IMG/VR virus record: IMGVR_UViG_3300045988_081205 | From: a virus | Length of the DNA stretch: 64,000 bases | Reading direction: 5' to 3' (one strand) | Shown: piece by piece, positions 1 through 64,000 of the stretch | How the letters are laid out: every line of letters begins with the position of its first letter | Numbering within the stretch: the stretch's first letter is position 1 | Translations under genes and position numbers: made by a program | Notes under the pieces: model-generated | Told to the model about the DNA's origin: nothing | Database searches by the model: none | The model's input: only the letters and a program-made list of their open reading frames with translations

Positions 1-186
1 ATGGCAACAAAACGAGTATGTGACCGCTGCGGGGCGGAGATAAACCCCACAAGCTCTGCGACGTATGTAAACGTACGAAGCGCGTTCCATGAGGAATCAC
101 CTGATATTGAGCTTTGCTGTTCGTGCGCGATGCAAATCAGAGAATGGCTTAAGCCACGTGTAGAGGAGAGCAAGAAGAATGACTAA
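1..186 (+). CDS. small zinc-ribbon protein, function unknown
   Basis: ORF track; CDRCG...CCSC cysteine pairs; same architecture as ORF 39519..39716; ATG sits at window edge so true N-terminus may lie upstream. Confidence 0.5.
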   Translation: MATKRVCDRCGAEINPTSSATYVNVRSAFHEESPDIELCCSCAMQIREWLKPRVEESKKND

Positions 187-460
187 ACTAAAGCCGTGCC
201 CGTTCTGTGGTGGTAAAGTTAGTATTATTCTGTGTGATGACGAAGGGAATCTGCATGATGAATCATATAGAGAACATCCCTATAGTGGACTTGGCTTTAT
301 GCTTCATCACGGTCATGAGGAAAATCCGGGATGTCCGATTGCAAGCTATGAGTGTGATGGCGGGATTTTAGGTGGTGTATATATTTATGACACAGAAGAA
401 CAAGCTGCTGAAGCATGGAACAAGAGAGATGAAAATTATGATGAAGGTGCATTTTGGTAA
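179..460 (+). CDS. Lar-family restriction alleviation-like protein
   Basis: N-terminal LKPCPFCGG and C-terminal AAEAWNKR resemble the hallmark ends of the Lar family; overlaps upstream ORF by 8 nt. Confidence 0.55.
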   Translation: MTKLKPCPFCGGKVSIILCDDEGNLHDESYREHPYSGLGFMLHHGHEENPGCPIASYECDGGILGGVYIYDTEEQAAEAWNKRDENYDEGAFW

Positions 461-513
461 TATGGTAAGTTGATATGCATCAATTATTGAAGCATGGAAT
501 AGGAGGGCTGATA

Positions 514-792
514 ATGATTTGGCATTATCCAACGCTTAAAGATGATGGGTGGCATCCATCTAAAGATGAAGCGTGGCCTGTTGGTGGAGCATATCATATT
601 TTACAAATGAAAGAAACCCCAAATAGCTTGTATGCATATAACGATGATGATTTTATTGTCGCTTATTACAACAATCTGTTAGAATGTTGGGAAACAGAGA
701 GTTGTATGGATTATATTCAGTGGGAAGATGTGAAACGCTGGTGTGTGCTCACAGACAGAGAAGGTAATCCAGTAAAAGATATGGAGGGTTGA
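514..792 (+). CDS. hypothetical protein
   Basis: ORF 475..792; preferred ATG 514 is 6 nt after AGGAGGG (501-507). Confidence 0.55.
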   Translation: MIWHYPTLKDDGWHPSKDEAWPVGGAYHILQMKETPNSLYAYNDDDFIVAYYNNLLECWETESCMDYIQWEDVKRWCVLTDREGNPVKDMEG

Positions 793-794
793 TA

Positions 795-1073
795 ATGCGG
801 CTAATTGATGCTGATTGGGTACTTGAGCATACCAAACCGTATGAATTATCAGACGAAGATTGGAGCGTAACTGGCGGTACGGCAATTCGGCTTATTCATA
901 ATGCTATTGACCAAGCACCAACTATTGATGCAGTTCCAGTAGTGCGGTGTAAGGATTGTGAACATTTCAGAACGAATGATGAAAATGTACCATATTGTCT
1001 TAATCCATTTGGATTAGACGACCCTGAACCAAATGGATTCTGCAATTATGGGAGGGAGAAAGATGTGGAATAA
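795..1073 (+). CDS. hypothetical Cys-rich protein (PVVRCKDCEH motif)
   Basis: ORF 789..1073; ATG 795 follows GGAGGG (783-788) and upstream stop 790-792. Confidence 0.55.
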   Translation: MRLIDADWVLEHTKPYELSDEDWSVTGGTAIRLIHNAIDQAPTIDAVPVVRCKDCEHFRTNDENVPYCLNPFGLDDPEPNGFCNYGREKDVE

Positions 1074-1371
1074 ATTTAAGCATTGGCTGATTAGAAAATT
1101 GGGTGGTTATGTTGCGCCATGTATTAAATGCAATGAATATAAAAAAACGTTGTTGCAAGTAGATAGACACGCTGAAAAGTTGGTTGGTCTGGTAGACATA
1201 AATGCGCATCCTTGGTTTGATAACGCGCCAGAAGAAAAACGAATTGAGATTGGTAAGATTTATGTTATTGAACAAATGAGAAAATTGCTAATTGACAATG
1301 ACTATATTAAGTATGAATATGGAGATGATGGAATTTTGTGCGGAACATTGATGGTGGTGAAACAGCCATGA
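1063..1371 (+). CDS. hypothetical protein
   Basis: ORF 1033..1371; ATG 1063 preceded by GGGAGGGAG. Confidence 0.5.
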   Translation: MWNKFKHWLIRKLGGYVAPCIKCNEYKKTLLQVDRHAEKLVGLVDINAHPWFDNAPEEKRIEIGKIYVIEQMRKLLIDNDYIKYEYGDDGILCGTLMVVKQP

Positions 1372-1673
1372 AAATTACAATGAATGCAAACGAAGTATCA
1401 GTATGCGATGGATGCTCAAATTGGCGCATCTGCAAATTTAGTGAAGATGTGAAACGAGCTGAAACAGAATATAGGCAACTAAGAGAAAGTGCGAATTGGC
1501 CTGAATGTGTAGAAACGACGCTAGGATGTAAATATAAGCAGTATGTGACAAATTGGAGTAGTGCTGAACTTTGCACTGGTCAAAAATACGAGTATGATGG
1601 ATTAACATATGTGCCCACAGGTGATCCGCCATTTATTTATAATGAAGGCTTAGATTGTAATACAACTGAATAA
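1368..1673 (+). CDS. hypothetical Cys-rich protein
   Basis: ORF 1338..1673; ATG 1368 overlaps upstream TGA (ATGA coupling). Confidence 0.5.
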   Translation: MKITMNANEVSVCDGCSNWRICKFSEDVKRAETEYRQLRESANWPECVETTLGCKYKQYVTNWSSAELCTGQKYEYDGLTYVPTGDPPFIYNEGLDCNTTE

Positions 1674-1677
1674 AATG

Positions 1678-1730
1678 AAATCTGCCCCAAGACCCTATAT
1701 ATGTAGGGAATAAATTGGGGCAGATTTTTT
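1678..1730. terminator. bidirectional intrinsic terminator
   Basis: 12-bp stem AAATCTGCCCCA (1678-1689) / TGGGGCAGATTT (1716-1727) with inner CCCTA/TAGGG stem and flanking A/T runs; lies between convergent genes. Confidence 0.7.
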
Positions 1731-2763
1731 ATTGTTTTTCACTAGCAACTAAATCCTTGAGCTTGTCGCTCTGCTTATTGCTCATATTGATGTCAACAAA
1801 TTCGCGCCGCTGTTTGCCTGTAATACAACTAAGCTGGCTAGTTTGAATAATCTTGGTACACGCCTCTTTATTGATTTTCTCAAAGCTGGGATAATGCTCA
1901 TAGACATCTAATAGCCGGTTAGCTATCCATTCCTTTGTTGCTGGCTTAATGATATAGACTTCTTTGATTTTAACATATTCGCCACTAAATGCCTCTTGAG
2001 TTAATTGAGCAAGCCGCGCCTCAAATGCCTTATATTGATCTGCTGACACGTATGGTTTATAGACCCTATTATCTATGACCTTGCCCCAATTTAGCGGCAT
2101 TATCTCATTGACGGCTTTTGAATAGATGGATAGGCAGGTTTGATGATCCGGGCTATCTTCTGGTACATCGTATGTTTCGAGCCATGTTTCTTTTGTTTCA
2201 AGGTTGCTCCGTTGCTTATAGAGCCGATAGCCTCTATTCAGATCAATGACATATCGGTTCTTCATGGTTAGCAATTTGCGCCTAGTCCATTGAGCAAGAA
2301 TATTATATACCACGCCATTAACCAAACTCATATAGCCATAATGCTCTGAATTTTCTACGGCTTGACTATATGTATAGCTGAAATTATCATTGACCTCTTG
2401 GAACATTCTGAGCAAATTGCTGGTTGACGCATATATGGTGGCGCAGTTGGTCTTTAGAAATATTTGATAAAGGGCGGCTTCAAATGCGGCTTGATATGAA
2501 TCTTTATCTAGTTCATTGATAAGGGCATCAGCTTCAGGATAGACCTCTTGGACAATATAGCGAGTTGGATGTTCTAGAGTATCTAGCTGACAGTAGTTAC
2601 GGATTTTATCTAGCTGAGAAATCTTAGTGTTGCCAGATTTGGTTGGGATGTCTAATGCGCGGCATAATTCTGGATATTTCAATTCGCGCCCCTCTATTTT
2701 GATAAGAGCATCAATTAACTTATTGTCTTCGTTTGATGGTAGATATTTTGGTTTGCTTGTCAT
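1729..2763 (-). CDS. hypothetical protein (344 aa), the only minus-strand gene in the early block
   Basis: ORF 1729..2811; ATG at 2763 preceded by AAGGAAG; no family recognised. Confidence 0.6.
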   Translation of the reverse strand: MTSKPKYLPSNEDNKLIDALIKIEGRELKYPELCRALDIPTKSGNTKISQLDKIRNYCQLDTLEHPTRYIVQEVYPEADALINELDKDSYQAAFEAALYQIFLKTNCATIYASTSNLLRMFQEVNDNFSYTYSQAVENSEHYGYMSLVNGVVYNILAQWTRRKLLTMKNRYVIDLNRGYRLYKQRSNLETKETWLETYDVPEDSPDHQTCLSIYSKAVNEIMPLNWGKVIDNRVYKPYVSADQYKAFEARLAQLTQEAFSGEYVKIKEVYIIKPATKEWIANRLLDVYEHYPSFEKINKEACTKIIQTSQLSCITGKQRREFVDINMSNKQSDKLKDLVASEKQ

Positions 2764-2779
2764 ATTTTCTTCCTTTCTA

Positions 2780-2865
2780 TTTTTGTACATTGATGTAAAA
2801 TTTTTGTACATTGCGTGACACTATAATAATACTAACGTATTATATTAGTATCATCGATTGTACAA
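2780..2865. repeat. TGTACA-containing operator-like repeats
   Basis: 13-mer TTTTTGTACATTG at 2780-2792 and 2801-2813 (21 nt apart) plus TTGTACAA at 2858-2865, just upstream of the minus-strand gene start. Confidence 0.4.
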
Positions 2866-3835
2866 CTTTTTTATCATCATCTAATTATACCATATTCTAA
2901 TCATCTATTTGTTAACAAATTGTAAATTATTACGATAGTGTATGGGGGAAATTTTTGATATTGATAAGAAAAAATAAAAATCCACCTCAATCCATTACAT
3001 GCTCTGTGATTTATTATTACTTGTGATAATATGTATCTGATTACAGGGTCTATGATTTGTTGTGCTAAATGCCATTTTCATCCATTTCTACCATTTTCAT
3101 CCATAACCATGCCCCCCGTCCTGGAAAATACTGCTAATAGTAAAAACACCTGGAAATAGCACTTTTCCACTGTATCAGGCTATTTATAGTCATTAAAATG
3201 ACCATACGGTCAGTTTACACATTGTAGACTAAAGTCGACTGATCGAAAAATCCAAACATCAACAGTCCAAAATTGGATATGTAGCACGCTACGTATTACA
3301 CATATCGCATTTTTTGGTAAACACCATTTACCTTTATATGCTAACCAATATAATGCATGATAACATCTAATGCGCAACACAAGATATCGTATTCAATGCT
3401 ATTATATCGATATCAAAATACTGTTACTTGTAACCATATTGTAACTATTTTAATCAATACACTATATAGCTATATATATATCAATATAATCTATTGATAA
3501 AAATATGCAATAGTCAATAATGAATATCTATTCAGTATATTCATATCATAACTATACAATAATCCATATAATTCTAGTATATTCTAACTTTTTGAGTGCA
3601 TATCATAGCTATTTAATATCAAAACAGTAAATATTGAAATTGTATAGAATATGAATAAATAAATACTTATCTTTGCCGTATGTTTTTACGTCTTGATCTA
3701 AAAGCCGCGTTATGGGGCTTCTAGCGCCTCTCAGCAGCATTGCCGTTGTCCAGCTATTATATACTATATATATAAGAATATCCATTTTGTCAATTTGCAT
3801 AAAATCAGACGCACTTTTTTGTGCAATATTCCGAC

Positions 3836-3863
3836 TTGCAATTTGGTAGTAAGCTGCTATAAT
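3836..3863 (+). promoter_or_regulatory. sigma70-type promoter
   Basis: TTGCAA, 16 nt, TGcTATAAT. Confidence 0.5.
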
Positions 3864-3889
3864 AATAAACGTAAGGAGGACGTAAACAA

Positions 3890-4024
3890 ATGGAAAATCA
3901 ATACACAATTAAAAAAGACCGTGAACATTATGTGATTTACAAAAATGGAAAATTTTTAGCAAGCGCGGACACAAAAACAGAAGCCGAAGAAATTATTGAG
4001 GAAGAAGAGGAGCGCGGGAAATAA
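3890..4024 (+). CDS. hypothetical 44-aa protein (MENQYTIKKDREHYVIYKNG...)
   Basis: Below ORF-track cutoff; ATG 3890 is 7 nt after AAGGAGG; stop overlaps hairpin GCGGGA/TCCCGC (4013-4030). Confidence 0.5.
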   Translation: MENQYTIKKDREHYVIYKNGKFLASADTKTEAEEIIEEEEERGK

Positions 4025-4085
4025 TCCCGCCTCCACCATAAAAAAATAGACAAAAACATTAAATCAATTTTGTGCAATCAGCCGA

Positions 4086-4114
4086 TTGACAGTATAAAAA
4101 ATATCGGTTATACT
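4086..4114 (+). promoter_or_regulatory. sigma70-type promoter
   Basis: TTGACA, 17 nt, TATACT. Confidence 0.55.
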
Positions 4115-4162
4115 TAAGTCACAAACAAAACAAACAAAAAACATTTTAGGAGGAAACAAAAA

Positions 4163-4549
4163 ATGGAAAGATACAATTATTTGGAAGAAGTTACCAACGA
4201 CGCAAAACAAGCAATTCTTAAAAACCTGGACAACTGGAACTTTTCAGACCGCGAAGAGCTGGAAGAAGTTGCTAATGATAAACTGTGGATTGACGATAGT
4301 GTAACCGGTAACGCAAGCGGCAGCTACACGTTTAACGCGTGGCAAGCGGAAGAAAATATTTGTCATAACATGGACGAACTGGAAGAAGCTTGTGACGAGT
4401 TCGGACAGGATATCGGCGAAGCAGTAAAACAGGGTGCGGAATATTGCGATGTAACTATTAGATGCTATTTGTTAGGACAGGCAATCAGCGCCGCCGTTGA
4501 CGAACTGGAAGAAGAAGGAAAAATTCATTATCCAGAAGAAGAAGAGTAA
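4163..4549 (+). CDS. highly acidic hypothetical protein
   Basis: ORF track; AGGAGG upstream; about 34 D/E versus 8 K/R by my count. Confidence 0.65.
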   Translation: MERYNYLEEVTNDAKQAILKNLDNWNFSDREELEEVANDKLWIDDSVTGNASGSYTFNAWQAEENICHNMDELEEACDEFGQDIGEAVKQGAEYCDVTIRCYLLGQAISAAVDELEEEGKIHYPEEEE

Positions 4550-4634
4550 ACATTCCCGCGCGGTTTTCTAGGCCGTTTTCCGTCAAAAAGCGGCACTCAA
4601 TGAACATTTTTTATAAAAAAGGGAGAAACTTAAA

Positions 4635-5177
4635 ATGAAAAACACTGTGAAGCACATTATCTGGAGTTCTTGGATCAATGAAGATGAGTGGAGAGACAAT
4701 GTCAAAGATGAATGTAAAGAAAATGGTATCGAGTACGACGAAAAAGAACTTTACCGTATGGCCTATGAGTTGAATAGCTATTATCTGGAAGATGAGCGCA
4801 TGAACCTTGATATTGACATTCCTAGCGGGATTATTGCTATCGCTGATTTAGGACTTTGGAATGGACGGCATACAGGGTATAAAGAAATCGGAAATAACAT
4901 TGCTGATTGCCTGTATTATAACACGGATGAAGCGGAGTTTTGGGTTGACATGCACGGTGTTTTCCATGCGTCTATGTCGCATCACGACGGGGTTAATTAT
5001 GTGGTATTTAAGGCATGGAAAGACGGCGTAACAGATGAACAGAAGGAAAACGTGATGGATGCTATTTATTGCGGCCAGTGTACCGAAAGAATGTTGCGCC
5101 GTTATACTCGCAACTTGGGCGGCGATATTGCGAAAGTATATGGCTGGCGGATCAGCACTGGAAAAAAGGAGGCATGA
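4635..5177 (+). CDS. hypothetical protein
   Basis: ORF track; GGGAGA upstream. Confidence 0.65.
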   Translation: MKNTVKHIIWSSWINEDEWRDNVKDECKENGIEYDEKELYRMAYELNSYYLEDERMNLDIDIPSGIIAIADLGLWNGRHTGYKEIGNNIADCLYYNTDEAEFWVDMHGVFHASMSHHDGVNYVVFKAWKDGVTDEQKENVMDAIYCGQCTERMLRRYTRNLGGDIAKVYGWRISTGKKEA

Positions 5178-5305
5178 AGGCAATGAAAAAATCAAGACGC
5201 CGTCTAAATCCCATTTACTGGATTTTCCAGTATTTGGGCGGTCTGGTAGCTATTGGAAGTTTGTTTTTCATTCCATATCTAGCAGCAAAAGTTTTAGGGA
5301 GTTAA
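5174..5305 (+). CDS. small membrane protein (43 aa)
   Basis: ATG 5174 after AAGGAGG, ATGA overlap with upstream stop; hydrophobic core IYWIFQYLGGLVAIGSLFFIPYL. Confidence 0.45.
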   Translation: MKAMKKSRRRLNPIYWIFQYLGGLVAIGSLFFIPYLAAKVLGS

Positions 5306-5308
5306 ATT

Positions 5309-5515
5309 ATGCATACTGTGAAATATTGGGATTCAAAATTGTACAAACTCCAGAAATTGGCAGATTCTATAAACTACCATATTGATAGCGATACAGATTA
5401 TTTACAAATTTGTAAATTATTGCCAGCGTCAAGAAGCAAGCCCGCACCCGTCGATATTCTGCCACTTTTTTACAAGGTGGTCGAGCGGGTACAGAGTGTA
5501 AAAAATTGTAAATAA
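5309..5515 (+). CDS. hypothetical protein
   Basis: ORF track; tightly packed. Confidence 0.45.
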   Translation: MHTVKYWDSKLYKLQKLADSINYHIDSDTDYLQICKLLPASRSKPAPVDILPLFYKVVERVQSVKNCK

Positions 5516-5531
5516 TAGGGAGGATTTTACC

Positions 5532-5717
5532 ATGGAAAGAAATAGAAAAATCCGTTGCTATGTCAATAATGAATATTGCTTTACTACAACAAAATTTCCA
5601 AATCAGAAGGCATTGAAAAATTATATAAGAAGCGTAAAACATATTGAAATTGCGTCAATTCCTATGAAATATGTGACGATTTACAACTATGATAAATTAA
5701 CTTTTGAATACGTCTAA
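5532..5717 (+). CDS. hypothetical protein
   Basis: ORF track; GGGAGG upstream. Confidence 0.5.
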   Translation: MERNRKIRCYVNNEYCFTTTKFPNQKALKNYIRSVKHIEIASIPMKYVTIYNYDKLTFEYV

Positions 5718-5735
5718 CTAGGGGGAGATTTTACC

Positions 5736-6050
5736 ATGTTATTTTATGGAAAATATGAGAACGGGCGGCGCTATATTTGCGCGTATGATGAAGAAAAGCA
5801 CGGATTCCCGCGCGTGGTATCGGACAACTTGACATTCATATATCACAACTCTGTTAGTGTAAACCGCGTTTATAAAACAGAGCGGGAAGCAATGGCGAGC
5901 AGTTGGAGTAAGTATAGCAATAAGCCCGTTATCATGCCGGACGGCACGGAGACAACGCCCGCGCGTTATTTTGGAACGGAAAATATAAACAACGTGTTTA
6001 TCCCATGGTATGACGTAAAGGGCGAACTTTGGCCGGGTGAGACGGCATAG
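5736..6050 (+). CDS. hypothetical protein
   Basis: ORF track; GGGGGAG upstream. Confidence 0.55.
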   Translation: MLFYGKYENGRRYICAYDEEKHGFPRVVSDNLTFIYHNSVSVNRVYKTEREAMASSWSKYSNKPVIMPDGTETTPARYFGTENINNVFIPWYDVKGELWPGETA

Positions 6051-6159
6051 AAAGCCCGCCACACCGCAAACAGAAAAGACAAGTAAACATAGCCGGACGC
6101 GCTGAAAAGCCCGTAGCAAGGCGCTGAGCGGCTGAGAATATGAGAAGGAGTAAATTATC

Positions 6160-6378
6160 ATGATGAAAACTACACAAAAAGCAATCCGCGAAACGTGCGC
6201 AACGAATATCACAAATTATAGTTTTGATCAAGCTAACGACTTGATGAATACGCACACCCTGCGAACCGTTGCAATGTCCTATGGTGTATACGGCATGAAC
6301 GGCGCACTGTTTGAAGATGAAAACGGAGAACTATATAAAATCACGGCGCGGAATAGTACGCTTTTCCAGATGTGTTAA
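6160..6378 (+). CDS. hypothetical protein
   Basis: ORF track; AAGGAG upstream. Confidence 0.55.
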   Translation: MMKTTQKAIRETCATNITNYSFDQANDLMNTHTLRTVAMSYGVYGMNGALFEDENGELYKITARNSTLFQMC

Positions 6379-6399
6379 AACAGAATCACGCTTTACAAA

Positions 6400-6436
6400 C
6401 CCGTTGGCGGTCTGCTGGCGGGCTTTTCTTTGTTTC
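6400..6436 (+). terminator. intrinsic terminator
   Basis: GC-rich hairpin CCCGTTGGCGG...CTGGCGGG followed by CTTTTCTTTGTTT. Confidence 0.6.
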
Positions 6437-6614
6437 CCTATGTTCCTATAGCTCTAGCATAGTTCGCGCCGTGTAAAGCCGTTAGAGTCGCCAGAAGAGT
6501 ATTGTACAATATGCATAACTGACACGGACTTGTATTGTGAAATCTGCACAATTTCCAACTTTTCAGGCCATTTCCATTTTTTTCACAAGTTCGGTTAGAC
6601 GGATTTAACTATTA

Positions 6615-6807
6615 CATTTTCCCACCATGCTTTGCCCAAATGAAGTGAAAAATCGATGGGTCGAGCGGGCATAAGTATGAGTGTGCCTTACATTTTTTAC
6701 ATTTTTCCCAGCAATATACAGTACATATAATAGCTTGGCGCGAAAAAAATCGAGCTGGATTTTCTCATGTGCGCGTGTGCGGATTAGGTCAAACGAATTT
6801 TCCCCCA
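6615..6807. repeat. degenerate ~90-bp tandem units
   Basis: CATTTTCCCA (6615), CATTTTTCCCA (6700), AATTTTCCCCCA (6796), each followed about 40-70 nt later by AAATCGA; GGCTCAAATCG also repeated at ~6865 and ~6913. Confidence 0.35.
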
Positions 6808-7058
6808 GTAATATATGCCTATATACAATCATAGCGGCGTGGCGTGGCTTAAAACAGGTGTGGCGGCTCAAATCGACTATGGGTATATCTTGCATAGGGT
6901 GAATGCGAACGTGGCTCAAATCGGCACAGACGGCGCGACATGGTTATGATGGAATCTGCGCTCACAGCTTGTTTATTTTATATCGGAGCAATAAGCAAAT
7001 GTTTGTCATGTTTATGCCGAACTCAGAACAACTGACAACCGCACATTATTTTATGATA

Positions 7059-7133
7059 GAAAAATGTGTGAGTGTGCAAAAATCTCCTACGAAAAATGTG
7101 AGGATGTGTGTGAATATTCATATGAAAAATGTG
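7059..7133. repeat. three iteron-like 10-mers
   Basis: GAAAAATGTG at 7059, 7091 and 7124 (spacing 32 and 33 bp), each followed by a related purine/T-rich tail. Confidence 0.55.
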
Positions 7134-7456
7134 AATGATATTGACTTTGATACGAATATAAATTATGATATGTGCATGAAAGTAATGTATATATTTATAG
7201 ATATAAAGCTATGTATTGTTGATAAATACATCTATCTATATCATGCGTATTATTTATGTGCATGATGATGTAGATGTATCTGCATATGAATTTGTAAATG
7301 TATATGTAGATGATAATGGATATGTATATAGATATTTATGTATGCACGAGTCACAAAATGAAAAATGACTTTCGAGATTGTAAATATATGTGGAAATTGA
7401 AATTCTAAAATCGGAATTGATATTTACAATTCCAAAATGAAAATCAAAAATCGTAC

Positions 7457-7485
7457 TTGACAAATAGAATCAAATGTGGTATATA
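7457..7485 (+). promoter_or_regulatory. sigma70-type promoter
   Basis: TTGACA, 17 nt, TGgTATATA; 7-bp inverted repeat GGAATTG/CAATTCC at 7413-7433 just upstream. Confidence 0.55.
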
Positions 7486-7530
7486 CATATATAGAGGTGT
7501 GAATTGAAAATTGAAAAAGGAGAATCGACA

Positions 7531-8265
7531 ATGAAAAATGAAATTCGATATATGATTGCAGGAATTGGATTGGCATTGATTGGATTTACAGCTTGTGGTG
7601 GATTCATCTATACGCAGATTCAAGAATACAATTCAATGATGGAGCAACGGCGCGAATCTGAGCCGGTTGTCAAATGGATTAAATGCAAGCCGATTGAGAC
7701 AACTGAAATTGAATATCAGCAAAATGATGATGTAGTCATGATGGATACTGTAGTGACTGAGATCGAACCTGAATCGCAGACCAAAGAACAGGAATCAGAA
7801 TCCACATTCGTCTATAATCCGCCATTTCACCTGACAGAATATGAAACATGGTTTGTTAATTGTGTGGTAGCTGGTGAAGCTGCTGGTGAGCCATATGAAG
7901 GTAAGGTGGCTGTTGCTCAATGCTATTTTGATGCAATGCTCAAGGACGGCTTGTCTGCTACAGAAGTAAAATTGGCATATGGATATAGTGGCTGGAATGA
8001 GAATCTGGATAAGCAAGACCCTAAAGCATATGATGAAGTCAAAAATGCTGTAATGGATGTGTTTTATGGCGGTAAATTCGTAACCGATAAGCCGATTCTA
8101 TATTTCTATAATCCTGCATATGGCTATAGTGATTGGCATGAGGCTCAGGAATATTGGGGAAGCATTGCTAACCATAAGTTCTTTTATCTTGCTGAAGATG
8201 AAAATGCAGAATGGGCAAAGATTTTCTTGACAAAAGTAAATGAATATGGTATAATTGAGCCGTAG
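7531..8265 (+). CDS. membrane-anchored SleB-like cell wall hydrolase
   Basis: ATG 7531 after AAAGGAG; N-terminal TM segment YMIAGIGLALIGFTACGGFIY; VVAGEAAGEPYEGKVAVAQC resembles the Hydrolase_2 (SleB) core. Confidence 0.6.
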   Translation: MKNEIRYMIAGIGLALIGFTACGGFIYTQIQEYNSMMEQRRESEPVVKWIKCKPIETTEIEYQQNDDVVMMDTVVTEIEPESQTKEQESESTFVYNPPFHLTEYETWFVNCVVAGEAAGEPYEGKVAVAQCYFDAMLKDGLSATEVKLAYGYSGWNENLDKQDPKAYDEVKNAVMDVFYGGKFVTDKPILYFYNPAYGYSDWHEAQEYWGSIANHKFFYLAEDENAEWAKIFLTKVNEYGIIEP

Positions 8266-8275
8266 GTGATGATAT

Positions 8276-8851
8276 ATGTATGTACTCTATAACAATAAAT
8301 ACTATCTTATGCAGAATGCAATTAAGCAATTCGTCCCAACGCCTGAATTAAACGAATCATTTCAATTCAATGATAAAATCAAAGCTGAAAATGCGCTTGC
8401 TAATCTTCCAAAGCAGACGCGCAATCTAGGCTATTTTGTGCAACAGATTGATGCACCATCTAAACCCGTCGATTTCGACCAGTTTACAAATGTAGACCTA
8501 GTGGATTATGATTCAGCATTGGCGCAAATCGGCTTATTTTGTGACCTGCATGATCAGCTTGTAGCAAGGGCAACATGGGTTGAATATAAACTGCAAGAGG
8601 TGGATAACAAAATTCAGGATGTGCTTCATGCTATTGAGTTTAATTCATACAATGCTAGAGATGGATATAAAATATATAAGCTGCTACATGATTTACGACT
8701 TGAACGACGCAAATATAAAGACGAGCAAATTATAGCTGATGTGATGAAAAGCGGCTTTGCTGGTTCAAATTGGAAATTGGCTAGAACTAGAGTAGACGAT
8801 CTGAAAGATAGACAATATCATGTTAGAGAAATGGAGGAGCTGTTTGAATGA
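8276..8851 (+). CDS. hypothetical protein
   Basis: ORF track; AGGTGATG upstream. Confidence 0.6.
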   Translation: MYVLYNNKYYLMQNAIKQFVPTPELNESFQFNDKIKAENALANLPKQTRNLGYFVQQIDAPSKPVDFDQFTNVDLVDYDSALAQIGLFCDLHDQLVARATWVEYKLQEVDNKIQDVLHAIEFNSYNARDGYKIYKLLHDLRLERRKYKDEQIIADVMKSGFAGSNWKLARTRVDDLKDRQYHVREMEELFE

Positions 8852-8931
8852 ATATTGCAGATATTCTAGGTGCAATTCTAATCATTGGAGGGGCATTGCT
8901 TTGTCTATTGCCATTTTTACCTTTGAAATAA
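8848..8931 (+). CDS. 27-aa hydrophobic peptide
   Basis: ATGA overlap with upstream stop; MNIADILGAILIIGGALLCLLPFLPLK. Confidence 0.35.
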   Translation: MNIADILGAILIIGGALLCLLPFLPLK

Positions 8932-8949
8932 TATGGAGGAATTGTTCAA

Positions 8950-9393
8950 ATGATTGAAACAAGAATTTATAAATGTGAATATTGCGGTGCAGAATTTGAT
9001 GATGAGTATGAGGCAAATTGCCATGAATGGATATGTAGATATAATGATACTAGAAAGCGAGATGGCAGTAGTCTAAGATTCTATAAAGATGATGGTACAG
9101 AAATCAAGTTCGACGATGCCGCATTTGTATGGGCTGATTTTGATAATAACACAGCATTTATTGTTGGCAATGATAGTGATGTAAAATTTGTCATTGATTT
9201 CTTTGAATGGCATGGCTATGAGAATCCGTTCCGTGCTATTGAAGATGGCGAGAATCCAAACTATTATGGACTCTGGTGGTTCAACCCAGAATTGCATTAT
9301 GGTGAATGGGTGCGTGTAGACGATCAGATTAAAAAATGGACGGATATTAAAAATAAATTTGAAAAGATGCTTGACAAATCAAATTCTATATGA
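8950..9393 (+). CDS. hypothetical zinc-finger protein
   Basis: ORF track; GGAGGA upstream; YKCEYCG...CHEWIC. Confidence 0.6.
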   Translation: MIETRIYKCEYCGAEFDDEYEANCHEWICRYNDTRKRDGSSLRFYKDDGTEIKFDDAAFVWADFDNNTAFIVGNDSDVKFVIDFFEWHGYENPFRAIEDGENPNYYGLWWFNPELHYGEWVRVDDQIKKWTDIKNKFEKMLDKSNSI

Positions 9394-9399
9394 TATAAT
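9371..9399 (+). promoter_or_regulatory. consensus promoter (family member)
   Basis: TTGACA, 17 nt, TGaTATAAT; overlaps 3' end of upstream CDS. Confidence 0.65.
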
Positions 9400-9430
9400 C
9401 CAATTATCAAATGAATGGAGATGATAATAT

Positions 9431-9772
9431 ATGGGATTAGATATTAGAATCAGTCGTGCCAAGCCAATCTATTGCCCGCATTGCGGTGAATTGGTTACAT
9501 ATCGAGCTGTTGATACAGTTGATGGTGACGGCTCAAGTTGGTATGAATTTCTTGAATCTATTGGTTACTATAAGCCATATGTAAAAGGGCAACCTTATTC
9601 ACCGTCTATGTATGGTAAAGATTTGGTGTTGAGCAATGAGCAGGTCGGTAAATTGTTCAAATTTGTAAATCACCCTGATTTTGAGGGTATATGGCAAATG
9701 GATAGTGTATCGCGTCTGATAGAATCGGCTCGTATCGATGGTGATAAAATTGTAATCAATGCAGATTGGTGA
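9431..9772 (+). CDS. hypothetical protein
   Basis: ORF track; ATGGAG upstream. Confidence 0.6.
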   Translation: MGLDIRISRAKPIYCPHCGELVTYRAVDTVDGDGSSWYEFLESIGYYKPYVKGQPYSPSMYGKDLVLSNEQVGKLFKFVNHPDFEGIWQMDSVSRLIESARIDGDKIVINADW

Positions 9773-9782
9773 TGATAGAAAT

Positions 9783-9932
9783 ATGCTTAATACCTATTTC
9801 AAAATCGGAGATTTCATTTGCCATGTAGACTGCTATGACCGTGAGACTGGTCTGTGGGGATATAGCTGTGATGAAGTACCAGTTCTTAATGGCTGGACTT
9901 GTGAAAAATTTATCCAAGAATTTCAAATATGA
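9783..9932 (+). CDS. hypothetical 49-aa protein
   Basis: Below track cutoff; fills gap; its TGA overlaps the next ATG (9929). Confidence 0.45.
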   Translation: MLNTYFKIGDFICHVDCYDRETGLWGYSCDEVPVLNGWTCEKFIQEFQI

Positions 9933-10126
9933 AAAGAGAAGAATTTTACCTTGTTCAATATACAAGGCGAATGGAATTAAGCTGTACTAATAACATAAAG
10001 TTAGATTCGGATGAGATTATGTTTATATCTGAAGAATCCGCGCGGAAATTTATTATGGATTTATATAATAGTGGCGATTTGTTATGGGCGCGATTATCAA
10101 TTTATGAGGATTATTATCCAGATTAA
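9929..10126 (+). CDS. hypothetical protein
   Basis: ORF track; ATGA coupling. Confidence 0.5.
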   Translation: MKREEFYLVQYTRRMELSCTNNIKLDSDEIMFISEESARKFIMDLYNSGDLLWARLSIYEDYYPD

Positions 10127-10137
10127 AAAAATAATTC

Positions 10138-10166
10138 TTGACAAATGACTAATTGTGTGATATAAT
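10138..10166 (+). promoter_or_regulatory. consensus promoter (family member)
   Basis: TTGACA, 17 nt, TGaTATAAT. Confidence 0.65.
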
Positions 10167-10197
10167 ATAATTACCAAATGAAAGGATGGTATATATT

Positions 10198-10392
10198 ATG
10201 GATAAGAAATTGGTCAAGTTTATAGAAAGTACATATGAGATGGCATTATTATGCAACAACAAAGTTGACGTAAGGTGCTATATGCATCAAAGTCTTGGAG
10301 CTTGTTGTTACGAATATGAGCGGTCTGGGGATCTGGATGCAATCAATATTTGGCGCGATGAATGGAGAGAAAAATTTGAAAAATTAGCTTGA
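10198..10392 (+). CDS. hypothetical protein
   Basis: ORF 10186..10392; ATG 10198 preferred because the first ATG abuts the conserved leader CAAATGAAAGGA. Confidence 0.5.
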   Translation: MDKKLVKFIESTYEMALLCNNKVDVRCYMHQSLGACCYEYERSGDLDAINIWRDEWREKFEKLA

Positions 10393-10417
10393 CAAATAGT
10401 ATCTCTTATAGTATAAT
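10389..10417 (+). promoter_or_regulatory. consensus promoter (family member)
   Basis: TTGACA, 17 nt, TATAAT; the -35 contains the upstream stop codon. Confidence 0.6.
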
Positions 10418-10518
10418 ACAGATGTGGTTGAGAGATTAGGTAATCTCAATTACAATTCTTCATTGTGAACCTCCTAGAATATAGTCCTGAGCATGACGAT
10501 AAAAGGCTCAAATAATAT

Positions 10519-10611
10519 GGCGGTGTCGGTTAATGGTAAGCCAGCTGGCCTATACCCAGTTTAGTCCTAGATTGGGGCAAAATCAGAGTTCGACCCTCTG
10601 CGCCGCTACCA
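10519..10611 (+). tRNA. class II-type tRNA or tRNA-like element, apparent anticodon UAU, encoded CCA
   Basis: Hand fold: acceptor GGCGGTG/CGCCGCT, D arm GGTT-AATGGTA-AGCC, anticodon arm GCTGG-CCTATAC-CCAGT, 23-nt variable region, T arm CAGAG-TTCGACC-CTCTG, ACCA end; C at position 33 is atypical. Confidence 0.5.
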
Positions 10612-10642
10612 TGATGAAATTCAAATTTAACGAGGTGATAAT

Positions 10643-10942
10643 ATGCGACTGTATTTTGATATTGATGACAACTGGTACGAAGGATATGATTCCTATGATT
10701 TTAAGCAAGACGTTAGAAATGGCATAGTGAAATCAATAACAAAAAATCTATTAACAGAAGGCAAATACAGCTTAACAGAAGAAGAAGCGCGTCAGATTGT
10801 TAAAGAAAACAAAGCTGAGATTATCGATAAGGTTGTACAGAAGGTGAGCGACGTAATTCTCAAGAAGCAAGAAATCAAATCGCTTGCGCCATCTTTTTCA
10901 GAGTTGAAAAAATGCAGATGCTCAAGTGGTAAAGTATTTTGA
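10643..10942 (+). CDS. hypothetical protein (possible +1 frame continuation to 10982)
   Basis: ORF track; GAGGTGA upstream; see frameshift finding. Confidence 0.55.
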   Translation: MRLYFDIDDNWYEGYDSYDFKQDVRNGIVKSITKNLLTEGKYSLTEEEARQIVKENKAEIIDKVVQKVSDVILKKQEIKSLAPSFSELKKCRCSSGKVF

Positions 10943-10983
10943 AGAAATGGTCGATAAGGCGATTGCCAAGAGGTTTAAGTAAT

Positions 10984-11223
10984 ATGGAAAAATCTCCACT
11001 AAAAGCCATAAGACAACATTGCTTGGAATGTTGCTGCGGCTCAGCTTATGAAGTAAAGAATTGTACTATCCATGATTGTAATCTGTATCCATTTCGTCTA
11101 GGCAACAACCCGTTTCGTACCCGTTCAATGACCGATGAACAGAAGCAAGCAGCGGCAGAACGGCTTAAATCGGCTCGTCTGGCAAAGAAATCATTGACTA
11201 ATAATGAAGAAAATTCAGATTAG
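10984..11223 (+). CDS. hypothetical Cys-rich protein (CLECCCGS...CTIHDCNLYPFR)
   Basis: ORF 10939..11223; internal ATG 10984 preferred. Confidence 0.55.
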   Translation: MEKSPLKAIRQHCLECCCGSAYEVKNCTIHDCNLYPFRLGNNPFRTRSMTDEQKQAAAERLKSARLAKKSLTNNEENSD

Positions 11224-11399
11224 TTGATTATGTAGGGTAAGTTTGTAGGGCTAGATGTTTAGGAGAATTTATTGATTATTAGTGTATGATTATTAACGAT
11301 TGGATTTGTTTACTTGCCGATACAGCTGTCCTCATATTCTCATTTGTATGCGGTGCAGCTTGGGCAATCAATTTATTGAAAAAATAATAAAAATAATGC

Positions 11400-11428
11400 T
11401 TGACAAATAAAATCAAGTATGGTATAAT
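11400..11428 (+). promoter_or_regulatory. consensus promoter driving the ORF-free region
   Basis: TTGACA, 17 nt, TGgTATAAT. Confidence 0.65.
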
Positions 11429-11921
11429 TGAGAATGCAAAGATGATGGTGCTGTATGAACGGATGTTCCATGCTACAGTGATTGCATATGAGTAGGCTAC
11501 AGCTAAGTGGAGTTTGATGAACAGCCATCATGATATAGGGAACGTGCGTGAGACAAATGAGATAAGCATGAATGGCGTAATTGCTGAGTAATGCTAAGTA
11601 GGGCGCACTAGTCAATCTGTTCGGCATAATGAAAGGGATTGGGATTGACAAATATAAAATGACATATCGGAAAGACGATGATAATATCCGACCGGATTTG
11701 AAGATAACCGTCAAATCTATATCACGCCCGCACTGGGGTCTGCGCAGAGTTTGAGAAGCGGCAGATACAGACTAGAGAATTGGGGTCGCGCCCAATCGTG
11801 CCACGTTAGCATCCATGCAAAAACATAACGGCAAAGGTGATATAAGGATATTATGTAAACATCATTCACGAGCCGATGCTAGAAATAGCTATGAGGTAGG
11901 AAGTCGGCTTGAGGTAAATAT

Positions 11922-11998
11922 GGCTCAGTACCCCAATCAGCAGAGGGAGCGGATTCAAAATCCGTAAAGTGTGGATTCGAATTCCACCTGAGCTACCA
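11922..11998 (+). tRNA. tRNA-like element, apparent anticodon CAA, encoded CCA
   Basis: Acceptor GGCTCAG/CTGAGCT, anticodon arm GCGGA-TTCAAAA-TCCGT, T arm GTGGA-TTCGAAT-TCCAC, ACCA end; D arm weak (3 bp, no GG in loop). Confidence 0.45.
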
Positions 11999-12459
11999 TT
12001 AAGTCCACTTGAAACGATATATAGTGGCTGGTTTATAGACTACTATTATGGAGATGAGAATGTGTCATAAGCACTCCATTATCAAATGCAAATCGAGCTG
12101 GTGAGAGGAAGTTAAACTGCTTAACAGCATAAAGGCATATGCAGTCAATCATGTCGATAACGAGAACCAGACGGATTAAGCAGAGATTGACCCCGTGGCA
12201 ACTAAGGGCTACTAATTAAAGTTGTAATCAATAAGCCGAGGCGAGGCATACAAAAACAGGGTGAGGTTCTAGAAGTCTTAGGACTAGGTTAGAGTGTAGG
12301 TTTATTGATTTGCTTCTAATGGGTTGATGCTTAAAGCCCATTTACAGTAGTTATGGTTTGTTGACCATTGTTTGAATTACTAGCCAATCGATGCCTAGGG
12401 TCGATAAAAACAAATCAATGGCGGTTCCGGTAGGTTGAGCCTAAAGCCTACTACCATAT

Positions 12460-12531
12460 GACCGTGTCAGTTAATTGGTAGGCTCTCTGTCCATAGCAGT
12501 TGAAATGTAGGTTCAAGTCCTGCCTCGGTCA
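12460..12531 (+). tRNA. tRNA-like element or degenerate tRNA (loop reads CAU), no CCA
   Basis: Acceptor GACCGTG/CTCGGTC (one mismatch), D arm AGTT-AATTGGTA-GGCT, T arm GTAGG-TTCAAGT-CCTGC; anticodon stem only 3 bp. Confidence 0.3.
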
Positions 12532-13141
12532 AAACGTCTATCATGCCTTTACTAGCATTGTAAGCACACTTGATAGCCGTCTGGTGGAAAAGCTGAAAAT
12601 CCTAGCTTTGTAAGGCCAAGGCCAAGAGTTGGTCACTTGCAAATGGTCTAGTTTATAGGTTGTAATGCTAGTTGCTAAATAGCTGATGGTTGACCACCTG
12701 ATACTATGAGGCAACGCTGCCACACTCTTGATTTTAAGATGGTTGCGCAACTGTAAATTCAATTTAACATGAATTTGTAGGGAGTGTGGCAATTCTAAAA
12801 ATCCTCGCAAAACACCGGTTAGAGGTTCTGATGGTATTGGTAAAACCATACAAAGAGATCGTGCAAGATGGCTTATAGTGCGGTGATGAAAGCTATTCCG
12901 CGCATTACTGAAAACGTCATTAAGTCCAAGGATAAATGACGTGTCGAGTTCGACGCAAAGAATTAGTTCAGCGATGTAGCGGCTGTAAAGCCACTAAACA
13001 ATATAGGGCTTGGGTAAGATGACCCTGTAAGTAGTTGATAGTGGAACAATAACCCTATATATCAAGTCAATATGCGCATGAACATTGCGACTTGTTTTAA
13101 TAAAATTTTATTAGAAACTGAAAGGAAATTAAAAGGAATTT

Positions 13142-13417
13142 ATGACCAAGAAGGAACTAATCAAGTTTGTAGCAGATAGTACAGAAAATACGGTCAAGGA
13201 CACAACTGAGATTGTAGACACATTCATTGATTATGTGCGGCATAGTCTAGTTCAGCATGAAGATGTTGTGATTCATGGCTTTGGCAAGTTCACAACCAAG
13301 TTGCGTGATGCTCGTACTGCTCGTAATCCACAGACCGGTGAAACCATTGAAGTTCCTGCTAAGTATGCTCTGACGTTTAAGCCGACAAGCACACTAAAGG
13401 CAGAAATCAATGAGTAA
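13142..13417 (+). CDS. HU/IHF-family DNA-binding protein
   Basis: Full-length match to the family pattern (FGKF..K.R.AR.ARNPQTGE.I.VPA) by recall. Confidence 0.85.
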   Translation: MTKKELIKFVADSTENTVKDTTEIVDTFIDYVRHSLVQHEDVVIHGFGKFTTKLRDARTARNPQTGETIEVPAKYALTFKPTSTLKAEINE

Positions 13418-13431
13418 ATAATCCTCCTGTT

Positions 13432-13470
13432 AAAATCCCTATGGTCGAAAGATTGTAGGGATTTTTCTAA
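13432..13470 (+). terminator. intrinsic terminator
   Basis: AAAATCCCTA / TAGGGATTTT stem (13432-13465) followed by T-rich tail. Confidence 0.6.
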
Positions 13471-13487
13471 AAGAAAGAGGTGATGAA

Positions 13488-13727
13488 ATGTTCTATACAA
13501 AAGGATTGCGCGGAGTCAAAATTTATTGTGGTGACGAGCTGATTGCTGAATCACCTGTACGTTATACTAATGAGTCTGTACCAATTAAAATTTCTCAAAA
13601 CGATATGAGCATAGATTTGAATATTACTACTAACTATGAGTTTGAGCAAGATGTCGAAAGTGGTAAGTGGTATCTATATGCTGATGGCATAAGAGTATGT
13701 GAGGTATTTCCTAAAACAGAAAAATAA
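13488..13727 (+). CDS. hypothetical protein
   Basis: ORF track; AGAGGTGA upstream. Confidence 0.55.
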   Translation: MFYTKGLRGVKIYCGDELIAESPVRYTNESVPIKISQNDMSIDLNITTNYEFEQDVESGKWYLYADGIRVCEVFPKTEK

Positions 13728-13730
13728 CTC

Positions 13731-13759
13731 TTGACAAATCGCCACTATGGTGCTATACT
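13731..13759 (+). promoter_or_regulatory. consensus promoter (family member)
   Basis: TTGACA, 17 nt, TGcTATACT. Confidence 0.65.
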
Positions 13760-13788
13760 TAAATCATCAAATGAAGGAGCTGAATATT

Positions 13789-14625
13789 ATGAATGAACTG
13801 TTTGTTATGAGTCTCAAAGCAAAGCACCGTAGTGAAGGTACTATTCGTGAATATACCAAGGCGATTGAGAATTGCTTGGAGCATATCAATAAGTCCGAAG
13901 CTGAAATCAAGCCGATTGACCTTGAACTGTGGCAGTCTAGCATGAGCAATCTTAGTTCTGCATCTGTTGCTCAGAGAACATCTGCGGTTCGTGAATATTT
14001 CAAATTCCTTTATCGCAACGAGTTCATTAACCGTAATCCAGCTGAGATGCTTGAAGCGCCGCAGATTAAGAATCGTGAGCAATCGGCTCTTAACGGCGAG
14101 CAGGTTAGAGCAATGGTCAATGCTGCAACCAATGAGCGCAACAAGGCGATTATCATGATGCTTGCTCAGACTGGCTTGCGTATTCATGAGCTTGCTAATA
14201 TCACGCTTGAGCAATATGAATCTCGTAGCAATAATATACTGGTTATTCGTGGTAAGGGTGATAAGGATAGATTGGTTGGCTTGGCTGATGAGACGATCAA
14301 GCTGATTGACAGTTATATTACCAATGAGCGCAAGGATGGTTGTGAATATCTGTTTGTAGGCAACAGAGGCAATAAAATGGATGGCAAGAATACTAGCGCC
14401 ATGCTCAAAGTATGTGCTAGAAAAGCTGGTATTGAGAATTGGGAAGAATTGCATATCAACAATCATACAATGCGCCGCACATTTGCTACTATGATGTCTG
14501 AGGCTGATGTGCCGATTGAGGTTATTAGTAAGGCAATGGGACATAGCGGAATCCAAATCACGTCCAGATATGTTAAGAGAACAGAACAACGTGCCGTAAA
14601 CGCAATGAGCGTTGTTAATTTTTAA
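13789..14625 (+). CDS. tyrosine recombinase (XerC/D-like integrase family)
   Basis: ATG 13789 after AAGGAG; core-binding-like N-terminus; catalytic-region motifs GLRIHEL, HTMRRTFAT, GHSGIQITSRY. Confidence 0.8.
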   Translation: MNELFVMSLKAKHRSEGTIREYTKAIENCLEHINKSEAEIKPIDLELWQSSMSNLSSASVAQRTSAVREYFKFLYRNEFINRNPAEMLEAPQIKNREQSALNGEQVRAMVNAATNERNKAIIMMLAQTGLRIHELANITLEQYESRSNNILVIRGKGDKDRLVGLADETIKLIDSYITNERKDGCEYLFVGNRGNKMDGKNTSAMLKVCARKAGIENWEELHINNHTMRRTFATMMSEADVPIEVISKAMGHSGIQITSRYVKRTEQRAVNAMSVVNF

Positions 14626-14642
14626 TTGAGGAGGACAAAGCA

Positions 14643-15209
14643 ATGATGTGGGACGATGTATTCAATAGTTTATACGAAGAAATTATGAAGGAAAGGACAA
14701 AGAAAGATATGAAGCTAGAATACAAATTCTACGAAAAGAATCTAGCACCTAAGTGGCTAGAGGGCGATTATGACCTGCATATTGAGGGCAATCGCATGAG
14801 GATGACGAGTAAGGATGGTAAGAAGGTCGAGGCTCGTTGCCATCCAGAGGATGATTGGCGGCTACAGATTGGCATTGATGAACTAAAAGAAAGAATGACT
14901 GAAGCAAAGAAGCCAAAAGAAATTAAGGTTGGGGATAGAGTTAAATTCGTATTTACTGATTTTTATAATCCAAATAAGCTCTGTGATTTCTTTGACACGG
15001 CTGAAGTTGCCACGTATGACATTATGAGAACCATGTCGACTGCTTTTTCTGGCGACGTCCCCAGTAAGGTATGGCGATATGAGGTACTGTATGTGGGTGA
15101 TCACCTTGACAGCTCTATCAATAAAAATGTACGAGTCGCCCTTGTAAGACATGAAACGACGGATACTGAGTTTGTTGTGCGGCTTGAAAAGTTGGAGTTA
15201 GTGTCATGA
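14643..15209 (+). CDS. hypothetical protein
   Basis: ORF track; GAGGAGGA upstream. Confidence 0.6.
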   Translation: MMWDDVFNSLYEEIMKERTKKDMKLEYKFYEKNLAPKWLEGDYDLHIEGNRMRMTSKDGKKVEARCHPEDDWRLQIGIDELKERMTEAKKPKEIKVGDRVKFVFTDFYNPNKLCDFFDTAEVATYDIMRTMSTAFSGDVPSKVWRYEVLYVGDHLDSSINKNVRVALVRHETTDTEFVVRLEKLELVS

Positions 15210-15505
15210 CCGATATGCACGATGAGGTTGTAGAGGCTGTTATAGAGCATTACAAGGGTGCTGATGAGGACATTGCAGCTGATTGCTTAGTATACCTATC
15301 TAGCTTAAAAGTCCTGCCATTAGCCTACACAGCCGATACAGCACTAGAATCAATGGGCAGATGCCCTATTTGTGGTTGTAAGCTAGAGCGGTATACACAT
15401 AGAGAGTTGCATACTGAGCTGGATGAGCCATGCTATGAGACATTAACAGAGGTCTATTGTCCAAATTGTGATATTCCATATAAGGAGGGAACATATGTCG
15501 GATAA
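15206..15505 (+). CDS. hypothetical zinc-ribbon protein
   Basis: ORF track; ATGA coupling; CPICGC...CPNCD. Confidence 0.55.
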   Translation: MTDMHDEVVEAVIEHYKGADEDIAADCLVYLSSLKVLPLAYTADTALESMGRCPICGCKLERYTHRELHTELDEPCYETLTEVYCPNCDIPYKEGTYVG

Positions 15506-15704
15506 TGAACTGCATGATGTACTGAAAGCCGAACTTGAGCCTAAATTTCAGAGCTATTTTAATCAGGGCTTAATGACAGGATGGGATGCTTGTATCTATG
15601 AGATTGATAAGCTGACAAGCGGCTTAACATCTGCTAAAGCAATTAGAGAGGTCATCAAACGTAAGGCAGCTGAAGCCAACTCAAGAGGTAAAAAGAATGG
15701 ATGA
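15495..15704 (+). CDS. hypothetical protein
   Basis: ORF 15468..15704; ATG 15495 after AAGGAGGGA. Confidence 0.5.
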   Translation: MSDNELHDVLKAELEPKFQSYFNQGLMTGWDACIYEIDKLTSGLTSAKAIREVIKRKAAEANSRGKKNG

Positions 15705-15780
15705 TGTGTGGCGGCTAGTGGCATGTGTGTTGCTATGGCTTGGCTTAATGCTATATGAAATCAAGAAAGGCGATGTATGA
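15697..15780 (+). CDS. 27-aa hydrophobic peptide
   Basis: Overlaps upstream stop and the next ATG (15777); MDDVWRLVACVLLWLGLMLYEIKKGDV. Confidence 0.35.
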   Translation: MDDVWRLVACVLLWLGLMLYEIKKGDV

Positions 15781-16046
15781 AAGAAAAGAATAATCTATTA
15801 CCATTATGGATTGCTGGCGGCTCGATATTATTTGTGTCAGCCGCTATGCCATTGATTGATTCTGTGGCCACACGGATTTCATCTGCTATCAATGCGCATA
15901 TCAATCGTATGCAGATTGATTTAGAGCTTGACCAGAGAGAGGCACAAGCCGCTGCTGAGACAATTAAGCCAAGTCCACAGATGACGCAAGCAATTGGTTT
16001 TGATGTAAATCCAGAGCCTGAATATGAGGATGATGATTATGAGTAA
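15777..16046 (+). CDS. membrane protein
   Basis: ORF track; N-terminal TM segment LLPLWIAGGSILFVSAAMPLI. Confidence 0.55.
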   Translation: MKEKNNLLPLWIAGGSILFVSAAMPLIDSVATRISSAINAHINRMQIDLELDQREAQAAAETIKPSPQMTQAIGFDVNPEPEYEDDDYE

Positions 16047-16236
16047 ACGCCCCTCCCATATCTGGGAAATTCCTTGCAACCGTTGTGATTATCAATCTGA
16101 TTGTGACAAATATGTAAAAATCGATCCGCGCATGACCGCACAGAGAGATAAGATGTGGAATGACGCTGATTTGAATTGTATGGATTGTGTGCTCAGAAAT
16201 GTGCTAAAGATGAGGAAGGATGGTGAGCCAGCTTAA
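16039..16236 (+). CDS. hypothetical Cys-rich protein
   Basis: ORF 16024..16236; start uncertain. Confidence 0.5.
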   Translation: MSKRPSHIWEIPCNRCDYQSDCDKYVKIDPRMTAQRDKMWNDADLNCMDCVLRNVLKMRKDGEPA

Positions 16237-16553
16237 TGGAATGGATTGAAAAAATTGTATGGCATGAGGTTGTGACTAGACCGCCCACTGAGGAAGAACT
16301 TGAAGAATGGGCAGAATGGGGATTGGTAGAGTACGAATATCCTGCCTATATTTTTAATTGCGAATTACCCGATGAAGGTAAACATATTCTAGTTCTTACA
16401 ACAGGTGGGTTTGTGTACGCAGATACTTGCATGGTTGATGATATATGCAATGGCGATAATATGTATTATCTCGATAATCATGGTGATTGGGATGACGTGG
16501 TAGCATGGGCATATTTGCCAACTGGTAAAAAGGACGAGGAGGATATTAAGTGA
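16236..16553 (+). CDS. DUF551-like protein
   Basis: C-terminal VVAWAYLP motif shared with 27429..27656 and 31171..31404. Confidence 0.5.
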   Translation: MEWIEKIVWHEVVTRPPTEEELEEWAEWGLVEYEYPAYIFNCELPDEGKHILVLTTGGFVYADTCMVDDICNGDNMYYLDNHGDWDDVVAWAYLPTGKKDEEDIK

Positions 16554-17923
16554 CCTCAAAAGGAACGTCTAGGTCATATATCCATTTTTTATCGAACGCC
16601 GCCGTTGATGTGACCGGCTCTTGTCATCATGTGCGATTCAAAAAATATAGCATCCTCCTAGATTGTGGCATGATACAGGGCATGGGGGATATTGTATCTG
16701 ATTATAAGGCTAATTTTGCTCAACTAAAAAAGATTAAAGCAAGAGAAGTAGATTTTATTATATTAAATCATAGCCATCTCGACCATATTGGGCTTGTCCC
16801 TGCACTATATGCTAAAGGATGTAGTGCTCATCTCTATGTGCCATCTGGTTCTACTGATTTTCTTAAACTGCTATGGGAAGATAGCCTCAAAATCATGCGT
16901 GCTGATTGTCTAAAAATCCAAAATAAGCATGGACAGAAAGCCGCGCCATTCTATGATGAACAAGCCATTGAACGTGCGTTGAATAGAATTATTGAGGTTG
17001 ATTATAATACACCAATCCAGCTTGCGCTTGATATTAAGTTGACATATTATCCTGCTGGTCATATTATCAATTCAGCGCAATGTGTACTTGAACTAAAGAA
17101 TGGATATGTGACTAAGCGTATTGGATTTACTAGTGATATTGGCGGCACATCTGAAAGACCGTATAAGGCGTGTAGAAAGGCATTGTCATTCGTTGATGTT
17201 CTTATCTCTGAATGCACATATTGTCAACAGGGGCGACCCAATAGTCCCAAGGATAGAGACAAAGATATTGAGAAAATCAAGACGGTCATTTCTGAATCCA
17301 ATAAAATCTTAATTCCATGTTTTTCTCTTGACCGTACGCAATCTATGTTGCGTTTATTACATGATGAGGGTATTGATAAGCAGATTAAAATTTATCTCGA
17401 CTCGCCTCTTGCATCTAAATTCTGTGCAATCTGGCCGTGGGAAGAAAACGAGCTTGAGAATGTGCGAATTGTTGAATCTCAAGAAGAATCAGTTAATCTA
17501 CAAATGCGAAATGAGCATTGTTTAATCATCAGCGCATCGGGATTCCTTGTAGGCGGCAGGATTATGAGCCATCTTAAAACGGCCCTGCCTGATATTCGCA
17601 ATCATATCTTATTTTGTGGTTTCGCTGGTGAGAATGGGCTTGCGTCTCAAATCAAATCAAATATGCCCGAAGTCAATATTGATGGAGCGAATGTGGTAAA
17701 CAAAGCTAATATCACAGAACTGCGCTCATTTAGTAGCCATGCTAGTTATGAAGAATTGATTGATTACTTGACAAATCAATGCCGTTTCAATAAGCTATGT
17801 CTAGTACATGGTAACTATGAGAATAAAGTAGAATTTTCCAATACTCTACAAGATGAGCTAATCAAACAAGGTAAATCAAGTAGAGTTGTATGTACTCAGC
17901 AGGATCAGAGGATATTCATATGA
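16550..17923 (+). CDS. metallo-beta-lactamase fold beta-CASP nuclease
   Basis: HSHLDHIG (HxHxDH) motif; C-terminal SSHASYEEL resembles beta-CASP motifs B/C; GTG start overlapping upstream TGA. Confidence 0.7.
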   Translation: MTSKGTSRSYIHFLSNAAVDVTGSCHHVRFKKYSILLDCGMIQGMGDIVSDYKANFAQLKKIKAREVDFIILNHSHLDHIGLVPALYAKGCSAHLYVPSGSTDFLKLLWEDSLKIMRADCLKIQNKHGQKAAPFYDEQAIERALNRIIEVDYNTPIQLALDIKLTYYPAGHIINSAQCVLELKNGYVTKRIGFTSDIGGTSERPYKACRKALSFVDVLISECTYCQQGRPNSPKDRDKDIEKIKTVISESNKILIPCFSLDRTQSMLRLLHDEGIDKQIKIYLDSPLASKFCAIWPWEENELENVRIVESQEESVNLQMRNEHCLIISASGFLVGGRIMSHLKTALPDIRNHILFCGFAGENGLASQIKSNMPEVNIDGANVVNKANITELRSFSSHASYEELIDYLTNQCRFNKLCLVHGNYENKVEFSNTLQDELIKQGKSSRVVCTQQDQRIFI

Positions 17924-18126
17924 ATGATGAAGAAATTAGAACCATCAAATCGCTACAAGATGGTGGCACATATATTGTTAGATTCAAAGACGGTATAAGT
18001 AGTAAAGATGCCAAAGCGTGGATGAAGGTTTTGCGTCTTACTCTACTCGGACGAAATATTATATTGCTTCCTGAGTTCCCGCATTTATTTGAAATTGTTG
18101 GTGAATCAATAGAAAAAATTAAATAA
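17920..18126 (+). CDS. hypothetical protein
   Basis: ORF 17890..18126; ATG 17920 overlaps upstream TGA. Confidence 0.5.
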   Translation: MNDEEIRTIKSLQDGGTYIVRFKDGISSKDAKAWMKVLRLTLLGRNIILLPEFPHLFEIVGESIEKIK

Positions 18127-18131
18127 CCCTC

Positions 18132-18160
18132 TTGACAACCGCTCCAATCTATGATATAAT
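18132..18160 (+). promoter_or_regulatory. consensus promoter with anti-SD in spacer
   Basis: TTGACA, 17 nt, TGaTATAAT; 18135-18145 complementary to 18178-18188. Confidence 0.65.
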
Positions 18161-18192
18161 CCAAGTATCAAATGAAAGGGGCGGTTGTTATT

Positions 18193-18834
18193 ATGACCAC
18201 TGAAAAACTGTATGATGTTATCAAAGCATGGCGCGACTCTGTAACTGCTGAGGGTATGATTGCCACTGGCACAGAGATGAATAATGTGCTGAAGCAACTT
18301 GAAGCCGATATGATCATTGAGCAGTCAAAGAAATCTAGTACAAAATCGATTGTGACTGCGGCGAATAGAATTATCAAGAACGCTGAATTGTGCAATAAGC
18401 CTATGTTTGAAGGTATGTTTACAAATCAGACAAGAGACGGCTCGACGCTGTATTGTGTATGTGATGGCTTTGTAGCTATTAGATTCAATGAAAAGCCGCT
18501 CCTGCCTGCGATTGATGAAAAATGGCATGGACAGGAAATGCAGCTTGAGCAGATTGTTAGACCGATATACGACTCTAAAGAAATCGCTCTGCCTGATATT
18601 GGCGAGCTTAATGTCTATATCAAGACGCATAAAATCAAAGAAAAGAACAACCCTAAGAAAGTGGCTGATTATTTACTCAATGAGGAATTGAATCTTTGGG
18701 TCAATCCACAGTATTTGCTTAATGCTATGGAATGTCTGCCTGATTGTAAGGCATATGCGGCAAATAGAATTAGCCAGATTTATTTCAAAGCTGAAAATGG
18801 TGATGGCGTGGTTATGCCGGTGAATCATAAATAA
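18193..18834 (+). CDS. hypothetical protein
   Basis: ORF 18172..18834; ATG 18193 preferred (AAAGGGGCGG upstream). Confidence 0.6.
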   Translation: MTTEKLYDVIKAWRDSVTAEGMIATGTEMNNVLKQLEADMIIEQSKKSSTKSIVTAANRIIKNAELCNKPMFEGMFTNQTRDGSTLYCVCDGFVAIRFNEKPLLPAIDEKWHGQEMQLEQIVRPIYDSKEIALPDIGELNVYIKTHKIKEKNNPKKVADYLLNEELNLWVNPQYLLNAMECLPDCKAYAANRISQIYFKAENGDGVVMPVNHK

Positions 18835-18846
18835 GGAGGAATAGAT

Positions 18847-19107
18847 ATGCCTTGGAAATATCGACCACATAGGGGTACACTTGAAGAATCAATGAAAGAA
18901 TGTCGCGAATTTGATTCATTAGAAGATGTGTTTGAATACGTTGCAAGAGACTGGGGTATTCGGAAGTTCGACCTAAGCATTAAATATGTATGTGACGACA
19001 ATCGTATTGGATGGCGTCCGACGTATTATGTTTGTACTGATACATTTGATGGTAAAACATATAATGAAATACCACAATGTATTGGGATGTGTACGGAAGT
19101 AGAATAA
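18847..19107 (+). CDS. hypothetical protein
   Basis: ORF track; AAGGAGGA upstream. Confidence 0.6.
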   Translation: MPWKYRPHRGTLEESMKECREFDSLEDVFEYVARDWGIRKFDLSIKYVCDDNRIGWRPTYYVCTDTFDGKTYNEIPQCIGMCTEVE

Positions 19108-19109
19108 AT

Positions 19110-22100
19110 ATGAATGAACCAATTTGGGTAAATTACCATAAGCATACATCTCTAAGTAATAGATATATGAAAGATAGCCCGCTCTTGCCAATAGATTATT
19201 GGAATGAGCTAAAAGCACGATATGGTGATAAACCGTGTATCTATACTACGGTAGAGCATGGATGGGCTGGTAATTATTTCAAACAATATGATGACCTTGA
19301 AAAATTTAATAAGAAGAACGGCACGAATATCAGATGGATATATGGAGCTGAAGCATATTGGGTAAAAGACAGACATGAATCTGATAGAAGCAACTGCCAT
19401 ATTGTGCTATTGGCACGAACCGATAAAGGGCGCAAAGCAATCAATAAAATTTTATCTATTGCAAACAAGGATGGATATTATGCGCGTCCTCGTATCGACC
19501 TTGAATTGATTGACCAGTTACCATATGATGATGTGATGATTACAACAGCTTGTGTTGCTTTCTGGAATAAATATGATGACATTGCCAACATTGTTAGGCA
19601 TATAGCCGAGTCATTTCCTCATTTTTATCTTGAGGTACAGGCGCACGACACACCAGAGCAAAAAGAACTAAATTGGCGCATTATCCAAATTAGCGAAGAA
19701 TTAAATGTGCCAATTATCGCTGGTTGCGATAGTCATGTTATCACTGAATCACAAATGCTTGATAGAGATGAATTGCTCAAATCAGGTAACATCCATTATG
19801 AGGATGAAGATGGATGGTATATGGACTATCCAACATATGATGTACTATTTGAGCGATTTAAGCAACAGGGCGTATTAACAGATGCACAGATTAAAACCGC
19901 TATCAATAATACTAATGTATTGTTTGAATTTGAGGACATAAAGCTCGACCGCTCCTTGAAAGTGCCTGTCATTAAAGAGCTGCGTAATAAGACACAAGAA
20001 GAACGCAATCATATATTTGAACAGATTCTGAAAGATGAATGGTTCTTGCAAAAAGCTGATATTAACAAGGATAAACTGCAACAGTATTATCAAGAAATCA
20101 AGCATGATATAGGTGAGATAGAGGCTTGTAATATGGCTGATTATTTCATCTTGTCATATATGGTAATGAAGCGAGGACAAGAGAAATATGGCGGCATCTT
20201 AACTCCATCAGGGCGTGGCTCTGCTGTATCTATGTATCTCAATAAGCTCTTGAGACTTACTAAGGTAGATAAGGTCAATAGCCCTGTCCTTATGTATTCA
20301 GAGCGATTCTTGACTAAAGAGCGCGTCTTAGATAGTCATACGCCGCCTGATATTGATAACAACGTCAGTGACCGTCAACCATTCATTCAAGCACAGCGCG
20401 ACCTTGTAGGTGAACTTGGCACATATGATCTATTGGCTCTTGGTACGCTAAAATTCAAAGCCGCATGGAAAATGTATGCAAGAGCATATAATGTCGAGCC
20501 TGATACAGCCAATGAAGTAAGCAAGCAGATTGACCGATATGAAACAGCCAAGAAACACGCTGAAGATGGTGAAACGGTTGATATTCATAAGTATATTGAG
20601 CCGAAATATCAAGAGCTGGTAGATGGATGTAAAAAATATCTAGGCATTTATGATACTGCAAAGGGGCATCCCTGCGGTTGCTTGTGCTATGAGGGTGACA
20701 TTGAATCTGACATCGGCATCAGCTTGTGTAAATCCGAAGCAACTGGTAAAGAGGTGCTTGTCGCTAATATTGAATCGGGCATGATTGATGCTTTTGGATA
20801 TCTCAAGCAAGATTATCTTATTGTTGATTCAATCGGCCTGACATATGATATTTATAAAGAGGCTGGAATCGAGCCATTCACTGTCAACCAGCTTCTTGAA
20901 AAAATCGCACATGATGATGCAACATGGCAGATTTATGCAGATGGTTATACACAATGCGTCAATCAGTGTGAACAGCCAAAGTCAACTCAAAAAGTAATGC
21001 GATATAAGCCAAAGAATATTGCTGAGTTGACCCAGTTCATAGCTGCAATCAGGCCGTCATTCCAATCTATGTATCAGACATTTGAGCAACGGCAACATTT
21101 TGATTATGGCATCAAGGCTCTTGACGATTTGCTCCAAGATGAATACTGCTCATCATCATTCATTCTATATCAAGAATCTCTAATGAAAGTCCTTGGCTTT
21201 GCTGGCTTCCCTATGTCTGAGACATATACTATCATCAAGGCAATCAGTAAGAAAAAGGATTATATTATCAAGGATGCAAAGCCAAAATTTATCAAGAATT
21301 TTGCTCAAGCCATTCTTGATACGGGCGAAACAGATGATGATAATAAAGCGCATGAGCTTGCTGATAAAGTATGGACGATTATTGAGAATAGCGCCGCATA
21401 TGGCTTTAATAGTGCCCATGCTTATTGTATGGCTATTGATAGTGTAACGATTGCTTATCTCAAAGCGCATTATCCACTTGAATTTTATAAGTGCGTGCTC
21501 CAGCGATTCACTGATAAGGGCGAAAAAGACAAGGTTGCACTCATTAAGCAGGAGATGCTAAAACGCGGCTATAAGCTCAAAGATATTCAATTTGGAGATG
21601 ATAATAGAGCATTCAATATAGACCGTTCTAACAACTGTATTGTGCAAACTATGGCATCTATTAAGGATATGCCTAAGAGCGCACCAGAGGCACTATATGT
21701 GCTTGGAAAATCTGATATAAAGAACCGCGCCGCTCTATATCAAGCTCTTATGGACGATCCTAGAATCAATAAGAAAGCCATTGAAATTTTATTCCATCTT
21801 GGATATTTTAACAAATTTGCTCAACCAAATCGGCTCATTGCTGAATATGAAATTTATCAAAAATATATTTCAGCAAAGGTATTGACAAAATCATCATTTG
21901 ATGATATAATGATAGATGTAATTAGACCGTGTTGTGGTAAAGAAACCGAGAAGCAATTTAGAGAGATTGACAATAAAGCATTGATAACAGCTTTAATTAA
22001 ACAAGCAAATATCAAACCAGCTACTATTGTTGACCGTATTAAATGGCAACTTGAGTATCTAGGATATTGTACAGTAAATGACCCAAATTCAGACCCCAAC

Positions 22101-22355
22101 GATTGGCTGGTGCTAGATGTAAAGACAACAGGATATGGTGCAGTTTATGTAAAAATTTACAATTTATGTTTTGGCGTCGAAAGAACATATAAAGTAAACC
22201 GACAGTATTATAGTAAGAATTCAATAAATGTTGGAGATTGTATTAAAGCCGTAATTCAAGAAAAGGACAAATATAAAAAAAATGAAGATGGCGAATGGAT
22301 AAAAACAGGAGAAAAAGAAAATATTATAAAATGTTGGAAAATACTTGACAAGTAA
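19110..22355 (+). CDS. dnaE: DnaE-type replicative DNA polymerase (Pol III alpha-like, PHP domain)
   Basis: N-terminal PHP motif NYHKHTSLSN; PDIDNNV catalytic motif; 1081 aa from ATG 19110. Confidence 0.85.
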   Translation: MNEPIWVNYHKHTSLSNRYMKDSPLLPIDYWNELKARYGDKPCIYTTVEHGWAGNYFKQYDDLEKFNKKNGTNIRWIYGAEAYWVKDRHESDRSNCHIVLLARTDKGRKAINKILSIANKDGYYARPRIDLELIDQLPYDDVMITTACVAFWNKYDDIANIVRHIAESFPHFYLEVQAHDTPEQKELNWRIIQISEELNVPIIAGCDSHVITESQMLDRDELLKSGNIHYEDEDGWYMDYPTYDVLFERFKQQGVLTDAQIKTAINNTNVLFEFEDIKLDRSLKVPVIKELRNKTQEERNHIFEQILKDEWFLQKADINKDKLQQYYQEIKHDIGEIEACNMADYFILSYMVMKRGQEKYGGILTPSGRGSAVSMYLNKLLRLTKVDKVNSPVLMYSERFLTKERVLDSHTPPDIDNNVSDRQPFIQAQRDLVGELGTYDLLALGTLKFKAAWKMYARAYNVEPDTANEVSKQIDRYETAKKHAEDGETVDIHKYIEPKYQELVDGCKKYLGIYDTAKGHPCGCLCYEGDIESDIGISLCKSEATGKEVLVANIESGMIDAFGYLKQDYLIVDSIGLTYDIYKEAGIEPFTVNQLLEKIAHDDATWQIYADGYTQCVNQCEQPKSTQKVMRYKPKNIAELTQFIAAIRPSFQSMYQTFEQRQHFDYGIKALDDLLQDEYCSSSFILYQESLMKVLGFAGFPMSETYTIIKAISKKKDYIIKDAKPKFIKNFAQAILDTGETDDDNKAHELADKVWTIIENSAAYGFNSAHAYCMAIDSVTIAYLKAHYPLEFYKCVLQRFTDKGEKDKVALIKQEMLKRGYKLKDIQFGDDNRAFNIDRSNNCIVQTMASIKDMPKSAPEALYVLGKSDIKNRAALYQALMDDPRINKKAIEILFHLGYFNKFAQPNRLIAEYEIYQKYISAKVLTKSSFDDIMIDVIRPCCGKETEKQFREIDNKALITALIKQANIKPATIVDRIKWQLEYLGYCTVNDPNSDPNDWLVLDVKTTGYGAVYVKIYNLCFGVERTYKVNRQYYSKNSINVGDCIKAVIQEKDKYKKNEDGEWIKTGEKENIIKCWKILDK

Positions 22356-22373
22356 AAAATTTTATGGTATAAT
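22345..22373 (+). promoter_or_regulatory. consensus promoter of HNH cassette A
   Basis: TTGACA, 17 nt, TGgTATAAT; the -35 overlaps the last codons and stop of the polymerase gene. Confidence 0.65.
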
Positions 22374-22385
22374 ATAAGAAAGGTT

Positions 22386-22465
22386 AATAGAGGGTAGCTA
22401 ACTTCTATTATTTAGGAGAGTTGCTTATACCAACTCTCCACTTTTAATATTTCTTGTATAAGGAG
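22386..22465 (+). promoter_or_regulatory. HNH-gene leader A: two hairpins plus loop-to-SD pseudoknot
   Basis: Hairpin 1 22386-22409; hairpin 2 22415-22439 with loop CTTATAC (22424-22430) complementary to GTATAAG (22456-22462), which abuts the SD. Confidence 0.6.
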
Positions 22466-22476
22466 AATATATACAT

Positions 22477-23151
22477 ATGGAAGAAAAAGAAATCTGGAAA
22501 GATGTAGTTGGGTATGAAGGTTATTATCAAGTAAGTAATTTAGGACAAGTAAAATCGTTGGACAGGTATGTTAAATACAAGAGAACTGGATTGCGGTTGA
22601 TAAAAGGTAAAATTTTATCACAGAAAACAGATAGAAATGGATATAAATGTGTATTGATATGTATAGATAACAAAAGGTGGTATGTGACAGTGCATAGACT
22701 TGTGGCATTGATGTTTGTACCAAATCCAGATAATAAGCCACAAGTTGGACATAAAGATGAAACTAAAACAAATAATCGAGCAGATAATCTCGAATGGGTA
22801 ACTCCAAAAGAAAATAGTAATATGCCAAAACATATAGAAAGATTGTCTGTTGTGTTATCTGGTGAAAATAATCCAATGTATGGAAATTACGGAAAGTTAA
22901 GTTCTAGATGGAAAGCTGTTGTAACTGAAGAAACACGTGCAAAAATGTCTAAGAAATCAAAAGGAAGATTTACAAGAGCAACCCATCCAGCTTCTAAAAA
23001 AGTTATGTGTGATGGAATTGTTTATGATACTATTCTGGATTGTGCAGAGCATTATGGAATGAATCGTAATACATTTAGTAATTATTTGAACGGAAGAGTA
23101 AAAATGCCAGATAAATGGAAAAATCTAGGGCTTTCTTTTTATAAGAAATAA
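22477..23151 (+). mobile_element. free-standing HNH homing endonuclease (NUMOD4 + HNH_3 type)
   Basis: EIWKDVVGYEGYYQVSNLGQVKS (NUMOD4-like); HRLVALMFVPNP...GHKDETKTNNRADNLEWVTPKEN (HNH_3-like). Confidence 0.8.
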
Positions 23152-23152
23152 A

Positions 23153-23236
23153 ATGAAAAAGGATGAAAACGGTGAATGGGTGACGCTGAACGAAAAAATT
23201 GTGGAGATGAAATGTTGGAAGAAATTGGAGGTGTAA
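23153..23236 (+). pseudogene. relic duplicate of the polymerase 3' end (27 codons)
   Basis: MKKDENGEWVTLNEKIVEMKCWKKLEV aligns without gaps to the polymerase C-terminus KKNEDGEWIKTGEKENIIKCWKILDK, 13/26 identical by my count. Confidence 0.6.
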
Positions 23237-23239
23237 ATA

Positions 23240-23587
23240 ATGGATACTGTTGAATTTTTGAATGAAGGTACTAGGATGTGTAATAATTATGAAGCATGTG
23301 TTGGTTGTCCTATGGAGGAAACAGATGATTGCTGTATGGTTAATATGAATCTCAAGCAAATGATAAGTATTGTGGAGCAATGGGCAAAAGAACATCCTAT
23401 AAAAACAAGGCAGAGCGAATTGCTTAAGCTATTTCCTGAAGCTAGTGTGCTATATGATGAATATCTAAATATCTGTCCAGCTCAACTTTCAAGTGAATGT
23501 CGTGATAAGGAAACTGGTGGATGTTATGACCCCGGAATGGATTGTGGCAAATGCAAACGTGATTTTTGGCTAAAAGAAATTGAATGA
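23240..23587 (+). CDS. hypothetical Cys-rich protein
   Basis: ORF track; GGAGGTG upstream. Confidence 0.6.
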   Translation: MDTVEFLNEGTRMCNNYEACVGCPMEETDDCCMVNMNLKQMISIVEQWAKEHPIKTRQSELLKLFPEASVLYDEYLNICPAQLSSECRDKETGGCYDPGMDCGKCKRDFWLKEIE

Positions 23588-23592
23588 GGTGA

Positions 23593-23757
23593 ATGATGAC
23601 AAATCAAGAAGCTGCCACATTGATAGTCAAGGAATATGGCAATTATAGAGGAATTTGTATTGAATATAAGCAATTTTCTTATATCAACCCAAATCTATCT
23701 GAAGCTATTGCTATGGCTATAGCAGCATTAAATAAAGAAAATAATAAGGAGGATTAA
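23593..23757 (+). CDS. hypothetical 54-aa protein
   Basis: Below track cutoff; fills gap; GAGGTGA upstream (second ATG 23596 equally possible). Confidence 0.4.
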   Translation: MMTNQEAATLIVKEYGNYRGICIEYKQFSYINPNLSEAIAMAIAALNKENNKED

Positions 23758-23765
23758 GTAAGTAA

Positions 23766-24398
23766 ATGAGTAAAGCAATTATGATTATTGGGGCAAGCGG
23801 TTCCGGTAAGACAACTAGCCTAGAGCATCTTGACCCAAAGCTGACATTTTACATTGATGCAGATGGTAAAGGACTAAGTTGGAAGGGATGGCGCAATCAA
23901 TATAATAAGACTAATAAGAATTATTTTGTATGTGATGACCCTAATTCTATTTATAGTCTAATGCAGCAAATCAATGATAAACAGAAGCAGATTAAGTATC
24001 TTGTGATTGACACACTGAATGGCTGTATGGTAGCAGATGAGATGCGCCGAGCTAAGGAAAAGGCGTATGACAAGTGGATGGATTTAGCGCAGAGCGTATA
24101 TAGCATTGTTGATTTCTCTAATAAGATGCGTGATGATCTTACGGTGATTCTCATTGGTCATACTCAGACAAGCGATGATGGATTTACTTGTATGCTCACC
24201 AATGGGCGCAAGCTCAATAAGATTTGTCTTGAAAGCAAGATGACCACTGTGCTACTATCTCGAATCAACGATAATGGCGAATATGTGTTTGAAACAAGAG
24301 CAAAGAATAGCACGGCTAAGACCCCAAGAGGCGCGTTTGAAAAGGATGAAATTCCTAATGATATTATGTTAGTCATTGATGCTCTGAAAGATTTCTAA
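23766..24398 (+). CDS. Sak4-like / AAA_24 RecA-fold ATPase
   Basis: Walker A GASGSGKTTS at N-terminus; Walker B LVIDTL; size and position typical. Confidence 0.7.
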   Translation: MSKAIMIIGASGSGKTTSLEHLDPKLTFYIDADGKGLSWKGWRNQYNKTNKNYFVCDDPNSIYSLMQQINDKQKQIKYLVIDTLNGCMVADEMRRAKEKAYDKWMDLAQSVYSIVDFSNKMRDDLTVILIGHTQTSDDGFTCMLTNGRKLNKICLESKMTTVLLSRINDNGEYVFETRAKNSTAKTPRGAFEKDEIPNDIMLVIDALKDF

Positions 24399-24476
24399 CT
24401 ACTCCAGCTAAAAAAGCTGAGTAAAATATAAACAATCTATTTATTAAAATCAAATTAAAGCGAGGTTAAATTTATT

Positions 24477-25088
24477 ATGAAGCGAATCAATAATTGGGAG
24501 AATATTCAGGAAAGCACATCTTTTAAGCGTCTAACGCCAAATGGCTATATTGTTAAGATTCTCAATGTAGAAGATCATCCTGAAAAGGAATATCTCAAGA
24601 TTTATTTTGACATCGTAAAGGGCGATGATAAGGGTTATTTCAAGAAGCAGTATGACGGCGATACGCGCAAGGAACGCAAATGGCCCAATGCTGGTACATT
24701 CATCCGTTCTTATAAGGATTCTGCGGCATCTATGTTTAAGGGATTTATCAATGCCATTGAAAAGTCCAATAAGGGCTATCAGTGGAATTTTGACGAAAAG
24801 ACGCTTGTCAATAAGGTCGTTGGTCTAATTATTGCCGATGAGCAGTATCAGAATCAGAAGGGTCAGGTTCGTGTCCGTAACTATGTCGCGGCCGTTCGCT
24901 CTGTTGAGACTATTGAAAAGGACGAATATGAAATTCCTGCGCTCAAGGAGCTGACCACCACAAAGACCACAACTGCTCCTGCTAATGACCTAATCCCTGA
25001 TTTTGGCGATGTGTTTAACACTACACCAACCCCTGCTGAATCAGAAAATCCTTGGGATGATTCTGACGAGAATAATCCCTTCATGTAA
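24477..25088 (+). CDS. SSB-like protein (DUF669-like)
   Basis: Sits directly after the Sak4-like ATPase; acidic C-terminal tail DDSDENNPFM resembles an SSB tip. Confidence 0.45.
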   Translation: MKRINNWENIQESTSFKRLTPNGYIVKILNVEDHPEKEYLKIYFDIVKGDDKGYFKKQYDGDTRKERKWPNAGTFIRSYKDSAASMFKGFINAIEKSNKGYQWNFDEKTLVNKVVGLIIADEQYQNQKGQVRVRNYVAAVRSVETIEKDEYEIPALKELTTTKTTTAPANDLIPDFGDVFNTTPTPAESENPWDDSDENNPFM

Positions 25089-25097
25089 AAATAATAC

Positions 25098-25126
25098 TTG
25101 ACAAAAAGTTAATGCTGTGATATAAT
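25098..25126 (+). promoter_or_regulatory. consensus promoter of HNH cassette B
   Basis: TTGACA, 17 nt, TGaTATAAT. Confidence 0.65.
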
Positions 25127-25139
25127 TACAATAGAGGTT

Positions 25140-25226
25140 GATAAGAAGTTGCAAATTCTTATCATTTGAAGGAAGGTTGCTCGTCTCGACCTTCCTTACT
25201 CTACAAATTAAATCTAAGACGAGGAG
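25140..25226 (+). promoter_or_regulatory. HNH-gene leader B: two hairpins plus loop-to-SD pseudoknot
   Basis: Hairpin 1 25140-25163; hairpin 2 25169-25197 with CTCGTCT (25180-25186) complementary to AGACGAG (25217-25223), which overlaps SD GAGGAG. Confidence 0.6.
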
Positions 25227-25234
25227 ATTTTATT

Positions 25235-25798
25235 ATGGAAGAAATTTGGAAACCAGTTAAAGTTAGGGGAGAAGATTTCACAGGATATTATGAAGTTAGC
25301 AATTTAGGAAGAATTAAAAAATTGTCAACATGGAGTTGTGACGGTAAAAGATTTCTAAAAGAGCGGATTATGAAACAAACTCTTGATAAGAAGGGTTATT
25401 TGACTGTAAATTTGCAAAAGGGAAGTCGCCGTTTTACTCGTATATTTGTGCATAGAATAGTAGCAGAGGCATTTATTCCTAATCCAAATGATCTACCTCA
25501 AGTTGGGCATAAAGACGATACGGTATTAAAGACTAATAACTGTATTGAAAATCTTTATTGGACAACTAACAAAGAAAATGCAAATACAGAAGGAAGAAAA
25601 CAAAGATTATCTATGTCTCATATGGGCGCAAAAAATCATGGTGCTAGAGCTGTGATATGTGAAGGCATTACATTTCCAACGATGTCCGATTGCGCTAAAC
25701 ATTATAATATATTTGTTCAAAATATATGTGCGTGGTTAAATGGGAGAGAAAAAATGCCAAACCTATGGATTCAAAGAGGACTAAAAAGAGTTGATTAA
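25235..25798 (+). mobile_element. free-standing HNH homing endonuclease (NUMOD4 + HNH_3 type)
   Basis: ATG 25235; EIWKPV...GYYEVSNLGRIKK; HRIVAEAFIPNP...GHKDD...NLYWTTNKEN; paralogue of 22477..23151. Confidence 0.8.
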
Positions 25799-25821
25799 CG
25801 ATAAGAATTCATAAAAATATT

Positions 25822-25852
25822 AAAGGCGGGGCTTGACAATCCCGCCTTTTTA
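25822..25852 (+). terminator. intrinsic terminator with a promoter -35 in its loop
   Basis: AAAGGCGGG (25822-25830) / CCCGCCTTT (25841-25849) followed by a T run. Confidence 0.65.
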
Positions 25853-25861
25853 TTATATGAT
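25833..25861 (+). promoter_or_regulatory. sigma70-type promoter
   Basis: TTGACA, 17 nt, TATGAT; nested in the terminator hairpin. Confidence 0.5.
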
Positions 25862-25880
25862 AACTGTGAGGTGATGATGC

Positions 25881-26510
25881 TTGAATAGATTTCTATGTGT
25901 AGCTCAACTGCAAGAACTGCGAATCGACCTATATCAGACCCATATGAAAGCCAAATTCAGCGTCATCACTAATCATCAATGCCTTACTATGAGCCAAACA
26001 TTGAGCCGCAAATGGAATGAGCCGCAAATCAAATCATGGCTGACAATGGCACAATATATCCATCCACGTATAGACAGCTATATATATGTCAAAAATAAAC
26101 ATTATTATACAATGAAAAAATCTGATATACCTACTAGGCTATTGGTATCAGGCAATATCAATGAATGGAAAAAATCATTATATTATAATGTGCAATATTG
26201 CCGTATAGTTGAATATAATGCAGCTGATAGCATGAATATAGAAATGGATGGGCAATGGCTGGATTCATGGAGATTCTTGAATATATGCGGCGATTCACCT
26301 AGAGTGTTTACTATCAAGCGTCCTGACGGCTGTGAGGGCTGTATATGCCGATTGCGGCTTGAATATGATGCAGGATATAACATAGAGCAAAATCGGGTCA
26401 TAGCGCATCCTAGCGGTCTTGGTGTGGTTGATTGCAAGAAAACAGATGCGGTTATGAGCCAAGAAGAAATTGATAAGTGGATGTTAGAATATGAGATAAT
26501 TTCCTCTTGA
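25881..26510 (+). CDS. hypothetical protein
   Basis: ORF track (TTG start); GAGGTGA upstream. Confidence 0.55.
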   Translation: MNRFLCVAQLQELRIDLYQTHMKAKFSVITNHQCLTMSQTLSRKWNEPQIKSWLTMAQYIHPRIDSYIYVKNKHYYTMKKSDIPTRLLVSGNINEWKKSLYYNVQYCRIVEYNAADSMNIEMDGQWLDSWRFLNICGDSPRVFTIKRPDGCEGCICRLRLEYDAGYNIEQNRVIAHPSGLGVVDCKKTDAVMSQEEIDKWMLEYEIISS

Positions 26511-26535
26511 CAAATCAATCAACATATGATATACT
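26507..26535 (+). promoter_or_regulatory. consensus promoter (family member)
   Basis: TTGACA, 17 nt, TGaTATACT. Confidence 0.65.
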
Positions 26536-26565
26536 TGGATTATCAAAAAGATGGAGGTAATAAAT

Positions 26566-26712
26566 ATGAAATGGGAAGCGTGGTATTATGACTATATCAA
26601 TGGCAACAAGAAAACGTACATTTACGTTGAAGCCGATTCTTTTGATGAGGCGATTGCTAAAGCTCGTCGTATTGACCTTAGAGTAAACGCGGCAAGAGTG
26701 GTAAGTGAATGA
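26566..26712 (+). CDS. hypothetical 48-aa protein
   Basis: Below track cutoff; ATG 7 nt after GGAGGT; its TGA overlaps the next ATG (26709). Confidence 0.5.
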   Translation: MKWEAWYYDYINGNKKTYIYVEADSFDEAIAKARRIDLRVNAARVVSE

Positions 26713-27191
26713 GCAAGCCACCTACAGTTAAATGCCGCCAATGCGGTAAATCAACGCCAAAACAAGATGCAATCGAATATAAGCCTAAGTTCTATTTCTG
26801 CTGTGAACAATGTAGGCAGGATTATATCAATGCTCATATCGTTAAGCCCAAAGCAGAATCAAAAGATGATAGGCGCAAATTGCTGGATTATATACGTCAA
26901 GTTGCCCCTGATGCCAATATGCGGCTTGTAGGTATCCAGCTTGCTCAGTTGATGAAAGATAATCCTGATATGACATATGGCGGCATTGCTTATACTATCA
27001 GATATATCCATAAAGAGCTTGGAAAGGATATATCTCAATCGCCGCTTGGACTGGTCAAGTATAAGTATGATGAATGTAAAAAATATTATGCTTGGCTAAA
27101 TCAGGTAAGACAGAATATACAGCAATGGCAAGCTGAAGATGGAGTTGAGACGATTGTGAAAAGAAATGATGAGGAGGATGTGTTTGGATGA
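26709..27191 (+). CDS. hypothetical zinc-ribbon protein; replication accessory role possible from position only
   Basis: ORF track; CRQCG...CCEQC; lies upstream of the DnaB-like helicase. Confidence 0.6.
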   Translation: MSKPPTVKCRQCGKSTPKQDAIEYKPKFYFCCEQCRQDYINAHIVKPKAESKDDRRKLLDYIRQVAPDANMRLVGIQLAQLMKDNPDMTYGGIAYTIRYIHKELGKDISQSPLGLVKYKYDECKKYYAWLNQVRQNIQQWQAEDGVETIVKRNDEEDVFG

Positions 27192-27448
27192 AACATAAAA
27201 TGATTGGATGTTCTGAAGAATGCCTAGAATTTGCCTGTTGCGATTTCTGCATCTATGTTCACCATGATTTTTTCTTTGATAAAGACGGTGATATTGTCCG
27301 TGGCGGACCAGTTGGATGTGGATTGCATGACGATGAGCGTCATCAAGATATCGCTGAAAGCTGTGGTCATTGTCCTGATTTCCATTGTTTTAGAGCACAT
27401 GAAGATAATATGGTTGTAAAGGAGATTGATGATGATGACGTGGTATAG
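27188..27448 (+). CDS. hypothetical Cys/His-rich protein
   Basis: ORF track; ATGA coupling. Confidence 0.55.
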   Translation: MKHKMIGCSEECLEFACCDFCIYVHHDFFFDKDGDIVRGGPVGCGLHDDERHQDIAESCGHCPDFHCFRAHEDNMVVKEIDDDDVV

Positions 27449-27656
27449 TATTGGCAAAAATAGTAAACCAGATGATTATGAATGGGTGCTTGTTTCATTT
27501 CTTACAGAAGACAGTAGACAAAGATGCTCTGGCACTTGTGTTGTAGCTGCACTTTGGGAAGATGATGAGGGATGTGCTATATGGTATGACGGTAATCGAT
27601 TCTATAACATTCATACAACAGACCGTTGGGCATATATTGAATTGCCGGAGGAATAA
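27429..27656 (+). CDS. DUF551-like protein
   Basis: AAGGAG upstream; C-terminal RWAYIELPEE. Confidence 0.5.
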   Translation: MMMTWYSIGKNSKPDDYEWVLVSFLTEDSRQRCSGTCVVAALWEDDEGCAIWYDGNRFYNIHTTDRWAYIELPEE

Positions 27657-27659
27657 TCA

Positions 27660-29132
27660 TTGCTCTATGACCAAAATTCTGTTAGGCTGCTATTAGGTTG
27701 TTTGCTAATTAAGCCATCTCTTGCTATTTCTGATAAGTACCCTCTAAGCCGTGATGATTTTACGGTCGATTTTCATCTCAGATTATGGCAAGGGTGTGTT
27801 GCCCTAGCTAAGCGTGGAGCTGAGTCCATATCGTCACTAGACATTTATATGCTATGTAAGAACAATAAGCAGGTAGAGGATATATTCAAGTTAAATCAGT
27901 TAGACGATTTCATTGATACAGTCAAGCAGCTTGCTAATGTAGGTAATTTTGAGGTCTATTACAACAACACGCGCCGAGCCACATTACTTCGTTCTTACAA
28001 AAACGCTGGCTATAATGTAGACAAATTTGAGCAAGACGATAAAGCGACCATAGAGGATATAGTACAATACTTTGACGCACAGCAAATAGCTATAAAAAAG
28101 CAATTTTATAAAGACAAGGATATAGACGAGCTAAAAGCCGGTGATGGATTTGAAGCGGTTAAAGAGGGATTTAAGGCAGAGCCGCTATTCGGTGCAACGA
28201 CTTTTAGTGAATATCTAAACACAGCAGCTAGAGGCTGGATTCCGGGGCAGCTATCTATCTATTCAGTCGGTTCAGGCGTAGGAAAGTCAACTATTGGCTT
28301 GGCTAATCTTGTGCAAGTATGTTGTCCTAGAATCTATGATATGGATAAGGGGCAATATGTAGACAATCCATGTTATCAACATAAAGCTGGTCTATATCTT
28401 CAATTTGAAATGGCTGGTGATACTGAAATTACGCCTAAAATTGTGGCTACAATTAGCGGCGTACCATGCTTTAGCATCTTGAATGGGCGGTATGAAGAAG
28501 GTGAAGAAGAGCGTGTGGATGAGGCTATTAAAATTCTGCATGAATCTAAGTTATATATCGTCACCATGCCCAATTATACTGTTGATTTGATTGAATCCTA
28601 TGTAAAGGATTATGTAGTCAATAAGCAAGTGGGCTTCCTATGTTATGATTATATCGTTGAATCCTCATCTGTATCGAGCGACTTAGCTAAAAAGAATGGC
28701 GTATCTACTCGTTCAGATCAGGTGCTATCTGGCATAGCAAGTAAGCTCAAGGATTTAGCTGTTGAATATAATATCGCCGTCTTGACATTTACTCAGGTCA
28801 ATGCTAATGCTATGACGCAAGAAATTATGGATAGCGGCGTTGCGGCTGGTTCAAGAGCAATTCAGAACAAGGCTGATGTAGCTGGCGTAATCATGCCATT
28901 ACGCCGTAAGGAGCAAGAGATAGCTGATATGATGATGGAGAAATATTCTGATAAGATAAAGCCAAATCGCGTATTACACCTCTATAAGATGCGCTTCTCA
29001 CAGGTTGAGCAAGGTATTAAGATATATTTTAATCTTGATTTGAATACAGGTCGAACAAAGGATTGTTTTGTAACCACAAAATTCGATAATCCTTATCAAT
29101 TAACTAAGACAAGGTTGGTGTATGCTAAATGA
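27660..29132 (+). CDS. dnaB: DnaB-like replicative helicase
   Basis: TTG start after GGAGGA; Walker A GSGVGKST; Walker B-like LCYDYIV; N-terminal LLGCLLIKPSL DnaB-type domain. Confidence 0.75.
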   Translation: MLYDQNSVRLLLGCLLIKPSLAISDKYPLSRDDFTVDFHLRLWQGCVALAKRGAESISSLDIYMLCKNNKQVEDIFKLNQLDDFIDTVKQLANVGNFEVYYNNTRRATLLRSYKNAGYNVDKFEQDDKATIEDIVQYFDAQQIAIKKQFYKDKDIDELKAGDGFEAVKEGFKAEPLFGATTFSEYLNTAARGWIPGQLSIYSVGSGVGKSTIGLANLVQVCCPRIYDMDKGQYVDNPCYQHKAGLYLQFEMAGDTEITPKIVATISGVPCFSILNGRYEEGEEERVDEAIKILHESKLYIVTMPNYTVDLIESYVKDYVVNKQVGFLCYDYIVESSSVSSDLAKKNGVSTRSDQVLSGIASKLKDLAVEYNIAVLTFTQVNANAMTQEIMDSGVAAGSRAIQNKADVAGVIMPLRRKEQEIADMMMEKYSDKIKPNRVLHLYKMRFSQVEQGIKIYFNLDLNTGRTKDCFVTTKFDNPYQLTKTRLVYAK

Positions 29133-29302
29133 CATGGGTGATTTATGGAATAGCATTGTGTGTATCGTTTTTAGCCATTCTTTTTGGAGAATACGAATAC
29201 AAGAGAACCAATAAATATAGCGATTTGCTCATATGCGGCATTGGTTGTGGTTTATTGGCGTTTACGTTGATGTTCGGCGCGACATTGATTTTTGTCTTAT
29301 GA
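29129..29302 (+). CDS. 57-aa two-TM membrane protein
   Basis: Below track cutoff; ATGA overlaps at both ends (with helicase stop and primase start). Confidence 0.5.
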   Translation: MTWVIYGIALCVSFLAILFGEYEYKRTNKYSDLLICGIGCGLLAFTLMFGATLIFVL

Positions 29303-30348
29303 TCGACATTCAATCTCTTAAATCTCAGCTAACCGATGACCGCATTATAGAGCTAATGGATGCTCTAGGTGCTCCATTGATGAAGGCTGATAGCAACAAT
29401 TTGATATTTCCAAGCATATGCCATCAGAGCGACCCGTTAGCTCATTCCGCTAAATTATGGCTATACCTCGATTCTATGCAATTCCACTGTTGGAGCTGCG
29501 GCTTTTCAGGTGATGCTATATCTCTAGTTCAACACGTCAAGCATCTTGACTTTAATCAAGCTGTCTCATATATCTGCTCAGTCCTACATCTACAAGTAGG
29601 GCAAATAGAGCAAAATGAGCAGCTTGATAATTGGGCTGAATTGCGCCGATTTTTACCTAATGCTGAGCCAGAGCCAGATAAGCTCTTGACATATGACAAG
29701 TCTATATTATCTCTATTTGACCATTTATATCCGCAAGAATGGCTAGATTATGGCATTTCAGTGGATATACTTGATAAATTTGGCATAGGCTGGTATGCGC
29801 GTCAGGCGTGTATTTCCATACCTGTTGTGTTTAATGGTCAACTAGTAGGCGTGAGAGGGCGATACACAAGAGAGCAGAATGTGGCTAAGGGTAAGTATAG
29901 ACCAATATGTACGCTGGATGGGACAGTTCTAAAGTTGGCAACATCACAAGTCATGTATGGCTATGACCAAAATAAAGCCGCTATTGAAAAGTCACGCCAA
30001 GTAGTGCTATTTGAGAGTGAAAAGTCAGTACTAAAAGCGCCAAGTTACAATTTGCATAATGCTCTGGCCGTCTTTGGCTCTAATATAAGTAGACAACACA
30101 TACAGCTATTACTAGAGCTAGGTGTGAATGATGTGGTGCTATGCATGGATAGCGACTATAAGCAAGTAGGTGATGATGAATTTAAGTTCTTTGTTGTCAA
30201 GATGAAGAAATTAGCAGCTAAGCTAAAGCCATTCTTTAACTGTTCGATAGTATATAACAATCAAGGCTATGATATGTATAAATGCAATATGATGGATATG
30301 CCATATGAGCAAGCTATGAAATTATGGGAAAGTAGGGTGAGAGTATGA
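29299..30348 (+). CDS. dnaG: DnaG-like primase (zinc-binding + TOPRIM)
   Basis: CH...CWSCG zinc motif; TOPRIM residues VLFESEKS and CMDSDYKQVGD. Confidence 0.7.
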   Translation: MIDIQSLKSQLTDDRIIELMDALGAPLMKADSNNLIFPSICHQSDPLAHSAKLWLYLDSMQFHCWSCGFSGDAISLVQHVKHLDFNQAVSYICSVLHLQVGQIEQNEQLDNWAELRRFLPNAEPEPDKLLTYDKSILSLFDHLYPQEWLDYGISVDILDKFGIGWYARQACISIPVVFNGQLVGVRGRYTREQNVAKGKYRPICTLDGTVLKLATSQVMYGYDQNKAAIEKSRQVVLFESEKSVLKAPSYNLHNALAVFGSNISRQHIQLLLELGVNDVVLCMDSDYKQVGDDEFKFFVVKMKKLAAKLKPFFNCSIVYNNQGYDMYKCNMMDMPYEQAMKLWESRVRV

Positions 30349-30668
30349 GAACACCATGCAAGTATGCGCATGAAAACCGGTATGATAGATATGTAGACGG
30401 TAAAATTCGTGAAGTAATAATCAATGAATGCTGGGCTACCAAAGAACCATTTGAATGTGACAGTAAATGTAAGGAGACGTGCGGTGTATATGAATCAGCC
30501 AATAAAGGCAAGGCGTTAAAATGGCTCAATGCAGGATACTTTGATGAATGGTATGGTTGTACTTGTAAATGCGCGAGATGTGGGGCTGAAGTATGTGGAT
30601 GTGATGCCCGTAATTATTGCCCTAATTGTGGTTACGAATACAAGGCATGGGATGGCAAAATTCTATAA
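30345..30668 (+). CDS. hypothetical Cys-rich protein
   Basis: ORF track; ATGA coupling. Confidence 0.55.
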   Translation: MRTPCKYAHENRYDRYVDGKIREVIINECWATKEPFECDSKCKETCGVYESANKGKALKWLNAGYFDEWYGCTCKCARCGAEVCGCDARNYCPNCGYEYKAWDGKIL

Positions 30669-30677
30669 ATTTAATAC

Positions 30678-30706
30678 TTGACAATCAACCTCCTTTATGA
30701 TATAAT
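30678..30706 (+). promoter_or_regulatory. consensus promoter with anti-SD in spacer
   Basis: TTGACA, 17 nt, TGaTATAAT; 30683-30695 is the exact complement of 30722-30734. Confidence 0.65.
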
Positions 30707-30739
30707 CACTATATCAACAATAAGGAGGTTGATTTTATT

Positions 30740-31174
30740 ATGAGTAAATTCAAAGTAGGAGATAAGGTGGCTTATGTAACCAAGCCAGATGAAGAAATTG
30801 GCGAGGTGAATTGTGTCGTAGAGGACAGATATGGTTGTCATATCTTTGTTGCGTTCAACAAAAAGAAAGTATATGAAATGCAACTAGCCGGTTATAACTA
30901 TGATGAAGATAAGTTAGTTAAGATTGACGAGTATACCTTATCAGATGATGAAATCTATACCATGCTCAAGCCGAAGCTCGAAAGTATGTGTATGAAAACA
31001 GAATATCACAAATTATTGCCAACTGTATTTGAATTAGAATTTGAATCACAAAAGGATTATGACCCATATGTTCCAGAAAGTGATGTAATTAAAGCTATTG
31101 CTCTAGCATATCGTTCTGGTTATCTTAGAGCTAAGAAAGGAAGACCATTTAAGATTGGAGGAGAGAAAGAATGA
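30740..31174 (+). CDS. hypothetical protein
   Basis: ORF track; AAGGAGG upstream. Confidence 0.6.
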   Translation: MSKFKVGDKVAYVTKPDEEIGEVNCVVEDRYGCHIFVAFNKKKVYEMQLAGYNYDEDKLVKIDEYTLSDDEIYTMLKPKLESMCMKTEYHKLLPTVFELEFESQKDYDPYVPESDVIKAIALAYRSGYLRAKKGRPFKIGGEKE

Positions 31175-31404
31175 TTGAATGGCATAAAGTAACAGATGAA
31201 TTGCCACCATATGATACGCCAGTTCTTGTGTCTGGTTCAGACACAGGCACATATCTAGAGGAATATGTTCATGTAATGAAAATATTTATTAAGAATCATA
31301 CATATCTGTGGCAATGCATGTGGGACGCTGATGTGTATGAAGTATATGAAGATGATTATTGGGCATATATTAACTTACCAAAAAAGGACGGTGATTCAGA
31401 TTAA
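31171..31404 (+). CDS. DUF551-like protein
   Basis: ATGA coupling; WHKVTDELPP start and C-terminal YWAYINLPKKD. Confidence 0.5.
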   Translation: MIEWHKVTDELPPYDTPVLVSGSDTGTYLEEYVHVMKIFIKNHTYLWQCMWDADVYEVYEDDYWAYINLPKKDGDSD

Positions 31405-33010
31405 GATTCATCCACTACTAGATTCCCTTAATGAAGTCACATTTTTAAGGGAATACTTAACCGCTTGTGGCATAGCTGATGTTGACTCATATCTCAATCC
31501 AGATAGTATTGAATATCAATCACATGATATGTATAAAAATATGGACAAGGCGATTAGCTTATTCAATTATCATATGCCAAATGGAAAGATTGTGATTGTT
31601 CAAGACAGCGATAATGATGGCAGTTGTTCAGCAGCAATTACATATATGCTATGTCGTGAATTTGGCGCAACTGATATTGAAGTGTTATATCATGCAAATA
31701 AGCAACATGGATTATCTGACCTCATGCCGCAAATTATCACTGAATCACCTAGCTTAGTTATTGTTCCTGATGCTGGCAGTAATAATATCTCAGAATGTCA
31801 AGAGTTGTTTCAGCGCAATATTGCCGTATTGATTTTAGACCATCATAACATTGAGTCACATAATTATTGTGCTATTGTGGTAAACCCATTTAATGATGAA
31901 CAGGATGAACATATCAATAAATCAATCTCTGGTACAGGTGTTGTAGAAAAATTTGCTTGTGCTCTTGGCTCAAATCAATCTTTCAAAGACCTCGTGGCTA
32001 TTAGCCTAATCTCTGATATTTGCAGCTTACGTTCATCTGAGAACCGTAAATATGTATATGATGGCTTGACTAATCCAACTAATCCATTTATCAAATATTG
32101 CTTAGAGCATTGTTGCAATCGTGGCGTCAATCCAGAGGGTGTGGCATTTGGTATTGCACCACTTGCTAATGCTCTTGCTCGTAGTGATGACCAGTCTACC
32201 AAGCGGCTATTTTTTGATGCACTGATTGGTAAGATTGAACCAGAAGTCGCTGTGAAGGCTATGAAAGCCGTAAAGTCCAAGCAGGATTATCAGGTTAAAA
32301 AGGTCGTAGATAAGCTGTCAGATGGGCTTGACACGTCTCACAAGGTCATTATCGGCTTTGGTGAGCCTGAGAATAAATCCTATTTAGGGCTTGTAGCTAA
32401 TAAATTCTGTGGCAAATATAATAAGCCTACGTTCTTGCTAAGAGAGCTAAATAGCACAACATGGTCTGGCTCGATGCGCAGTCCTATTGATTTGCTTGAG
32501 ATTATCAATGAATCAGGGTTGGCTAAATGTCAAGGACATGATGCTGCAGCTGGTATCACTGTCAAGAAATCAAATCTCAAGCGATTTGCACGATTCTTAG
32601 ATGGGCTGGATTTGGACGTAGAGCCAGATATTGAAATAGCGGCTCAGATTGAGCCTAATAATATCACACACAATCTTGCAAATGTGTGTGTAGAAAATAA
32701 TATCCTATGGGGCAAGGATATAAACAAGCCGTTATTTCATTGTACTTTAACATCTCCGCAGATTTATGTATATCGTAATCGCTCAACTACTGTCAAGCTG
32801 ATTCAGGATGGCATTGAGTTTATCAAATTCTTTGTTAATAATGAAGAAGCAAGCCAATTTGAATCAGCTCAAGGTAAATCCATAGAGGTAGTAGTATCGC
32901 TTGGATTGAATGAATATAATGGACAAATTAAGCCTCAAGCTATTATTGAGCGATATGAGATTATTGATAAGACAGAAAATGAAATTGATTGGAGTGAATA
33001 TTTTAATTGA
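31391..33010 (+). CDS. recJ: RecJ-like DHH-family ssDNA exonuclease
   Basis: DSDNDGSCSAA and LILDHHN (DHH) motifs; start uncertain (GTG 31391, or in-frame ATGs from 31331). Confidence 0.7.
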   Translation: MIQIKIHPLLDSLNEVTFLREYLTACGIADVDSYLNPDSIEYQSHDMYKNMDKAISLFNYHMPNGKIVIVQDSDNDGSCSAAITYMLCREFGATDIEVLYHANKQHGLSDLMPQIITESPSLVIVPDAGSNNISECQELFQRNIAVLILDHHNIESHNYCAIVVNPFNDEQDEHINKSISGTGVVEKFACALGSNQSFKDLVAISLISDICSLRSSENRKYVYDGLTNPTNPFIKYCLEHCCNRGVNPEGVAFGIAPLANALARSDDQSTKRLFFDALIGKIEPEVAVKAMKAVKSKQDYQVKKVVDKLSDGLDTSHKVIIGFGEPENKSYLGLVANKFCGKYNKPTFLLRELNSTTWSGSMRSPIDLLEIINESGLAKCQGHDAAAGITVKKSNLKRFARFLDGLDLDVEPDIEIAAQIEPNNITHNLANVCVENNILWGKDINKPLFHCTLTSPQIYVYRNRSTTVKLIQDGIEFIKFFVNNEEASQFESAQGKSIEVVVSLGLNEYNGQIKPQAIIERYEIIDKTENEIDWSEYFN

Positions 33011-33177
33011 GCAATTTAAGAAAATGGACTAAGGCGATTAGTATGGTTACATCTGTTATACTATATACACTGATTTTACGTGGTTATAGCAACAGATTGG
33101 TGTTGTTGGTAGTGGCTGTTATTGCTTGTATGACAAATAGCCTAGATGGTTGGATTGGAGGGGATGAGTCTAATTGA
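33007..33177 (+). CDS. small membrane protein (up to 56 aa)
   Basis: Below track cutoff; TTG 33007 overlaps the RecJ-like stop (alternative ATG 33043); hydrophobic core. Confidence 0.35.
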   Translation: MSNLRKWTKAISMVTSVILYTLILRGYSNRLVLLVVAVIACMTNSLDGWIGGDESN

Positions 33178-33353
33178 GTAGAGCAGAAAGAAATCGTCGC
33201 AAACGGATTGAGCGTCCCCTAAAATATGCTCCTATCAAATGCCCAAATTGCGGCTTAATGGTAGATGAAAAATATGTAGTTGACATAAATTCTACCTGTC
33301 CTATTTGTGGTAATGAGTTATTTGCAGAATTAAAGAAAATGATTGAAAAATAA
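33174..33353 (+). CDS. 59-aa zinc-ribbon protein
   Basis: Below track cutoff; TTGA overlap; CPNCG...CPICG. Confidence 0.45.
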   Translation: MSRAERNRRKRIERPLKYAPIKCPNCGLMVDEKYVVDINSTCPICGNELFAELKKMIEK

Positions 33354-33366
33354 TTAAAATAGGGTA

Positions 33367-33395
33367 TTGACAAAGCCTCCTGTTCATGGTATACT
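33367..33395 (+). promoter_or_regulatory. consensus promoter with anti-SD in spacer
   Basis: TTGACA, 17 nt, TGgTATACT; 33376-33385 complementary to 33408-33417. Confidence 0.65.
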
Positions 33396-33425
33396 TGATT
33401 TATCAAAGAACAGGAGGTTGTTTTA

Positions 33426-33686
33426 ATGCAAGACGTATTAACCTATGAAGCATGGCTCGATGCTGTATGTCATATCTGTAATAGCTTGTTGAAAGCAAAT
33501 GTAAGCATAACAGGCAATAACGAATTTAAGGTGACAGCTACAAAATATCGTTGGATTACATTTGTTGATTGCATTGGATTTGAAGTAATGTACAATGAAG
33601 GCTTTGAGCCAGCATTTGGTGCAACTAAGCTGATGGAAATTATTATTGATAGATGGGAACAACTGCTGGTTGAGGAGGATAAATAA
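33426..33686 (+). CDS. hypothetical protein
   Basis: ORF track; CAGGAGG upstream. Confidence 0.6.
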   Translation: MQDVLTYEAWLDAVCHICNSLLKANVSITGNNEFKVTATKYRWITFVDCIGFEVMYNEGFEPAFGATKLMEIIIDRWEQLLVEEDK

Positions 33687-34381
33687 TGCAATATATGGGT
33701 GGCAAAAGCCGCATTTCTAAACAAATTGCAGAGGTATTAAATTCAGCTATCAACAAAGATACACCGTTTGTAAGCCTGTTTTGCGGCTCATGTGCTATTG
33801 AATCAAAAGTACAAGCAGATGTTAAAATTCTTAATGACAAGCATCCATATCTCATTGCTATGTGGCAAGCACTACAAAATGGCTGGACACCGCCTGATGT
33901 TGTGACCAAAGAAGAATATTATCGTGTTAAAGCTAATATGGACGAAAATCCTGCATTGACTGGATTTGTTGGATTTGGTTGCTCATTCGGCGGAAAATGG
34001 TTTGGAGGTCTAGCAAGCAATAAAAAAGGCGATAATTATTGTGCAAGAGCAGAGCGTAGTTTGCTCAAAGATTTGCGCGGAGTACAATCTGCTACATTCA
34101 CTTGCCTTGACTATCATGACGTAGAAATCCCGGATGGTGCGGTTGTATATTGTGACCCACCCTATGCCAATACGACGGGATATACAGTTGGACAATTTGA
34201 TACGAATGAATTTTGGTATTATATGCGTCAGCTGTCTAAGCGATGTGATGTATATATCAGTGAGGAATCTGCGCCTGATGATTTTGAATGTGTATGGTCA
34301 CAAGAATTAACGAGAACGCTTGACTTCAATAAATCCAATCAACCAAAGAAAGTAGAAAAATTGTTCAAATATAAGGGATAA
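33686..34381 (+). CDS. dam: Dam-like N6-adenine DNA methyltransferase (D12 class)
   Basis: N-terminal YMGGKSRI and catalytic DPPY (VYCDPPYANT). Confidence 0.8.
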   Translation: MQYMGGKSRISKQIAEVLNSAINKDTPFVSLFCGSCAIESKVQADVKILNDKHPYLIAMWQALQNGWTPPDVVTKEEYYRVKANMDENPALTGFVGFGCSFGGKWFGGLASNKKGDNYCARAERSLLKDLRGVQSATFTCLDYHDVEIPDGAVVYCDPPYANTTGYTVGQFDTNEFWYYMRQLSKRCDVYISEESAPDDFECVWSQELTRTLDFNKSNQPKKVEKLFKYKG

Positions 34382-34382
34382 T

Positions 34383-37300
34383 ATGCAAACAGTAAAATTA
34401 ACCCCAATGCGCATGATATTCAATAACCCTGAATCCAATTTCTCAATTATATCATGCAGCACTAAGGATGAAACAATAGAAATCAACCCTCAATATGGCA
34501 CAATCAGCCTAAAAGGAACTGGCATTGCCGATCTGAAAATGGGGCAATCCATTGATTGTATCATAGAGCCATGTGTGGATGATAAATACAAATACAGCTA
34601 TAAATTCATTGGCTTTGCTGGATTTGTAGCTAAAGATGGCAAATTCAACCTAACTGAAAAAGCCGAGCTACAGACATTGCGTAGTTTAATGACTAATGGG
34701 CAAGCTGAATCATGTCATGCCGCATATCCTCATTTTGTCAGTATGGTGCTGAATGGTGAAGCCGACAAGCTAGACTACAAAAAAATTCGTGGCGTAGGCA
34801 AGGTGTTATTGCCAAGATATATTGATAAAATCAAGACGATCAACAAGCGTGTGGAATTTATGGGAGAAACATATGCTTGGGGCATTGAGCATGATGAGGA
34901 TATAAACAAAATCGCCGCGGCATATAAGAACGTATATGGATTCAGCCAAGATATAAATACCAATCCATATGCTATTATGATTAACTTGCTTGAATGGTCA
35001 TTTGATAGAGCAGATAGGGTGATAACTAAGAAAACAGCAAAATGGCTGGATAGCTATGAACGATGTGAGGCGGCTACTATCTATGCTCTAAAGCATAATG
35101 AGCTGGACGGCAATACAAGGATGCAAGCCAAGATGTTGTTTGATATGGTAAAGCGCAAAGCCCCTCAATGCGTTCATCATCTCCTCGATGTTGTGACGAA
35201 ATCGGCGCAAGTACACTATGACGCTCCTAGCCAAAACACAGCTCTACAAGTCACATATAGTGCTGAACAGCATATTGCTGATGTTATCAAGAAAAAAATA
35301 GCCAATCCACATTACTATCCTATGGATTGGCAGAAGTTTACAAGTGTAGACGGTTTAGAGCTGACTGATGAACAAACGCAGATTCTTGAAATGGCTTGTA
35401 AACAAGATGTTATGATGCTGACTGGTTCGGCTGGTTGTGTTGATTGCGATACTGAATTTTTTACTGGTACTGGTTGGAAGCGAATTGCGGATTATCAAGA
35501 CGGCGACAGGGTGCTTCAGTACAACGAGGACGGAACAGCAGAACTTGTAAATCCCATTGCTTATATCAAGAAGACATGCAATACGTTATGGCATTTTGAG
35601 ACGCTTCGAGGATTAAATCAAACTGTCTGTGATGATCATAGAATTATATATGAAACAAGAGACGGTGTATTAAAAGAATGTAATATTGAACAACTAAAAC
35701 AAATGCACTTACCGTCAACCAAGAATTTCCAAGGGAGGTTTCTCACAACATTCAACCTTGGTGGTTCTGGTATAGATTTAAATGAATGGCAAATTCGTCT
35801 AATGTGCGCGGTTTTGGCAGATGGGCATTTCAACGCCGGTAATAAAAATAGCACAAGATGTACATTTCATATAAAAAAGCAACGTAAGAAAGATAGACTG
35901 ATTTATCTTTTCAATAAAAATGGACTTGAATATAAAGAACATGAAAGTACAGAAGAAGGATATACTGACTATCATGTGTATGTTCCAAGGAGAGAAAAGC
36001 AATTTACAGAGTATTGGTATGGGTGTTCTAATGAACAATTAAAGATAATTGTAGATGAGGTTGTTTATTGGGATGGATGTATAAGATACACAAAAAATAA
36101 TACTAAGTATTTAACTTATTGTTCATCTATAAAATCAGACGCAGATTTCATTCAATATGCAGCATCCGCGATTGGAATTAGAGCGTCTATAAGCACTTGT
36201 AATAGAATTGGTGAAATCAAGCATTTGAACGGGAAAGAATATATTAGAAAGACAAATGTATATACGGTTCATTTTTCCAACAGAACAAAAGTAGGATTGT
36301 GTTCAGATAATAGAAGTAAATGTACTAAAACGCCCATAACTCAAGTGCCAACCACTGATGGATATAAATACTGCTTTACAGTACCATCACATATGCTCGT
36401 ACTAAGAAGAAAAGATTGCATTTTCATTACTGGCAACTGTGGCAAAACAACAAGTATGCAAGCACTTGTTAATATGCTAGATAGCAATGGGTACACATAT
36501 ACTCTACTTGCCCCGACAGGAATATCTAGCAAAAAATTACGAGAAGCAACGCAAAAAGAAGCGTCCACCATCCATATGTTTTTAACCATGAGTGAGAACC
36601 TAGGAGATTATCTAATCATAGATGAAGCCAGTCAAATTAGCGTCCATTTGCTATCAATGCTATTTGATAAGGTAACAGACCGTACTAAGATAATCTTCAT
36701 AGCCGACCCATCTCAGCTTGCATCTATTGCTTGCGGCAACATTGTTGAGGATATGCTTGATAGCGGCATCGTGCCTGTATGTAACTTGACTAAGGTATTC
36801 AGATATAACACATCTGGCATTATTACTATAGCTACTGATGTACGAAATGGAGTAAATGACCATCTGACAGATACTTTCACAGATTATAAGTTCATTGAAA
36901 CTGATACATTAGTAATCAAGCAAATTGAGCAAGAATATGCGCGGCTCTTAGCAGATGGATACAGTAAGGATGATGTGCTGATTCTATCTCCATTCAATAA
37001 GGGTGATGTTGGCTCATTGGCTATCAATGCGGCGATTCAAGCCAAATTCAATCCAAATGAATTAAGCAAGGTTGGGCATACTGTCAATGATGTACCTATA
37101 TATTTCAAAGTTGGCGATAAGGTAATCAATAAAAAGAATGAATATGCTATGCCGCTTGTTGATGATGATACGGCTTTTGTAGCAAATGGCGATATTGGCA
37201 CAGTGATGGAAATTGTGCCTGATGAAAAAGAGCCATATATGATTGTGCGATATGATTGCGGCGATTGTATAGTAGATAAGGCGCATATCAAGAATACGCT

Positions 37301-37535
37301 ACTTAGTTATTGTGTCAGCATCCATTCAGCGCAAGGTAGCCAAGCAAAGGCTGTGATTGTAGTGATTGATAGAAGCCACGTAAGGATGCTATCGCGCAAC
37401 TTGTGCTATACAGCGGTATCACGCGCACAAGAGCGGCTAATATTGATTGGAGATGAGGCGGCTATTCAAGATGGGCTAAAGGTGCAAGAGGAAAAGGAAA
37501 GGGATACTTATTTGCGATATTTTTTAATAAAATAA
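34383..37535 (+). CDS. SF1 (RecD/Dda-like) DNA helicase precursor with an intein in the Walker A motif
   Basis: Extein joins to LTGSAG-CGKTTSMQAL; IIDEASQ Walker B; SIHSAQGSQ and CYTAVSRAQERLILIG C-terminal SF1 motifs. Confidence 0.8.
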   Translation: MQTVKLTPMRMIFNNPESNFSIISCSTKDETIEINPQYGTISLKGTGIADLKMGQSIDCIIEPCVDDKYKYSYKFIGFAGFVAKDGKFNLTEKAELQTLRSLMTNGQAESCHAAYPHFVSMVLNGEADKLDYKKIRGVGKVLLPRYIDKIKTINKRVEFMGETYAWGIEHDEDINKIAAAYKNVYGFSQDINTNPYAIMINLLEWSFDRADRVITKKTAKWLDSYERCEAATIYALKHNELDGNTRMQAKMLFDMVKRKAPQCVHHLLDVVTKSAQVHYDAPSQNTALQVTYSAEQHIADVIKKKIANPHYYPMDWQKFTSVDGLELTDEQTQILEMACKQDVMMLTGSAGCVDCDTEFFTGTGWKRIADYQDGDRVLQYNEDGTAELVNPIAYIKKTCNTLWHFETLRGLNQTVCDDHRIIYETRDGVLKECNIEQLKQMHLPSTKNFQGRFLTTFNLGGSGIDLNEWQIRLMCAVLADGHFNAGNKNSTRCTFHIKKQRKKDRLIYLFNKNGLEYKEHESTEEGYTDYHVYVPRREKQFTEYWYGCSNEQLKIIVDEVVYWDGCIRYTKNNTKYLTYCSSIKSDADFIQYAASAIGIRASISTCNRIGEIKHLNGKEYIRKTNVYTVHFSNRTKVGLCSDNRSKCTKTPITQVPTTDGYKYCFTVPSHMLVLRRKDCIFITGNCGKTTSMQALVNMLDSNGYTYTLLAPTGISSKKLREATQKEASTIHMFLTMSENLGDYLIIDEASQISVHLLSMLFDKVTDRTKIIFIADPSQLASIACGNIVEDMLDSGIVPVCNLTKVFRYNTSGIITIATDVRNGVNDHLTDTFTDYKFIETDTLVIKQIEQEYARLLADGYSKDDVLILSPFNKGDVGSLAINAAIQAKFNPNELSKVGHTVNDVPIYFKVGDKVINKKNEYAMPLVDDDTAFVANGDIGTVMEIVPDEKEPYMIVRYDCGDCIVDKAHIKNTLLSYCVSIHSAQGSQAKAVIVVIDRSHVRMLSRNLCYTAVSRAQERLILIGDEAAIQDGLKVQEEKERDTYLRYFLIK
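35436..36437 (+). mobile_element. intein (334 aa) with LAGLIDADG-type homing endonuclease domain
   Basis: Starts CVDCDTEF (block A), TVCDDH (block B), LMCAVLADGHF and IIVDEVVYWDGC (LAGLIDADG-like), ends FITGN followed by +1 Cys of CGKTT. Confidence 0.75.
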
Positions 37536-37539
37536 TATA

Positions 37540-37568
37540 TTGACAAATATCTATATATGTGATATAAT
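37540..37568 (+). promoter_or_regulatory. consensus promoter of HNH cassette C
   Basis: TTGACA, 17 nt, TGaTATAAT. Confidence 0.65.
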
Positions 37569-37581
37569 ATAAATAAGGGTA

Positions 37582-37662
37582 AATGGAAGGTGTACAACTT
37601 CTATTCTTTAAGGAGAACGCTTATCTCGTTCTCCTACCTTAATATTTTCTAAGATAAGGAGA
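37582..37662 (+). promoter_or_regulatory. HNH-gene leader C: two hairpins plus loop-to-SD pseudoknot
   Basis: Hairpin 1 37582-37605; hairpin 2 37612-37634 with loop CTTATCT (37620-37626) complementary to AGATAAG (37652-37658), which overlaps the SD. Confidence 0.6.
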
Positions 37663-37672
37663 AATATGTGTT

Positions 37673-38344
37673 ATGAGTAAATTCAAAAATTTGACAGGAA
37701 TGAGATTTGGGAAACTAACAGCGGTTAAAATAGTAAAAAATTGTGAGCATAAGTGTAAAAGTGTAATTTGGCAATGCAAATGTGATTGCGGAAATATAGT
37801 GAACGTTAGAAGTAGTAATTTAATAAACGGACATACAAAATCCTGTGGATGTATAAGAAAAGAAATAATCATGAACAGAGACAAAGAACGAGCGATTCAT
37901 AATGATTGTAACTCGAGGCTTTATAGAATTTGGCATGGTATGAAAAATAGATGTAATAATCCAAACGCTTACAACTATAAAAATTATGGTGGTAGAGGTA
38001 TTACGATTTGTCCAGAATGGGAAGAATTTATTCCATTTAGAGAATGGTCCAACAGCAACGGTTATGCAGACAATCTTACTATTGATAGAATTGACGTCAA
38101 TGGAAATTATTGCCCTGAAAATTGTAGATGGGCTGATATAAAGACCCAAAATAACAATACCACTAGAAACAGATTGCTAACAGCGTTTGGAGAAACAATG
38201 AATGTTGCTCAGTGGAGTGAAAAGGTAGGTATAAAAAGAGGAGTTATATATACTAGAATCGATACTTATAAATGGGATGTGGAAAAAGCTCTAACAACAC
38301 CAGTTGAGCAAAGAAAGCCTAGAATTAAAGGAGATGCTGATTAA
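37673..38344 (+). mobile_element. free-standing HNH-type endonuclease (different family from A and B)
   Basis: RLYRIWHGMKNRC..YGGRGI..CPEW and LTIDRIDVNGNYCPENCRWADIKTQNNN motifs. Confidence 0.65.
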
Positions 38345-38626
38345 ATGACGGTTGGTGAATTAAGGAAACGGCTTGAAAGATATAACGACGATGAAATTAT
38401 TGACATGAAGTGCTTAGTTGACAACAATTACTATAAAGGATATATTAAAGATGTCTATAAGCTATTCGTGTCAAAGGCACAGAAAGAGCAACCAGTGACC
38501 ATTGAATTAAAAGTAGATTGGAATTTATCCATCAGACAGAGATTTGATATGTTGGGTAAAGCAGTAGAAGATGCTATTGACCGTAACTCAACAGAGCTTA
38601 CAAATATTGCATATGGAGGACGCTAA
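38345..38626 (+). CDS. hypothetical protein
   Basis: ORF track; starts right after the upstream stop. Confidence 0.55.
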   Translation: MTVGELRKRLERYNDDEIIDMKCLVDNNYYKGYIKDVYKLFVSKAQKEQPVTIELKVDWNLSIRQRFDMLGKAVEDAIDRNSTELTNIAYGGR

Positions 38627-38630
38627 TTAA

Positions 38631-38960
38631 ATGAATTATCCAACACCGCAGCTATGCGGCATCCGCGATTTAGATGCAGAATATAACAAAGAGCTAGAAC
38701 GATACACTGCTCTAGTAAAAGAAAAGAAAGAAATTGGCGAACTTGAAGATATTGAAAATATCGATGTGAAAGACTGGTTGCCCGTCTTTGTAGTGCATTG
38801 TATCAGAGATTGCGTTGAGAGAATGGCAACAGGTGCGCCAAGATGGTTCACAGCTTATAGTTCTGATTATACTCCACATACGTTTGATGAATATGAGGCG
38901 GCTATGTATCTACAAGATTTGATTGATGAAAAATTTGGAAATAGGAGGCATCACAGATGA
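38631..38960 (+). CDS. hypothetical protein
   Basis: ORF track. Confidence 0.55.
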   Translation: MNYPTPQLCGIRDLDAEYNKELERYTALVKEKKEIGELEDIENIDVKDWLPVFVVHCIRDCVERMATGAPRWFTAYSSDYTPHTFDEYEAAMYLQDLIDEKFGNRRHHR

Positions 38961-39328
38961 ACTATGAATTTCATGTAGGAGATTATGTTAAAACAAGAGC
39001 TGGTTATATTGGGTATATTGATAACATCAGCGATTTAGAAAATGATAATATTGCAGTTCATGTATGCTTTAGCGATGGAGATACCGCGCTCTTTAGAGTT
39101 AACGACTTAAATGTCACAAATAATTTTCTTCGTATCGGTGCATATGATTTCACTAAGAAAGAAAAGAAGAAGATTGAGCCAATCAGTGATTGCAACAAGC
39201 ATATTTTTTCAAATGCAATCAAATCAGATAGTCAAATAGTAAGAGTGGTAAGTGATGATATTTTGAATAAAATCAATGAGCTTGTTGATGCGGTGAATAA
39301 ATTGATAGATAAGGAGAATGTGAGATGA
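38957..39328 (+). CDS. hypothetical protein
   Basis: ORF track; ATGA coupling. Confidence 0.55.
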   Translation: MNYEFHVGDYVKTRAGYIGYIDNISDLENDNIAVHVCFSDGDTALFRVNDLNVTNNFLRIGAYDFTKKEKKKIEPISDCNKHIFSNAIKSDSQIVRVVSDDILNKINELVDAVNKLIDKENVR

Positions 39329-39522
39329 ATACCGCTTGGGGCTTTATTGAAAAAGACTATGAGTCAAGAGCTACAATTAAGAAGCCAACCAGAGTATGCT
39401 CAGTATGTGGTGCAAATGAGCTTGGATATACCGGCTCGTATTATAGTAAGGCTGAATTTTGGATTTGTCCAGAATGTATAAAGAAGTTAAAGAAATTGCT
39501 TGACAAGGAGAATGAGGAATGA
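39325..39522 (+). CDS. hypothetical zinc-ribbon protein
   Basis: ORF track; CSVCG...CPEC. Confidence 0.55.
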   Translation: MNTAWGFIEKDYESRATIKKPTRVCSVCGANELGYTGSYYSKAEFWICPECIKKLKKLLDKENEE

Positions 39523-39716
39523 TTAAACGGCTATGCGATATTTGTGGTAAAGAGATTATAGGACTTAGAGATAGATATGCTGTTAGCATTGACAATGATT
39601 GCGTAAAAGCTGAATATTTTAAAGTTATTGAGGACGTATGCTCAGATTGCGCAAATTCTATTTATCACTATATTGAAGGCTTAAAAAAGCCTATTGACAA
39701 ATCAACTGAATCGTGA
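39519..39716 (+). CDS. small zinc-ribbon protein, paralogue of 1..186
   Basis: RLCDICGKEI...CSDCA. Confidence 0.55.
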   Translation: MIKRLCDICGKEIIGLRDRYAVSIDNDCVKAEYFKVIEDVCSDCANSIYHYIEGLKKPIDKSTES

Positions 39717-39722
39717 TAATAT
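39694..39722 (+). promoter_or_regulatory. consensus promoter (family member)
   Basis: TTGACA, 17 nt, TGaTAATAT; overlaps upstream CDS end. Confidence 0.55.
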
Positions 39723-39744
39723 ATATGACAAGGAGGTAATGTAA

Positions 39745-39918
39745 TTGACAAAGCTACAGCTAATTCTAGCTTTGACAAAAATGCGCACAATGGCTGAAGG
39801 TACGTCACAAGTTCGCATCCACATTGGCAACCTACTATATGATATTGACCACATTGGCACAGTAATTGATATGGACACCAATAAGCCAAATATTGTTATT
39901 CATGTTAAGGAGAATTAA
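39745..39918 (+). CDS. hypothetical 57-aa protein
   Basis: Below track cutoff; TTG start 8 nt after AAGGAGG. Confidence 0.45.
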   Translation: MTKLQLILALTKMRTMAEGTSQVRIHIGNLLYDIDHIGTVIDMDTNKPNIVIHVKEN

Positions 39919-39933
39919 AAGGAGGACGATTTA

Positions 39934-42372
39934 TTGTTTGTAAATGAGGTATATGAATCTATCTGGAAAGATAGATACCAAAAGGACGGTGAGTCATATG
40001 ATAACCAGCTATGGCGTGTAGCTGATTTTGTAGCATCCGCAGAAGGGGATTGGAACGCGCCTAAATGGGCAGAGAAATTCTTCAGTATTATGAAAGAAGG
40101 CTATTTCTTCCCTGCCGGACGCACAATGAGCAATGCTGGCATTGGTGAAAAGCTAACTCTTAACAACTGCTTTGTAGCACCTATTGTTGGCAACAGCATG
40201 GAGCAGATTTTTAATGCGGTTAAGCTAGGTGCTATGACACATAAGGCTGGTGGCGGCATTGGATACGCTTTTAGCAATCTAGCACCCAATGGTTATAGAA
40301 CCCGTAATGACGCGATTGCATCTGGTCCAGTTAGCTTCATGGATGTGTTTAATGCTCAGACGGCTACTGTGCAGCAAGGCTCAAGGCGCGGTGCAAATAT
40401 GGGTATGCTCAGTGTGTATCATCCTGACATTCTTGAATTTATTCATGCGAAGTCAGCGACAGAAGGACGGCTCAATCATTTCAACCTATCTGTTGTTGTA
40501 GATGATGCTTTTATGCAGCTTGTCATTGATAATGGTCAAGTTCAGCTACACTGGCCTATCTATGACGAGAAGGGTAATAAGCTACCGCCAGATAAGTGGG
40601 ATAAGCAATTTACTAAGCTAGTACCAGCTCGTGATATTTGGAATGAAATTATGCAGATGGCATATGATAATGGCGAACCGGGCGTATTCTATGAAGATAA
40701 TGCTAATAACCGAAATCCTGCATGGTATGTAGAAAGAATTGTTTGTAGCAATCCATGCGCTGAATATCTAGCAGGGACAATCAATGCAACAGACCCATCG
40801 CAGTATGGCGGCGCGTGCAATCTCGGCTCATTATTCCTACACAATTTTGTAAAGAATCCATTTACCAAGCAAGCTCATCTTGATACTGATGCTCTAAGAA
40901 ATACAATTTCTGTTGCCGTCCGTATGCTTGATGATATTATTGATGTAAATAAATTCCCTGACAAGATTTATGAAAATTATCAGAAGGGTATGCGCACTAT
41001 TGGTATTGGTATCACTGGTTTAGCAGATATGCTTGCTATGCTAGGCATGAAGTATGATAGTCAAGAAGCAAGAGATTACGTTGAATCTCTAATGCAAATG
41101 ATTACCAATGCTGAATATTATGCGTCCGTTCAACTTGCTAAAGAAAAGGGTTGTTTCCCTCTATGTGAACCAGACAAACACGTAAATAGCAACTATGTCA
41201 AATCTGTGTTAGAACATGATGTAATTGCCGAGATGTCTGAATATGGTATTCGCAATGCCAAGATTCAGGCGGTTGCACCATGCGGTACAATCTCTATGGT
41301 ATTTGGCAACAACTGCTCTAGTGGTATCGAGCCAATCTTCTCATTGAGCTATGACCGTAAGGTAAAAATTGGCGGTCAGGATGATAAGGACGTAAAAATC
41401 GTCAAGATGATGGATTATGCTTATTATCTTTATCACAAGCTAAAGGATCAAGGTAAGCAACTTGATTTTGACGAGTATGATATTTTCCCAACTGCGCTTA
41501 ATATGTCTGTTGATGACCATGTAGCTATGCTTGCTATTATTAGCAAATATACCGACATGAGCGTCAGTAAGACAATCAATGTACCTACTGAAGCATCATT
41601 TGATGAAGTCAAGGATATTTACATTCAGTGCTGGAAGAAGGGCATTAAGGGTTGCACTATTTTTAGACCAAATGCAATCCGTCAGGGTATTTTGCTTACT
41701 GACAATAAGAAAGATACTGAATCTAAGCCAGAATCTACATCTCTTACTCTGCCTCGCGGCTCAATCATCGAGCCAAGTAACGACCTGATTGGCAAAAAGC
41801 GCAAAATCCAGACAGGATGCGGCTCACTTCATGTTCTAGCATTCTTTGACCCTATTGACGGAAATCTACAAGAGGTATATTTCAACAAAGGCTCAACTGG
41901 CGGATGTGCCAATTTCATGACAGGTCTAAGCCGAATGGTCAGTCTACTATGCCGTGCTGGTGTAGATATTATGACTATTAAAGACCAGCTTGATTCGACT
42001 GGTGTATGCCCATCCTATGCTACTAGAAAGGCAACTCACCATGATACTAGCAAGGGGTCTTGTTGCCCTATGGCTATTGGCAATGCTCTAGTAGAGATGT
42101 ACAATGAGATGCAATCAGAGTTAGATGATAAAGAGGACGATATTCCTATCACATCAAGAAAGCTAAATAAGGCATCTAAAACAGTTACTGAGAATTTTGA
42201 TAAGGCAACAGAGGCATTCAATAAAGTTGTCGATAAGCTTGCTCAACTGGCAAAGGATAGCGGCAATGTTTACAACGCGCCAACTGAGGTATGTCCTGAA
42301 TGCGGCGAACCCGTAATGTTTGAAGGTGGTTGCAAAATTTGTAAGTCGTGTGGTTGGACAAAATGTGAATAA
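39934..42372 (+). CDS. nrdJ: class II (adenosylcobalamin-dependent) ribonucleotide reductase
   Basis: CSNPCAEYL active-site motif; C-terminal CPECG...CKICKSCG zinc ribbon; no small-subunit gene nearby. Confidence 0.8.
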   Translation: MFVNEVYESIWKDRYQKDGESYDNQLWRVADFVASAEGDWNAPKWAEKFFSIMKEGYFFPAGRTMSNAGIGEKLTLNNCFVAPIVGNSMEQIFNAVKLGAMTHKAGGGIGYAFSNLAPNGYRTRNDAIASGPVSFMDVFNAQTATVQQGSRRGANMGMLSVYHPDILEFIHAKSATEGRLNHFNLSVVVDDAFMQLVIDNGQVQLHWPIYDEKGNKLPPDKWDKQFTKLVPARDIWNEIMQMAYDNGEPGVFYEDNANNRNPAWYVERIVCSNPCAEYLAGTINATDPSQYGGACNLGSLFLHNFVKNPFTKQAHLDTDALRNTISVAVRMLDDIIDVNKFPDKIYENYQKGMRTIGIGITGLADMLAMLGMKYDSQEARDYVESLMQMITNAEYYASVQLAKEKGCFPLCEPDKHVNSNYVKSVLEHDVIAEMSEYGIRNAKIQAVAPCGTISMVFGNNCSSGIEPIFSLSYDRKVKIGGQDDKDVKIVKMMDYAYYLYHKLKDQGKQLDFDEYDIFPTALNMSVDDHVAMLAIISKYTDMSVSKTINVPTEASFDEVKDIYIQCWKKGIKGCTIFRPNAIRQGILLTDNKKDTESKPESTSLTLPRGSIIEPSNDLIGKKRKIQTGCGSLHVLAFFDPIDGNLQEVYFNKGSTGGCANFMTGLSRMVSLLCRAGVDIMTIKDQLDSTGVCPSYATRKATHHDTSKGSCCPMAIGNALVEMYNEMQSELDDKEDDIPITSRKLNKASKTVTENFDKATEAFNKVVDKLAQLAKDSGNVYNAPTEVCPECGEPVMFEGGCKICKSCGWTKCE

Positions 42373-42385
42373 GGAGTAAATTAAA

Positions 42386-42610
42386 ATGACAGAAAATCGT
42401 ATCAATTTTTATCTAGGCAGACTAGGTAATGAAGACTGGATTTGCTCATGCGATGAACTAGACCTAATGGGCGAACCAAATAAGGGCGATTTGGTGTATC
42501 TACCGATCAATGCTGACGATGATGAACAGGAAATGTATGTGGTGCTACAGAAATATGTTGCGCCAAATGAAATTAGCTATTTCTGCAAGCCATATAATTG
42601 GGAGGATTGA
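42386..42610 (+). CDS. hypothetical protein
   Basis: ORF track; AAGGAG upstream. Confidence 0.55.
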   Translation: MTENRINFYLGRLGNEDWICSCDELDLMGEPNKGDLVYLPINADDDEQEMYVVLQKYVAPNEISYFCKPYNWED

Positions 42611-42614
42611 ACGA

Positions 42615-42872
42615 ATGGAATTTCTACTAAGATATTTTATTGATGGCAATGTGGATTGTGAAGGACGTGTATGGACATATACTCATGCCGCGCAGATGAT
42701 TATTCCTAGGATTGGTGAACGCGTATGGGTCGATGATAACACCTGTGTAGAGGTTGATATGGTAACATATTCGCCTGATTACTATGATGAGGATAACCTA
42801 TATCTAGTAGATGTAGAATGTCATGATATTACAGAGGATGTCCTAGCTGAATGTGATGAGGAGGACTGCTAA
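42615..42872 (+). CDS. hypothetical protein
   Basis: ORF 42510..42872; ATG 42615 after GGGAGGA. Confidence 0.5.
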   Translation: MEFLLRYFIDGNVDCEGRVWTYTHAAQMIIPRIGERVWVDDNTCVEVDMVTYSPDYYDEDNLYLVDVECHDITEDVLAECDEEDC

Positions 42873-43493
42873 TTGCCTAATGTATCTAATGTTCGCGTAT
42901 ATGCACTAAATGATTCCATTAGAGCAGCTAAGTATCCAAAGGCGGTTGAGCTTGACGGCTTGACCGCAGAGCTCACCAAGGGTATTTTGGCTTGCTTGAA
43001 TTGTCCAACAGGTGAGGGACATGATAATGCTCTAAATGGTATTATTGTCCAATTTGACCTTACATTCAGCCAGAAGGCATGGGTAGAATTGCAAAGATAC
43101 CACTTCGTTGATTTCGTCTCATCTTGCTCTACAATGCATAAACTACAGAATATGAATCCCAGATTGCAATGCAATCGCTATGTTGACCCTAGAGCTATTG
43201 ATATTCTACAAGAAAAGATAAATGAATATAACAGGTTACTCAAAGCAAAGAAAGAACAAGGGCTTGCCGTTGCAGATGAAGAATTGAAGTGGGCGCGACT
43301 TGAGATGCTATATAATATCCCTAGCGGTTTTGAGCTTACAGCTGCAATGACTACCAATTATAGACAGCTCAAAACAATCTATCAACAGCGTCGCAATCAC
43401 GCTCTTACTGATTGGCAGGTGTTCTGTGATTTTTGCGAGACACTACCACGCTTCCTAGAACTAACACAGAGAGGATATGAACCAAATGAGTAA
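42873..43493 (+). CDS. ThyX-like protein with divergent signature motif
   Basis: GHDNALNGIIVQFDLTFSQKAWVELQRYHFVDFVSSCSTMH aligns by eye to the ThyX GHES..EH..F.F...SR....Q..RHR..S....SQRY region, but RHR reads RYH. Confidence 0.5.
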   Translation: MPNVSNVRVYALNDSIRAAKYPKAVELDGLTAELTKGILACLNCPTGEGHDNALNGIIVQFDLTFSQKAWVELQRYHFVDFVSSCSTMHKLQNMNPRLQCNRYVDPRAIDILQEKINEYNRLLKAKKEQGLAVADEELKWARLEMLYNIPSGFELTAAMTTNYRQLKTIYQQRRNHALTDWQVFCDFCETLPRFLELTQRGYEPNE

Positions 43494-43809
43494 AATTTTT
43501 ATCTCTCAGCCGATGAACGGCAAGACAACTGAAGAAATTGAGAATGAACGCAATGATATCATTGACAGACTAGCAACACAGTTTGCCAGAGAAAACGAGT
43601 GTATTGAAGTTATTTATTCATTCTTCAAAAACACGCCGCATGACGTTAAACCCCTATGGTATCTAGGTGAGTCAATTAAGCTAATGAGTGAAGCTGATGT
43701 TGTATTCTTCTGTGATGGTTGGCAGACAGCTAGAGGATGCCAAATTGAGCATGATTGCGCTCTTGAATATGGTATTGATACTATGTATGAGGAGGACTTA
43801 ATTGATTGA
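43477..43809 (+). CDS. DUF4406 / nucleoside 2-deoxyribosyltransferase-like protein
   Basis: IFISQPMNG start and DVVFFCDGWQTARGCQIEHDCALEYGI core. Confidence 0.55.
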   Translation: MNQMSKIFISQPMNGKTTEEIENERNDIIDRLATQFARENECIEVIYSFFKNTPHDVKPLWYLGESIKLMSEADVVFFCDGWQTARGCQIEHDCALEYGIDTMYEEDLID

Positions 43810-44312
43810 AGATTAAAGCAAAGCGACTATCAGATACCGCCAAGCTACCTACTTATGGTAGTGAAAAAGCGGCTTGTGCGGATTTATATTGTGACCTACG
43901 TGTAGATAAGTGCATCGACCTAAATCCTGCACATGTCGATTTCAAGCATATGGAATATAGCGGTGATTGTTTTGATAGAGTTAATATTGCTCCTCATGAG
44001 ACAATTAAGATTCTTACAGGTTGGGCATTCCAGCCGCCTGAAGGATATGCCGGATTCATCTATGCGCGGTCTGGGCTTGCTACTAAAAATGGCTTGCGTC
44101 CTAGCAACTGTGTAGGTGTATGCGACGAGGATTATTCTGGAGAATATATTGTCGCTGTCCATAACGACACAGACAAATATCAAGTCATCAACAATGGGGA
44201 TCGCATTGCCCAACTTGAATTTAGACCATATGAACAAGCTGAATTTGAGCTAGTAGATGAACTAGATGAAACAGAGCGTGGTCAGGGTGGATTTGGAAGT
44301 ACAGGTGCTTAA
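43806..44312 (+). CDS. dut: dUTPase
   Basis: ARSGLATKNGL, GDRIAQL and C-terminal RGQGGFGSTG motifs. Confidence 0.85.
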   Translation: MKIKAKRLSDTAKLPTYGSEKAACADLYCDLRVDKCIDLNPAHVDFKHMEYSGDCFDRVNIAPHETIKILTGWAFQPPEGYAGFIYARSGLATKNGLRPSNCVGVCDEDYSGEYIVAVHNDTDKYQVINNGDRIAQLEFRPYEQAEFELVDELDETERGQGGFGSTGA

Positions 44313-44314
44313 CC

Positions 44315-44545
44315 ATGATTCTACCACGACTATGTATCAATGGTAGTAGATACCGTGTAGAGCTGTATTATCCAGAAGAACCAGATAAGCCAATCGCTAT
44401 CATGTCCGGTTCAGCTAAATCATCATGTGATTTATTTGCTAATATGCTATATATGGCATTAGAGAATTACGATGATGGATATGATATTGGATATAATGAC
44501 GCTATAGAGGATATGGAAGGAGGTGAATTTGATGTGGAAGTTTAG
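44315..44545 (+). CDS. hypothetical protein
   Basis: ORF track. Confidence 0.5.
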   Translation: MILPRLCINGSRYRVELYYPEEPDKPIAIMSGSAKSSCDLFANMLYMALENYDDGYDIGYNDAIEDMEGGEFDVEV

Positions 44546-44873
44546 ACCAATAGGAAAATACTATGAACTATTAGTCGATGGTGATAGCGTTTATCTATGC
44601 CGCAAACAAGATACTATCATTCAAGCCGTGATTGAAGAATTATGCAATAGACACAATACTGAGATGGCTAAATATGAGAATCTGGACGTTGAAATTGTCA
44701 GCTGTGATGAGGCATATTTGAATGGGCTTGAAGATGGTAAGGAAGAAGCTGCTCAAGAACGATATGACGCTGGCTATGACGAAGGATATCAAATTGGCAA
44801 AACAGATGGATATGACTTAGGCTATAGACGAGGATTAGCTGATGCCATTGCTTGTGAAGATAAATTGACATAG
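44532..44873 (+). CDS. hypothetical protein
   Basis: ORF 44523..44873; ATG 44532 after GGAGGTG. Confidence 0.5.
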   Translation: MWKFRPIGKYYELLVDGDSVYLCRKQDTIIQAVIEELCNRHNTEMAKYENLDVEIVSCDEAYLNGLEDGKEEAAQERYDAGYDEGYQIGKTDGYDLGYRRGLADAIACEDKLT

Positions 44874-44881
44874 TAAAAAAA

Positions 44882-44923
44882 TGGGGAACATGGTAGACAT
44901 AATAATCTATCCAATGTTCCCCA
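44882..44923. terminator. bidirectional terminator at the early/late convergence point
   Basis: 10-bp stem TGGGGAACAT / ATGTTCCCCA with an A run upstream and T-rich sequence downstream. Confidence 0.6.
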
Positions 44924-44933
44924 TAAATTTATA

Positions 44934-45461
44934 TTAAGCAGATGCTTGCATTACAATCTTTAACGTCTGGTCGCCTGTATTCTTGACTTGTTTAGCTTCA
45001 GTAGTATATCCTGTCTTAGTAGCTGTAACAGTATATGTATCGCCAATACCGCTTAGTAGGAACTGCTTAGCGTTGCCACTCACTGGGTCAACCGTCTCAC
45101 CATCGACATCGGTCACAGTGATAATAGCATCCTTTGGCGTTACATCAACAGTAAGTAGAAAGCCCTCTTGTAGTGTAACTGCACCCTTTACAATCTTGAA
45201 AAAGCGTCCATCAAGACCAACACCACAATTACCACGACCCATAACAGGCGCACCAATTTCTTCGCCTTCTGAACCATGTAGAGTGATATAACCAGCGCCG
45301 CCAACTTTAACCACGGTAAATAATGCTCCATCCCAGAGCTGACCGCAAGTAGATACTGCTTTACTTCTGTCAACGCTTGTTGCCCCAACATCACAAATCA
45401 CCCCGTTAATAATCTTGAGTGTGGTTGAATCTAGTCTTATGCCGCCACAAAAATTAGCCAT
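44934..45461 (-). CDS. structural protein with C-terminal beta-sandwich (carboxypeptidase-regulatory-like) domain
   Basis: ORF track; LLTVDVTPKDAIITVTD...YTVTATKTGYTT pattern. Confidence 0.5.
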   Translation of the reverse strand: MANFCGGIRLDSTTLKIINGVICDVGATSVDRSKAVSTCGQLWDGALFTVVKVGGAGYITLHGSEGEEIGAPVMGRGNCGVGLDGRFFKIVKGAVTLQEGFLLTVDVTPKDAIITVTDVDGETVDPVSGNAKQFLLSGIGDTYTVTATKTGYTTEAKQVKNTGDQTLKIVMQASA

Positions 45462-45482
45462 ATTTCATTCCCCTCTCTATAA

Positions 45483-46295
45483 TTATGCTTTAGCTACCCA
45501 TGCTAATGCGCCATTTACAATGCCTAGCACCTTATCATTATCAGCAGCCGTGAATGCTGGCAAAATGGCGTCAACATATGCCTTATCAACTGCGTCATTA
45601 TCTTCAGTTGGTTCGGCTGTTAGCTTGAGCTTGCCTACCATAGTGCCGCCTGATTTAAGGATTGCACTAGCTTGAATTGCACCTGTCTTACCATCTACAT
45701 ATTCTTTAGTAGTAGCATGATTCACTGATGTTGGCGCACCTACGCTGACAGGTACATAAGTAGCCTGCGTATCAGCCTTAACGAATGCCGCTGTGCCATC
45801 ATTTGAGCCTGTTAACCTAGGCGCATTTGTACCAGTTGGCTCAATGGTCGAGCCAATATATAATGGTGCTGGACCGTCTGTACTGATTCTATGAGCATTG
45901 ACAATACCATGCTCATTCATGTTCAGGTCACTGTCAATCTTACCATCATCGCCTAGTAGGCTATGCTCATCTACATATGCCTTGGTTGCGGCATCTTGGT
46001 CTGCAACTGGGTCAAGCAGGTCAGTGATTTTATGATTGTTTAGACTGACCTCTGATTCAATAGCCATGCCACTATCTGTATTGCTAATAGACTTAACGCC
46101 CATGATGTTATTGCCATTCATGTATAGGTTGCCGCTCATTGGCACTGTGCCATCTGACTTAAAATCGCCGGATGCACCGCCATCGCCGCCTACACCTTTT
46201 ACATTGAGCACTGGTCTGCCTTGTTCATCTTTAGTATAATTAAATTGGTCTGAATTTAATAGATAGCCACCATCTGCGGCTCTAATTGTTGCCAT
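45483..46295 (-). CDS. tail fibre-like protein
   Basis: PMSGNLYMNGNNI plus three xTKxYVD-type motifs (AATKAYVDEH, ATTKEYVDGK, AVDKAYVDAI). Confidence 0.6.
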   Translation of the reverse strand: MATIRAADGGYLLNSDQFNYTKDEQGRPVLNVKGVGGDGGASGDFKSDGTVPMSGNLYMNGNNIMGVKSISNTDSGMAIESEVSLNNHKITDLLDPVADQDAATKAYVDEHSLLGDDGKIDSDLNMNEHGIVNAHRISTDGPAPLYIGSTIEPTGTNAPRLTGSNDGTAAFVKADTQATYVPVSVGAPTSVNHATTKEYVDGKTGAIQASAILKSGGTMVGKLKLTAEPTEDNDAVDKAYVDAILPAFTAADNDKVLGIVNGALAWVAKA

Positions 46296-46311
46296 ATATT
46301 ATCACATCCTA

Positions 46312-46578
46312 TCAACTATATTCGTCTGGATCTTCATTCTTTTTAGCAAAGATGCGCTTAAATGCTAGAGAAATCAGCTCAAAGCTAAAAGCACCAGCTG
46401 CATATATCAGGACATCGCTAAGGTCGCATCCAATCGTCTCGCCCCAACGTATAACAGCATATGTCTTTAGGCAAGCTGCCCATATCATTACTAAAGTTAA
46501 GAGCCGGAGACAGTATATTACTATCGTCCGGCTCATTTCTCCTTTAGCCCATCTTCGCTTATTTCTAAGTTTAAGCAT
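46312..46578 (-). CDS. two-TM membrane protein (possible second holin or antiholin)
   Basis: ORF track; adjacent to the endolysin. Confidence 0.45.
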   Translation of the reverse strand: MLKLRNKRRWAKGEMSRTIVIYCLRLLTLVMIWAACLKTYAVIRWGETIGCDLSDVLIYAAGAFSFELISLAFKRIFAKKNEDPDEYS

Positions 46579-46584
46579 GGGTTA

Positions 46585-47253
46585 TCATCCCTTATTAGCT
46601 AATTTCTCCATCAAGTCTTTATTGTATTTATATGTATCTAGCCAATCTACTGTAGCATCAGTAAATCCAAAGCGGCTCTTTACTTTTGCTTTATTCGCCT
46701 CATGCTTTTCGTCAATCTTCTCAGCTTTAGACCCATCGTTAAGCACCATTACAGTATGTCTAGATTCATTGACTAGCACATCGCCACGCTTGAGATAATC
46801 ACTAGATGTTAGATATTTCTTGTCTGTAATCATCTCAAATTTGCCCGTCTTAGCCCATTGCTGTTTCATCTGGAATGTAGCAGGAGCATTGCCCTGTGCA
46901 TATGCTACATCCATATTAACACCAGCCGCCTCAGCACATACCGCCATAAATGCGCTACAGTCTGTTTCACATGGCGTCTTGATTGCAGCTAGATTCCAAG
47001 CAACTTTCTTTGCTTCGGCTCTAAGCGTGTTTCTTTGCCATTGGTCATAGCCAATATTTTTATTAGCTACACCGGCTTCACATGCTTTAGCCATCTTTTC
47101 AGCCGTCTTTGGGTCTTTGGCTCGAATCAACAAGGTCCATCCGCCATTATACCAGTTAGACCGATTCAACTCACGACCTGATTGATTGCCAGCTTGACCA
47201 CCATGAATACCACCATGTTCATCAATGCTGGCTTGACCGATATATACAGCCAT
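46585..47253 (-). CDS. endolysin candidate (NlpC/P60-like cysteine peptidase)
   Basis: ETDCSAFMAV resembles the NlpC/P60 catalytic Cys motif; immediately downstream of the holin, start overlaps its stop. Confidence 0.6.
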   Translation of the reverse strand: MAVYIGQASIDEHGGIHGGQAGNQSGRELNRSNWYNGGWTLLIRAKDPKTAEKMAKACEAGVANKNIGYDQWQRNTLRAEAKKVAWNLAAIKTPCETDCSAFMAVCAEAAGVNMDVAYAQGNAPATFQMKQQWAKTGKFEMITDKKYLTSSDYLKRGDVLVNESRHTVMVLNDGSKAEKIDEKHEANKAKVKSRFGFTDATVDWLDTYKYNKDLMEKLANKG

Positions 47254-47570
47254 TATTTATTCTCCTCTTGCTTAGTGCCATATAGCTCATTATGGAGCAG
47301 TAAGACACTAGATTCAATCATGTTCTCAATAGTAGCCGAATCAAACTTGATACCGTGCTCAGACAGATAGTTGACAACATATGCCTTTTTCTCTTGTGCC
47401 TGTTCGGTCTTGAACAGTTGTTCTGCGGCTCTGACAGCAATATCTACATATTGCTGTGTCTGAGCAATCTTGGTTTCACCATATTTCTGCTTGAGATATG
47501 GTACAAGAACACCCGTAAGAACAGCCACGATAAGACTAAGAACGCTAACAATAATCTGAGTATAATCCAT
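47253..47570 (-). CDS. holin (LL-H-type, single N-terminal TM)
   Basis: TM IIVSVLSLIVAVLTGVLVPYL followed by a charged helical tail containing AVRAAEQ. Confidence 0.65.
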   Translation of the reverse strand: MDYTQIIVSVLSLIVAVLTGVLVPYLKQKYGETKIAQTQQYVDIAVRAAEQLFKTEQAQEKKAYVVNYLSEHGIKFDSATIENMIESSVLLLHNELYGTKQEENK

Positions 47571-47593
47571 TTTATATTCCTCCTATATTCCTA

Positions 47594-48247
47594 TTATTCA
47601 GTAATTTCTTTCCATCCAGCAGGATATGCAGATGGACTATATACATTGGCATCAATCAAGCTTTCATATACCTTACCTTCAAACTTAACCTTGTCGCCCT
47701 TCTTATACGCATCATGTGCGCCTGTTGGTTGTACAAAATCTGGTACTGTTTCAGCGGGTGGGGTTTCTGGTTCAGTTGTGCCGCCTCCACCAGTTTCACC
47801 TGAATCACCGCCATCTCCAGTTGATTCTGTATATTCTTCCCATCCGGCAGGATATACGTCTGGTGCCCATACATTGGCGTTGATAATGGATTTATATAGC
47901 TTACCATTATAGCTTACAATATCCCCAATATTATAGGCATCTGTTGCGCCTAGTGGTTGAACCCATAGAGGATAACCACTTGGGTCAATGCCAACCTTTT
48001 TATATAAGCTAGTAGCCGTATCTGGCGTCCATTGAGCCGCAGATATATGATCTTGTAGTACCTGATATAACTGTGGATCACCTACAGCATTAACGCCATA
48101 CACTACCCATTCACCAGTTACATACTTTACATTAACCGCCCATTCATCAAAGATGCTAGATACAACTAGCGCCTTTTCTTCTGGTAGAGTTGTAGCGAAA
48201 TATTGTACTGCTTTTCTAAATTGCTCTGCATACGCAATTCTTTCCAT
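47594..48247 (-). CDS. protein with two CBM5/12-like carbohydrate-binding repeats
   Basis: DAYNIGDIVSYNGKLYKSIINANVWAPDVYPAGWEE and DAYKKGDKVKFEGKVYESLIDANVYSPSAYPAGWKE, joined by a Gly/Thr/Pro linker. Confidence 0.65.
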   Translation of the reverse strand: MERIAYAEQFRKAVQYFATTLPEEKALVVSSIFDEWAVNVKYVTGEWVVYGVNAVGDPQLYQVLQDHISAAQWTPDTATSLYKKVGIDPSGYPLWVQPLGATDAYNIGDIVSYNGKLYKSIINANVWAPDVYPAGWEEYTESTGDGGDSGETGGGGTTEPETPPAETVPDFVQPTGAHDAYKKGDKVKFEGKVYESLIDANVYSPSAYPAGWKEITE

Positions 48248-48465
48248 TATTCAGCCACCTCCTCTTTTGTAGACAAGCCAATCATAGTATCGATAATCTT
48301 ATTGGCTTCATCCAGTTTTGTTTGTAGCTCATCAATTAGAGCCTGTTGTGCCTGTTTATCAATCGTCTCTTGAGTTGGCGCATATACATGATTGCCATTC
48401 TCATCTATGATTTCTACGTAACCAGCTTTTGCAGGTAATGTCGGTTGATTTATCATATACACCAT
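48247..48465 (-). CDS. hypothetical protein
   Basis: ORF track; coupled to the next gene. Confidence 0.5.
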   Translation of the reverse strand: MVYMINQPTLPAKAGYVEIIDENGNHVYAPTQETIDKQAQQALIDELQTKLDEANKIIDTMIGLSTKEEVAE

Positions 48466-48470
48466 CCTCT

Positions 48471-49769
48471 TTAATTCTTTGCTTTAATATAAGCATGTAA
48501 CCCAGTAGCAGGAGAATATGTTGGAAGCAGAACATTTGCACTATCAAAACTCAAGATTTTTGTAGCAGCACTACCAATGATATATACCTTATGATCTTGA
48601 GGATTCTCAAGCATGTCATATAGAGTTCCAACATCCAAATCATTTATCAAAACATTCCATGTATTAGCATGATCGACAGACTGATATAATTTTGTTCCAT
48701 TCAAATAGAAAAATCCATGAGAACTACCAAATACTCTATCTGATGTTGGGAGAGTTATCGGCGTAGCTTCTGTAGAATTTTCTAAAATTATATATGGGCT
48801 AGCTGCTGTAAATTTACTTGATGCATAATTTAACAAAGCAACTGTGCCATCACATGCAAAGAACGTATTTTTTGTACCACTTGTTACAACCGCGCTCCCT
48901 AATAACGATGTTCCAAATTTGTTAAATATATAACATCGTGGATTTATGACGCCACCATTTACATATCCAGCATACATTATATATTTTCCACCCAATTTTA
49001 CAATGTTATTATATTGTGTATACAAACTATTAGGTATTGTTGCTCCTGCTTCCCTAACATTAAAAGTATTAGGAAATGATGTTACTAAGCATGGCTGAAC
49101 ATTTTCAAAAGTCTGAACAACATAAAATAAATCTCCATCTACTTCCCATCCACCACTTACTGTCATGCGTTCAAAAGTTGTAGACACTGGCATACTGTTC
49201 AAATCGTAAGTATAATATCCATTAGTATCATGTCCCTGAGAACTCTGCTGTTTAATAGTTGTATACATATATTTCTTTTGACTTGGAACATAAAAAAACG
49301 TTAATGTGTCAACATTTGAAGATTGCGAAGACAATGATGTATAAAAATCATAAGAATTTATTGGGCTGTCTTGGAACGTATCTTTCCACAATATCTCTCC
49401 TGCCTTGCCCGGTCTGTATAACGTATCTGCACTTGCGCCAATACTTTTGAATGTGCCTACATGCGGAGCGCTTTTCAATAGGTTCTTTAAGACAGGATAT
49501 TGTGAACCATCTACAATTGCGCCATTGCACAATAGCCAATTGTCTCCCAGATTGTTTCTAGCTGTTACAAGTACGTCTCCAATTACATATGAGCCTCCAC
49601 CATATGCTATATGATTGAAAGCATTATTTAATGTGTCGCCAGATGGCAAATTTAAGATACGTTGCGCTTGATCATCTAGTAACACCTGTCCACTAATTGT
49701 TTCTGGATATAGAGTATCATAATCTGTGCCATTATAATTCTCTATAATAAAATTTTTCTTTTCAGCCAA
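48471..49769 (-). CDS. tail fibre / receptor-binding protein candidate
   Basis: ORF track; position in the distal tail module; no motif recognised. Confidence 0.5.
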   Translation of the reverse strand: MAEKKNFIIENYNGTDYDTLYPETISGQVLLDDQAQRILNLPSGDTLNNAFNHIAYGGGSYVIGDVLVTARNNLGDNWLLCNGAIVDGSQYPVLKNLLKSAPHVGTFKSIGASADTLYRPGKAGEILWKDTFQDSPINSYDFYTSLSSQSSNVDTLTFFYVPSQKKYMYTTIKQQSSQGHDTNGYYTYDLNSMPVSTTFERMTVSGGWEVDGDLFYVVQTFENVQPCLVTSFPNTFNVREAGATIPNSLYTQYNNIVKLGGKYIMYAGYVNGGVINPRCYIFNKFGTSLLGSAVVTSGTKNTFFACDGTVALLNYASSKFTAASPYIILENSTEATPITLPTSDRVFGSSHGFFYLNGTKLYQSVDHANTWNVLINDLDVGTLYDMLENPQDHKVYIIGSAATKILSFDSANVLLPTYSPATGLHAYIKAKN

Positions 49770-49775
49770 TTATAT

Positions 49776-50063
49776 TCACTCCTTCAATTTGAAGTATACT
49801 TGCCCACTTGTCATGCCAGCAGGAGGTTGAGTAGCAACCTTGATTACATCCTGTTTGAATGTAGAGTCGGATGTTGATTGAACTGCTACAATTCGGCTCG
49901 TCACATAGTTAAATAAAGCCGCTACTACTGTCTTATCTGTCAACTGGTCGTTCTGTAAAATAGCTAGAGCCGCCTCATATTGTCCGGCTGACATATATTG
50001 CTTGAACTGCGTATTCAAATCAACATCAGACAAATGCAAGTCTTGATATTTCATTGTCATCAT
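49776..50063 (-). CDS. hypothetical tail-module protein
   Basis: ORF 49776..50093; ATG 50063 overlaps upstream TGA. Confidence 0.5.
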   Translation of the reverse strand: MMTMKYQDLHLSDVDLNTQFKQYMSAGQYEAALAILQNDQLTDKTVVAALFNYVTSRIVAVQSTSDSTFKQDVIKVATQPPAGMTSGQVYFKLKE

Positions 50064-50386
50064 ACAATAGCCGCTCCTGTTACATGAAACCAAAAATCTG
50101 TGGCTTGTTGAAATGTTGGTTGCGTCTCAGATACAATATAAGCTGGGCTATATCTATCGCCAAAATATTGCTCTGTTGCTGTTAAGCCATCTAGCACATC
50201 ATTTATAAGCCCAGCTGAAATAATCTTCTGTTGATTATTTGGTATTTGAGACAATACCTGCTGTGCTACATCATAACTACCAACCTCCATAGCATCTTGA
50301 TACTGCTTTACCAACTCAGCGTCATCAGTTGTAATATCTAGCATAGTTGGAAATGTATCAACTTGATTAGGAAAATTAGTTGCCAT
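50060..50386 (-). CDS. hypothetical tail-module protein
   Basis: ORF track. Confidence 0.5.
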   Translation of the reverse strand: MATNFPNQVDTFPTMLDITTDDAELVKQYQDAMEVGSYDVAQQVLSQIPNNQQKIISAGLINDVLDGLTATEQYFGDRYSPAYIVSETQPTFQQATDFWFHVTGAAIV

Positions 50387-50401
50387 CTAATCTCTCCTTT
50401 C

Positions 50402-50962
50402 TTATTCGTTGAATTTTGGTCCAGCTATAAATTTACCAGTGCCAAAATTACCATAAAATACGCTATTCACCTTATCCCACAAGCCAACGTCACCTAGCTT
50501 ATTCTGATATGGGATATAATCTCTAATCAATACGCCATCATTCCATATTTTACATGAATGTAGGAATGCTGATAGAGCCGGTGTTTGGAAATAACCGTCT
50601 TTACTATAAGTCAATAGCGCCATATTATTTTTCATCTTAAATTCACTTGCATCGTATTGTACTGATTGCCCATTTACAGTAAGCTGGTTTTTATTCATAT
50701 CTAGAGTCATCTTAGTGAATGACGTGCCAACTGATATTGTCTTACTATTGTCTTGATTATAGCCAAATGTAATTGTTCCATTGTTATATGATGCGCCTAG
50801 ATATGTATATGTATCAGGGTCTTCCTGTGCCGCCTTTTCGTTTGTATATATCGAGCCAAATAGATAGCCACTTGCTCCATTAAGCACAGTTAGTTCCATC
50901 TGAACACGTGTATTATTGTTAGGAATAAAGCCCGTACTGATAAACTGTGTACCTGTAGACAT
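50402..50962 (-). CDS. tail-module protein, lectin-like fold possible
   Basis: ORF track; beta-rich sequence. Confidence 0.5.
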   Translation of the reverse strand: MSTGTQFISTGFIPNNNTRVQMELTVLNGASGYLFGSIYTNEKAAQEDPDTYTYLGASYNNGTITFGYNQDNSKTISVGTSFTKMTLDMNKNQLTVNGQSVQYDASEFKMKNNMALLTYSKDGYFQTPALSAFLHSCKIWNDGVLIRDYIPYQNKLGDVGLWDKVNSVFYGNFGTGKFIAGPKFNE

Positions 50963-50986
50963 AATATATTTTAGCTCAACCGGCTC

Positions 50987-52480
50987 TTATGTTCCATCTA
51001 CTAGATAATATGGATACCAGCTTGACGCTGATATGGTCATACTATTTGTATCACCGTATTGTGCATTATATGACTGTATCATATATTTCTTTGGGTCACC
51101 CTGTAATTTCATAGCATGACTCATAATAATATTGACATCAAGCCAAGGAATTGGTATAGTAGCTAATGAAATACTATCATTAAGCCGACAGCGCCAATAT
51201 AGCTCTATATCAGCTCTTTGTTTAGCCAAATCATTAGACATGATATTATCATATTCGCCGCTATAGCATACATGGCGAATAATACCAACGGAGCTAGAAC
51301 CAACAGGGTTACCAACGTAGAACGGGCTATCTGGATTATCGTCATATGCCACAGCTGATGCTTGGTCATTACCCAAGTCTAAGAACGTGTGATTTGCTTG
51401 AAACTGAGCGACATAATATTTGTCTTTTTCAAGATAGTTTGCACCAGACCCATCTTTATTAACAAGTTTATATGTACCTAATATGGTTGGCGCTGCTTCA
51501 CTAGCGCCAGCTGTAATCTTTAGATAGATAGAACCTGTCACCTTACTAGGAGGCACAAAGCCAACCAACGTCCATTCTTGTAATGGTGAACCACCTGTTG
51601 CAGTTGGCGTTAATGATGGTATATGCAAAGTAACGGTCGAGCCATCCACTGTGGTATTATCGCTAAAATGGTCAATATTATGACTACGCCCATATACCTC
51701 TATATAATTCTTGACATTCTCAAAATCTGTGTTTACTGATTCTGAGATGAGAATGTTCTGCCATACATCGTCATCAATCAATACAGGGTCATTTGCACCA
51801 GTTGGAATAAGCTCATAGTGAAATACGCCATCTACGTCAAAATACATCTGATATTGTGGCAAGATAGCACATAGCTCTTTGAGAATATCATATACAGTAC
51901 CGCCTTGAGCTATCTCAATATCATATGGCACTTCTTGAATTGCGCCATCTACGTTCTTACATTCACTAACAATATACTTGTTGAACCCGCCTAATTCCAA
52001 TGCGGCGATTATAGCACCACGCACATCTGAACCTTGTGGCACTTTAGTAGGTACGCCCGGCAATTCGCCATTTCTCAATCCTGTTAATTTTGACATCAAG
52101 TCAAGCCCTGAGAAAGATAGAGTATATGTCGCCGCATCATATTGATAACTAGGCGCATTGATTAGATAGATGCCCTGATTATACCATTGGATATTACCAG
52201 TACGAATATTAAGATATCCTATCCATGGTCTGATATATTTGTCAAGGAAAATCTTGCCACCGGGTTTAATCTCAAATGAGCTATCTGTTACAACTAAGCT
52301 GCACTCACACGAACGCCGCAAATCAGCATTAGCATCAACTGTGACTGATAACCCAATCAGGTTGCCGCTTAGTTCATCTACTACGTTCATGTTGAAATCC
52401 AACAGGTCTAGCTTAATATATTGCTTGATATATGATTGTCTAAGGATGTTATAATCATCCTGTGTGATATTCAATGCCAT
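50987..52480 (-). CDS. tail-associated (Tal / baseplate hub-like) protein
   Basis: N-terminal region resembles siphovirus Tal N-termini by recall; position downstream of the tape measure. Confidence 0.55.
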   Translation of the reverse strand: MALNITQDDYNILRQSYIKQYIKLDLLDFNMNVVDELSGNLIGLSVTVDANADLRRSCECSLVVTDSSFEIKPGGKIFLDKYIRPWIGYLNIRTGNIQWYNQGIYLINAPSYQYDAATYTLSFSGLDLMSKLTGLRNGELPGVPTKVPQGSDVRGAIIAALELGGFNKYIVSECKNVDGAIQEVPYDIEIAQGGTVYDILKELCAILPQYQMYFDVDGVFHYELIPTGANDPVLIDDDVWQNILISESVNTDFENVKNYIEVYGRSHNIDHFSDNTTVDGSTVTLHIPSLTPTATGGSPLQEWTLVGFVPPSKVTGSIYLKITAGASEAAPTILGTYKLVNKDGSGANYLEKDKYYVAQFQANHTFLDLGNDQASAVAYDDNPDSPFYVGNPVGSSSVGIIRHVCYSGEYDNIMSNDLAKQRADIELYWRCRLNDSISLATIPIPWLDVNIIMSHAMKLQGDPKKYMIQSYNAQYGDTNSMTISASSWYPYYLVDGT

Positions 52481-52483
52481 ATA

Positions 52484-53392
52484 TTATGCCTCCGTGGGGA
52501 TAAGTCCATTCATAAACAGGTCCGACTTATTATCCGGTTTGCCTGTCTCTGTCCAGCTTGCATTAACATCGCACATACCCATACCATAATTGCTATCATA
52601 AGACACCGAGGGATTGCCTGTGATAAGGCAGAGCCACGCCTCACCATTCCAGTCCTTTATTATCTTGGGCTTACCATTCGTTAAGAATTTCAACAGGGTA
52701 TTCTTTCTAGCTGTGATTTCCTGTCTATCAATATTGCCAGTTTGCTCAAAGTCAGCAGGTAGCACCTTGCCTTGAATTGAGCCAGTCTGATAATTCTGTA
52801 GTCCATTGCTAATAACAACAGGATATTGCCGCCCATATGGTGTGAATACGCCTACTTGCCGCATTTGGTCATTATTGCCATATGCAACACCACAATATAG
52901 TTTATATACCGTGTCATAGTCACAAATGAAGACACCCTTGAAATTGGTAGCAATTTGCTCGACAATATAATCGCCCTCAACATGGCTCATCATAGGCACA
53001 TAAGCATATTGATATTCAGTGAAGTTAAGTGCCAAATTATCAGTGAATGTAAACGTCAATTCTGATAGGCTGTTAATTTCAGCCTCTTTAATTATGGTCC
53101 ATTCAAACTCGCCTACTTTACGCCGTTTGAGTCTGTACCCTGTAACATCCTTTGCTATCTGGTCGACATTGCCAGCAGAGATGTTGTTCTCAAAGTTACA
53201 ATCCATGACCGTCTCCCAGTCCCAATCAGTAGGGATAGTTGGATTATATGGTTTAGTTACATTTTTGCTTACATTAAAATGGTCATATACGCCGCTCTCA
53301 ATGCGCGTCTTAGTGATATGTGAGACGTTGGTTGGCATAGGGTCAATAGCGTTTCTATCAGAACAAAAATTATAGCCTAATACAGCAATCAT
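52484..53392 (-). CDS. tail/baseplate component (Dit-like by position)
   Basis: ORF track; overlaps upstream gene end. Confidence 0.5.
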   Translation of the reverse strand: MIAVLGYNFCSDRNAIDPMPTNVSHITKTRIESGVYDHFNVSKNVTKPYNPTIPTDWDWETVMDCNFENNISAGNVDQIAKDVTGYRLKRRKVGEFEWTIIKEAEINSLSELTFTFTDNLALNFTEYQYAYVPMMSHVEGDYIVEQIATNFKGVFICDYDTVYKLYCGVAYGNNDQMRQVGVFTPYGRQYPVVISNGLQNYQTGSIQGKVLPADFEQTGNIDRQEITARKNTLLKFLTNGKPKIIKDWNGEAWLCLITGNPSVSYDSNYGMGMCDVNASWTETGKPDNKSDLFMNGLIPTEA

Positions 53393-54471
53393 ACCGTCTC
53401 ACCTCTATTCTCTATCTTTAAGTCGTATACATTGTTGATGCGCCGATTCCAGATGAATAGATATTCTGTATCAGCTGGCTTTGCTATCTTATTGGAGAAT
53501 ATACTGTAATAATGCCGCCATTTTGGATGAATGGCAACCAGCTCAATCCATACATAATTGCCCTCTTCACGATATGTTATTGTAACCGTCGCGCCATCAT
53601 CATTGGTGAACGTTAGAATGGTTGAATTAGGGTTAAAGTCACGTCCCCATATACCCATAGTGTAATCGCTAGCTATCTCATAGTTATCTTTCCATTCTAC
53701 ATACGTTCCACTTTGTCTGAGGTCAACCTCTTTATCGTCAATATAAGTAGGAGGGTATGGGTTAGAATCACCCGGAATACCAACCATATTATTCTCAATT
53801 GTCACATATCCATCATGGCAATTGTTGGTCAAATACATAGTTGTATATAATCTTGGTATGACATATACAATATATATATTAACCTTGCCCGATTCGACCG
53901 CTGTTCCTTCTACAGTTTGCCCAACTACCTCAATCTGATATGCCAACTTATCCTCAAAGCCTGAGAACATATAAGATACAGTTGTTGGTACGGCTTGATT
54001 CTGTAGGTATTTAACGCCGCTTGTTGCTACCAAATCGCCCTGAGCATCATATAAATTGAATTGATATTGCGCCAACTGCTCAGATTCAGCCTGATTATAT
54101 TGTGCCTCAAACTCAAATGACGCATTGGGGATATTATTGCTAGGCGGTATATTGCTAAAAGTTAAAGTAGGTTGAGTATAGCAATAGAATAAAATAGGGT
54201 TTGATTCAACTGATATATTGCCCTGTGCGTCAATCGTCTGAATCGTCGCTTGATATTTTGTACCATTAGCTAATGTATTGGCTGGTAATGTATGTATATA
54301 AGCAAATGTTGTAACCGTCTGTTTATATACTTGCTCTAACGTCACATTATTTTTTATTGTTAATATGTTGCCTGTGACCTGAGAGCCACCTTGTGAATAG
54401 AACTTGAACTGCTGTGACTTAGTTGCGTCAAATGCCGCAATTTGAGCTAATGTTGGTTTGGTTAATACCAT
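53389..54471 (-). CDS. tail structural protein
   Basis: ORF track. Confidence 0.5.
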   Translation of the reverse strand: MVLTKPTLAQIAAFDATKSQQFKFYSQGGSQVTGNILTIKNNVTLEQVYKQTVTTFAYIHTLPANTLANGTKYQATIQTIDAQGNISVESNPILFYCYTQPTLTFSNIPPSNNIPNASFEFEAQYNQAESEQLAQYQFNLYDAQGDLVATSGVKYLQNQAVPTTVSYMFSGFEDKLAYQIEVVGQTVEGTAVESGKVNIYIVYVIPRLYTTMYLTNNCHDGYVTIENNMVGIPGDSNPYPPTYIDDKEVDLRQSGTYVEWKDNYEIASDYTMGIWGRDFNPNSTILTFTNDDGATVTITYREEGNYVWIELVAIHPKWRHYYSIFSNKIAKPADTEYLFIWNRRINNVYDLKIENRGETV

Positions 54472-54486
54472 ATCTCATCCTCCTTT

Positions 54487-54816
54487 CTATATTGTTTTCC
54501 AAATCAAGTTACCTTCTGAATCTATTGATAACACCTTACCGGCATCTGCTTTTGTATAAGGTGGTAAAATATCAACTGTTATAATAAACGCCTGATTCAT
54601 TGAACCATTTGGACAAAATACCCTATAACTCTTATTTACAGTTGGTGTATCGCCATAATACGCTATATTACTGTGTGTCTTGCCATTAGCTCTAACTGAG
54701 CATGTATTATTATCCCCTACAGCCGTTACTATAGCCGTATATATCTTAACTGAATCCTTGACTGCGTTTTGAGCCAAGATGTCCATTGATTGTAATAATT
54801 CTTCACTAGGTAACAC
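54487..54816 (-). CDS. small tail-module protein
   Basis: GTG start 5 nt after GAGGTG; 11-bp hairpin (54837-54874) lies between it and the tape measure stop. Confidence 0.5.
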   Translation of the reverse strand: MLPSEELLQSMDILAQNAVKDSVKIYTAIVTAVGDNNTCSVRANGKTHSNIAYYGDTPTVNKSYRVFCPNGSMNQAFIITVDILPPYTKADAGKVLSIDSEGNLIWKTI

Positions 54817-54880
54817 TAAATCACCTCTTTTAGATAATCATGGTAGCCATATATTTCTATACAGCTACCATGATGTTATA

Positions 54881-57800
54881 CTAACTACGTCTTGTCACAT
54901 ATTGTTGCGCCAATTCTCTAAGTCCACTTACGAACGATTGAGCATCGCGCACATTGGGTAATGTAACATTGCTAATGTTGAGCGTCTGCGCCAAACTCTG
55001 TGCTTTTTGAGCCAAAGACGACAACATATCGCTAGGTGTCATAGACCCCCAACGCCATAGATTGTCCGTAATGCCGCTTGGTAGGATACCATCGCCCTGA
55101 TTCAGCACTCTCAGCTCTGGACCATTTTCACCAACTAAAGATAAGCCGCTGTCGGCATTACGTGTGCCACGAGCATAACCTTGAGCGCCTATCTTCTTCA
55201 TTTCGGATGCATAGTTTAATAAGTATCCTTTAGTAATATCATATTGAGCTTTATCATATAAGTCTTGAACTTCGTCTTTCGTTAATGATTCACTAAATAA
55301 TTTGTCATATAATCGTTGATCGGCAAGTCCCTCAAAATCAAGCGCATCTGCTACATTGTATTCAGTCGCTAAAAGATCAGCTGGTATTTTTTTGTAGCCA
55401 CCATGCATAGCGGCTGATGTATTGCTTTGGTCAATATAACCGAGCTCATCTTGCTTAAATTCTCCCGGTTTAGTGCTCCAAGCATCGGTCTGATGCTCCC
55501 AAGCCTCTTTGTATAAATCACGGTTGCTAGCCCATGTGTCTTGTTTGCTAACATCTGTTCCGAAATATTTTGAAGCGGCTTCATCGCCATATGCCTCTCT
55601 ATATTCCTTAATCATTTGTTGCTTAGTATCTCTGAGCTGAGTCCAATATGCAACTTCAGCCTGAGACTGAGCGTTCTTTATCTTTTCGCCAAAGTCGGTT
55701 TGAACACCATAAGACCTTACATTTTCTTCACGAATCTGTTTCTTTAGCTCGGCTTCACGTTGCCGCCTTTCTTCTCTGGCTGCCTGTGCTTCGTTATATG
55801 CTATAAGAATTTGTTTGTAAGCATCACCGGGCTTCATTGCCTCACCGAAAGTATCATATAGACCCTCTTCAGACATCCCCTCATACACAGTTCCAGATAT
55901 CTGTCCTTGGGCATATTGTAACAGATGCTTACGAAGAGCGTTTGGGTAATTTAGAACATCACCGCCATTGCTGAAATACTTTTTAAAGAACGCTTTCGAT
56001 TCATCGCCTAGCATAGACATTAAGTCTTTAGTTTGGCTCTGTTCTATACCACGATACGTCTCTTGATAGTCTTTCTGCGCACTAGATATAGCATCGGAAT
56101 CTTGCATATATTGGAAGCGCCCTTCACTATATACTAGCATACGGCGCTGTTTAGCTTTTTCTAATGCCTCTAGCTTTTCTTCAAGGGCTATCTTATCCTC
56201 TAGTAGCTGATTCTGACGGTCATATTCTTCTGCTGCTTCTTCAGCTATTCCTTTTTCAGCGGAGGCGTTCTTTACAGCTTTCGCAACTGCGGCATTATAT
56301 TGTTCTTCGATGCTGGCACCCATCTGACGAATCATCGCCCAAGCTTCTTCAATGGCCGTAATAGCGCTATTCGCGTTTCCGCTTGCAAATGCCTGATGAA
56401 TAGAGCCTGTTATAGATGATACAGTAGACGATACTTTGTCTTTTAGCCCATCTAGCAAACCACTAATAGAACCGGACAAATCGCCGCAATTCTTCTCAAT
56501 ATAAGTGATAAGCTCGTCAACACTATATGTGCCCTCAGATACAATCTCAGAAAATAGCGTTTTTAGTACTTCAACAAATTGAGCAAATTCAGCCTCAGCT
56601 TGTTTATACTGTTCACTTGTTTCATCAAATCCTTGTTGCTTGAGCTGAGATAGGTAATCCTGATAGGATTGATATATAGTGGCTACTTCTGATAGAGTTG
56701 ACTGTAAATCAGATTTACTAATATCTGGGTCAATTAGTTTGAGACGTGTTGACTCGTCTGTTAGATATTCGCGCAGTTCTTCAATGGTATTGATGGTTTG
56801 AGCTTTGACCTCTTCTTGGTCTTTTTTGGTTGAGGATGAACCTCCTCCGCCACCACCACCTGTTGAGACAAACGGCTTGATGGATTCGAGCTGTTTCTTA
56901 TACTCTTCCATCTTCTTTTTGTAATTGCTTTGCCCAGCCGATTGTATTTGAGACGTAACCCATTTATTAAATCCCGCTATATCAGCATCAGCGCTTTTAC
57001 CAAAAGTACGAAAATAAGCTTGTCGCAAGCCCTCCATATCGCTAGTTGTACCAGCGGCTCTACCACCAACAAGGTCAGACGCAGTACTAACGCCAGCCAT
57101 ATCCATCATAGACGCTAATTGGCTAGTGGTAATCATTGCAGCATTGCCAACCTCTTGAATAGCTAGTATCAACGCGCTAAAATCAGCTTGAGCTTGTGCC
57201 TGTTGTGCCTGAATAAATGACTGAGCCATACTAGCCATAGAACCAGATGTAGATAATGCCTGTTTAGCCGCTTCTGTTAATTGTCCATTAGCATCAAATA
57301 GAGAATTGACCAGTACACCACTAGCATCATCCGCATTTTCATTTGCACCACGATATTGGTCAAGCGCGGCTATGTAGGTATCTAGCTTAGATGCTGATTC
57401 TTCTTCTGCTACACCAAGCTCTTGTACGTCATTAGCTGCTCCGCTTAAATCAGTATTTTGTACTACACCATTAAGCGTTTCCCAGTTATTGATAAAATCA
57501 ACTTGCCACTGGTCAAGATTTTCGCCATTATCTGCAAGAATTTTTAGAGCATTATAATAATCCTCTGTTGATGTTACAAGCTCACCTACTTGCCGAGTAG
57601 CAGAATCACTAGACGTAATAACATCTTGAGTATATTTTGACCAATTAGCTAATGACTGCCCTTGAGATTGCGCCCAATCAATCGTCTTTTGCTTTGTTTC
57701 GGTGATTGTAACACCCAATCCATTAAGAGCGTTTTTAGCAATTTCAGCAGCCTCGCTCCAATTTCCAAGAGAGGATGCCTCTAAATAGGCATCATATGAT

Positions 57801-59281
57801 GTAGAATCTACATACTCATGTAGAGCTTCAAACGCTGCATTGGTTGCATCTTCAACAGACTCGAACGTTCCCTTTAGCGCATTTGCTTGTTCATCTGTTA
57901 TAGTTAGAGTTTGTTGCCAAGTTGTAAGTGTTTTGTTACCAAATTCATCTGTGCTTAATCCGCTTACGGTTGCGCCAGTTACTTGTTTACCACCAGTTGT
58001 AACTTTACGGGCTGCCTCAACTGTGTCTGTCTGACGTAATTCAATCAGCTTTTCATAAGCTTCAATCTGCTTCTCTAGCTGCTCACGTTCTGCTTGTAGT
58101 TCTGCTTCGTTACCATCATATGGTGTATTATTAAGCTCATCTAGCTTTTTCTTAGTTTCTTCATACCCTGTCTTGGTATTTTCTAGCTCTTGGTTAGCTT
58201 CGTCCATAGAGGCAACAAGATTCTCAAACTTATTGTTTTCTACGGCTTGATTTACAGCTTTAATAACTTCAACTAAAGCTGTAATAGCTGCAACTGTGCC
58301 ACCAACTATGAGCGCGATTTTGCCACTGGCAAGCATACCTAGGAACGAGTCGCCACCAACTCCTAGATTTTTAAGTTGTAAACCAACCTCAGCTATCTTG
58401 CCTACAGTTTGCCCAACGATACCAACTAGACCAGTAACACCAGTGCTTAATACACCAATTCTAGTAACAGCTGCGCCGACATCATTGTTAGCAAAATTAA
58501 GCATAGCTGTACCAGCATTGATGAAACCGCCAACTAGGTCTTTTGATAATACGCGATTTGCAAAATCTTCAAATTCTGCTTTAAGAGCCTGTTGCTTTGC
58601 TTCTAGGCTCTCCATATATTTACTGTTTTCCTGTGCCGCAGAGCCAGCAGACTCTAAGGCTGCTTTGGTTGCATCAGCCGCATGACCAAAGTTCTGCATC
58701 ACACTGGCAAGGACTTTATATTGATTCTGTCCCGCGATAGTATCACCAAGAGCCGTTCTTTGTGCATCTGTCATTGAATCCCATTTAGGCTTCAATTCAG
58801 ACAGCACATCAAATGTACTCTTTAGACTACCGTCTACATTTTCTACTGTAATGCCATATTCTGCAAGCGCATCTTGATTCTTTACAATACGAGCCGCAAT
58901 AGTAGATAATCCACGCGCAACCTGACTACTGCGCCCTTGCATGATTTCTGTACCGCTAGTTACGAGACCTATGACTTGTTCAAATGAATTGCCATAAGTA
59001 GCCATACCACTAGCGGCAATTTCCATTGCTTGTGATATGTCATTGGTGCCTACACTAAAATTGTTTGCCACTTCATTGTATGCGTCTATAACATGAGTGG
59101 CAAAATTAGCATCTTTACCAAATGCACGAATCTGAGAAACAATAGATGCGGCTGCATCTTCTGCTGAAACAGCCGTATCAGCTACGTTCTGATAAGAAGC
59201 AGCAACTTTTGCAAGCATAGCGGCATCCGAATCGTTGAATCCGCTCTTGCGGAACATAGATGCTGCTGATACCATCTCTGA
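54881..59281 (-). CDS. tail tape measure protein, 3' exon (or C-terminal fragment)
   Basis: 1464-aa ORF with coiled-coil-rich repeats and a GGGGGGSSS tract; N-terminal SEMVSAASMFRKSGFNDSDAAML continues the TP901-type domain begun in 59873..60298. Confidence 0.75.
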   Translation of the reverse strand, partial: SEMVSAASMFRKSGFNDSDAAMLAKVAASYQNVADTAVSAEDAAASIVSQIRAFGKDANFATHVIDAYNEVANNFSVGTNDISQAMEIAASGMATYGNSFEQVIGLVTSGTEIMQGRSSQVARGLSTIAARIVKNQDALAEYGITVENVDGSLKSTFDVLSELKPKWDSMTDAQRTALGDTIAGQNQYKVLASVMQNFGHAADATKAALESAGSAAQENSKYMESLEAKQQALKAEFEDFANRVLSKDLVGGFINAGTAMLNFANNDVGAAVTRIGVLSTGVTGLVGIVGQTVGKIAEVGLQLKNLGVGGDSFLGMLASGKIALIVGGTVAAITALVEVIKAVNQAVENNKFENLVASMDEANQELENTKTGYEETKKKLDELNNTPYDGNEAELQAEREQLEKQIEAYEKLIELRQTDTVEAARKVTTGGKQVTGATVSGLSTDEFGNKTLTTWQQTLTITDEQANALKGTFESVEDATNAAFEALHEYVDSTSYDAYLEASSLGNWSEAAEIAKNALNGLGVTITETKQKTIDWAQSQGQSLANWSKYTQDVITSSDSATRQVGELVTSTEDYYNALKILADNGENLDQWQVDFINNWETLNGVVQNTDLSGAANDVQELGVAEEESASKLDTYIAALDQYRGANENADDASGVLVNSLFDANGQLTEAAKQALSTSGSMASMAQSFIQAQQAQAQADFSALILAIQEVGNAAMITTSQLASMMDMAGVSTASDLVGGRAAGTTSDMEGLRQAYFRTFGKSADADIAGFNKWVTSQIQSAGQSNYKKKMEEYKKQLESIKPFVSTGGGGGGGSSSTKKDQEEVKAQTINTIEELREYLTDESTRLKLIDPDISKSDLQSTLSEVATIYQSYQDYLSQLKQQGFDETSEQYKQAEAEFAQFVEVLKTLFSEIVSEGTYSVDELITYIEKNCGDLSGSISGLLDGLKDKVSSTVSSITGSIHQAFASGNANSAITAIEEAWAMIRQMGASIEEQYNAAVAKAVKNASAEKGIAEEAAEEYDRQNQLLEDKIALEEKLEALEKAKQRRMLVYSEGRFQYMQDSDAISSAQKDYQETYRGIEQSQTKDLMSMLGDESKAFFKKYFSNGGDVLNYPNALRKHLLQYAQGQISGTVYEGMSEEGLYDTFGEAMKPGDAYKQILIAYNEAQAAREERRQREAELKKQIREENVRSYGVQTDFGEKIKNAQSQAEVAYWTQLRDTKQQMIKEYREAYGDEAASKYFGTDVSKQDTWASNRDLYKEAWEHQTDAWSTKPGEFKQDELGYIDQSNTSAAMHGGYKKIPADLLATEYNVADALDFEGLADQRLYDKLFSESLTKDEVQDLYDKAQYDITKGYLLNYASEMKKIGAQGYARGTRNADSGLSLVGENGPELRVLNQGDGILPSGITDNLWRWGSMTPSDMLSSLAQKAQSLAQTLNISNVTLPNVRDAQSFVSGLRELAQQYVTRRS

Positions 59282-59301
59282 CGGTTATAAATTATCTAAT
59301 A

Positions 59302-59505
59302 TTATAGCTTTCCCCAACGCCAATCATCATCTAATCCCCATTCATTGATTCGCCGCTCTTCCTCTTTTGCTCGGCTATCAATATGATAAGGTTGTTGATT
59401 ATTTTGTTGATTGTCATGTTTTCCAAACAATCCAACTATCACACAGTATAATGTCCAGATACCAATAGCTGGAAAAATCAACATAATAAGCATTAAAGCA
59501 AACAT
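59302..59505 (-). CDS. 67-aa membrane protein encoded within the insert
   Basis: ATG 59505 is 8 nt after AAGGAGG; TM MFALMLIMLIFPAIGIWTLYCVIVGLF; bracketed by a 14-bp inverted repeat. Confidence 0.55.
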   Translation of the reverse strand: MFALMLIMLIFPAIGIWTLYCVIVGLFGKHDNQQNNQQPYHIDSRAKEEERRINEWGLDDDWRWGKL

Positions 59506-59531
59506 GATAGATACCTCCTTTAAGTATCTAT

Positions 59532-59560
59532 AACATAGCACATATTAGATAATTTGTCAA
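59532..59560 (-). promoter_or_regulatory. sigma70-type promoter inside the intron-like insert
   Basis: Minus strand TTGACA (59560-59555), 17 nt, TGcTATGTT. Confidence 0.5.
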
Positions 59561-59872
59561 GGGGTTTTCAAGCCCTTCCCGAATAATTCTTTACCCTATA
59601 TATTTGGAGGGTCGCCCTGTATATTCTGTTGACACATCCCTCATCAGGACTTCGCGCCCAATCTGCCCTTTTATGATACATTATTTATCATTGATTCTTT
59701 AGGTTTTTCAACCATGGAATCATCCTTATCGTCTTTCTGCTTTCGCACTAATTCATTGTTAATAATGAATAATTTTCACACTCAGGCATATCTCATCCTC
59801 ATGTTGTAGTGATAAGGCTCTTGAGGCTTTCAAGGGTTTAGGGGCTGTTCTCTATGCACATTTACCATCTGT

Positions 59873-60298
59873 ACATACCGGCTCAGACCGATTTGGTTTA
59901 CCGGTTCTTGCTACTTCTCTGCCAGATTGACTTAGCTTTGTAACATATTTATCAAGTGCTGTACCCTGTAAATCACTGACCTTCTTAAAGTCGGTCATAG
60001 CATCATCAAGATTCTTGACTTGCTCATACATACTGCTTAAAGCACCTGTTGCTAAATCAAGAACTTGTCTAAACTGCTGATAAGTAACAGCAATATTTTC
60101 TGTTTCTGCGTTAAGATTTTTCGTGGATTGAGTTACACCATCTAGCTCTTTTTTAGTTCGCTCTGCACCATCTGCTGTAACACCAATCTTTAACTTAGTA
60201 TCTTTATTATTTTGGATTTCTCTAAGTTGTTTCTTTATACTCTCTTCCTGCAGCTGAACATCAACCAGAATCGAGTAGTTAGAGTTACTTCCAGCCAT
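59873..60298 (-). CDS. tail tape measure protein, 5' exon (or N-terminal fragment)
   Basis: TDFKKVSDLQGTALDKYVTKLSQSGREVARTGKP matches the start of the TP901-type tape measure domain; the ORF runs into a stop 21 nt inside the insert. Confidence 0.65.
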
Positions 60299-60301
60299 TC
60301 A

Positions 60302-60802
60302 TCACACTCCCTTTTTTATTTGTGAGTAGGCTATGAGGATTCCTTCTGCGCAATCATCCTCATTTTTTTTGCTACTTGGGGCAACCCATGCCAATTCGAG
60401 GCCAAATTCTTCATTCGCCATCTCTATGGCTTTTTTCTTCAGAACATCTCTTTGTAATCCAGCTCTAGTACCATCAAAGAGATTAAGGTCGCCACGCCAT
60501 TTACTTGGCATCAAGAAGCATGGCTTTATCTTGAAGCCAGCACATAATGCTAATATCACGCCTTGTACTGCGCCCAATTTTTCTATGGTAGACGCTCCTT
60601 TTTTTAATGGCACTTCCTCAGCATAGAGAATTGTCGGCTTATACTGTCTAAATATGCTTGATAATTCCATAGTAAGCCCCATTACTCTGTCATGCCAATC
60701 ATCGCCCTTTGGCTTAATTGTGCCATATGCAATGAGCCGCCCATTATCAAATATAGACCATCCAGTAGATGACGTACTAGCATCTAATCCTGCTATAATC
60801 AT
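60302..60802 (-). CDS. ruvC: RuvC-like Holliday junction resolvase
   Basis: IAGLDASTSSTGW start, LYAEEVP, C-terminal DDCAEGILIAY: the RuvC-family acidic residue pattern. Confidence 0.7.
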   Translation of the reverse strand: MIIAGLDASTSSTGWSIFDNGRLIAYGTIKPKGDDWHDRVMGLTMELSSIFRQYKPTILYAEEVPLKKGASTIEKLGAVQGVILALCAGFKIKPCFLMPSKWRGDLNLFDGTRAGLQRDVLKKKAIEMANEEFGLELAWVAPSSKKNEDDCAEGILIAYSQIKKGV

Positions 60803-60804
60803 AT

Positions 60805-61359
60805 CTAGTCCACCTTAGTTGTCGTGACCTCTATGGCTTTATTGTGCATCTGCACTTTAAGCCCAGCCGCCTCCAACCCCTCTTTCATCCATTGTTTCAT
60901 CTTGCGTCTACCTATGCGTTTATTCAGTTCTTCCCATGCGTCACGCTTTTTTCTGAATGCGCCATCACCGAATAGCGAACCGGTCGCGCCGTTATATATC
61001 AATTCAGCTAAATATGGTCGCGCATCTTGTCCATAGAAATCACCAACTAGACCAATATGTTGTCCATAGCTAGAGCTACTTGGGTCAGTGCTACCAATGC
61101 TCATCTTATCGGGTTTGTATTTGAACTCGCCCTCAACTGTTCTTTCATTTACTACTTTTGTAGTACCAGCTCCCCATGCTCTATAGAAATCACCAGTCCG
61201 CTCATATTCTTCTGGGCTATATGCCATATACACTATATCATGTATCGCGCCTATATTCTCATCATATATCTTGTCTATGACATAGTTTATAGCTTTAGCT
61301 ATAGGGCTATGTAACATAGCTAAGACTTCTTTATCATTTCGTGCTTGGGATAGAGGCAT
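60805..61359 (-). CDS. hypothetical structural-module protein
   Basis: ORF track; own SD GAGGTGA 6 nt upstream. Confidence 0.55.
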   Translation of the reverse strand: MPLSQARNDKEVLAMLHSPIAKAINYVIDKIYDENIGAIHDIVYMAYSPEEYERTGDFYRAWGAGTTKVVNERTVEGEFKYKPDKMSIGSTDPSSSSYGQHIGLVGDFYGQDARPYLAELIYNGATGSLFGDGAFRKKRDAWEELNKRIGRRKMKQWMKEGLEAAGLKVQMHNKAIEVTTTKVD

Positions 61360-61735
61360 TTTTCATCACCTCATCTACCTTATTACTAAATCTTGGTAAT
61401 TCTCTTGCAATCTGCGTAATAGACTTCTGTAGAGATTCTTCATACTTGATGGCATCATACAACTGGAAGATATTTTCAATTCTATCATGCACTTCTTCAA
61501 TGATGCCCGTCTTTAACCAATAATCATGATCATGCGCCTCAATTTCTTCTTTCTTGAGGTCAGTTGCAAAATATAGAATGCACATATCAATGCTCTGTTG
61601 CCGCTCTGCCCATGAATTTAGTTTCTTTAGCCCATCAACAATAGACTGAATTTGACTATACGTTAGATACTGATTGACCTTAATGCCATATTCTTTAATC
61701 TCTACTGGCTCTTTGCTCATAATATTTTCCTTCAT
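61334..61735 (-). CDS. tail assembly chaperone candidate (by position)
   Basis: ORF track; lies between the tail tube gene and the tape measure. Confidence 0.45.
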   Translation of the reverse strand: MKENIMSKEPVEIKEYGIKVNQYLTYSQIQSIVDGLKKLNSWAERQQSIDMCILYFATDLKKEEIEAHDHDYWLKTGIIEEVHDRIENIFQLYDAIKYEESLQKSITQIARELPRFSNKVDEVMKNASIPSTK

Positions 61736-62061
61736 TATTCCTTATTCTCCTTTACAATTACCTTATATTTTCCTTTATATTTCCTTAATTCTACATTATC
61801 TGGGATATAATTATATGGGTTTTCCACCTTAATAACCTCATCACCCACTTTGACGTATAGATAGCCATGCCGCTCAAACTGTACATTGCCAGTTGGCGCA
61901 GACTTGATTGGGCAATTCGCCATATATGCTAGGGGCTTCCAAATATGATGCTCAATACAACGCCTGACATGAGGACAGATAGGATTTCCCTCTTGCTTGT
62001 TGCAAGTTGGGATTTCGTCATAATTCACTACATTACAATATGGACAATCCACTATTTTCAC
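61735..62061 (-). CDS. hypothetical Cys-rich protein
   Basis: ORF track; CPYCN...CPHVRRC. Confidence 0.5.
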   Translation of the reverse strand: MKIVDCPYCNVVNYDEIPTCNKQEGNPICPHVRRCIEHHIWKPLAYMANCPIKSAPTGNVQFERHGYLYVKVGDEVIKVENPYNYIPDNVELRKYKGKYKVIVKENKE

Positions 62062-62077
62062 CTACTTTGTTTGAATG

Positions 62078-62114
62078 TAATAAAATGGGGAAAGATACGA
62101 ATATCTCTCCCCAT
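62078..62114 (-). terminator. intrinsic terminator/attenuator after the tail tube gene
   Basis: Minus-strand 13-bp stem AUGGGGAGAGAUA / UAUCUUUCCCCAU with loop UUCG, followed by a U-rich tail. Confidence 0.6.
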
Positions 62115-62128
62115 TAAAATTAAACGCA

Positions 62129-63199
62129 TTAGCCGGTTACAGTAACCTCAGCATAACCAACAACGGCTGGACCATTGCCGGGGTCAGCACCCTTTAGAGT
62201 TGCAGAAATATGAGCCGTGCCAGCCTTAGCCGCAGTGACTACGCCAGCCGTACTAATAGTAACCACACCATCTCCATCTTCTTCAGCGAACGTAAAGTTA
62301 GCATTATCAACAATCTTAGGAGCCTTATTGCCATCAAATAGCACATAGCAAACTAGAGCCTGAGTGCCCCCATTTGCTAGAGCAATATCAGCATCCTCAA
62401 ATGCGATGGCTCTGACTTCGTTCTGCCACTTTGCGCCAAAGATTTCTTCGGTCATAGTGCCATAGTAAGATTCAGCCTCGCAAGAATCAGTGTTATCAAC
62501 TGCTAGAGCAGAGCCAGACAGAGAAACAGTAGCCGCAGAAGTTGCGGTAAGATTAAGGTCTTGTGCGCCGTCAAGCTGTAGTCTAGGAATATCAGTGATT
62601 AGACGACCAACTTTGGTTGCATTGTTCGTAGTGGAAATATCCGCATTGAACAGGTCGTTAAGAATGATGACATGAAGCTCATCTGGTACATAGTCAACTG
62701 GGATAATAATGCTATCAGCATTGGCATTCTGATAGAAATACATCACACAATACTTCTCGCCAGCCTTAGCGTTAGGAATAGCCATTGTATATGCGCCAGC
62801 CGCTTCAGTAATAGTGCCAACGGTATAGTCCTTCTCGCTAGGAGTACGATACCAACCAATCATAGAACCAGCAACAGCGGTTGGAGCCTGTGGCAAAGTG
62901 ACCTTACCAGCAGTCTGAACGGTTAGCTCATTTTGATAAACACCAAGACCGCCCTTCTGTAGATCAACACCAAGGTTAGCGGCAATATACTCTAGCTTGA
63001 AGCAAGAGTCAGTAATCTGAACAGTTAGACCAGAGTCATGGTAATACTTACCGATTAGTGCATTGCCCTTACCTCCACGGATTTCCTCCGAAGAAATAGT
63101 AAAGCCAAAGGTTGACTCGGTTAGAGTCTTAGCGAAGCCGATGATAGTCTGACCCTTAAGGAGAATAGCATCACCAACGCCAGCTAGGAATTTTCTCAT
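62129..63199 (-). CDS. major tail (tube) protein with C-terminal Ig-like (Big_2-type) domain
   Basis: Position upstream of chaperone and tape measure; C-terminal VVTISTAGVVTAAKAGTAHISATL...AEVTVTG resembles Big_2; strong terminator follows. Confidence 0.55.
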   Translation of the reverse strand: MRKFLAGVGDAILLKGQTIIGFAKTLTESTFGFTISSEEIRGGKGNALIGKYYHDSGLTVQITDSCFKLEYIAANLGVDLQKGGLGVYQNELTVQTAGKVTLPQAPTAVAGSMIGWYRTPSEKDYTVGTITEAAGAYTMAIPNAKAGEKYCVMYFYQNANADSIIIPVDYVPDELHVIILNDLFNADISTTNNATKVGRLITDIPRLQLDGAQDLNLTATSAATVSLSGSALAVDNTDSCEAESYYGTMTEEIFGAKWQNEVRAIAFEDADIALANGGTQALVCYVLFDGNKAPKIVDNANFTFAEEDGDGVVTISTAGVVTAAKAGTAHISATLKGADPGNGPAVVGYAEVTVTG

Positions 63200-63213
63200 A
63201 TAAGATTTCCTCC

Positions 63214-64000
63214 TTATTGATTTACAATGTTATTTATTTGTTTTATCATATCGGAGTTGGCTTGTTTAACTATGCCATCTCCACCCATAGATTTATTGTA
63301 AGACTCAACAGATGTAATATACCCATCGAGCCTGTCTTTCTTTTTCTTGTATATCCAATGCTCAAGCTCTTTAGCTTTTCCAGCATATAGCATAATAGGA
63401 CGCAAAGTTGTAAACTCAACCTCTCCTGCGCATTCTTCAAATAATAACTGCAATGACCGCATTGTATACTGCATCAATGTTTGCTTATCAATGCCGCAAT
63501 GAGCCGTAATGATAGCCATACGCCGTTCTAGGCTCGGTGTGCTGATACCCTGACTTTTCAATCTATCTACTTCACCCATCATCTTTTTCAAATCTGGATC
63601 GATATAGGTATCATCATAGTGCGGCACGTTCTGATACAATATGATGCGCTTAATATCATCAAATTGCTTACCTGTAATTTCAAACGAATCATCAGGCGCA
63701 AGTATGCTAATTTTTTTCTTTTCATTCATCTTGATTTTCCAATCTGGCATACCAAGACACAATTTCAAAATATTACAGAATTTATCTAGCATCAATCCTG
63801 ATTGGTCTGTAGGTAACATGACTTTAAGTAAAAAATCAAGATAGCTCATCTGTATTATCTCAACAGAATTAAGCGCGTTTTTATCTATTTGAAGAATATC
63901 ACAACTTGACAAAAAGACCTCGCTGTCGTATACTGATATAGGCGTTATATCAATATGGGTCGTATCTGATAATTTATATGGTACCGGCTTATCGAAATAA
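63214..64000 (-). CDS. hypothetical late protein (5' end may lie beyond the window)
   Basis: ORF 63214..63912; the frame stays open to the window edge. Confidence 0.5.
   Translation of the reverse strand, partial: YFDKPVPYKLSDTTHIDITPISVYDSEVFLSSCDILQIDKNALNSVEIIQMSYLDFLLKVMLPTDQSGLMLDKFCNILKLCLGMPDWKIKMNEKKKISILAPDDSFEITGKQFDDIKRIILYQNVPHYDDTYIDPDLKKMMGEVDRLKSQGISTPSLERRMAIITAHCGIDKQTLMQYTMRSLQLLFEECAGEVEFTTLRPIMLYAGKAKELEHWIYKKKKDRLDGYITSVESYNKSMGGDGIVKQANSDMIKQINNIVNQ

What the first reader, a model, noticed from the sequence alone, without database searches (positions are those of the whole stretch)
11400..13110. Promoter-driven 1.7 kb ORF-free, hairpin-dense region with three tRNA-like modules
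A consensus promoter (11400) opens a stretch with no plus-strand ORF of 60 aa or more before the HU gene (13142). It contains tRNA-like cloverleaves at 11922-11998 and 12460-12531. Each has a canonical T arm and acceptor but one defective arm.

There are many complementary segments, several of them long-range:
- ATGATGG (11442) with CCATCAT (11525)
- ATTGGG (11779) with CCCAAT (11791)
- GCCACACTC (12719) with GAGTGTGGC (12782), enclosing two inner hairpins
- ATATAGGG (13001) with CCCTATAT (13053)

It also contains ACAGACUAGAG (11767-11777) and GAAGUCGG (11900-11907), which resemble group I intron R/S (P7) elements.

Large ornate RNAs such as GOLLD and ROOL are known to occur in phages next to tRNAs, so this may be a member of such a class or something new. 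An alternative is a decayed tRNA array and/or an attP region for the nearby recombinase.
Basis: partly seen in the sequence, partly recalled or inferred. Interest (0 to 1): 0.8.

Follow-up and report, generated by a model that had tools for sequence, protein, structure and literature searches.

The report
Phage tRNA and small-RNA cassette operon
This gene-free 1.9 kb stretch of a human-gut phage is not one giant RNA but a promoter-driven string of interchangeable RNA cassettes: one tRNA, one degenerate tRNA and several conserved folded small RNAs, one of which is a well-supported new RNA family that sits beside tRNA genes in unrelated phages.

Summary
The sequence facts hold. A perfect TTGACA-17-TATAAT promoter lies at 11400, there is no + ORF of 60 aa or more up to HU, there are two tRNA-type elements, and every complementary pair sits at the stated coordinates. 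The large-RNA interpretation does not hold. No GOLLD, ROOL or group I match appears even at E<=10.

In about 60 related gut-phage contigs the same intergenic space runs from 232 to 2310 nt. It is a mosaic of at least 53 modules kept in a fixed order but independently present or absent. Two slots hold swappable tRNA cassettes (Leu, Val, Ile, Met, Thr). One relative carries an HNH homing endonuclease there, and another carries the Rfam family RAGATH-33.

Module B1 (11681-11862) is a real + strand structured RNA with seven helices. In the MAFFT alignment 11 of 37 pairs show compensatory change, against 4.9 in shuffles; with distant homologues the count is 22 of 37. Its loops are invariant. It recurs beside tRNAs in two contigs with no detectable similarity outside it.

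The best reading is a T4-like polycistronic tRNA plus stable-RNA precursor, cut up by tRNA-processing enzymes. The function of the small RNAs is unknown.

The parts
11400..11428 (+). Sigma-70/SigA-type promoter, TTGACA-17-TATAAT with an extended -10 TG and an A-rich upstream tract. The inferred transcription start is near 11435.
   Evidence: One search gives 12 of 12 matches. One search shows it is one of 11 perfect copies, all on the + strand. The promoter module is kept in most relatives that have the array.
11436..11532 (+). Module J: a 5'-terminal domain closed by the stem AUGAUGGUGCUG / CAGC..CAGCCAUCAU.
   Evidence: The closing stem never varies, while about 42 nt of the interior is replaced in L007, L017 and L021. 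A J-like leader also precedes the B1-like RNA in the unrelated contig L113 (by eye). The MFE z-score is -0.01, so the support is comparative only.
11533..11651 (+). Module A: a highly conserved RNA of about 119 nt with a variable apical hairpin.
   Evidence: It is present in 18 of 27 relatives. Across 31 unique sequences there are long invariant tracts and no compensatory pairs. However, the apical hairpin is replaced by 4-5 different self-complementary inserts. Three invariant G.U pairs point to the + strand.
11681..11862 (+). Module B1: a structured RNA with 7 helices. P1 is 11681-11689 with 11846-11854. The P2 hairpin has the invariant loop AGAUAACCG. The P5 loop is the invariant AGAGUUUGAGA. 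This is a new family, not in Rfam.
   Evidence: 99.7% of cells are paired, and 11 pairs show change on both sides against 4.9+-1.4 in shuffles (0 of 500 shuffles reach it). Slid controls give 1-3. With distant homologues 22 of 37 pairs are compensated. Abundant G.U pairs point to the + strand. Homologues beside tRNAs occur in L108 and L113.
11863..11921 (+). Module B2: the leader of tRNA slot 1. It forms a hairpin at 11869-11911 with an inner GCUA-GAAA-UAGC GNRA hairpin and a conserved 14-nt internal loop. It ends ...AUAU just before tRNA position +1.
   Evidence: Among 41 unique sequences, 3 pairs are compensated. The z-score is -2.63. It directly precedes every slot-1 cassette.
11922..11998 (+). 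tRNA cassette in slot 1: a 77-nt tRNA with anticodon CAA (Leu by anticodon), a short variable loop, an encoded CCA, and a D-loop without GG.
   Evidence: 54.4 bits. The fold z-score is -4.0. In relatives the same slot holds Leu-CAA of 84/85 nt, Leu-UAA, Val-UAC or Ile-UAU.
11999..12310 (+). Module H: a 312-nt variable spacer of unknown nature.
   Evidence: It is present in only 5 of 27 relatives. It has no ORF of 40 aa or more on the + strand and no Rfam hit. There is too little diversity to test for structure.
12311..12346 (+). S36: a 36-nt hairpin element (AAUGGGUU...AGCCCAUU).
   Evidence: It is conserved in 14 loci. In L015, L016, L018 and L021 it lies 2-3 nt upstream of tRNA-Met.
12347..12459 (+). 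Module E: the leader of tRNA slot 2, made of three hairpins and ending CAUAU before the tRNA.
   Evidence: It is followed by the CAU tRNA-like element here, by tRNA-Thr in L005 and by tRNA-Ile in L006. The z-score is -1.9.
12460..12531 (+). A degenerate or non-canonical tRNA(CAU) in slot 2. It has C33 instead of U33, a 3-bp anticodon stem (U28.U42), a U6.U67 mismatch and no encoded CCA.
   Evidence: Rfam gives 30.2 bits against a gathering score of 29, and ARAGORN is silent. It is 78-82% identical to the tRNA-Met(CAU) that ARAGORN calls in L015, L018 and L021.
12532..12586 (+). f2: the trailer of slot 2.
   Evidence: It travels together with the CAU cassette in relatives.
12587..12717 (+). Module C: a structured RNA of about 131 nt. 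Two 5' hairpins have lineage-specific compensated stems, and there is a long 3' hairpin. A UGGUCA/UGACCA loop-loop pairing is possible.
   Evidence: It is present in 20 of 27 relatives. On 38 unique sequences 96.4% of cells are paired against 91.4%, and the covariation score is reached by 0 of 500 shuffles. The count of compensated pairs is not significant (7 against 6.9). The loop-loop pairing is 99.6% paired but shows only wobble changes.
12718..12805 (+). Module G: a long hairpin, GCCACACUC (12719) with GAGUGUGGC (12782), enclosing inner hairpins.
   Evidence: The z-score is -3.76. It is conserved in 11 of 27 relatives with no compensatory change and three broken cells.
12806..12995 (+). 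Modules K (12806-12869) and I (12870-12995): variable spacers. Module I folds well and contains a T-arm-like hairpin, GUGUCGAGUUCGACGC.
   Evidence: K is in 1 of 27 relatives and I is in 5-8 of 27. The z-score is -3.08 for I and +0.25 for K. Neither is a tRNA by the covariance model.
12996..13062 (+). Module D1: a hairpin, AUAUAGGG (13001) with CCCUAUAU (13053), with a variable inner hairpin.
   Evidence: There is one compensatory A-U to G-C change, in L018.
13063..13103 (+). A weak terminator-like hairpin, CAAGUC...GACUUG followed by UUUU, just upstream of the HU ribosome-binding site.
   Evidence: It is invariant in all 27 relatives, including those with the 232-nt minimal spacer. It was not called by the terminator scan because it is GC-poor.
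13142..13417 (+). HU gene (context): the first ORF downstream, probably co-transcribed.
   Evidence: Pfam Bac_DNA_binding, 3.1e-30.
10519..10611 (+). Upstream tRNA-Ile(UAU) (context, outside the finding). It is 93 nt, with an insert of about 20 nt in the variable region and C33.

Best explanation
The 1.9 kb between the stop at 11223 and the HU start is an early, host-RNA-polymerase-driven non-coding operon of an uncultured ~90 kb human-gut phage that is probably Firmicutes-infecting. One strong promoter (11400) would give a polycistronic precursor in which locally folded RNA domains sit like beads on a string. The order is J, A, B1, B2 leader, tRNA(CAA), H, S36, E leader, a degraded tRNA(CAU), C, G, K/I and D.

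Inferred mechanism: host RNase P and RNase Z-type enzymes cut at the tRNA ends ('tRNA punctuation'). This would release the tRNA, which would supply decoding of a codon the phage uses often. It would also free the flanking structured modules as discrete small RNAs. This is the arrangement known from the phage T4 tRNA region.

At the DNA level the locus is a recombination hot spot. Cassettes are exchanged precisely at the tRNA boundaries, and modules are gained and lost, at least in part through homing endonucleases.

B1 is an autonomous RNA gene rather than a cis leader. It occurs before or after tRNAs in three phage lineages whose sampled sequence shares no similarity outside B1.

Shown: the promoter consensus, the absence of ORFs, the tRNAs, the mosaic presence and absence of modules, covariation in B1 (weaker in C, B2 and D1), and the linkage of B1 to tRNAs.

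Inferred: co-transcription, processing, stability, and any trans-acting role of the small RNAs.
For: - The promoter is perfect and one of 11 copies. No intrinsic terminator is predicted inside the region on the + strand.
- The region is ORF-free, and the minus-strand ORFs have no family.
- tRNAs are found at 11922 and 12460.
- The spacer is 232-2310 nt in relatives.
- The closest relatives have flanks 99-100% identical, yet carry a 134-nt tRNA-Val/Ile cassette in place of window 11922-12586.
- The pan-library holds 53 modules in a conserved order, and no two genomes examined have the same arrangement.
- Slot 1 holds four unrelated tRNA bodies between identical flanks...ATAT| and |AAGTCCAC. Slot 2 holds Met, Thr or Ile.
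- An HNH_3+NUMOD1 ORF sits inside the array in L022. Two more HNH genes lie in this window.
- B1 covariation is strong. A B1' paralogue and the homologues in L108 and L113 keep the loops and compensate the stems.
- L108 reads promoter, tRNA-Ile, tRNA-Met, tRNA-Leu, B1, then a terminator-like hairpin. L113 reads perfect promoter, leader, B1, tRNA-Leu.
- RAGATH-33 (139.9 bits) occupies the same array in L007.
- The T4 precedent is a ~1.75 kb primary transcript giving 8 tRNAs, species I and II RNAs and segB (PMC2330249).
- The phage uses the AUA, GUA, ACA, UUG and UUA codons read by the cassette tRNAs.
Against: - There is no expression or processing data of any kind.
- Thermodynamic stability of most modules is not above shuffled controls.
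- Modules A, G and J show conservation but no compensatory pairs. H and K are poorly conserved and may be plain spacer.
- The region is dispensable: L012-L014 lack it. Any function is therefore accessory.
- The second tRNA may be dead.
- Much of B1's covariation comes from a few lineages, and alignment A13 was fitted to the model.
Confidence: 0.7

Rival explanations
1. The region is one large ornate RNA (GOLLD/ROOL-like, or a new giant class). The whole 1.7 kb would fold and act as a single molecule with embedded tRNA-like domains.
For: There is a single promoter and no internal terminator. Module order is conserved. GOLLD and ROOL are known to lie beside tRNAs in phages (PMC5737381).
Against: No GOLLD, ROOL or other large-RNA hit appears at E<=10. 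Modules are independently present or absent. Relatives with 99-100% identical flanks lack 665 nt, and some lack everything. Every supported helix is local to one module. B1 occurs on its own beside tRNAs in unrelated phages. Whole-block MFE z-scores are weak.
Confidence: 0.05
2. The region is a decaying tRNA array plus neutral spacer. Only the tRNA(CAA) matters, and the rest is recombination debris without function.
For: The second tRNA is degraded: C33, a weak anticodon stem, and a score right at threshold. H and K are rare and unconserved. The region is dispensable. Most modules are no more stable than shuffles.
Against: B1 has 7 helices kept by compensatory change and invariant loops across several lineages. 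A, B2 and C are found in 18-23 of 27 relatives with long invariant tracts. A curated RNA family, RAGATH-33, occupies the same array.
Confidence: 0.12
3. The region is a long structured 5' leader that regulates HU. The promoter at 11400 would exist to express HU, and the folded modules would tune its translation or stability.
For: HU is the first ORF downstream, and no strong terminator or strong HU promoter lies between. tRNA-mRNA co-transcription is known, for example the E. coli tRNA-tufB operon (own knowledge).
Against: HU keeps the same 80-nt upstream segment whether the array is 232 or 2310 nt long. In L108 the B1 homologue is followed by a terminator-like hairpin and a convergent gene, not by HU. 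tRNA excision would sever the leader from HU.
Confidence: 0.08
4. The region is the attP site for the tyrosine recombinase at 13747-14625. The tRNA-like pieces would be copies of host tRNA ends used for integration.
For: A Phage_integrase-family gene lies 0.6 kb downstream of the region's 3' end, about 1.2 kb from the tRNA-like element. Temperate phages often integrate into tRNA genes (own knowledge).
Against: The tRNAs are full-length cassettes of differing identity in the same slot. About 60 contigs cluster at 80-100 kb with no host flanks. The B1 pattern found no prophage copy in 185,579 species genomes; the single hit was chance.
Confidence: 0.03
5. The region is a group I (or II) intron or a remnant of one.
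For: ACAGACUAGAG resembles the group I R element, and the GAGCCGA...GAAA hairpin vaguely resembles group II domain V (by eye). An HNH endonuclease is present in a relative.
Against: No Intron_gpI or gpII hit appears at E<=10. The R-like string is not conserved between B1 subtypes, and it has no downstream partner. No split gene or split tRNA flanks the region.
Confidence: 0.01

Closest known systems
Phage T4 tRNA gene region (8 tRNAs, species I and II stable RNAs, and the segB homing endonuclease, on a ~1.75 kb primary transcript; PMC2330249)
   Same: One promoter drives a non-coding transcript of about 1.7 kb. tRNAs are interleaved with non-tRNA small RNAs of unknown function. A homing endonuclease gene sits inside the cluster in some genomes. 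Content varies between close relatives.
   Different: The host clade differs. There are far fewer tRNAs (1-3). There are far more non-tRNA modules, which dominate the length, and they have no sequence relation to T4 species I/II. The combinatorial variability is much higher. Processing has not been shown here.
GOLLD (RF01998) and ROOL (RF03087) large RNAs
   Same: They are phage-borne, lie next to tRNAs, may be co-transcribed with them, and have unknown function.
   Different: There is no match to either model. Those are single large RNAs with a conserved global architecture, whereas this is a set of separable 60-180-nt domains.
RAGATH-33 RNA (RF03102), a curated structured RNA of unknown function
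   Same: It occupies the same array, between modules J and A, in relatives L007 and L017 at 139.9 bits. It is the same kind of element: a conserved small structured RNA from gut metagenomes.
   Different: It is absent from this window. B1, A and C match no Rfam model.
tRNA punctuation (mitochondrial polycistronic transcripts) and bacterial tRNA-mRNA operons such as thrU-tufB (own knowledge)
   Same: tRNAs embedded in a long transcript would serve as the cutting signals that liberate their neighbours.
   Different: This is an inferred analogy only. No cleavage data exist for this phage.

Membership tests
tRNA (RF00005): element 11922-11998 | The covariance-model score exceeds the gathering score, and ARAGORN calls it. 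| tested here: met
   54.4 bits against 29. ARAGORN calls tRNA-Leu(CAA), 77 nt.
tRNA (RF00005): element 11922-11998 | A canonical cloverleaf: 7-bp acceptor, 5-bp anticodon stem with U33, a T arm with UUCGAAU, and G18G19 in the D-loop. | tested here: inconclusive
   The acceptor, anticodon arm, T arm and encoded CCA are canonical. The D-loop (AAUCAGCAGA) lacks GG, and the first D-stem pair is C.A (alignment). It is a Leu anticodon on a short-variable-arm body.
tRNA (RF00005): element 12460-12531 | The covariance-model score exceeds the gathering score, and ARAGORN calls it. | tested here: inconclusive
   30.2 bits against 29. ARAGORN does not call it.
tRNA (RF00005): element 12460-12531 | U33 and a 5-bp anticodon stem. 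| tested here: not met
   It has C33, a U28.U42 mismatch leaving a 3-bp stem, and U6.U67 in the acceptor. Homologous copies in L015, L018 and L021 have U33 and are called tRNA-Met.
GOLLD (RF01998) / ROOL (RF03087) | A match to the family covariance model. | tested here: not met
   No hit at E<=10 in 10000-13600 on either strand, and none at the gathering score in the whole window.
Group I intron (RF00028) | A match to the covariance model, and a conserved P7 formed by R and S elements. | tested here: not met
   No hit. The R-like string varies between B1 subtypes, and GAAGUCGG pairs locally within B2.
RAGATH-33 (RF03102) | A match to the covariance model above 120.4 bits. | tested here: not met
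   Absent from the window. Present at L007:3770-3882 at 139.9 bits in the homologous array.
T4-type phage tRNA plus stable-RNA operon | A single upstream promoter with no internal terminator. | tested here: met
   (consensus scans only).
T4-type phage tRNA plus stable-RNA operon | tRNA genes interleaved with conserved non-tRNA RNA genes. | tested here: met
   tRNAs are shown. B1 is a covariation-supported RNA. C, B2 and D1 have weaker support.
T4-type phage tRNA plus stable-RNA operon | A homing endonuclease gene within the cluster, and cluster content that differs between relatives. | tested here: met
   HNH_3+NUMOD1 at L022:4055-4612. It is not in this window's array. The mosaicism is shown.
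T4-type phage tRNA plus stable-RNA operon | The precursor is processed by RNase P and other enzymes into stable small RNAs. | not testable with these tools
   This needs RNA-seq, northern blots or in vitro RNase P assays.
attP of a tRNA-integrating temperate phage | Integrated copies in bacterial genomes, with the junction in the tRNA-like segment. | tested here: not met
   The exact B1 pattern gave only one hit in genome contigs, and it was chance. All related contigs look like free phage genomes. Identity to a host tRNA could not be tested because the host is unknown.

The most novel reading that the evidence does not exclude
The locus would be a phage 'RNA cassette battery': an integron-like, recombination-shuffled collection of 50 or more interchangeable structured-RNA and tRNA or tRNA-like cassettes. 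It would be fired from one early promoter, and its members (B1, A, C, RAGATH-33) would act in trans as decoys or inhibitors of host factors. The tRNA-likes with altered anticodon loops (C33, 3-bp stems, one body carrying a UAC, UAU or UGU anticodon) would belong to the same battery. One plausible target is tRNA-targeting defence nucleases. B1 would then be a new, functionally sophisticated RNA class, either protein-binding or catalytic, dedicated to phage tRNA operons.
Probability: 0.2. Interest if true: 0.8.

Novelty: new variant of a known kind. Interest (0 to 1): 0.52.

Why it matters
This turns a vague 'ornate RNA?' flag into a defined object. The object is a hypervariable early non-coding operon in an abundant human-gut phage family, with a parts list.

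It also yields a new seven-helix RNA family (B1) with invariant loops. B1 is linked to tRNA genes in three phage lineages with no similarity outside it in the sampled regions. That linkage, together with the T4 species I/II precedent whose function has been unknown for decades, suggests that small RNAs riding on tRNA operons are a recurrent phage strategy.

The cassette variability, the precise swapping at tRNA boundaries and the odd anticodon loops make the locus a candidate arena for a phage-host arms race. That idea is testable once a host is found.

Tried and rejected
- **Rfam on the window.** Both the gathering-score scan and the permissive E<=10 scan gave only tRNAs, plus a meaningless Xist_exon1 hit.
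- **Annotated phage records.** A distant blastn of the region found only a tRNA-Leu in a Rhodococcus phage. Megablast of 24 kb of the window against them found nothing.
- **Genome-contig scan for B1.** It returned one cyanobacterial hit, which is chance on inspection.
- **Minus-strand ORFs.** 11373-11714 and 12541-12849, plus the small + ORFs, have no PHROG hit, and module loss in relatives disrupts them.
- **Origin of replication.** Rejected because the region is dispensable and the helices use G.U pairs valid only on the + strand RNA.
- **Self-cleaving ribozymes.** Hammerhead, twister, pistol, hatchet and HDV were all rejected: no Rfam hit and no core motifs.
- **Group II domain V resemblance of B2.** Rejected: there is a 14-nt internal loop instead of a 2-nt bulge, and no covariance-model hit.
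- **UGGUCA/UGACCA kissing loop in module C.** Consistent with the data but without compensatory change, so left open.
- **Degenerate B1 pattern scans.** Thirty-three new candidate loci came from two such scans. Only L108 and L113 are real by the covariance model.
- **Cross-lineage alignment of J.** It failed to align, so the J-like leader in L113 rests on reading by eye.
- **Literature.** The supplements of the two large structured-RNA surveys and the RAGATH paper were not available. Whether B1, A or C already carry a name outside Rfam therefore could not be checked.
Full report
**1. What the window is**

The surrounding genes are those of a large tailed phage.
- Nearby are HU (13142-13417), a tyrosine recombinase (13747-14625), a beta-CASP/RMMBL metallo-beta-lactamase (16550-17923) and a DnaE-type polymerase (19077-22355).
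- Further along are DnaB, primase, RecJ, Dam, RecD2, RNR, ThyX-like and dUTPase genes, plus two HNH/NUMOD4 homing endonucleases.
- No annotated phage is close at the DNA level. The DnaE is at best 39% identical to a human-faecal phage and about 36% to Geobacillus and Bacillus phages.
- Related contigs of about 80-100 kb come from IMG/VR and human-gut assemblies.
- I infer a Firmicutes-type host from the SigA-consensus promoters, the strong Shine-Dalgarno sites and a SleB-like hydrolase. This is an inference, not a result.

**2. Checking the observation**

The promoter at 11400-11428 matches the consensus at 12 of 12 positions and has a TG extension. It belongs to a set of 11 perfect TTGACA-N17-TATAAT sites, all on the + strand between 8.2 and 37.5 kb. 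That number is far above chance.

No + ORF of 60 aa or more lies between 11224 and 13141. Rfam and ARAGORN confirm a tRNA at 11922-11998 (54.4 bits). Rfam alone gives a borderline tRNA at 12460-12531 (30.2 bits against a gathering score of 29). A third tRNA-like module was not found inside the range.

'Hairpin-dense' is only weakly true in energy terms. The z-scores are -0.72, -1.24 and -2.19 for the three non-tRNA blocks. Individually only B2, G and I are unusual.

**3. No known large RNA**

A permissive cmscan (E<=10, both strands, 10000-13600) returned only three tRNAs and a noise hit. GOLLD, ROOL, group I and II introns, tmRNA, the ribozymes, riboswitches and T-box are therefore not present as recognisable members.

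**4. The comparative picture changes the interpretation**

I compared 27 loci sharing the recombinase at 88-100% identity. The space between the upstream gene and HU is 232 to 2310 nt long.

BLAST shows sharp presence/absence blocks. An iterative module library gave 53 modules. They keep a common order: promoter, J, A, B1, B2, tRNA slot 1, H/N15, S36, (N13), E, tRNA slot 2, f2, C, G/N2..., I, D. However, they are independently present or absent.

- No genome examined has the same combination as the window.
- The nearest relatives (L001-L004) have flanks 99-100% identical. They carry a 134-nt block with a 74-nt tRNA-Val/Ile in place of window 11922-12586.
- L012-L014 lack the array altogether.

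This pattern is incompatible with a single co-folding 1.7 kb RNA. It is also incompatible with an essential cis element such as an origin.

**5. tRNA slots**

Slot 1 begins exactly at 11922 and is always preceded by ...ATAT. It holds four unrelated tRNA bodies in different genomes: a 77-nt CAA form, 84- and 85-nt class-II Leu-CAA or Leu-UAA forms, and a 74-nt Val-UAC/Ile-UAU form. These sit between the same flanks.

Slot 2 follows S36 or module E. It holds tRNA-Met(CAU), Thr(UGU) or Ile(UAU). The window's slot-2 element is a 78-82% identical copy of the Met cassette. It carries C33, a U.U mismatch in the anticodon stem and a mismatch in the acceptor. It is most simply a decaying or non-canonical copy.

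The decoded codons (UUG, UUA, AUA, GUA, ACA) are all well used by the phage. AUA, for example, makes up 23% of Ile codons. This fits codon supply, but the host's usage is unknown.

One relative has an HNH_3+NUMOD1 homing endonuclease ORF directly after its slot-1 tRNA. That gives a plausible motor for the shuffling.

**6. The non-tRNA modules are not junk**

B1 (11681-11862) is the clearest case. I aligned 41 distinct sequences from viral and metagenome scans with MAFFT.
- They fit one structure with seven helices, and 99.7% of cells are paired.
- Eleven pairs changed on both sides, against 4.9+-1.4 in shuffles (0 of 500 shuffles reach this).
- Slid controls gave 1-3 such pairs. The 18-sequence set gave 12 against 2.8.
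- Independent compensations occur in P6 (G-C to A-U in L092 and L076) and in P7 (U-A to G-C in L079, with the half-step U.C in L080).
- Frequent G.U and U.G pairs (for example 14-17 sequences at three positions) are valid only on the + strand.

A covariance model found three more distant relatives:
- a shorter paralogue B1' in L018 and L022 (67 bits), whose P2 stem is fully compensated while the loop AGAUNACCG is kept;
- L108:8334-8539 (95.7 bits);
- L113:11289-11109 (41.5 bits).

With these added, 22 of 37 pairs are compensated and every helix is supported. The caveat is that this alignment was fitted to the model.

The invariant unpaired tracts are AGAUAACCG, AGAGUUKGAGA, GAUA, UAGA and UAUAAGG. 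They suggest tertiary contacts or a bound partner.

Support for the other modules is weaker:
- **C (12587-12717):** two hairpins have lineage-specific compensated stems. There is a possible UGGUCA/UGACCA loop-loop contact that shows only wobble changes. The statistics are moderate.
- **B2 (11863-11921):** a conserved leader hairpin with an inner GNRA hairpin and three compensated pairs.
- **D1:** one compensated pair.
- **A:** no compensated pairs, but long invariant tracts, and an apical hairpin replaced by several different self-complementary inserts.
- **J:** an invariant closing stem around a swappable interior.
- **G:** a stable hairpin (z = -3.76) that does not vary.
- **H and K:** rare and untestable.

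**7. Context from other phages and from Rfam**

L108 shares no detectable protein or DNA similarity with the window apart from B1. Its layout is TTGACA-17-TACAAT promoter, tRNA-Ile(UAU), tRNA-Met(CAU), tRNA-Leu(CAA), B1 directly abutting the CCA end, a terminator-like hairpin, and then a convergent gene.

L113 reads as follows: a perfect promoter, a J-like leader, B1, then tRNA-Leu(UAA) overlapping the B1 3' end.

B1 is therefore an autonomous RNA gene that keeps company with tRNAs, on either side of them. This argues against a purely cis leader role. It argues for release by tRNA-processing enzymes.

Separately, in relatives L007 and L017 the module between J and A is the curated Rfam family RAGATH-33 (139.9 bits, gathering score 120.4). 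So this array has already yielded one recognised structured RNA of unknown function. None of the window's own modules is in Rfam.

**8. Mechanism**

The closest documented system is the T4 tRNA region. There a ~1.75 kb primary transcript from one promoter is the precursor of eight tRNAs and the species I and II RNAs. It also carries the homing endonuclease gene segB, and its content differs between T4 relatives (PMC2330249).

I therefore read 11400-13110 as an early polycistronic tRNA plus small-RNA precursor.

- Shown: promoter consensus, non-coding nature, tRNAs, modular mosaicism, RNA structure of B1 (and partly C, B2 and D1), and B1-tRNA linkage.
- Inferred: co-transcription, cleavage at tRNA ends, stability, and a trans-acting role of the small RNAs.

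What B1 does is unknown. My best guess is a protein-binding or otherwise host-directed small RNA made immediately on infection. A counter-defence role is possible but untested. It is suggested by the extreme cassette turnover and by the unusual anticodon loops: C33 here and in the upstream tRNA-Ile, and a 74-nt body carrying UAC, UAU or UGU with a 3-bp stem.

**9. Rivals**

- A single giant RNA is very unlikely (section 4).
- 'Decayed tRNA array plus junk' explains the second tRNA and perhaps H and K. It does not explain B1, A, B2 or C.
- 'HU leader' is possible as a side effect of read-through. However, the HU-proximal 80 nt are the same with or without the array.
- attP has no support: the tRNA cassettes are full-length and of varying identity, there are no host junctions, and the one genome-collection scan (a B1 pattern) found no integrated copy.
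- Group I or II intron is rejected.

**10. Verdict**

The headline interpretation (a GOLLD/ROOL-like giant RNA, group I elements) is not supported.

What is there is a new variant of a known kind of locus, the phage tRNA plus stable-RNA operon. It is unusually rich in separable structured RNAs and unusually mosaic. It contains at least one well-supported new RNA family. Interest is moderate: real and publishable as an RNA family and locus description, but without functional data.

Noticed in passing
window 10519-10611: The tRNA-Ile(UAU) is 93 nt long. It has an insert of about 20 nt in the variable region, like a class-II arm, and C32-C33 instead of U33. Fourteen of 27 relatives share this anticodon loop. 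Others have a 76-nt form with U33.
   Followed up: partly
window 8227, 9371, 10138, 10389, 11400, 18132, 21882, 22345, 25098, 30678, 37540 (+ strand): Eleven perfect TTGACA-N17-TATAAT promoters lie on the + strand and none on the minus strand. Most have a TG extension, and those inspected upstream (10138, 10389, 11400) have an A-rich tract. This looks like a dense early/middle promoter family.
   Followed up: partly
window 16550-17923: This gene encodes a beta-CASP + RMMBL metallo-beta-lactamase protein (RNase J/CPSF-like fold). Two variants only about 52% identical occur among relatives. It could be an RNA-processing enzyme relevant to the RNA operon, or a DNA nuclease.
   Followed up: no
window 22477-23151 and 25166-25798; L022:4055-4612: Two free-standing HNH_3/NUMOD4 homing endonuclease genes sit in the replication module of this phage. 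A different HNH_3/NUMOD1 gene is inserted inside the RNA array of relative L022.
   Followed up: partly
L007:3770-3882 (also L017): The Rfam family RAGATH-33 (RF03102) matches at 139.9 bits, nearly identical to the family consensus. It lies inside the homologous RNA array between modules J and A. It is absent from this window.
   Followed up: partly
L108:7840-8600 and L113:11400-11045 (minus strand): These are compact tRNA operons with a B1-type RNA in two gut-phage contigs with no detectable similarity to the window outside B1. L108 reads promoter, Ile, Met, Leu, B1, terminator-like hairpin. L113 reads perfect promoter, J-like leader, B1, tRNA-Leu(UAA).
   Followed up: partly
L001:5033-5106, L002:5031-5104, L005:5058-5131, L006:5085-5158: A 74-nt tRNA-like cassette has the same body but anticodon UAC, UAU or UGU in different phages. 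It has only a 3-bp anticodon stem and a pyrimidine at position 37. This is either anticodon switching or drift in a non-decoding tRNA-like RNA.
   Followed up: partly
window 13759-14643 (minus strand): A 294-aa ORF lies antisense to the recombinase gene and is almost co-extensive with it. It is most likely a spurious mirror ORF.
   Followed up: no
L012:5480-5660: In relatives lacking the array, the 232-nt spacer holds a short ORF with a strong ribosome-binding site. The ORF starts MKVVVGNRGSGVTTS (P-loop-like) and runs across the conserved CAAGTC...GACTTG hairpin into the HU start. It may be a gene remnant.
   Followed up: no
window 3001-4000: This is the most AT-rich kilobase of the window (GC 0.31), with a local reversal of GC skew. 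It lies next to a divergently oriented gene (1729-2811, minus strand). It is a possible origin or genome-end region.
   Followed up: no

What the first reader, a model, noticed from the sequence alone, without database searches (positions are those of the whole stretch)
22386..37675. Conserved two-hairpin plus pseudoknot leader upstream of all three HNH endonuclease genes
Each HNH gene is preceded by a consensus promoter and a leader of about 100 nt with the same architecture.

Hairpin 1 has an 8-bp stem and an 8-nt loop of the form GTnnnnAA:
- 22386-22409
- 25140-25163
- 37582-37605

Hairpin 2 has an 8-9 bp stem:
- 22415-22439
- 25169-25197
- 37612-37634

In every case, 7 nt of the hairpin-2 loop are perfectly complementary to the 7 nt that abut or overlap the SD:
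- Leader A: CTTATAC with GTATAAG
- Leader B: CTCGTCT with AGACGAG
- Leader C: CTTATCT with AGATAAG

The loop and its partner covary at several positions, and both stems also covary. This argues for a selected H-type pseudoknot that occludes the RBS. The leader is shared by two unrelated HNH families (A and B versus C), so it behaves as a portable translational control module for selfish endonucleases. I am not aware of a described motif matching this.
Basis: seen in the sequence. Interest (0 to 1): 0.75.

Follow-up and report, generated by a model that had tools for sequence, protein, structure and literature searches.

The report
Structured RNA leader on phage endonuclease genes
Three selfish HNH endonuclease genes in this uncultured gut phage each carry the same folded ~100-nt RNA leader, which base-pairs its own ribosome-binding site; this is a previously uncatalogued, portable version of a known way of throttling such nucleases.

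Summary
A covariance model found 58 copies (42 distinct) in related human-gut phage contigs. Nearly all follow a consensus promoter and all directly precede an HNH gene.

The fold is richer than reported:
- The 5'-terminal nucleotides pair just after hairpin 2 (helix P0), giving a three-way junction.
- The "pseudoknot partner" is the 7-nt loop of a small hairpin (P3) whose 3' arm is the Shine-Dalgarno core. Hairpin 2 therefore kisses an SD-holding hairpin and the whole SD is paired.
- The hairpin-1 loop always holds a covarying 6-nt palindrome.

All helices covary (95.7% of cells paired against 74.8% in shuffles; G·U 75 against A·C 4).

The leader travels inside AT-rich cassettes that are present or absent among relatives. 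Near-identical leaders precede unrelated HNH families.

The best reading is a self-contained translational attenuator of homing endonucleases. This is inferred, not shown.

Closest known are the T4-type RBS-sequestering hairpins and the orphan Rfam motif int-alpA (RF02996). RF02996 has the same architecture and sits before some HNH homologues elsewhere, but its model does not match these leaders.

Verdict: new variant of a known kind.

The parts
22192..23142 (+). Mobile cassette A: recoded dnaE 3' end, promoter, leader and HNH gene
   Evidence: This stretch is absent in relatives L023 and L024, where the flanks are contiguous. GC is 30.3% against 38.7% for the window. The same dnaE 3' end plus leader is 90% identical in L065, whose DnaE is otherwise only 30% identical.
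22345..22373 (+). Promoter of cassette A (TTGACA-17-TATAAT, TG-extended)
   Evidence: 12/12 consensus match.
22379..22476 (+). Leader A. P0 22379-82 with 22441-44. P1 22385-22410 (loop 22394-22401, palindrome TAGCTA). P2 22415-22439 (loop L2 22424-30). P3 22451-55 with 22463-67 (loop L3 22456-62). SD AAGGAGA 22460-66.
   Evidence: Coordinates. MFE fold. CM hit of 99.8-102.5 bits. Covariation.
22477..23151 (+). HNH endonuclease A (224 aa; NUMOD4, HNH_3, NUMOD3)
   Evidence: Pfam hits at 1.3e-18 and 3.7e-10; phrog_59 at 1.7e-43.
25074..25810 (+). Mobile cassette B: promoter, leader and HNH gene
   Evidence: Absent in L023, L026, L037, L038, L042 and others, where 25073 joins about 25811 directly. 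GC is 33.0%.
25098..25126 (+). Promoter of cassette B
   Evidence: 12/12 consensus match.
25133..25234 (+). Leader B. P0 25133-36 with 25199-202. P1 25139-64 (loop 25148-55, palindrome TTGCAA). P2 25169-97 (L2 25180-86). P3 25210-15 with 25225-30 (L3 25217-23). SD GAGGAGA.
25235..25798 (+). HNH endonuclease B (187 aa; NUMOD4, HNH_3)
   Evidence: It is 36% identical to A.
37540..37568 (+). Promoter of cassette C
   Evidence: TTGACA-17-TATAAT.
37575..37672 (+). Leader C. P0 37575-78 with 37637-40. P1 37582-37605 (loop 37590-97, palindrome TGTACA). P2 37611-35 (L2 37620-26). P3 37646-50 with 37660-64 (L3 37652-58). SD AAGGAGA.
37673..38344 (+). HNH endonuclease C (223 aa; phrog_374 family)
   Evidence: phrog_374 at 5.5e-77, no Pfam hit, no similarity to A. 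Segment 37536-38344 has 32.4% GC. The cassette limits were not mapped.

Best explanation
The element is a cis-acting 5' untranslated RNA of about 95-100 nt. It is built into free-standing HNH homing-endonuclease cassettes of an uncultured clade of ~85-100 kb human-gut phages whose nearest cultured relatives are Enterocloster phages.

**Predicted fold.**
- Transcription from the cassette's own consensus promoter starts at the first nucleotide of helix P0.
- The RNA folds into a three-way junction of P0, P1 and P2.
- The 7-nt loop of P2 then kisses the 7-nt loop of a small downstream hairpin, P3.
- The P3 loop and its 3' arm together contain the whole Shine-Dalgarno sequence: AAG lies in the kissing helix and GAGAA in the P3 stem.

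**Predicted effect.**
- The SD is held paired on every transcript, so 30S binding must compete with the fold. The nuclease is translated at a low or gated level despite a strong promoter and a strong SD.
- The 5'-terminal helix probably also stabilises the mRNA.
- Because the device is self-contained, it works wherever the cassette lands. This explains why recombination has placed it in front of unrelated HNH genes.

**Shown and inferred.**
- Shown in silico: the structure, its selection, the gene association, the mobility and the modularity.
- Inferred: the transcription start, the repressive effect, and any way of relieving it.
For: **Structure.**
- 38 proposed pairs were counted on 42 distinct sequences. 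95.7% of cells are paired against 74.8% in shuffles, and 31 pairs change on both sides. Sliding the partners by 1-3 columns drops pairing to 44-55%.
- An unbiased mutual-information scan ranked only proposed pairs in its top 16. The next best pair revealed P3.
- G·U outnumbers A·C by 75 to 4, so the fold is read on the + strand as RNA.
- P0 starts 6-7 nt after the -10 hexamer in all three window copies.
- Folding from that predicted start gives the junction as the MFE structure.

**SD occlusion.**
- Loop complementarity is 7/7 in every parsed copy.
- P3 pairs WUCU with AGAW of the SD: 91% of cells paired, with position 98-114 split UA 19 / AU 18.
- In three more divergent leader types before HNH genes, the P2 loop pairs with more of the SD itself: CCUUAU with AUAAGG, AACUCC with GGAGUU, and CCUACAU with AUGUAGG.
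- The independent Rfam motif int-alpA, found before 6 HNH homologues, shows the same loop-to-AAGG pairing with covariation.

**Specificity and mobility.**

**Precedent.** RBS-sequestering RNA structures limit translation of I-TevI, I-TevII, I-TevIII, segB and mobE (PMC3014915, PMC2988022).

**Same strategy on the phage backbone.** Three backbone promoters in this window (18132, 30678, 33367) carry 8-12 nt complements of their own SD in the promoter spacer.
Against: - There are no experimental or transcript data. The transcription start and the promoter activity are inferred from consensus.
- The kissing helix is AU-rich. Its calculated duplex energy is -4.8 to -9.0 kcal/mol, against -7.9 to -9.4 for SD:anti-SD. 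Occlusion may therefore be only partial.
- P3 is short (4-6 bp) and only 2 of its 5 pairs covary.
- A simple attenuator does not explain the invariant junction nucleotides (G9 U10, U38 U39 U41, A75).
- It also does not explain the strictly palindromic, covarying P1 loop. These hint at an added input.
- A pseudoknot abutting an SD can activate translation rather than repress it, as in IncI-alpha repZ (from my own knowledge).
Confidence: 0.6

Rival explanations
1. The leader is a conditional switch rather than a fixed attenuator. The three-way junction or the palindromic P1 loop would receive a signal that opens or locks the L2-L3 kiss and so times nuclease synthesis. The signal could be a phage or host protein dimer, homodimerisation of the RNA through a loop-loop kiss, or a small ligand.
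For: - The unpaired junction nucleotides are nearly invariant while the adjacent stems vary freely.
- The P1 loop is a 6-nt palindrome in 41 of 42 distinct copies, with covariation among TTGCAA, TGTACA, TGCGCA and TAGCTA. The palindrome pairs are 99.2% self-complementary. TTGCAA and TCATGA recur in divergent types.
- No second copy of the hexamer is conserved in cis. This fits an intermolecular or protein contact.
Against: - No ligand, protein or dimer has been shown.
- The only gene association is with HNH genes, not with a pathway.
- All copies come from one phage clade plus one outlier, so some of the conservation could reflect recent ancestry.
- The fourth divergent type (L040:4201) has no evident palindrome.
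Confidence: 0.2
2. The fold mainly stabilises the mRNA or enhances translation. The base-paired 5' end would protect against 5'-dependent RNases. The loop pairing next to the SD would act as a translational enhancer, as in the IncI-alpha/IncB repZ pseudoknot.
For: - P0 begins at the predicted 5' terminus.
- In the main family the kissing helix covers only the 5' edge of the SD.
Against: - P3 pairs the SD core.
- In the divergent types the loop pairs GGAG itself.
- The SD (AAGGAGA, 7-10 nt spacing) is already strong and is not buried in a competing hairpin without the kiss. Its mean unpaired probability is 0.37-0.72 in a model without pseudoknots.
Confidence: 0.08
3. The element is a transcription attenuator or terminator. 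Hairpin 2 would stop most transcripts before the HNH gene.
For: Hairpin 2 of leader A, followed by ACTTTTAATA, is flagged as terminator-like.
Against: - Across the family the sequence after hairpin 2 is (U)ACUCU(A/U)AAUA, not a U-tract, and part of it pairs in P0.
- Hairpin 2 of leader B was not flagged in the same scan.
- A terminator does not explain the selected loop-to-SD pairing.
Confidence: 0.03
4. The element acts at the DNA level, as a palindromic operator, a cruciform or part of the homing site. Alternatively it is a stand-alone small RNA or a ribozyme.
For: - Hairpin 1 is a near-perfect 24-bp DNA palindrome just downstream of the promoter.
- Rfam files the architecturally similar int-alpA as an sRNA.
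Against: - G·U 75 against A·C 4 shows a strand-specific RNA fold.
- The half-sites are not conserved in sequence but covary.
- No terminator separates the leader from the ORF.
- There is no match to any ribozyme or other Rfam family.
Confidence: 0.04

Closest known systems
RBS-sequestering hairpins of T4-type homing endonuclease genes (I-TevI, I-TevII, I-TevIII, segB; mobE of phage Aeh1)
   Same: A cis RNA structure pairs the Shine-Dalgarno sequence of a phage homing-endonuclease gene and limits its translation (PMC3014915, PMC2988022).
   Different: - Those are single, gene-specific hairpins. They form only on read-through transcripts and are bypassed by a late promoter inside the hairpin.
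- Here the structure is a conserved multi-helix module (three-way junction plus kissing loop).
- It is carried on the transcript from the cassette's own promoter and is shared by unrelated HNH genes.
- No internal promoter was recognised.
int-alpA RNA motif (Rfam RF02996; Weinberg et al. 2017, function unknown; the attribution is from my own knowledge)
   Same: - It has a closing helix around two hairpins.
- The second loop is pyrimidine-rich (CCUU) and complementary to a conserved AAGG downstream (consensus).
- It lies directly upstream of HNH homologues in 6 other viral contigs, with the loop and partner covarying.
   Different: - The RF02996 model gives no hit on these leaders, even at E of 10 or less on short stretches. 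My model R2 does not hit the int-alpA loci either.
- In int-alpA, P1 is 4 bp with a 5-nt loop, against 8-9 bp with an 8-nt palindromic loop here.
- In int-alpA, P2 is 5 bp with a 9-nt loop, against 9-11 bp with a 7-nt loop here.
- The junction sequences differ: UA / CGAAAA / CU against GU / UUUA / A.
Cobalamin riboswitch L5-L13 kissing loop, and SD-sequestering pseudoknot riboswitches such as preQ1-II and SAM-II
   Same: A loop of a structured upstream domain pairs with the loop or strand that holds the RBS and blocks initiation (from my own knowledge).
   Different: Those have defined ligand pockets and control genes of one pathway. Here there is no ligand evidence, the only association is with HNH genes, and no Rfam match was found.
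ColE1 RNA I/RNA II and HIV TAR-TAR* kissing complexes; HIV-1 DIS palindromic loop
   Same: They are structural precedents for fully complementary 6-7-nt loops pairing end to end, as proposed for L2-L3. They are also precedents for a 6-nt palindrome flanked by purines mediating homodimers, a possible role for the P1 loop (from my own knowledge).
   Different: Those act in trans between two molecules. L2-L3 is intramolecular, and dimerisation through the P1 loop is untested.
IncI-alpha/IncB repZ(repA) activator pseudoknot
   Same: A hairpin loop pairs with the bases immediately 5' of an SD (from my own knowledge).
   Different: That pairing activates translation. It depends on translation of a leader peptide and is blocked by an antisense RNA. 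No leader peptide or antisense promoter is conserved here, and here the SD core is itself paired in P3.

Membership tests
Rfam RF02996 int-alpA RNA | Scores at or above the family's gathering threshold (35.8 bits) with the curated covariance model | tested here: not met
   No RF02996 hit was found in four searches:
- the window at gathering threshold;
- leaders A, B and the L074 type at E of 10 or less;
- six clade loci at gathering threshold.

Positive controls scored 40-59 bits in L141, L122, L178, L183, L174 and L130.
Rfam RF02996 int-alpA RNA | Closing helix enclosing two hairpins (three-way junction) | tested here: met
   P0, P1 and P2 covary in 4/5, 9/9 and 8/9 pairs respectively. The RF02996 consensus structure is shown.
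Rfam RF02996 int-alpA RNA | Conserved junction sequences UA, CGAAAA and CU, with short P1 and P2 | tested here: not met
   The junctions here are G-U(N), (N)UUUA(R) and (U)A. P1 is 8-9 bp and P2 is 9-11 bp.
T4-type HEG RBS-sequestering hairpin | The SD of the endonuclease gene is base-paired in a cis RNA structure | tested here: met
   The kissing helix is 96.9% paired and P3 is 91.4% paired across 42 distinct copies.
T4-type HEG RBS-sequestering hairpin | The inhibitory structure forms only on read-through transcripts, and a late promoter inside it frees the RBS | tested here: inconclusive
   - A consensus promoter lies upstream of the whole structure.
- No good sigma-70-type site lies between P2 and the SD.
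- The phage's late-promoter consensus is unknown.
- Three backbone genes in this window do show the T4-type arrangement.
T4-type HEG RBS-sequestering hairpin | Measured repression of translation | not testable with these tools
   This needs reporter, toeprint or infection experiments.
H-type pseudoknot versus kissing loop | A hairpin loop pairs with bases outside its own hairpin | tested here: met
   Complementarity is 7/7 in every parsed copy, with 12 loop/partner types. 6 of the 7 pairs change on both sides.
H-type pseudoknot versus kissing loop | The partner is itself a hairpin loop (kissing) rather than a free strand (H-type) | tested here: inconclusive
   - P3 is 4-6 bp, 91% paired, with 2 of 5 pairs covarying.
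- P3 is longer (7-9 bp) in the divergent types.
- The evidence is supportive, but the helix is weak.
Riboswitch | Conserved fold with invariant unpaired junction nucleotides | tested here: met
Riboswitch | Association with genes of one metabolic or transport pathway | tested here: not met
   All strong hits precede HNH endonuclease genes.
Riboswitch | Specific ligand binding | not testable with these tools
   This needs in-line probing or ITC.
Free-standing homing endonuclease cassette | Encodes an HNH-family nuclease | tested here: met
   Pfam NUMOD4 and HNH_3 for A and B; PHROG phrog_374 for C.
Free-standing homing endonuclease cassette | Present or absent at the same site among close relatives, with co-conversion of the flank | tested here: met
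   - Sites A and B are empty in several relatives.
- The dnaE 3' end travels with cassette A into L065, whose DnaE is otherwise only 30% identical.
- Site C was not covered by the fetched loci.
Free-standing homing endonuclease cassette | Site-specific cleavage of the empty allele | not testable with these tools
   This needs enzyme assays.

The most novel reading that the evidence does not exclude
The leader is not a passive brake but a sensor. The palindromic P1 loop would make leader RNAs pair with each other, or recruit a dimeric phage or host factor, and the invariant three-way junction would transmit this to the L2-L3 kiss. Nuclease synthesis would then be switched according to transcript dose or infection stage. 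If so, this leader, and by extension the orphan int-alpA motif, would be a new class of RNA switch dedicated to mobile nuclease genes.
Probability: 0.2. Interest if true: 0.85.

Novelty: new variant of a known kind. Interest (0 to 1): 0.62.

Why it matters
- Homing endonucleases must be expressed enough to spread but not enough to harm their carrier. Known controls in T4-like phages are bespoke hairpins that depend on the host genome's promoters.
- This element is a self-contained promoter-plus-leader module that moves with the nuclease gene and is swapped between unrelated nucleases. It shows how a selfish gene can bring its own dosage control.
- It is a well-supported new RNA family, with six covarying helices in about 100 nt.
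- It gives a testable function, SD capture by the second loop, to the orphan Rfam motif int-alpA.
- It offers a compact, context-independent translational throttle that could be used in Firmicutes engineering.

Tried and rejected
- **BLAST.** blastn of leader A against 50,697 phage records found nothing.
- **Rfam.** Gathering and E-value searches gave only noise: rli28 at 26.9 bits and cow-rumen-4 at 19.9 bits, both far below their cut-offs.
- **Chance pattern matches.** Pattern hits in two compost contigs, one Burkholderiaceae MAG and L081 were chance, since none scored with the covariance model.
- **False weak hits.** Weak model hits of the L041:6424 type are a backbone terminator with an embedded promoter, not leaders.
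- **Cultured relatives.**
  - Enterocloster phage PMBT24 has an HNH gene behind a consensus promoter but only a short unstructured leader, and the model does not hit it.
  - HNH homologues in Streptococcus, Staphylococcus and Lactobacillus phages leave only 0-48 nt upstream.
- **Second copy of the P1-loop hexamer.** None is conserved inside the cassettes.
- **T4-like late promoter inside the linker.** I could not define the phage's late-promoter consensus from the window. The ORF beside the helicase is a Dam-type methylase, not a sigma factor.
- **Leader peptide.** The short TTG ORF in hairpin 2 of leader A is not conserved in B or C (read from the sequence).
- **Terminator reading of hairpin 2.** It holds only for leader A.


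Full report

Yes. The three sites read exactly as described. Each has these parts:
- a TTGACA-17-TATAAT promoter with a TG-extended -10; A and B were scored 12/12 by the scan, and C is read as 12/12 from the regex match;
- a first hairpin with an 8-9 bp stem and an 8-nt loop G-TNNNNA-A;
- a second hairpin with a 9-11 bp stem and a 7-nt loop;
- a 16-20 nt AU-rich spacer;
- a 7-nt stretch that is the exact complement of the whole second loop and runs into GGAGA.

The start codon follows 7-10 nt later.

Chance does not account for this:
- A pattern made only of the shared, non-stem positions hits three times in the window, against 0.00 expected in 100 shuffles.
- RNAfold places both hairpins in the MFE and centroid structures of all three leaders, with z-scores of -3.1, -2.2 and -2.2.

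- A (22477-23151) and B (25235-25798) are NUMOD4+HNH_3 proteins of phrog_59 and are 36% identical.
- C (37673-38344) belongs to phrog_374, has no Pfam hit, and shows no similarity to A.

Other promoters in the window have a different, short leader of about 30 nt.

**2. A larger family**

The phage is uncultured.
- Its DnaE is at most 39% identical to anything in the phage collection.
- Its major tail protein is 36% identical to those of Enterocloster phages.

Sequences were gathered in three ways:
- two degenerate DNA patterns scanned over IMG/VR, metagenome contigs and genomes;
- 54 loci fetched with the DnaE protein;
- two covariance models, R1 and R2, built from the hits.

The models find 58 strong copies, of which 42 are distinct, at 61-113 bits under the R2 model used for alignment A6 (45-121 bits under R1). 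All are in ~85-104 kb contigs from human-gut samples. Pattern matches in compost contigs and in a Burkholderiaceae MAG did not score and were chance.

**3. The fold is richer than reported**

*(a) Helix P0.*
- The four or five bases just before hairpin 1, (U)AGAG, pair with CUCU(A) just after hairpin 2. This closes a three-way junction.
- The helix covaries: AAAG/CUUU in A, AAGG/CCUU in C, UAUAGG/CCUAUA in L040:5084 and CAAG/CUUG in L033:1414.
- It starts 6-7 nt after the -10 hexamer in all three window copies. The predicted 5' end of the RNA is therefore inside the helix.
- Folding from that start gives the junction as the MFE structure.

*(b) Helix P3.*
- An unbiased mutual-information scan ranked only proposed pairs in its top 16.
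- The next pair, columns 98-114, exposed a further helix.
- WUCU(U) just 5' of the "pseudoknot partner" pairs with (G)AGAW of the SD. Examples are UUCU/AGAA, AUCU/AGAU, UUACU/AGUAA and AAAUCU/AGAUUU. The helix is 91.4% paired.
- The partner is therefore the 7-nt loop of a small hairpin, P3.
- The interaction is a loop-loop kiss, and the whole SD is paired: AAG in the kissing helix and GAGAA in the P3 stem.

*(c) The hairpin-1 loop.*
- It holds a 6-nt palindrome in 41 of 42 distinct copies: TTGCAA in 28, TGTACA in 7, TGCGCA in 3 and TAGCTA in 3. The palindrome covaries.

*Overall counts.*
- 95.7% of 1590 cells are standard pairs, against 74.8% in shuffles.
- 31 of 38 pairs change on both sides.
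- Sliding the partners by 1-3 columns drops pairing to 44-55%.
- G·U pairs outnumber A·C by 75 to 4. The fold therefore belongs to the + strand RNA and not to a DNA palindrome.
- Junction bases are nearly invariant: G9 U10, U38 U39 U41, A75 and A86 U87 A88.

**4. What it is attached to**

*Association with HNH genes.*
- Every strong copy directly precedes an HNH-type ORF.
- In the clade's loci, 57 of 65 HNH-like ORFs have a leader. The other eight are fragments of frameshifted genes or partial matches in other proteins.
- As a control, I looked for a stable hairpin whose loop has at least 6 nt of complement in the SD zone. It occurs before 37 of 48 distinct HNH-like ORFs and before 3 of 788 other ORFs.
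- One of those three is a fourth leader type before yet another HNH gene.

*Mobility.*
- Cassette B (25074-25810) and cassette A (22192-23142) are simply absent from several close relatives.
- The cassettes have 30-33% GC in a 38.7% GC genome.
- Cassette A carries a recoded dnaE 3' end. The native C-terminus survives as a remnant at about 23143-23238.
- That dnaE end plus the leader is 90% identical in a contig whose DnaE is otherwise only 30% identical. This is what homing with co-conversion of the flank would produce.

*Modularity.*
- One cluster of 12 leaders that are at least 90% identical precedes four protein clusters. These include both NUMOD4-type and phrog_374-type genes.

**5. How it most likely works**

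*Shown in silico.* The RNA from its first base to the SD is a selected fold in which the SD is base-paired.

*Inferred.* This limits 30S binding, so the nuclease is made at a low or gated level in spite of a consensus promoter and a strong SD.

*Support.*
- Three divergent leader types in the same phages keep the architecture but move the second loop's target further onto the SD.
  - CCUUAU pairs with AUAAGG.
  - AACUCC pairs with GGAGUU.
  - CCUACAU pairs with AUGUAGG.
  - Their P3 stems are 7-9 bp in two of the three types.
- An independent RNA family does the same thing (section 6).
- SD-sequestering hairpins are the established control for I-TevI, I-TevII, I-TevIII, segB and mobE (PMC3014915, PMC2988022).
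- This phage uses that classical trick on its own genes. At promoters 18132, 30678 and 33367 the promoter spacer holds 8-12 nt complementary to the gene's SD, giving predicted hairpins of -24 to -29 kcal/mol that only read-through transcripts can form.

*Limits.*
- The calculated kissing duplexes (-4.8 to -9.0 kcal/mol) are no stronger than SD:anti-SD (-7.9 to -9.4). I expect attenuation rather than a full block.
- Nothing here says what, if anything, relieves it.
- The palindromic loop and the invariant junction are not needed by a plain attenuator. They keep a switch model alive.

**6. Comparison with what is known**

*Rfam.* No Rfam 15 family matches the leaders.

*Homologues in other phages.*
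- I fetched 80 loci encoding phrog_374-type homologues from other viral contigs.
- Model R2 hit only one of them, L154 on a 114-kb contig, at 46.7 bits.
- A crude search for three-way junctions found several leaders with the same architecture.
- Rfam identified five of those as int-alpA RNA (RF02996) at 40-59 bits, ending about 20 nt before the HNH start.
- One more int-alpA copy turned up in an unselected sample of 20 loci.

*The int-alpA motif.*
- Its consensus is a closing helix around two hairpins. The second loop carries CCUU and the 3' tail carries AAGG.
- In the HNH-linked copies the loop and its partner covary: GCCUU/AAGGC, GUCCUA/UAGGAC and UCCCUG/CAGGGA.
- int-alpA is thus the closest catalogued relative in architecture.
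- It is listed as an sRNA. As far as I know its function is unknown, and the two papers found that contain the string do not discuss the RNA.

*Membership.* It fails in both directions.
- RF02996 does not score on these leaders, and R2 does not score on int-alpA loci.
- Helix lengths, loop sizes and junction sequences all differ.

*Cultured phages.* Phages with homologous HNH genes have no room for such a leader, or lack it.

**7. Rival explanations**

- A terminator reading of hairpin 2 fits only leader A.
- A DNA-level operator or cruciform is contradicted by the G·U to A·C asymmetry and by covarying half-sites.
- An enhancer or stabiliser role is possible for P0, but it fits poorly with pairing of the SD core.
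- A conditional switch is the serious rival. It is compatible with everything seen.

**8. Verdict**

- The element is a new, well-defined RNA family: a new variant of two known kinds, the SD-sequestering leaders of homing endonucleases and the int-alpA-type three-way-junction motifs.
- Function awaits structure probing and compensatory-mutation reporter tests.

Noticed in passing
window 18132-18205, 30678-30750, 33367-33435: Three backbone promoters carry an 8-12 nt perfect complement of the downstream gene's SD region in their -35/-10 spacer. Predicted hairpins are -24 to -29 kcal/mol. Only read-through transcripts could form them, which is the T4 gene e / I-TevI arrangement with the promoter inside the inhibitory hairpin.
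   Followed up: partly
window 22192-22355 and 23143-23238: Cassette A brings its own AT-rich, recoded copy of the DnaE C-terminus (...EDGEWIKTGEKENIIKCWKILDK*). The native C-terminal coding remnant (...ENGEWVTLNEKIVEMKCWKKLEV*) is left stranded after the HNH gene. The promoter -35 overlaps the dnaE stop codon.
   Followed up: partly
L141:1413-1480, L122:1418-1481, L178:1408-1472, L183:1393-1461, L174:1383-1449, L130:1411-1476: The orphan Rfam motif int-alpA (RF02996) lies directly upstream of phrog_374-type HNH genes in other viral contigs. These copies have two tandem sites complementary to the second loop. One lies about 25 nt before the start codon and one lies at the SD, which suggests a competition switch.
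   Followed up: partly
L053:863-961 (also L024:2429, L025:1959), L040:4090-4200, L040:5084-5191: Some HNH leaders have no promoter and begin a few bases after the 3' end of a tRNA gene. Their closing helices are longer (6-11 bp). Their 5' ends would be made by tRNA processing.
   Followed up: partly
window 35583-36383: An AT-rich segment (31-34% GC) lies inside the 1050-aa RecD-like helicase ORF (about 38-42% GC elsewhere) and has no Pfam hit. It may be an intein or an embedded endonuclease. DnaE in L042, L045 and L053 is about 0.8-1 kb longer than in the window, which also suggests an insertion.
   Followed up: no
window 25822-25861: The hairpin AAAGGCGGGGCTTGACAATCCCGCCTTT followed by TTATTATATGAT is a terminator-like stem-loop whose loop holds the -35 of the next promoter. 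It is conserved in many relatives and gave weak false hits with the RNA model.
   Followed up: partly
window 9400-9432, 10167-10200, 13760-13790, 18161-18195, 26536-26568: Backbone early promoters are followed by a shared short leader with the motif (T)ATCAAATGAA before the SD. Its role is unknown.
   Followed up: no
window 10519-10611, 11922-11998, 12460-12531: ARAGORN calls a 93-nt tRNA-Ile(tat) and a tRNA-Leu(caa). Rfam calls the Leu gene and a weak third tRNA at 12460-12531 (30.2 bits) but not the Ile gene. The long Ile gene may hold an insert.
   Followed up: no
L001:2880-2960 and L004:2880-2990: NUMOD4-HNH homologues in contigs that, from my own reading of Bacteroidetes-style promoter-like sequences upstream, may belong to phages of Bacteroidetes hosts are also preceded by GC-rich, apparently structured leaders unrelated in sequence to this family.
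   Followed up: no
L116:973-1255: One phrog_374-type HNH homologue lies next to a group I intron (RF00028, 81.5 bits). The same nuclease family therefore occurs both intron-associated and free-standing.
   Followed up: no

What the first reader, a model, noticed from the sequence alone, without database searches (positions are those of the whole stretch)
59276..59891. Tape measure gene split by a ~0.6 kb insert with group I intron hallmarks
Minus-strand ORFs 60298..59852 and 59275..54881 read as two parts of one TP901-type tape measure (...KYVTKLSQSGREVARTGKP // SEMVSAASMFRKSGFNDSDAAML...). About 0.6 kb separates them. On the minus strand I see three intron-like features.

1. An 8-bp P1-like helix, UAUGU|ACA (59877-59870) with UGUGCAUA (59860-59853), puts a G-U wobble exactly at U59873, which is a codon boundary.
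2. GUCAACAGAAUAUA (59633-59620) and AAAGAAUUAUUCGGG (59592-59578) resemble the group I R and S elements. Their CAGAAUA and UAUUCG parts pair as a P7 with the usual bulged A and G-C pair, with a compensated A-U where Tetrahymena has C-G.
3. G59282 or G59276 would give in-frame ligation (...EPVC-SEMVSAAS... or ...EPVC-MVSAAS...). A second in-frame 5' option after U59891 gives ...TGKPN-SEMVSAAS....

I do not know of a described intron in a tape measure gene.
Basis: partly seen in the sequence, partly recalled or inferred. Interest (0 to 1): 0.8.

Follow-up and report, generated by a model that had tools for sequence, protein, structure and literature searches.

The report
Group I intron splitting phage tape-measure gene
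The tail tape-measure gene of this gut phage is interrupted by a 618-base self-splicing-type (group I) intron; such introns are already known in tape-measure genes, but this one evades the standard detector and carries a small membrane-protein gene instead of the usual homing nuclease.

Summary
The split is real, and the insert has the architecture of a group I intron.

- **Boundaries.** Uninterrupted homologues and an empty site (ACT GGT|TCA GAA) put the intron at 59899..59282 on the minus strand, 618 nt. It follows U59900 and ends at G59282. Splicing would give ...VARTG|SEMVSAAS... and a 1599-aa protein.
- **Guide sequence.** UCUGA-GCCGG (59887-59878) pairs with both exon ends, forming P10 and P1 with a U.G at the cleavage site.
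- **Covariation.** In 25 distinct homologous introns, 72 modelled pairs are 98.3% paired, and 25 pairs show compensatory changes.
- **Pseudoknot.** The P3/P7 pseudoknot covaries across further lineages.
- **Detection.** Rfam finds nothing, even at E<=10. A profile built from Rfam-validated relatives hits the P4-P5 region at E=1.2e-12.
- **What is unusual.** There is no homing endonuclease. A conserved promoter, ribosome-binding site and small membrane-protein gene sit in a loop closed by a covarying helix near the 3' end.

Splicing itself is untested.

The parts
59900..60298 (-). Tape-measure exon 1 (133 codons, M...VARTG); last base U59900
   Evidence: ORF. Junction fixed by uninterrupted homologues VARTGSEMV and the empty site ACTGGT|TCAGAA. 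Joined translation.
59282..59899 (-). Group I intron, 618 nt, from A59899 to terminal G59282
59900..59904 (-). P1, exon strand CCGGU (U59900 pairs with G59882 as U.G at the cleavage site)
   Evidence: pairs 8-34 to 12-30 are paired in all rows; pair 9-33 changes CG->UA in 2 rows. Further lineages covary at two more pairs.
59878..59887 (-). Internal guide sequence: UCUGA (59887-59883, P10 strand) followed by GCCGG (59882-59878, P1 strand)
   Evidence: Read directly. With U59877 it is the 11-mer TCTGAGCCGGT, the complement of the ligated junction allowing G.U; 0.03 such matches expected per window. P10 covaries in L074 (UCAGG with UCUGA).
59853..59877 (-). The exon-1 frame stops at UAG 59854-59852, which overlaps its 3' strand.
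   Evidence: 4-5 pairs with compensatory changes. Stop codon.
59842..59845 (-). P3 5' strand GCCC (pairs with 59617-59614)
   Evidence: Invariant in alignment A2, and predicted independently by RNAalifold. Other lineages have GCUC/GAGC, CCUCC/GGAGG, CCUCUC/GGGAGG, UCUCUC/GGGAGA and GAAGUG/CACUUC.
59657..59836 (-). P4-P5 domain: P4 CCC 59836-59834 / GGG 59659-59657; J4/5 UUGAAA; P5 GCCU 59827-59824 / GGGC 59668-59665. Extension: P5a 59817-59811/59730-59724; receptor-like P5b 59804-59778; GAAA hairpins P5c 59747-59738 and P5d 59713-59702; P5e 59691-59673.
   Evidence: nhmmer profile of 12 Rfam-validated introns hits 59841-59694, E=1.2e-12. P5a-e covary. P5 pair 85-256 changes GC->AU in L074 and L059. 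The P4 register is ambiguous: RNAalifold prefers CCCUU/AAGGG.
59632..59655 (-). P6/P6a hairpin (GCG..GUCC-UGAUGAG-GGAU.UGU)
   Evidence: pairs 272-284 and 274-282 each show a compensatory change in 11 of 25 rows; pair 268-287 changes GU->AU once.
59622..59628 (-).
   Evidence: pair 293-342 is CG/UA/GC; pair 297-339 is AU/GC/CG/GU; pair 295-341 (G-C) is invariant.
59614..59617 (-). P3 3' strand GGGC; it lies between the two P7 strands, so P3 and P7 form a pseudoknot
59593..59612 (-). P8 hairpin ACCCU...AGGGU
   Evidence: pair 311-328 changes CG->GC in 3 rows.
59580..59585 (-).
59559..59577 (-). P9 hairpin AAGGG-CUUGAAAAC-CCCUU
   Evidence: all 5 pairs show compensatory changes.
59532..59560 (-). 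Sigma-70-like promoter TTGACA-17-(TG)cTATGTT inside the intron
   Evidence: A TTGACA-17-TAnnnT site occupies this position in all 27 introns.
59542..59555 (-). 5' strand AAAUUAUCUAAUAU of the long-range helix that loops out the ORF
   Evidence: a 10-18 bp helix is present in all 27 introns, in five different sequence versions. L059 has another version.
59302..59505 (-). Intron ORF, 67 aa: N-terminal transmembrane segment plus a C-terminal ..NEWGLDDDWRWGKL tail. Shine-Dalgarno AAGGAGG at 59520-59514.
   Evidence: More than 1000 metagenomic clusters belong to the family, none named. No Pfam, PHROG, NCBIfam or PADLOC family.
59289..59302 (-). 3' strand AUAUUAGAUAAUUU of the long-range helix; it ends 7 nt before the terminal G
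59282..59282 (-). Terminal (omega) G of the intron
   Evidence: G is invariant while the two bases before it vary (CC, CU, AC, UC, UA).
54881..59281 (-). Tape-measure exon 2 (1466 codons plus stop), starting UCAGAG AUG = S E M...; UCAGA (59281-59277) is the P10 exon strand

Best explanation
The insert is a group I intron in the tail tape-measure gene of a roughly 100-kb phage of gut Clostridia, related to Enterocloster phages with an SPbeta-like tail module.

**Proposed mechanism (inferred from the established group I pathway).**
- The late tail transcript, read on the minus strand, folds so that the guide sequence GCCGG (59882-59878) pairs with the exon end CCGGU (59904-59900). This places the U59900.G59882 wobble at the cleavage site.
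- A free guanosine bound at the P7 G59626-C59581 site attacks after U59900.
- The adjoining guide bases UCUGA (59887-59883) hold the 3' exon UCAGA (59281-59277) in P10.
- The terminal G59282 then enters the G site and the exons are joined to ...ACC GGU|UCA GAG AUG....
- The product is one 1599-aa TP901-type tape-measure protein reading ...EVARTG-SEMVSAAS....
- Ribosomes that read unspliced RNA stop at UAG 59854-59852, at the end of P2 and before the catalytic core.

**The cargo.**
- The 3' third of the intron is a loop closed by a 14-bp long-range helix (59555-59542 with 59302-59289). This helix brings the 3' splice site back to the core.
- The loop holds no homing endonuclease. It carries a promoter, a ribosome-binding site and a 67-aa membrane-protein gene.
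- That gene is probably expressed on its own, independently of splicing.

**Status of each step.**
- Shown by sequence comparison: the boundaries, the helices and their covariation, and homology of the P4-P5 domain.
- Inferred: the chemistry, that splicing actually occurs, and what the small protein does.
For: **Junction**
- Uninterrupted relatives read VARTGSEMV.
- Intron-less L007-L009 have ACT GGT TCA GAA ATG, exactly the predicted ligation.
- The joined product gives single uninterrupted matches across residue 133/134: PF10145 at 124-317 (profile 6-201), score rising from 74.3 to 81.8 bits, and TIGR01760 at 84-376.

**Guide sequence**
- The 11-mer is complementary to the ligated junction, with 0.03 matches expected per window.
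- P1 changes together with the exon: ACU GGU with GCCAG in L003, L018 and L035; AGC GGU with GCCGC in L086; CGGGG with CCCCG in L074.
- P10 changes together with the 3' exon in L074.

**Structure**
- On 25 distinct sequences, 72 pairs are 98.3% paired, against 91.5% in shuffles (0 of 500 reach the observed value) and 27-42% when partners are slid.
- 25 pairs carry compensatory changes, against 13.6 in shuffles and 0-4 when slid.
- RNAalifold independently recovers P1, P2, P3, P5a-d, P6a, P8 and P9.
- P3 appears in six complementary versions, and the central P7 pair in four types, with the G-C pair invariant. P3 and P7 cross as in group I introns.
- The terminal G is invariant.
- The long-range helix occurs in at least five sequence versions.

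**Homology**
- An nhmmer profile of 12 Rfam-validated group I introns from related contigs hits 59841-59694 at E=1.2e-12. It is the only significant hit in the window (source introns).

**Context**
- Relatives carry further tape-measure inserts with HNH or homing-endonuclease ORFs.
- A related contig has an Rfam-scored group I intron in its tail tube gene.
- Group I introns in tape-measure and tube genes are documented (PMC2504315).
Against: - Rfam RF00028 gives no hit on the window at gathering score. It also gives none at E<=10 on 1.4 kb or on 646 nt, and none on the shortest relative, L023.
- The P3-P8 half lacks the P7.1/P7.2 elements of the typical phage IA2 introns found nearby. P3 is only 4 bp.
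- P4, P5 and P6 are invariant in the close family, so their exact register rests on homology and on a few changes in distant lineages. RNAalifold prefers a different P4.
- In other lineages of the same intron the cleavage-site pair is C-G, C.A or G-C rather than U.G. G-C is unusual for group I introns.
- In L059 the positional P3 strands do not pair; only a shifted 4-bp alternative exists.
- The single-sequence folding energy is only mildly better than shuffles (z = -1.9).
- There is no RNA or protein evidence of splicing.
Confidence: 0.85

Rival explanations
1. The insert is an inactive relic of an intron, or splices too poorly to matter. The tape-measure function would then be supplied by two separate polypeptides: a 148-aa N-terminal piece and a 1464-aa piece starting at ATG 59275.
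For: - Both pieces are open reading frames, and the second starts with ATG.
- Rfam does not recognise the RNA.
- Some lineages lack the U.G at the cleavage site.
- Gene callers annotate the pieces separately in every contig.
Against: - Compensatory changes keep nearly every helix intact in 25+ variants, including exon-IGS pairs and the helix that positions the 3' splice site. A dead intron would not preserve these.
- The ATG is the conserved Met of the SEM motif, present in uninterrupted genes too.
- No Shine-Dalgarno sequence precedes that ATG.
- The frame and the exact junction are preserved in all copies.
Confidence: 0.08
2. The insert is a non-intron accessory cassette ('moron': promoter plus a small membrane-protein gene) that landed in the gene. 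The conserved upstream RNA structure would then serve the cassette, for example as a regulatory leader, rather than splicing.
For: - A promoter, ribosome-binding site and ORF are conserved in all 27 copies.
- The cargo varies from 1 to 3 paralogous genes.
- There is no homing endonuclease.
Against: - The structured part lies upstream of the promoter, so it would not be in the cassette's own transcript.
- It pairs with both exon ends.
- It has the group I helix order and pseudoknot.
- It is homologous to validated introns.
- The boundaries are exact to the base against an empty site.
Confidence: 0.04
3. The insert is another kind of intervening element: a group II intron, an intein, or a translational bypass.
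For: At 618 nt, the size is within the range of ORF-less group II introns.
Against: - No Rfam group II domain hit, and no GUGYG 5' end or domain V seen in the sequence.
- In-frame stop codons exclude an intein.
- 618 nt is far longer than any known translational bypass, which is about 50 nt in T4 gene 60 (own knowledge).
Confidence: 0.01

Closest known systems
Group I introns TMP-IVS1, IVS2 and IVS3 in tape-measure genes of Bacillus cereus-group prophages (Tourasse & Kolsto 2008, PMC2504315)
   Same: - Same host gene type: a TP901/PhageMin_Tail tape measure longer than 1200 aa.
- Several alternative insertion sites within the gene.
- P1 and P10 adapted to the site.
- Some copies lack a complete homing endonuclease.
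- Companion introns occur in the tail tube gene, as in related contig L007 here.
   Different: - Those introns are typical IA1/IA2 members, which the authors relate to known phage introns.
- This one gets no Rfam hit, lacks P7.1/P7.2, sits in gut Clostridia phages, and carries a promoter-driven membrane-protein gene.
- I did not compare sequences with those introns directly.
Rfam-validated group I introns (RF00028) in related viral contigs, e.g. L055 384-670 (100.6 bits) and L007 2774-3092 (57.3 bits, tail tube gene)
   Same: - Shared J3/4-P4-J4/5-P5 region.
- Shared P5 extension with the motif CUACAAC-R-U-R-AGGAUGARAUAUGCCU-R-AG-Y-GUGA and GAAA hairpins.
- Similar R (UCAAC..GA.UA) and S (AAGA..UA.UC) elements.
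   Different: - Their P3-P8 half contains P7.1/P7.2 and the canonical GACUA/UAGUC P7.
- The window intron has 4 nt between P7 and P3', and GAAUA/UAUUC.
- The profile alignment does not extend past P5e.
Phage group I introns with an ORF looped out of a peripheral helix, such as the T4 td, nrdB and sunY/nrdD introns that encode homing endonucleases (own knowledge)
   Same: - An ORF sits in a peripheral loop closed by a long-range helix.
- The ORF has its own expression signals.
- An in-frame stop lies soon after the 5' splice site.
   Different: The ORF here is a 67-aa membrane protein with no nuclease motif. It is present in 1-3 paralogous copies in relatives.
Multi-intron phage structural genes: mycobacteriophage Cluster J capsid and tail genes (PMC3706429); Staphylococcus phage Twort (own knowledge)
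   Same: Self-splicing introns in late structural genes, with several introns per gene in relatives (L059 has at least three in its tape-measure gene).
   Different: Different hosts and genes. Splicing was shown experimentally there, not here.

Membership tests
Group I intron | P1: the end of the 5' exon pairs with an internal guide sequence, with a U.G wobble at the cleavage site | tested here: met
   CCGGU (59904-59900) pairs with GCCGG (59882-59878), including U59900.G59882. Covariation appears at three P1 pairs across lineages. Caveat: other lineages have C-G, C.A or G-C at the cleavage-site pair.
Group I intron | Terminal (omega) G as the last intron base | tested here: met
   G59282. It is invariant in 27 distinct introns and 8 further-lineage introns, while the preceding bases vary.
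Group I intron | P10: the guide sequence pairs with the start of the 3' exon | tested here: met
   UCUGA (59887-59883) pairs with UCAGA (59281-59277), 5 bp directly next to P1. A compensated version occurs in L074 (UCAGG with UCUGA). P10 is absent in the L070 lineage.
Group I intron | Core helix order P3-P4-P5-P6-P7-P3'-P8-P7'-P9, with the P3/P7 pseudoknot | tested here: met
   Structure tested on alignment A2. P3 has six complementary versions, P7 has four pair types, and P8 and P9 covary. P3 and P7 cross. The register of P4, P5 and P6 rests mainly on homology.
Group I intron | Guanosine-binding site: a conserved G-C pair in P7 next to a bulged nucleotide | tested here: met
   G59626-C59581 is invariant in all lineages. 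The bulged nucleotide is A59627 (C in most relatives). This tests sequence only; binding was not tested.
Group I intron | Match to the Rfam RF00028 covariance model at or above the gathering score | tested here: not met
   No hit at gathering score. No hit at E<=10 on 1401 nt or 646 nt. Relatives L003, L005 and L006 give none at E<=1, and L023 none at E<=10.
Group I intron | Sequence homology to established group I introns | tested here: met
   An nhmmer profile of 12 RF00028-scoring introns hits window 59841-59694 at E=1.2e-12, covering profile positions 55-176 of 321.
Group I intron | Guanosine-dependent self-splicing | not testable with these tools
   Needs an in-vitro transcription and GTP assay, or RNA-seq junction reads.
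Subgroup IA2 (typical phage group I introns) | P7.1/P7.2 helices between P7 and P3' | tested here: not met
   Only UACA (59621-59618) lies between the P7 5' strand and P3'. The Rfam-scored relatives do have this insertion.
Mobile intron with a homing endonuclease | Intron ORF of the LAGLIDADG, GIY-YIG, HNH or His-Cys box type | tested here: not met
   The only ORF is a 67-aa membrane protein with no Pfam, PHROG, NCBIfam or PADLOC family. Other tape-measure inserts in relatives do match HNH/homing-endonuclease PHROGs.
Group II intron | GUGYG 5' end, domain V/VI, Rfam group II models | tested here: not met
   No Rfam hit. The intron starts AAACC.
TP901-family phage tail tape-measure protein (TIGR01760 / PF10145) | Profile match above the curated cut-off, continuous across the joined exons | tested here: met
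   TIGR01760 scores 99.9 bits (cut-off 28.8) at 84-376. PF10145 scores 81.8 bits (cut-off 33.2) at 124-317.

The most novel reading that the evidence does not exclude
This may be a distinct lineage of group I introns that has swapped the homing endonuclease for a promoter-driven cassette of one to three small membrane-protein genes. The intron would then act as a harmless docking place for accessory ('moron') genes inside an essential late gene. It would persist because the cargo benefits the phage rather than by homing. One guess at that benefit is membrane-level exclusion of superinfecting phages, or control of lysis or injection. The lineage also seems to tolerate non-wobble pairs at the cleavage site.
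Probability: 0.3. Interest if true: 0.6.

Novelty: new variant of a known kind. Interest (0 to 1): 0.45.

Why it matters
- **Annotation.** Gene callers report two or more fragments plus a 'hypothetical' small gene in hundreds of gut-phage contigs. The standard Rfam model misses the intron, so tape-measure length is mis-estimated in this phage group, and with it predicted tail length.
- **Biology.** The intron shows that group I introns in phage structural genes can carry cargo other than homing endonucleases. That raises testable questions: how does such an intron spread or persist, and what does an abundant, unnamed small membrane-protein family (more than 1000 clusters) do?
- **Limit.** It is not a new kind of element. 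Introns in tape-measure genes have been known since 2008.

Tried and rejected
- **Rfam.** cmscan at gathering score and at E<=10 on the window, and on relatives at E<=1 or E<=10, found no intron family. I treated this as a limit of the model, not as refutation, because comparative evidence is strong.
- **DNA search of GenBank phages.** blastn in distant mode found no match. Only protein-level relatives exist.
- **Target-site duplication.** The exon-1 read-through (..NRSEPVC) resembles the start of exon 2 (PSEMVS). This is explained by the guide sequence being complementary to both exon ends, so I rejected a duplication.
Rejected against homologues and the empty site.
- **Hammerhead-like CUGAUGA at 59647-59641.** The C is a stem base that covaries (C/G). 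Only the loop UGAUGAG is invariant, and there is no Rfam hammerhead hit. Rejected.
- **Hairpin CUUGA/UCAAG (59834-59819).** It is broken in L005-type sequences (UGAAG), so it is not part of the model.
- **P4 register.** Two models remain: mine (CCC/GGG plus GCCU/GGGC) and RNAalifold's (CCCUU/AAGGG). The nhmmer alignment to canonical introns, L059's CCAAU/AUUGG, and the GC->AU change in P5 favour mine. This is not settled.
- **Covariance model of the family.** Not built, because the core exceeds the length the tool will calibrate.
- **Small ORF.** No family in Pfam, PHROGs, NCBIfam or PADLOC, and no names among more than 1000 homologous clusters. I did not run structure prediction, judging it uninformative for a 67-aa single-pass protein.
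- **Second copy of the 11-mer guide sequence (7657-7667).** It lies inside an unrelated ORF, with no intron-like flanks.

Full report
**1. The observation**

On the minus strand, ORF 60298..59852 (148 aa) is followed by ORF 59275..54881 (1464 aa). The downstream ORF matches Pfam PhageMin_Tail only from profile position 21, so the domain is cut at its start. A query made by joining the two pieces aligns in one piece (98% coverage, about 36% identity) with the single tape-measure genes of Enterocloster phages PMBT24 and CB473P1-3. In those phages the same RuvC-like gene precedes the tape measure. The gene is therefore really split.

**2. Exact boundaries**

Metagenomic homologues that are not interrupted at this point read ...VARTGSEMV(S/M)AA... 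(P0010, P0024, P0054). In the window, exon 1 reads ...GUA GCA AGA ACC GGU and the downstream frame opens with UCA GAG AUG GUA. The only junction that reproduces the homologues is after U59900 and after G59282.

- This gives a 618-nt insert at 59899..59282.
- The joined product is 1599 aa.
- Intron-less contigs L007-L009 carry ACT GGT TCA GAA ATG at this spot, base for base the predicted ligation product.
- On the joined protein, PF10145 (residues 124-317, profile 6-201, 81.8 bits) and TIGR01760 (84-376, 99.9 bits) run uninterrupted across the junction.

**3. Splice-site recognition elements**

Twelve bases into the insert lies UCUGA-GCCGG-U (59887-59877).

- GCCGG pairs with the exon end CCGGU, placing U59900 opposite G59882. 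This is P1 with the wobble at the cleavage site.
- The adjoining UCUGA pairs with the first five bases of exon 2, UCAGA. This is P10.
- The 11-mer is the complement of the ligated junction, with 0.03 matches expected per window. A second copy at 7657-7667 lies in an unrelated ORF and appears to be chance.

The pairing tracks exon changes in relatives:

| Relatives | Exon end | Guide sequence |
|---|---|---|
| L003, L018, L035 | ACU GGU | GCCAG |
| L086 | AGC GGU | GCCGC |
| L074, L094 | ACG GGG | CCCCG |

In L074 the 3' exon is UCUGA and the guide is UCAGG. The last intron base is G in all 27 distinct full-length copies and in 8 introns from further lineages, while the bases before it vary.

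**4. The RNA core**

Exact-pattern scans of viral contigs, plus look-ups of contigs encoding homologous exon-2 proteins, gave more than 40 copies at the same site. I aligned 25 distinct cores (A2, 370 columns, 89% mean identity) and tested a 72-pair, 15-helix model.

| Measure | Observed | Shuffled 3' partners | Partners slid 1-3 columns |
|---|---|---|---|
| Cells forming a standard pair | 98.3% | 91.5% (0 of 500 shuffles reach the observed value) | 27-42% |
| Pairs with a compensatory change | 25 | 13.6 | 0-4 |
| Covariation score | 0.208 | 0.088 | 0.014-0.036 |

- Compensatory changes occur in P1, P2, P5a, P5b, P5c, P5d, P5e, P6a, P7, P8 and P9 (all five pairs of P9).
- RNAalifold, which knows nothing of group I introns, recovered P1, P2, the long-range P3, P5a-d, P6a, P8 and P9.
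- P3 (GCCC 59845-59842 with GGGC 59617-59614) is invariant in that set. A third scan brought in more distant lineages in which P3 is GCUC/GAGC, CCUCC/GGAGG, CCUCUC/GGGAGG, UCUCUC/GGGAGA or GAAGUG/CACUUC.
- P7 is C-(A)-GAAUA 59628-59622 with UAUUCG 59585-59580. Its central pair occurs as A-U, G-C, C-G or G.U, its outer pair as C-G, U-A or G-C, and the G-C pair next to the bulge is invariant.
- P3' lies between the two P7 strands, so the two helices form the pseudoknot that defines the group I core.

**5. Relation to established group I introns**

Rfam finds nothing in the insert: not at gathering score, not at E<=10 on 1.4 kb or 646 nt, and not on the shortest relative. However, a 34-nt motif of the P5 extension is shared with many introns in other viral contigs that do score 52-100 bits with RF00028. 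One of these lies in the tail tube gene of a related contig (L007).

An nhmmer profile built from 12 of those validated introns hits the window only at 59841-59694, with E=1.2e-12. That alignment matches:

- canonical J3/4 with UAAA;
- canonical P4 with CCCUUG;
- canonical J4/5 with GAAA;
- canonical P5 with GCCU;
- the P5 extension, including its GAAA hairpins.

This alignment, L059's CCAAU/AUUGG, and a GC->AU change in P5 support my P4/P5 register over RNAalifold's alternative. The point is not settled.

The P3-P8 half is compact. Only four bases separate P7 from P3', so the P7.1/P7.2 elements of the neighbouring IA2-type introns are missing. P7 also reads GAAUA/UAUUC instead of GACUA/UAGUC. 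These differences probably explain the Rfam miss (inference).

**6. The 3' third and its cargo**

After P9 (59577-59559) comes TTGACA-17-TATGTT with a TG extension (59560-59532). Then come AAGGAGG (59520-59514) and a 67-aa ORF (59505-59302) with an N-terminal hydrophobic segment and a C-terminal ...NEWGLDDDWRWGKL.

- The stretch AAAUUAUCUAAUAU (59555-59542) is the exact complement of AUAUUAGAUAAUUU (59302-59289), which ends 7 nt before the terminal G.
- All 27 introns have such a helix of 10-18 bp, 5-12 nt from the 3' end, in five unrelated sequence versions. L059 has a sixth.
- The ORF region is thus a looped-out insertion, and the 3' splice site is brought back to the core, as in ORF-bearing group I introns.
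- All 27 introns keep the promoter-like site, and almost all an SD-ATG.
- The loop holds one to three paralogous small membrane proteins that share a (D/E/N)(W/Y)G motif near the C-terminus.
- A profile search finds more than 1000 clusters, all unnamed and without Pfam domains. PHROGs, NCBIfam, PADLOC and Pfam give nothing meaningful.
- A sampled hit lies in the same context in a human-gut contig.
- No homing endonuclease is present. Other tape-measure inserts in relatives (L003 about 4673-6114; L007 6943-9128) do encode HNH or homing-endonuclease-like proteins.

**7. How it most likely works**

The mechanism below is inferred from the established group I pathway.

- The late transcript folds.
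- Guanosine bound at G59626-C59581 attacks after U59900.
- P10 and the long-range helix position the 3' exon.
- G59282 replaces the cofactor and the exons are ligated, restoring one tape-measure protein.
- The exon-1 frame stops at UAG 59854-59852, before the core. This is the usual arrangement that keeps ribosomes from unfolding phage introns (own knowledge).
- Transcripts from the internal promoter lack the core and would simply express the small protein.

How an endonuclease-less intron spreads is unknown. Co-conversion driven by the endonuclease-bearing introns nearby in the same gene, and ordinary recombination, are plausible (inference).

**8. Caveats**

- There is no experimental evidence of splicing.
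- There is no Rfam hit.
- P4-P6 pairs are mostly invariant.
- P3 in the L059 lineage pairs only in a shifted register.
- The cleavage-site pair is C-G in the L005 group, C.A in L070/L090, and G-C in L073/L074/L094. C.A can mimic the wobble (own knowledge), but G-C is unusual for group I introns. The window itself has the canonical U.G.
- The folding energy of the single sequence is only mildly better than shuffles (z = -1.9).

**9. Novelty**

Group I introns in tape-measure genes, at three sites, and in a tail tube gene were described in Bacillus cereus-group prophages in 2008 (PMC2504315). Introns in tail and capsid genes of mycobacteriophages were shown to splice (PMC3706429).

What is new here:

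- an intron lineage invisible to the standard model;
- its wide occurrence in gut phages of roughly 50-115 kb, whose tape-measure genes carry up to three or more introns;
- a promoter-driven membrane-protein cargo in place of a homing endonuclease. Full-text searches found no description of such cargo.

**Verdict:** a real group I intron with corrected boundaries. It is a new variant of a known kind, of moderate interest.

Noticed in passing
window 7657-7667 (+): A second exact copy of the 11-nt guide sequence TCTGAGCCGGT lies inside ORF 7504-8265 (...RRESEPVVKW...). Expected matches per window are 0.03. The flanks are unrelated to the intron and no profile hit occurs there, so it is probably chance.
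   Followed up: partly
L003 about 4673-6114; L007 6943-9128; L059 2700-4260 (-): Tape-measure genes of relatives are interrupted at other sites too: after IGLV, after LAG, after YMESL, after LTE and after IDAV. Some of these inserts carry 360-383-aa HNH or homing-endonuclease-like ORFs (phrog_559). L059 has at least three inserts in the first ~250 codons. Rfam did not score the L003 insert either.
   Followed up: partly
L074, L094, L086 (3' of the intron): In these lineages the exon after this intron stays open for only about 8 codons (SEM[IV]EA[AT]T) before the frame breaks again. That suggests a roughly 24-nt micro-exon between two introns.
   Followed up: no
L007 2774-3092 (+): A canonical Rfam group I intron (57.3 bits) interrupts the YomU-type tail tube gene of a related contig after a short first exon. 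The window's own tube-like gene (62129-63199) has no such hit.
   Followed up: partly
L005, L013, L030, L037; L070, L090; L073, L074, L094 (5' junctions): The pair at the cleavage site is C-G, C.A or G-C in these lineages instead of U.G. The guide base changes together with the third base of the Gly codon.
   Followed up: partly
window 59804-59778 with 59747-59738 and 59713-59702 (-): The P5 extension holds a motif like the 11-nt GAAA-tetraloop receptor (U-R-AGG / CCU-R-AG, in which the two R positions change together) and two GAAA-capped hairpins. This suggests an internal tetraloop-receptor clamp. The same module occurs in many Rfam-scored phage introns.
   Followed up: no
window 60302-60802 (-): A RuvC-like resolvase gene sits directly upstream of the tape-measure gene inside the tail module. 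This order is conserved in Enterocloster phages PMBT24 and CB473P3 and in metagenomic relatives.
   Followed up: no
window 10519-10611, 11922-11998, 12460-12531 (+): The tRNA calls disagree. ARAGORN reports a 93-nt tRNA-Ile(tat) and a tRNA-Leu(caa). Rfam reports the Leu gene and a weak tRNA (30.2 bits) at 12460-12531, but not the Ile gene.
   Followed up: no
L021, L024 (introns of 1058-1066 nt); L032, L033, L045: Longer versions of the same intron carry two or three tandem paralogues of the small membrane-protein gene in the looped-out region, so the cargo cassette expands and contracts.
   Followed up: partly
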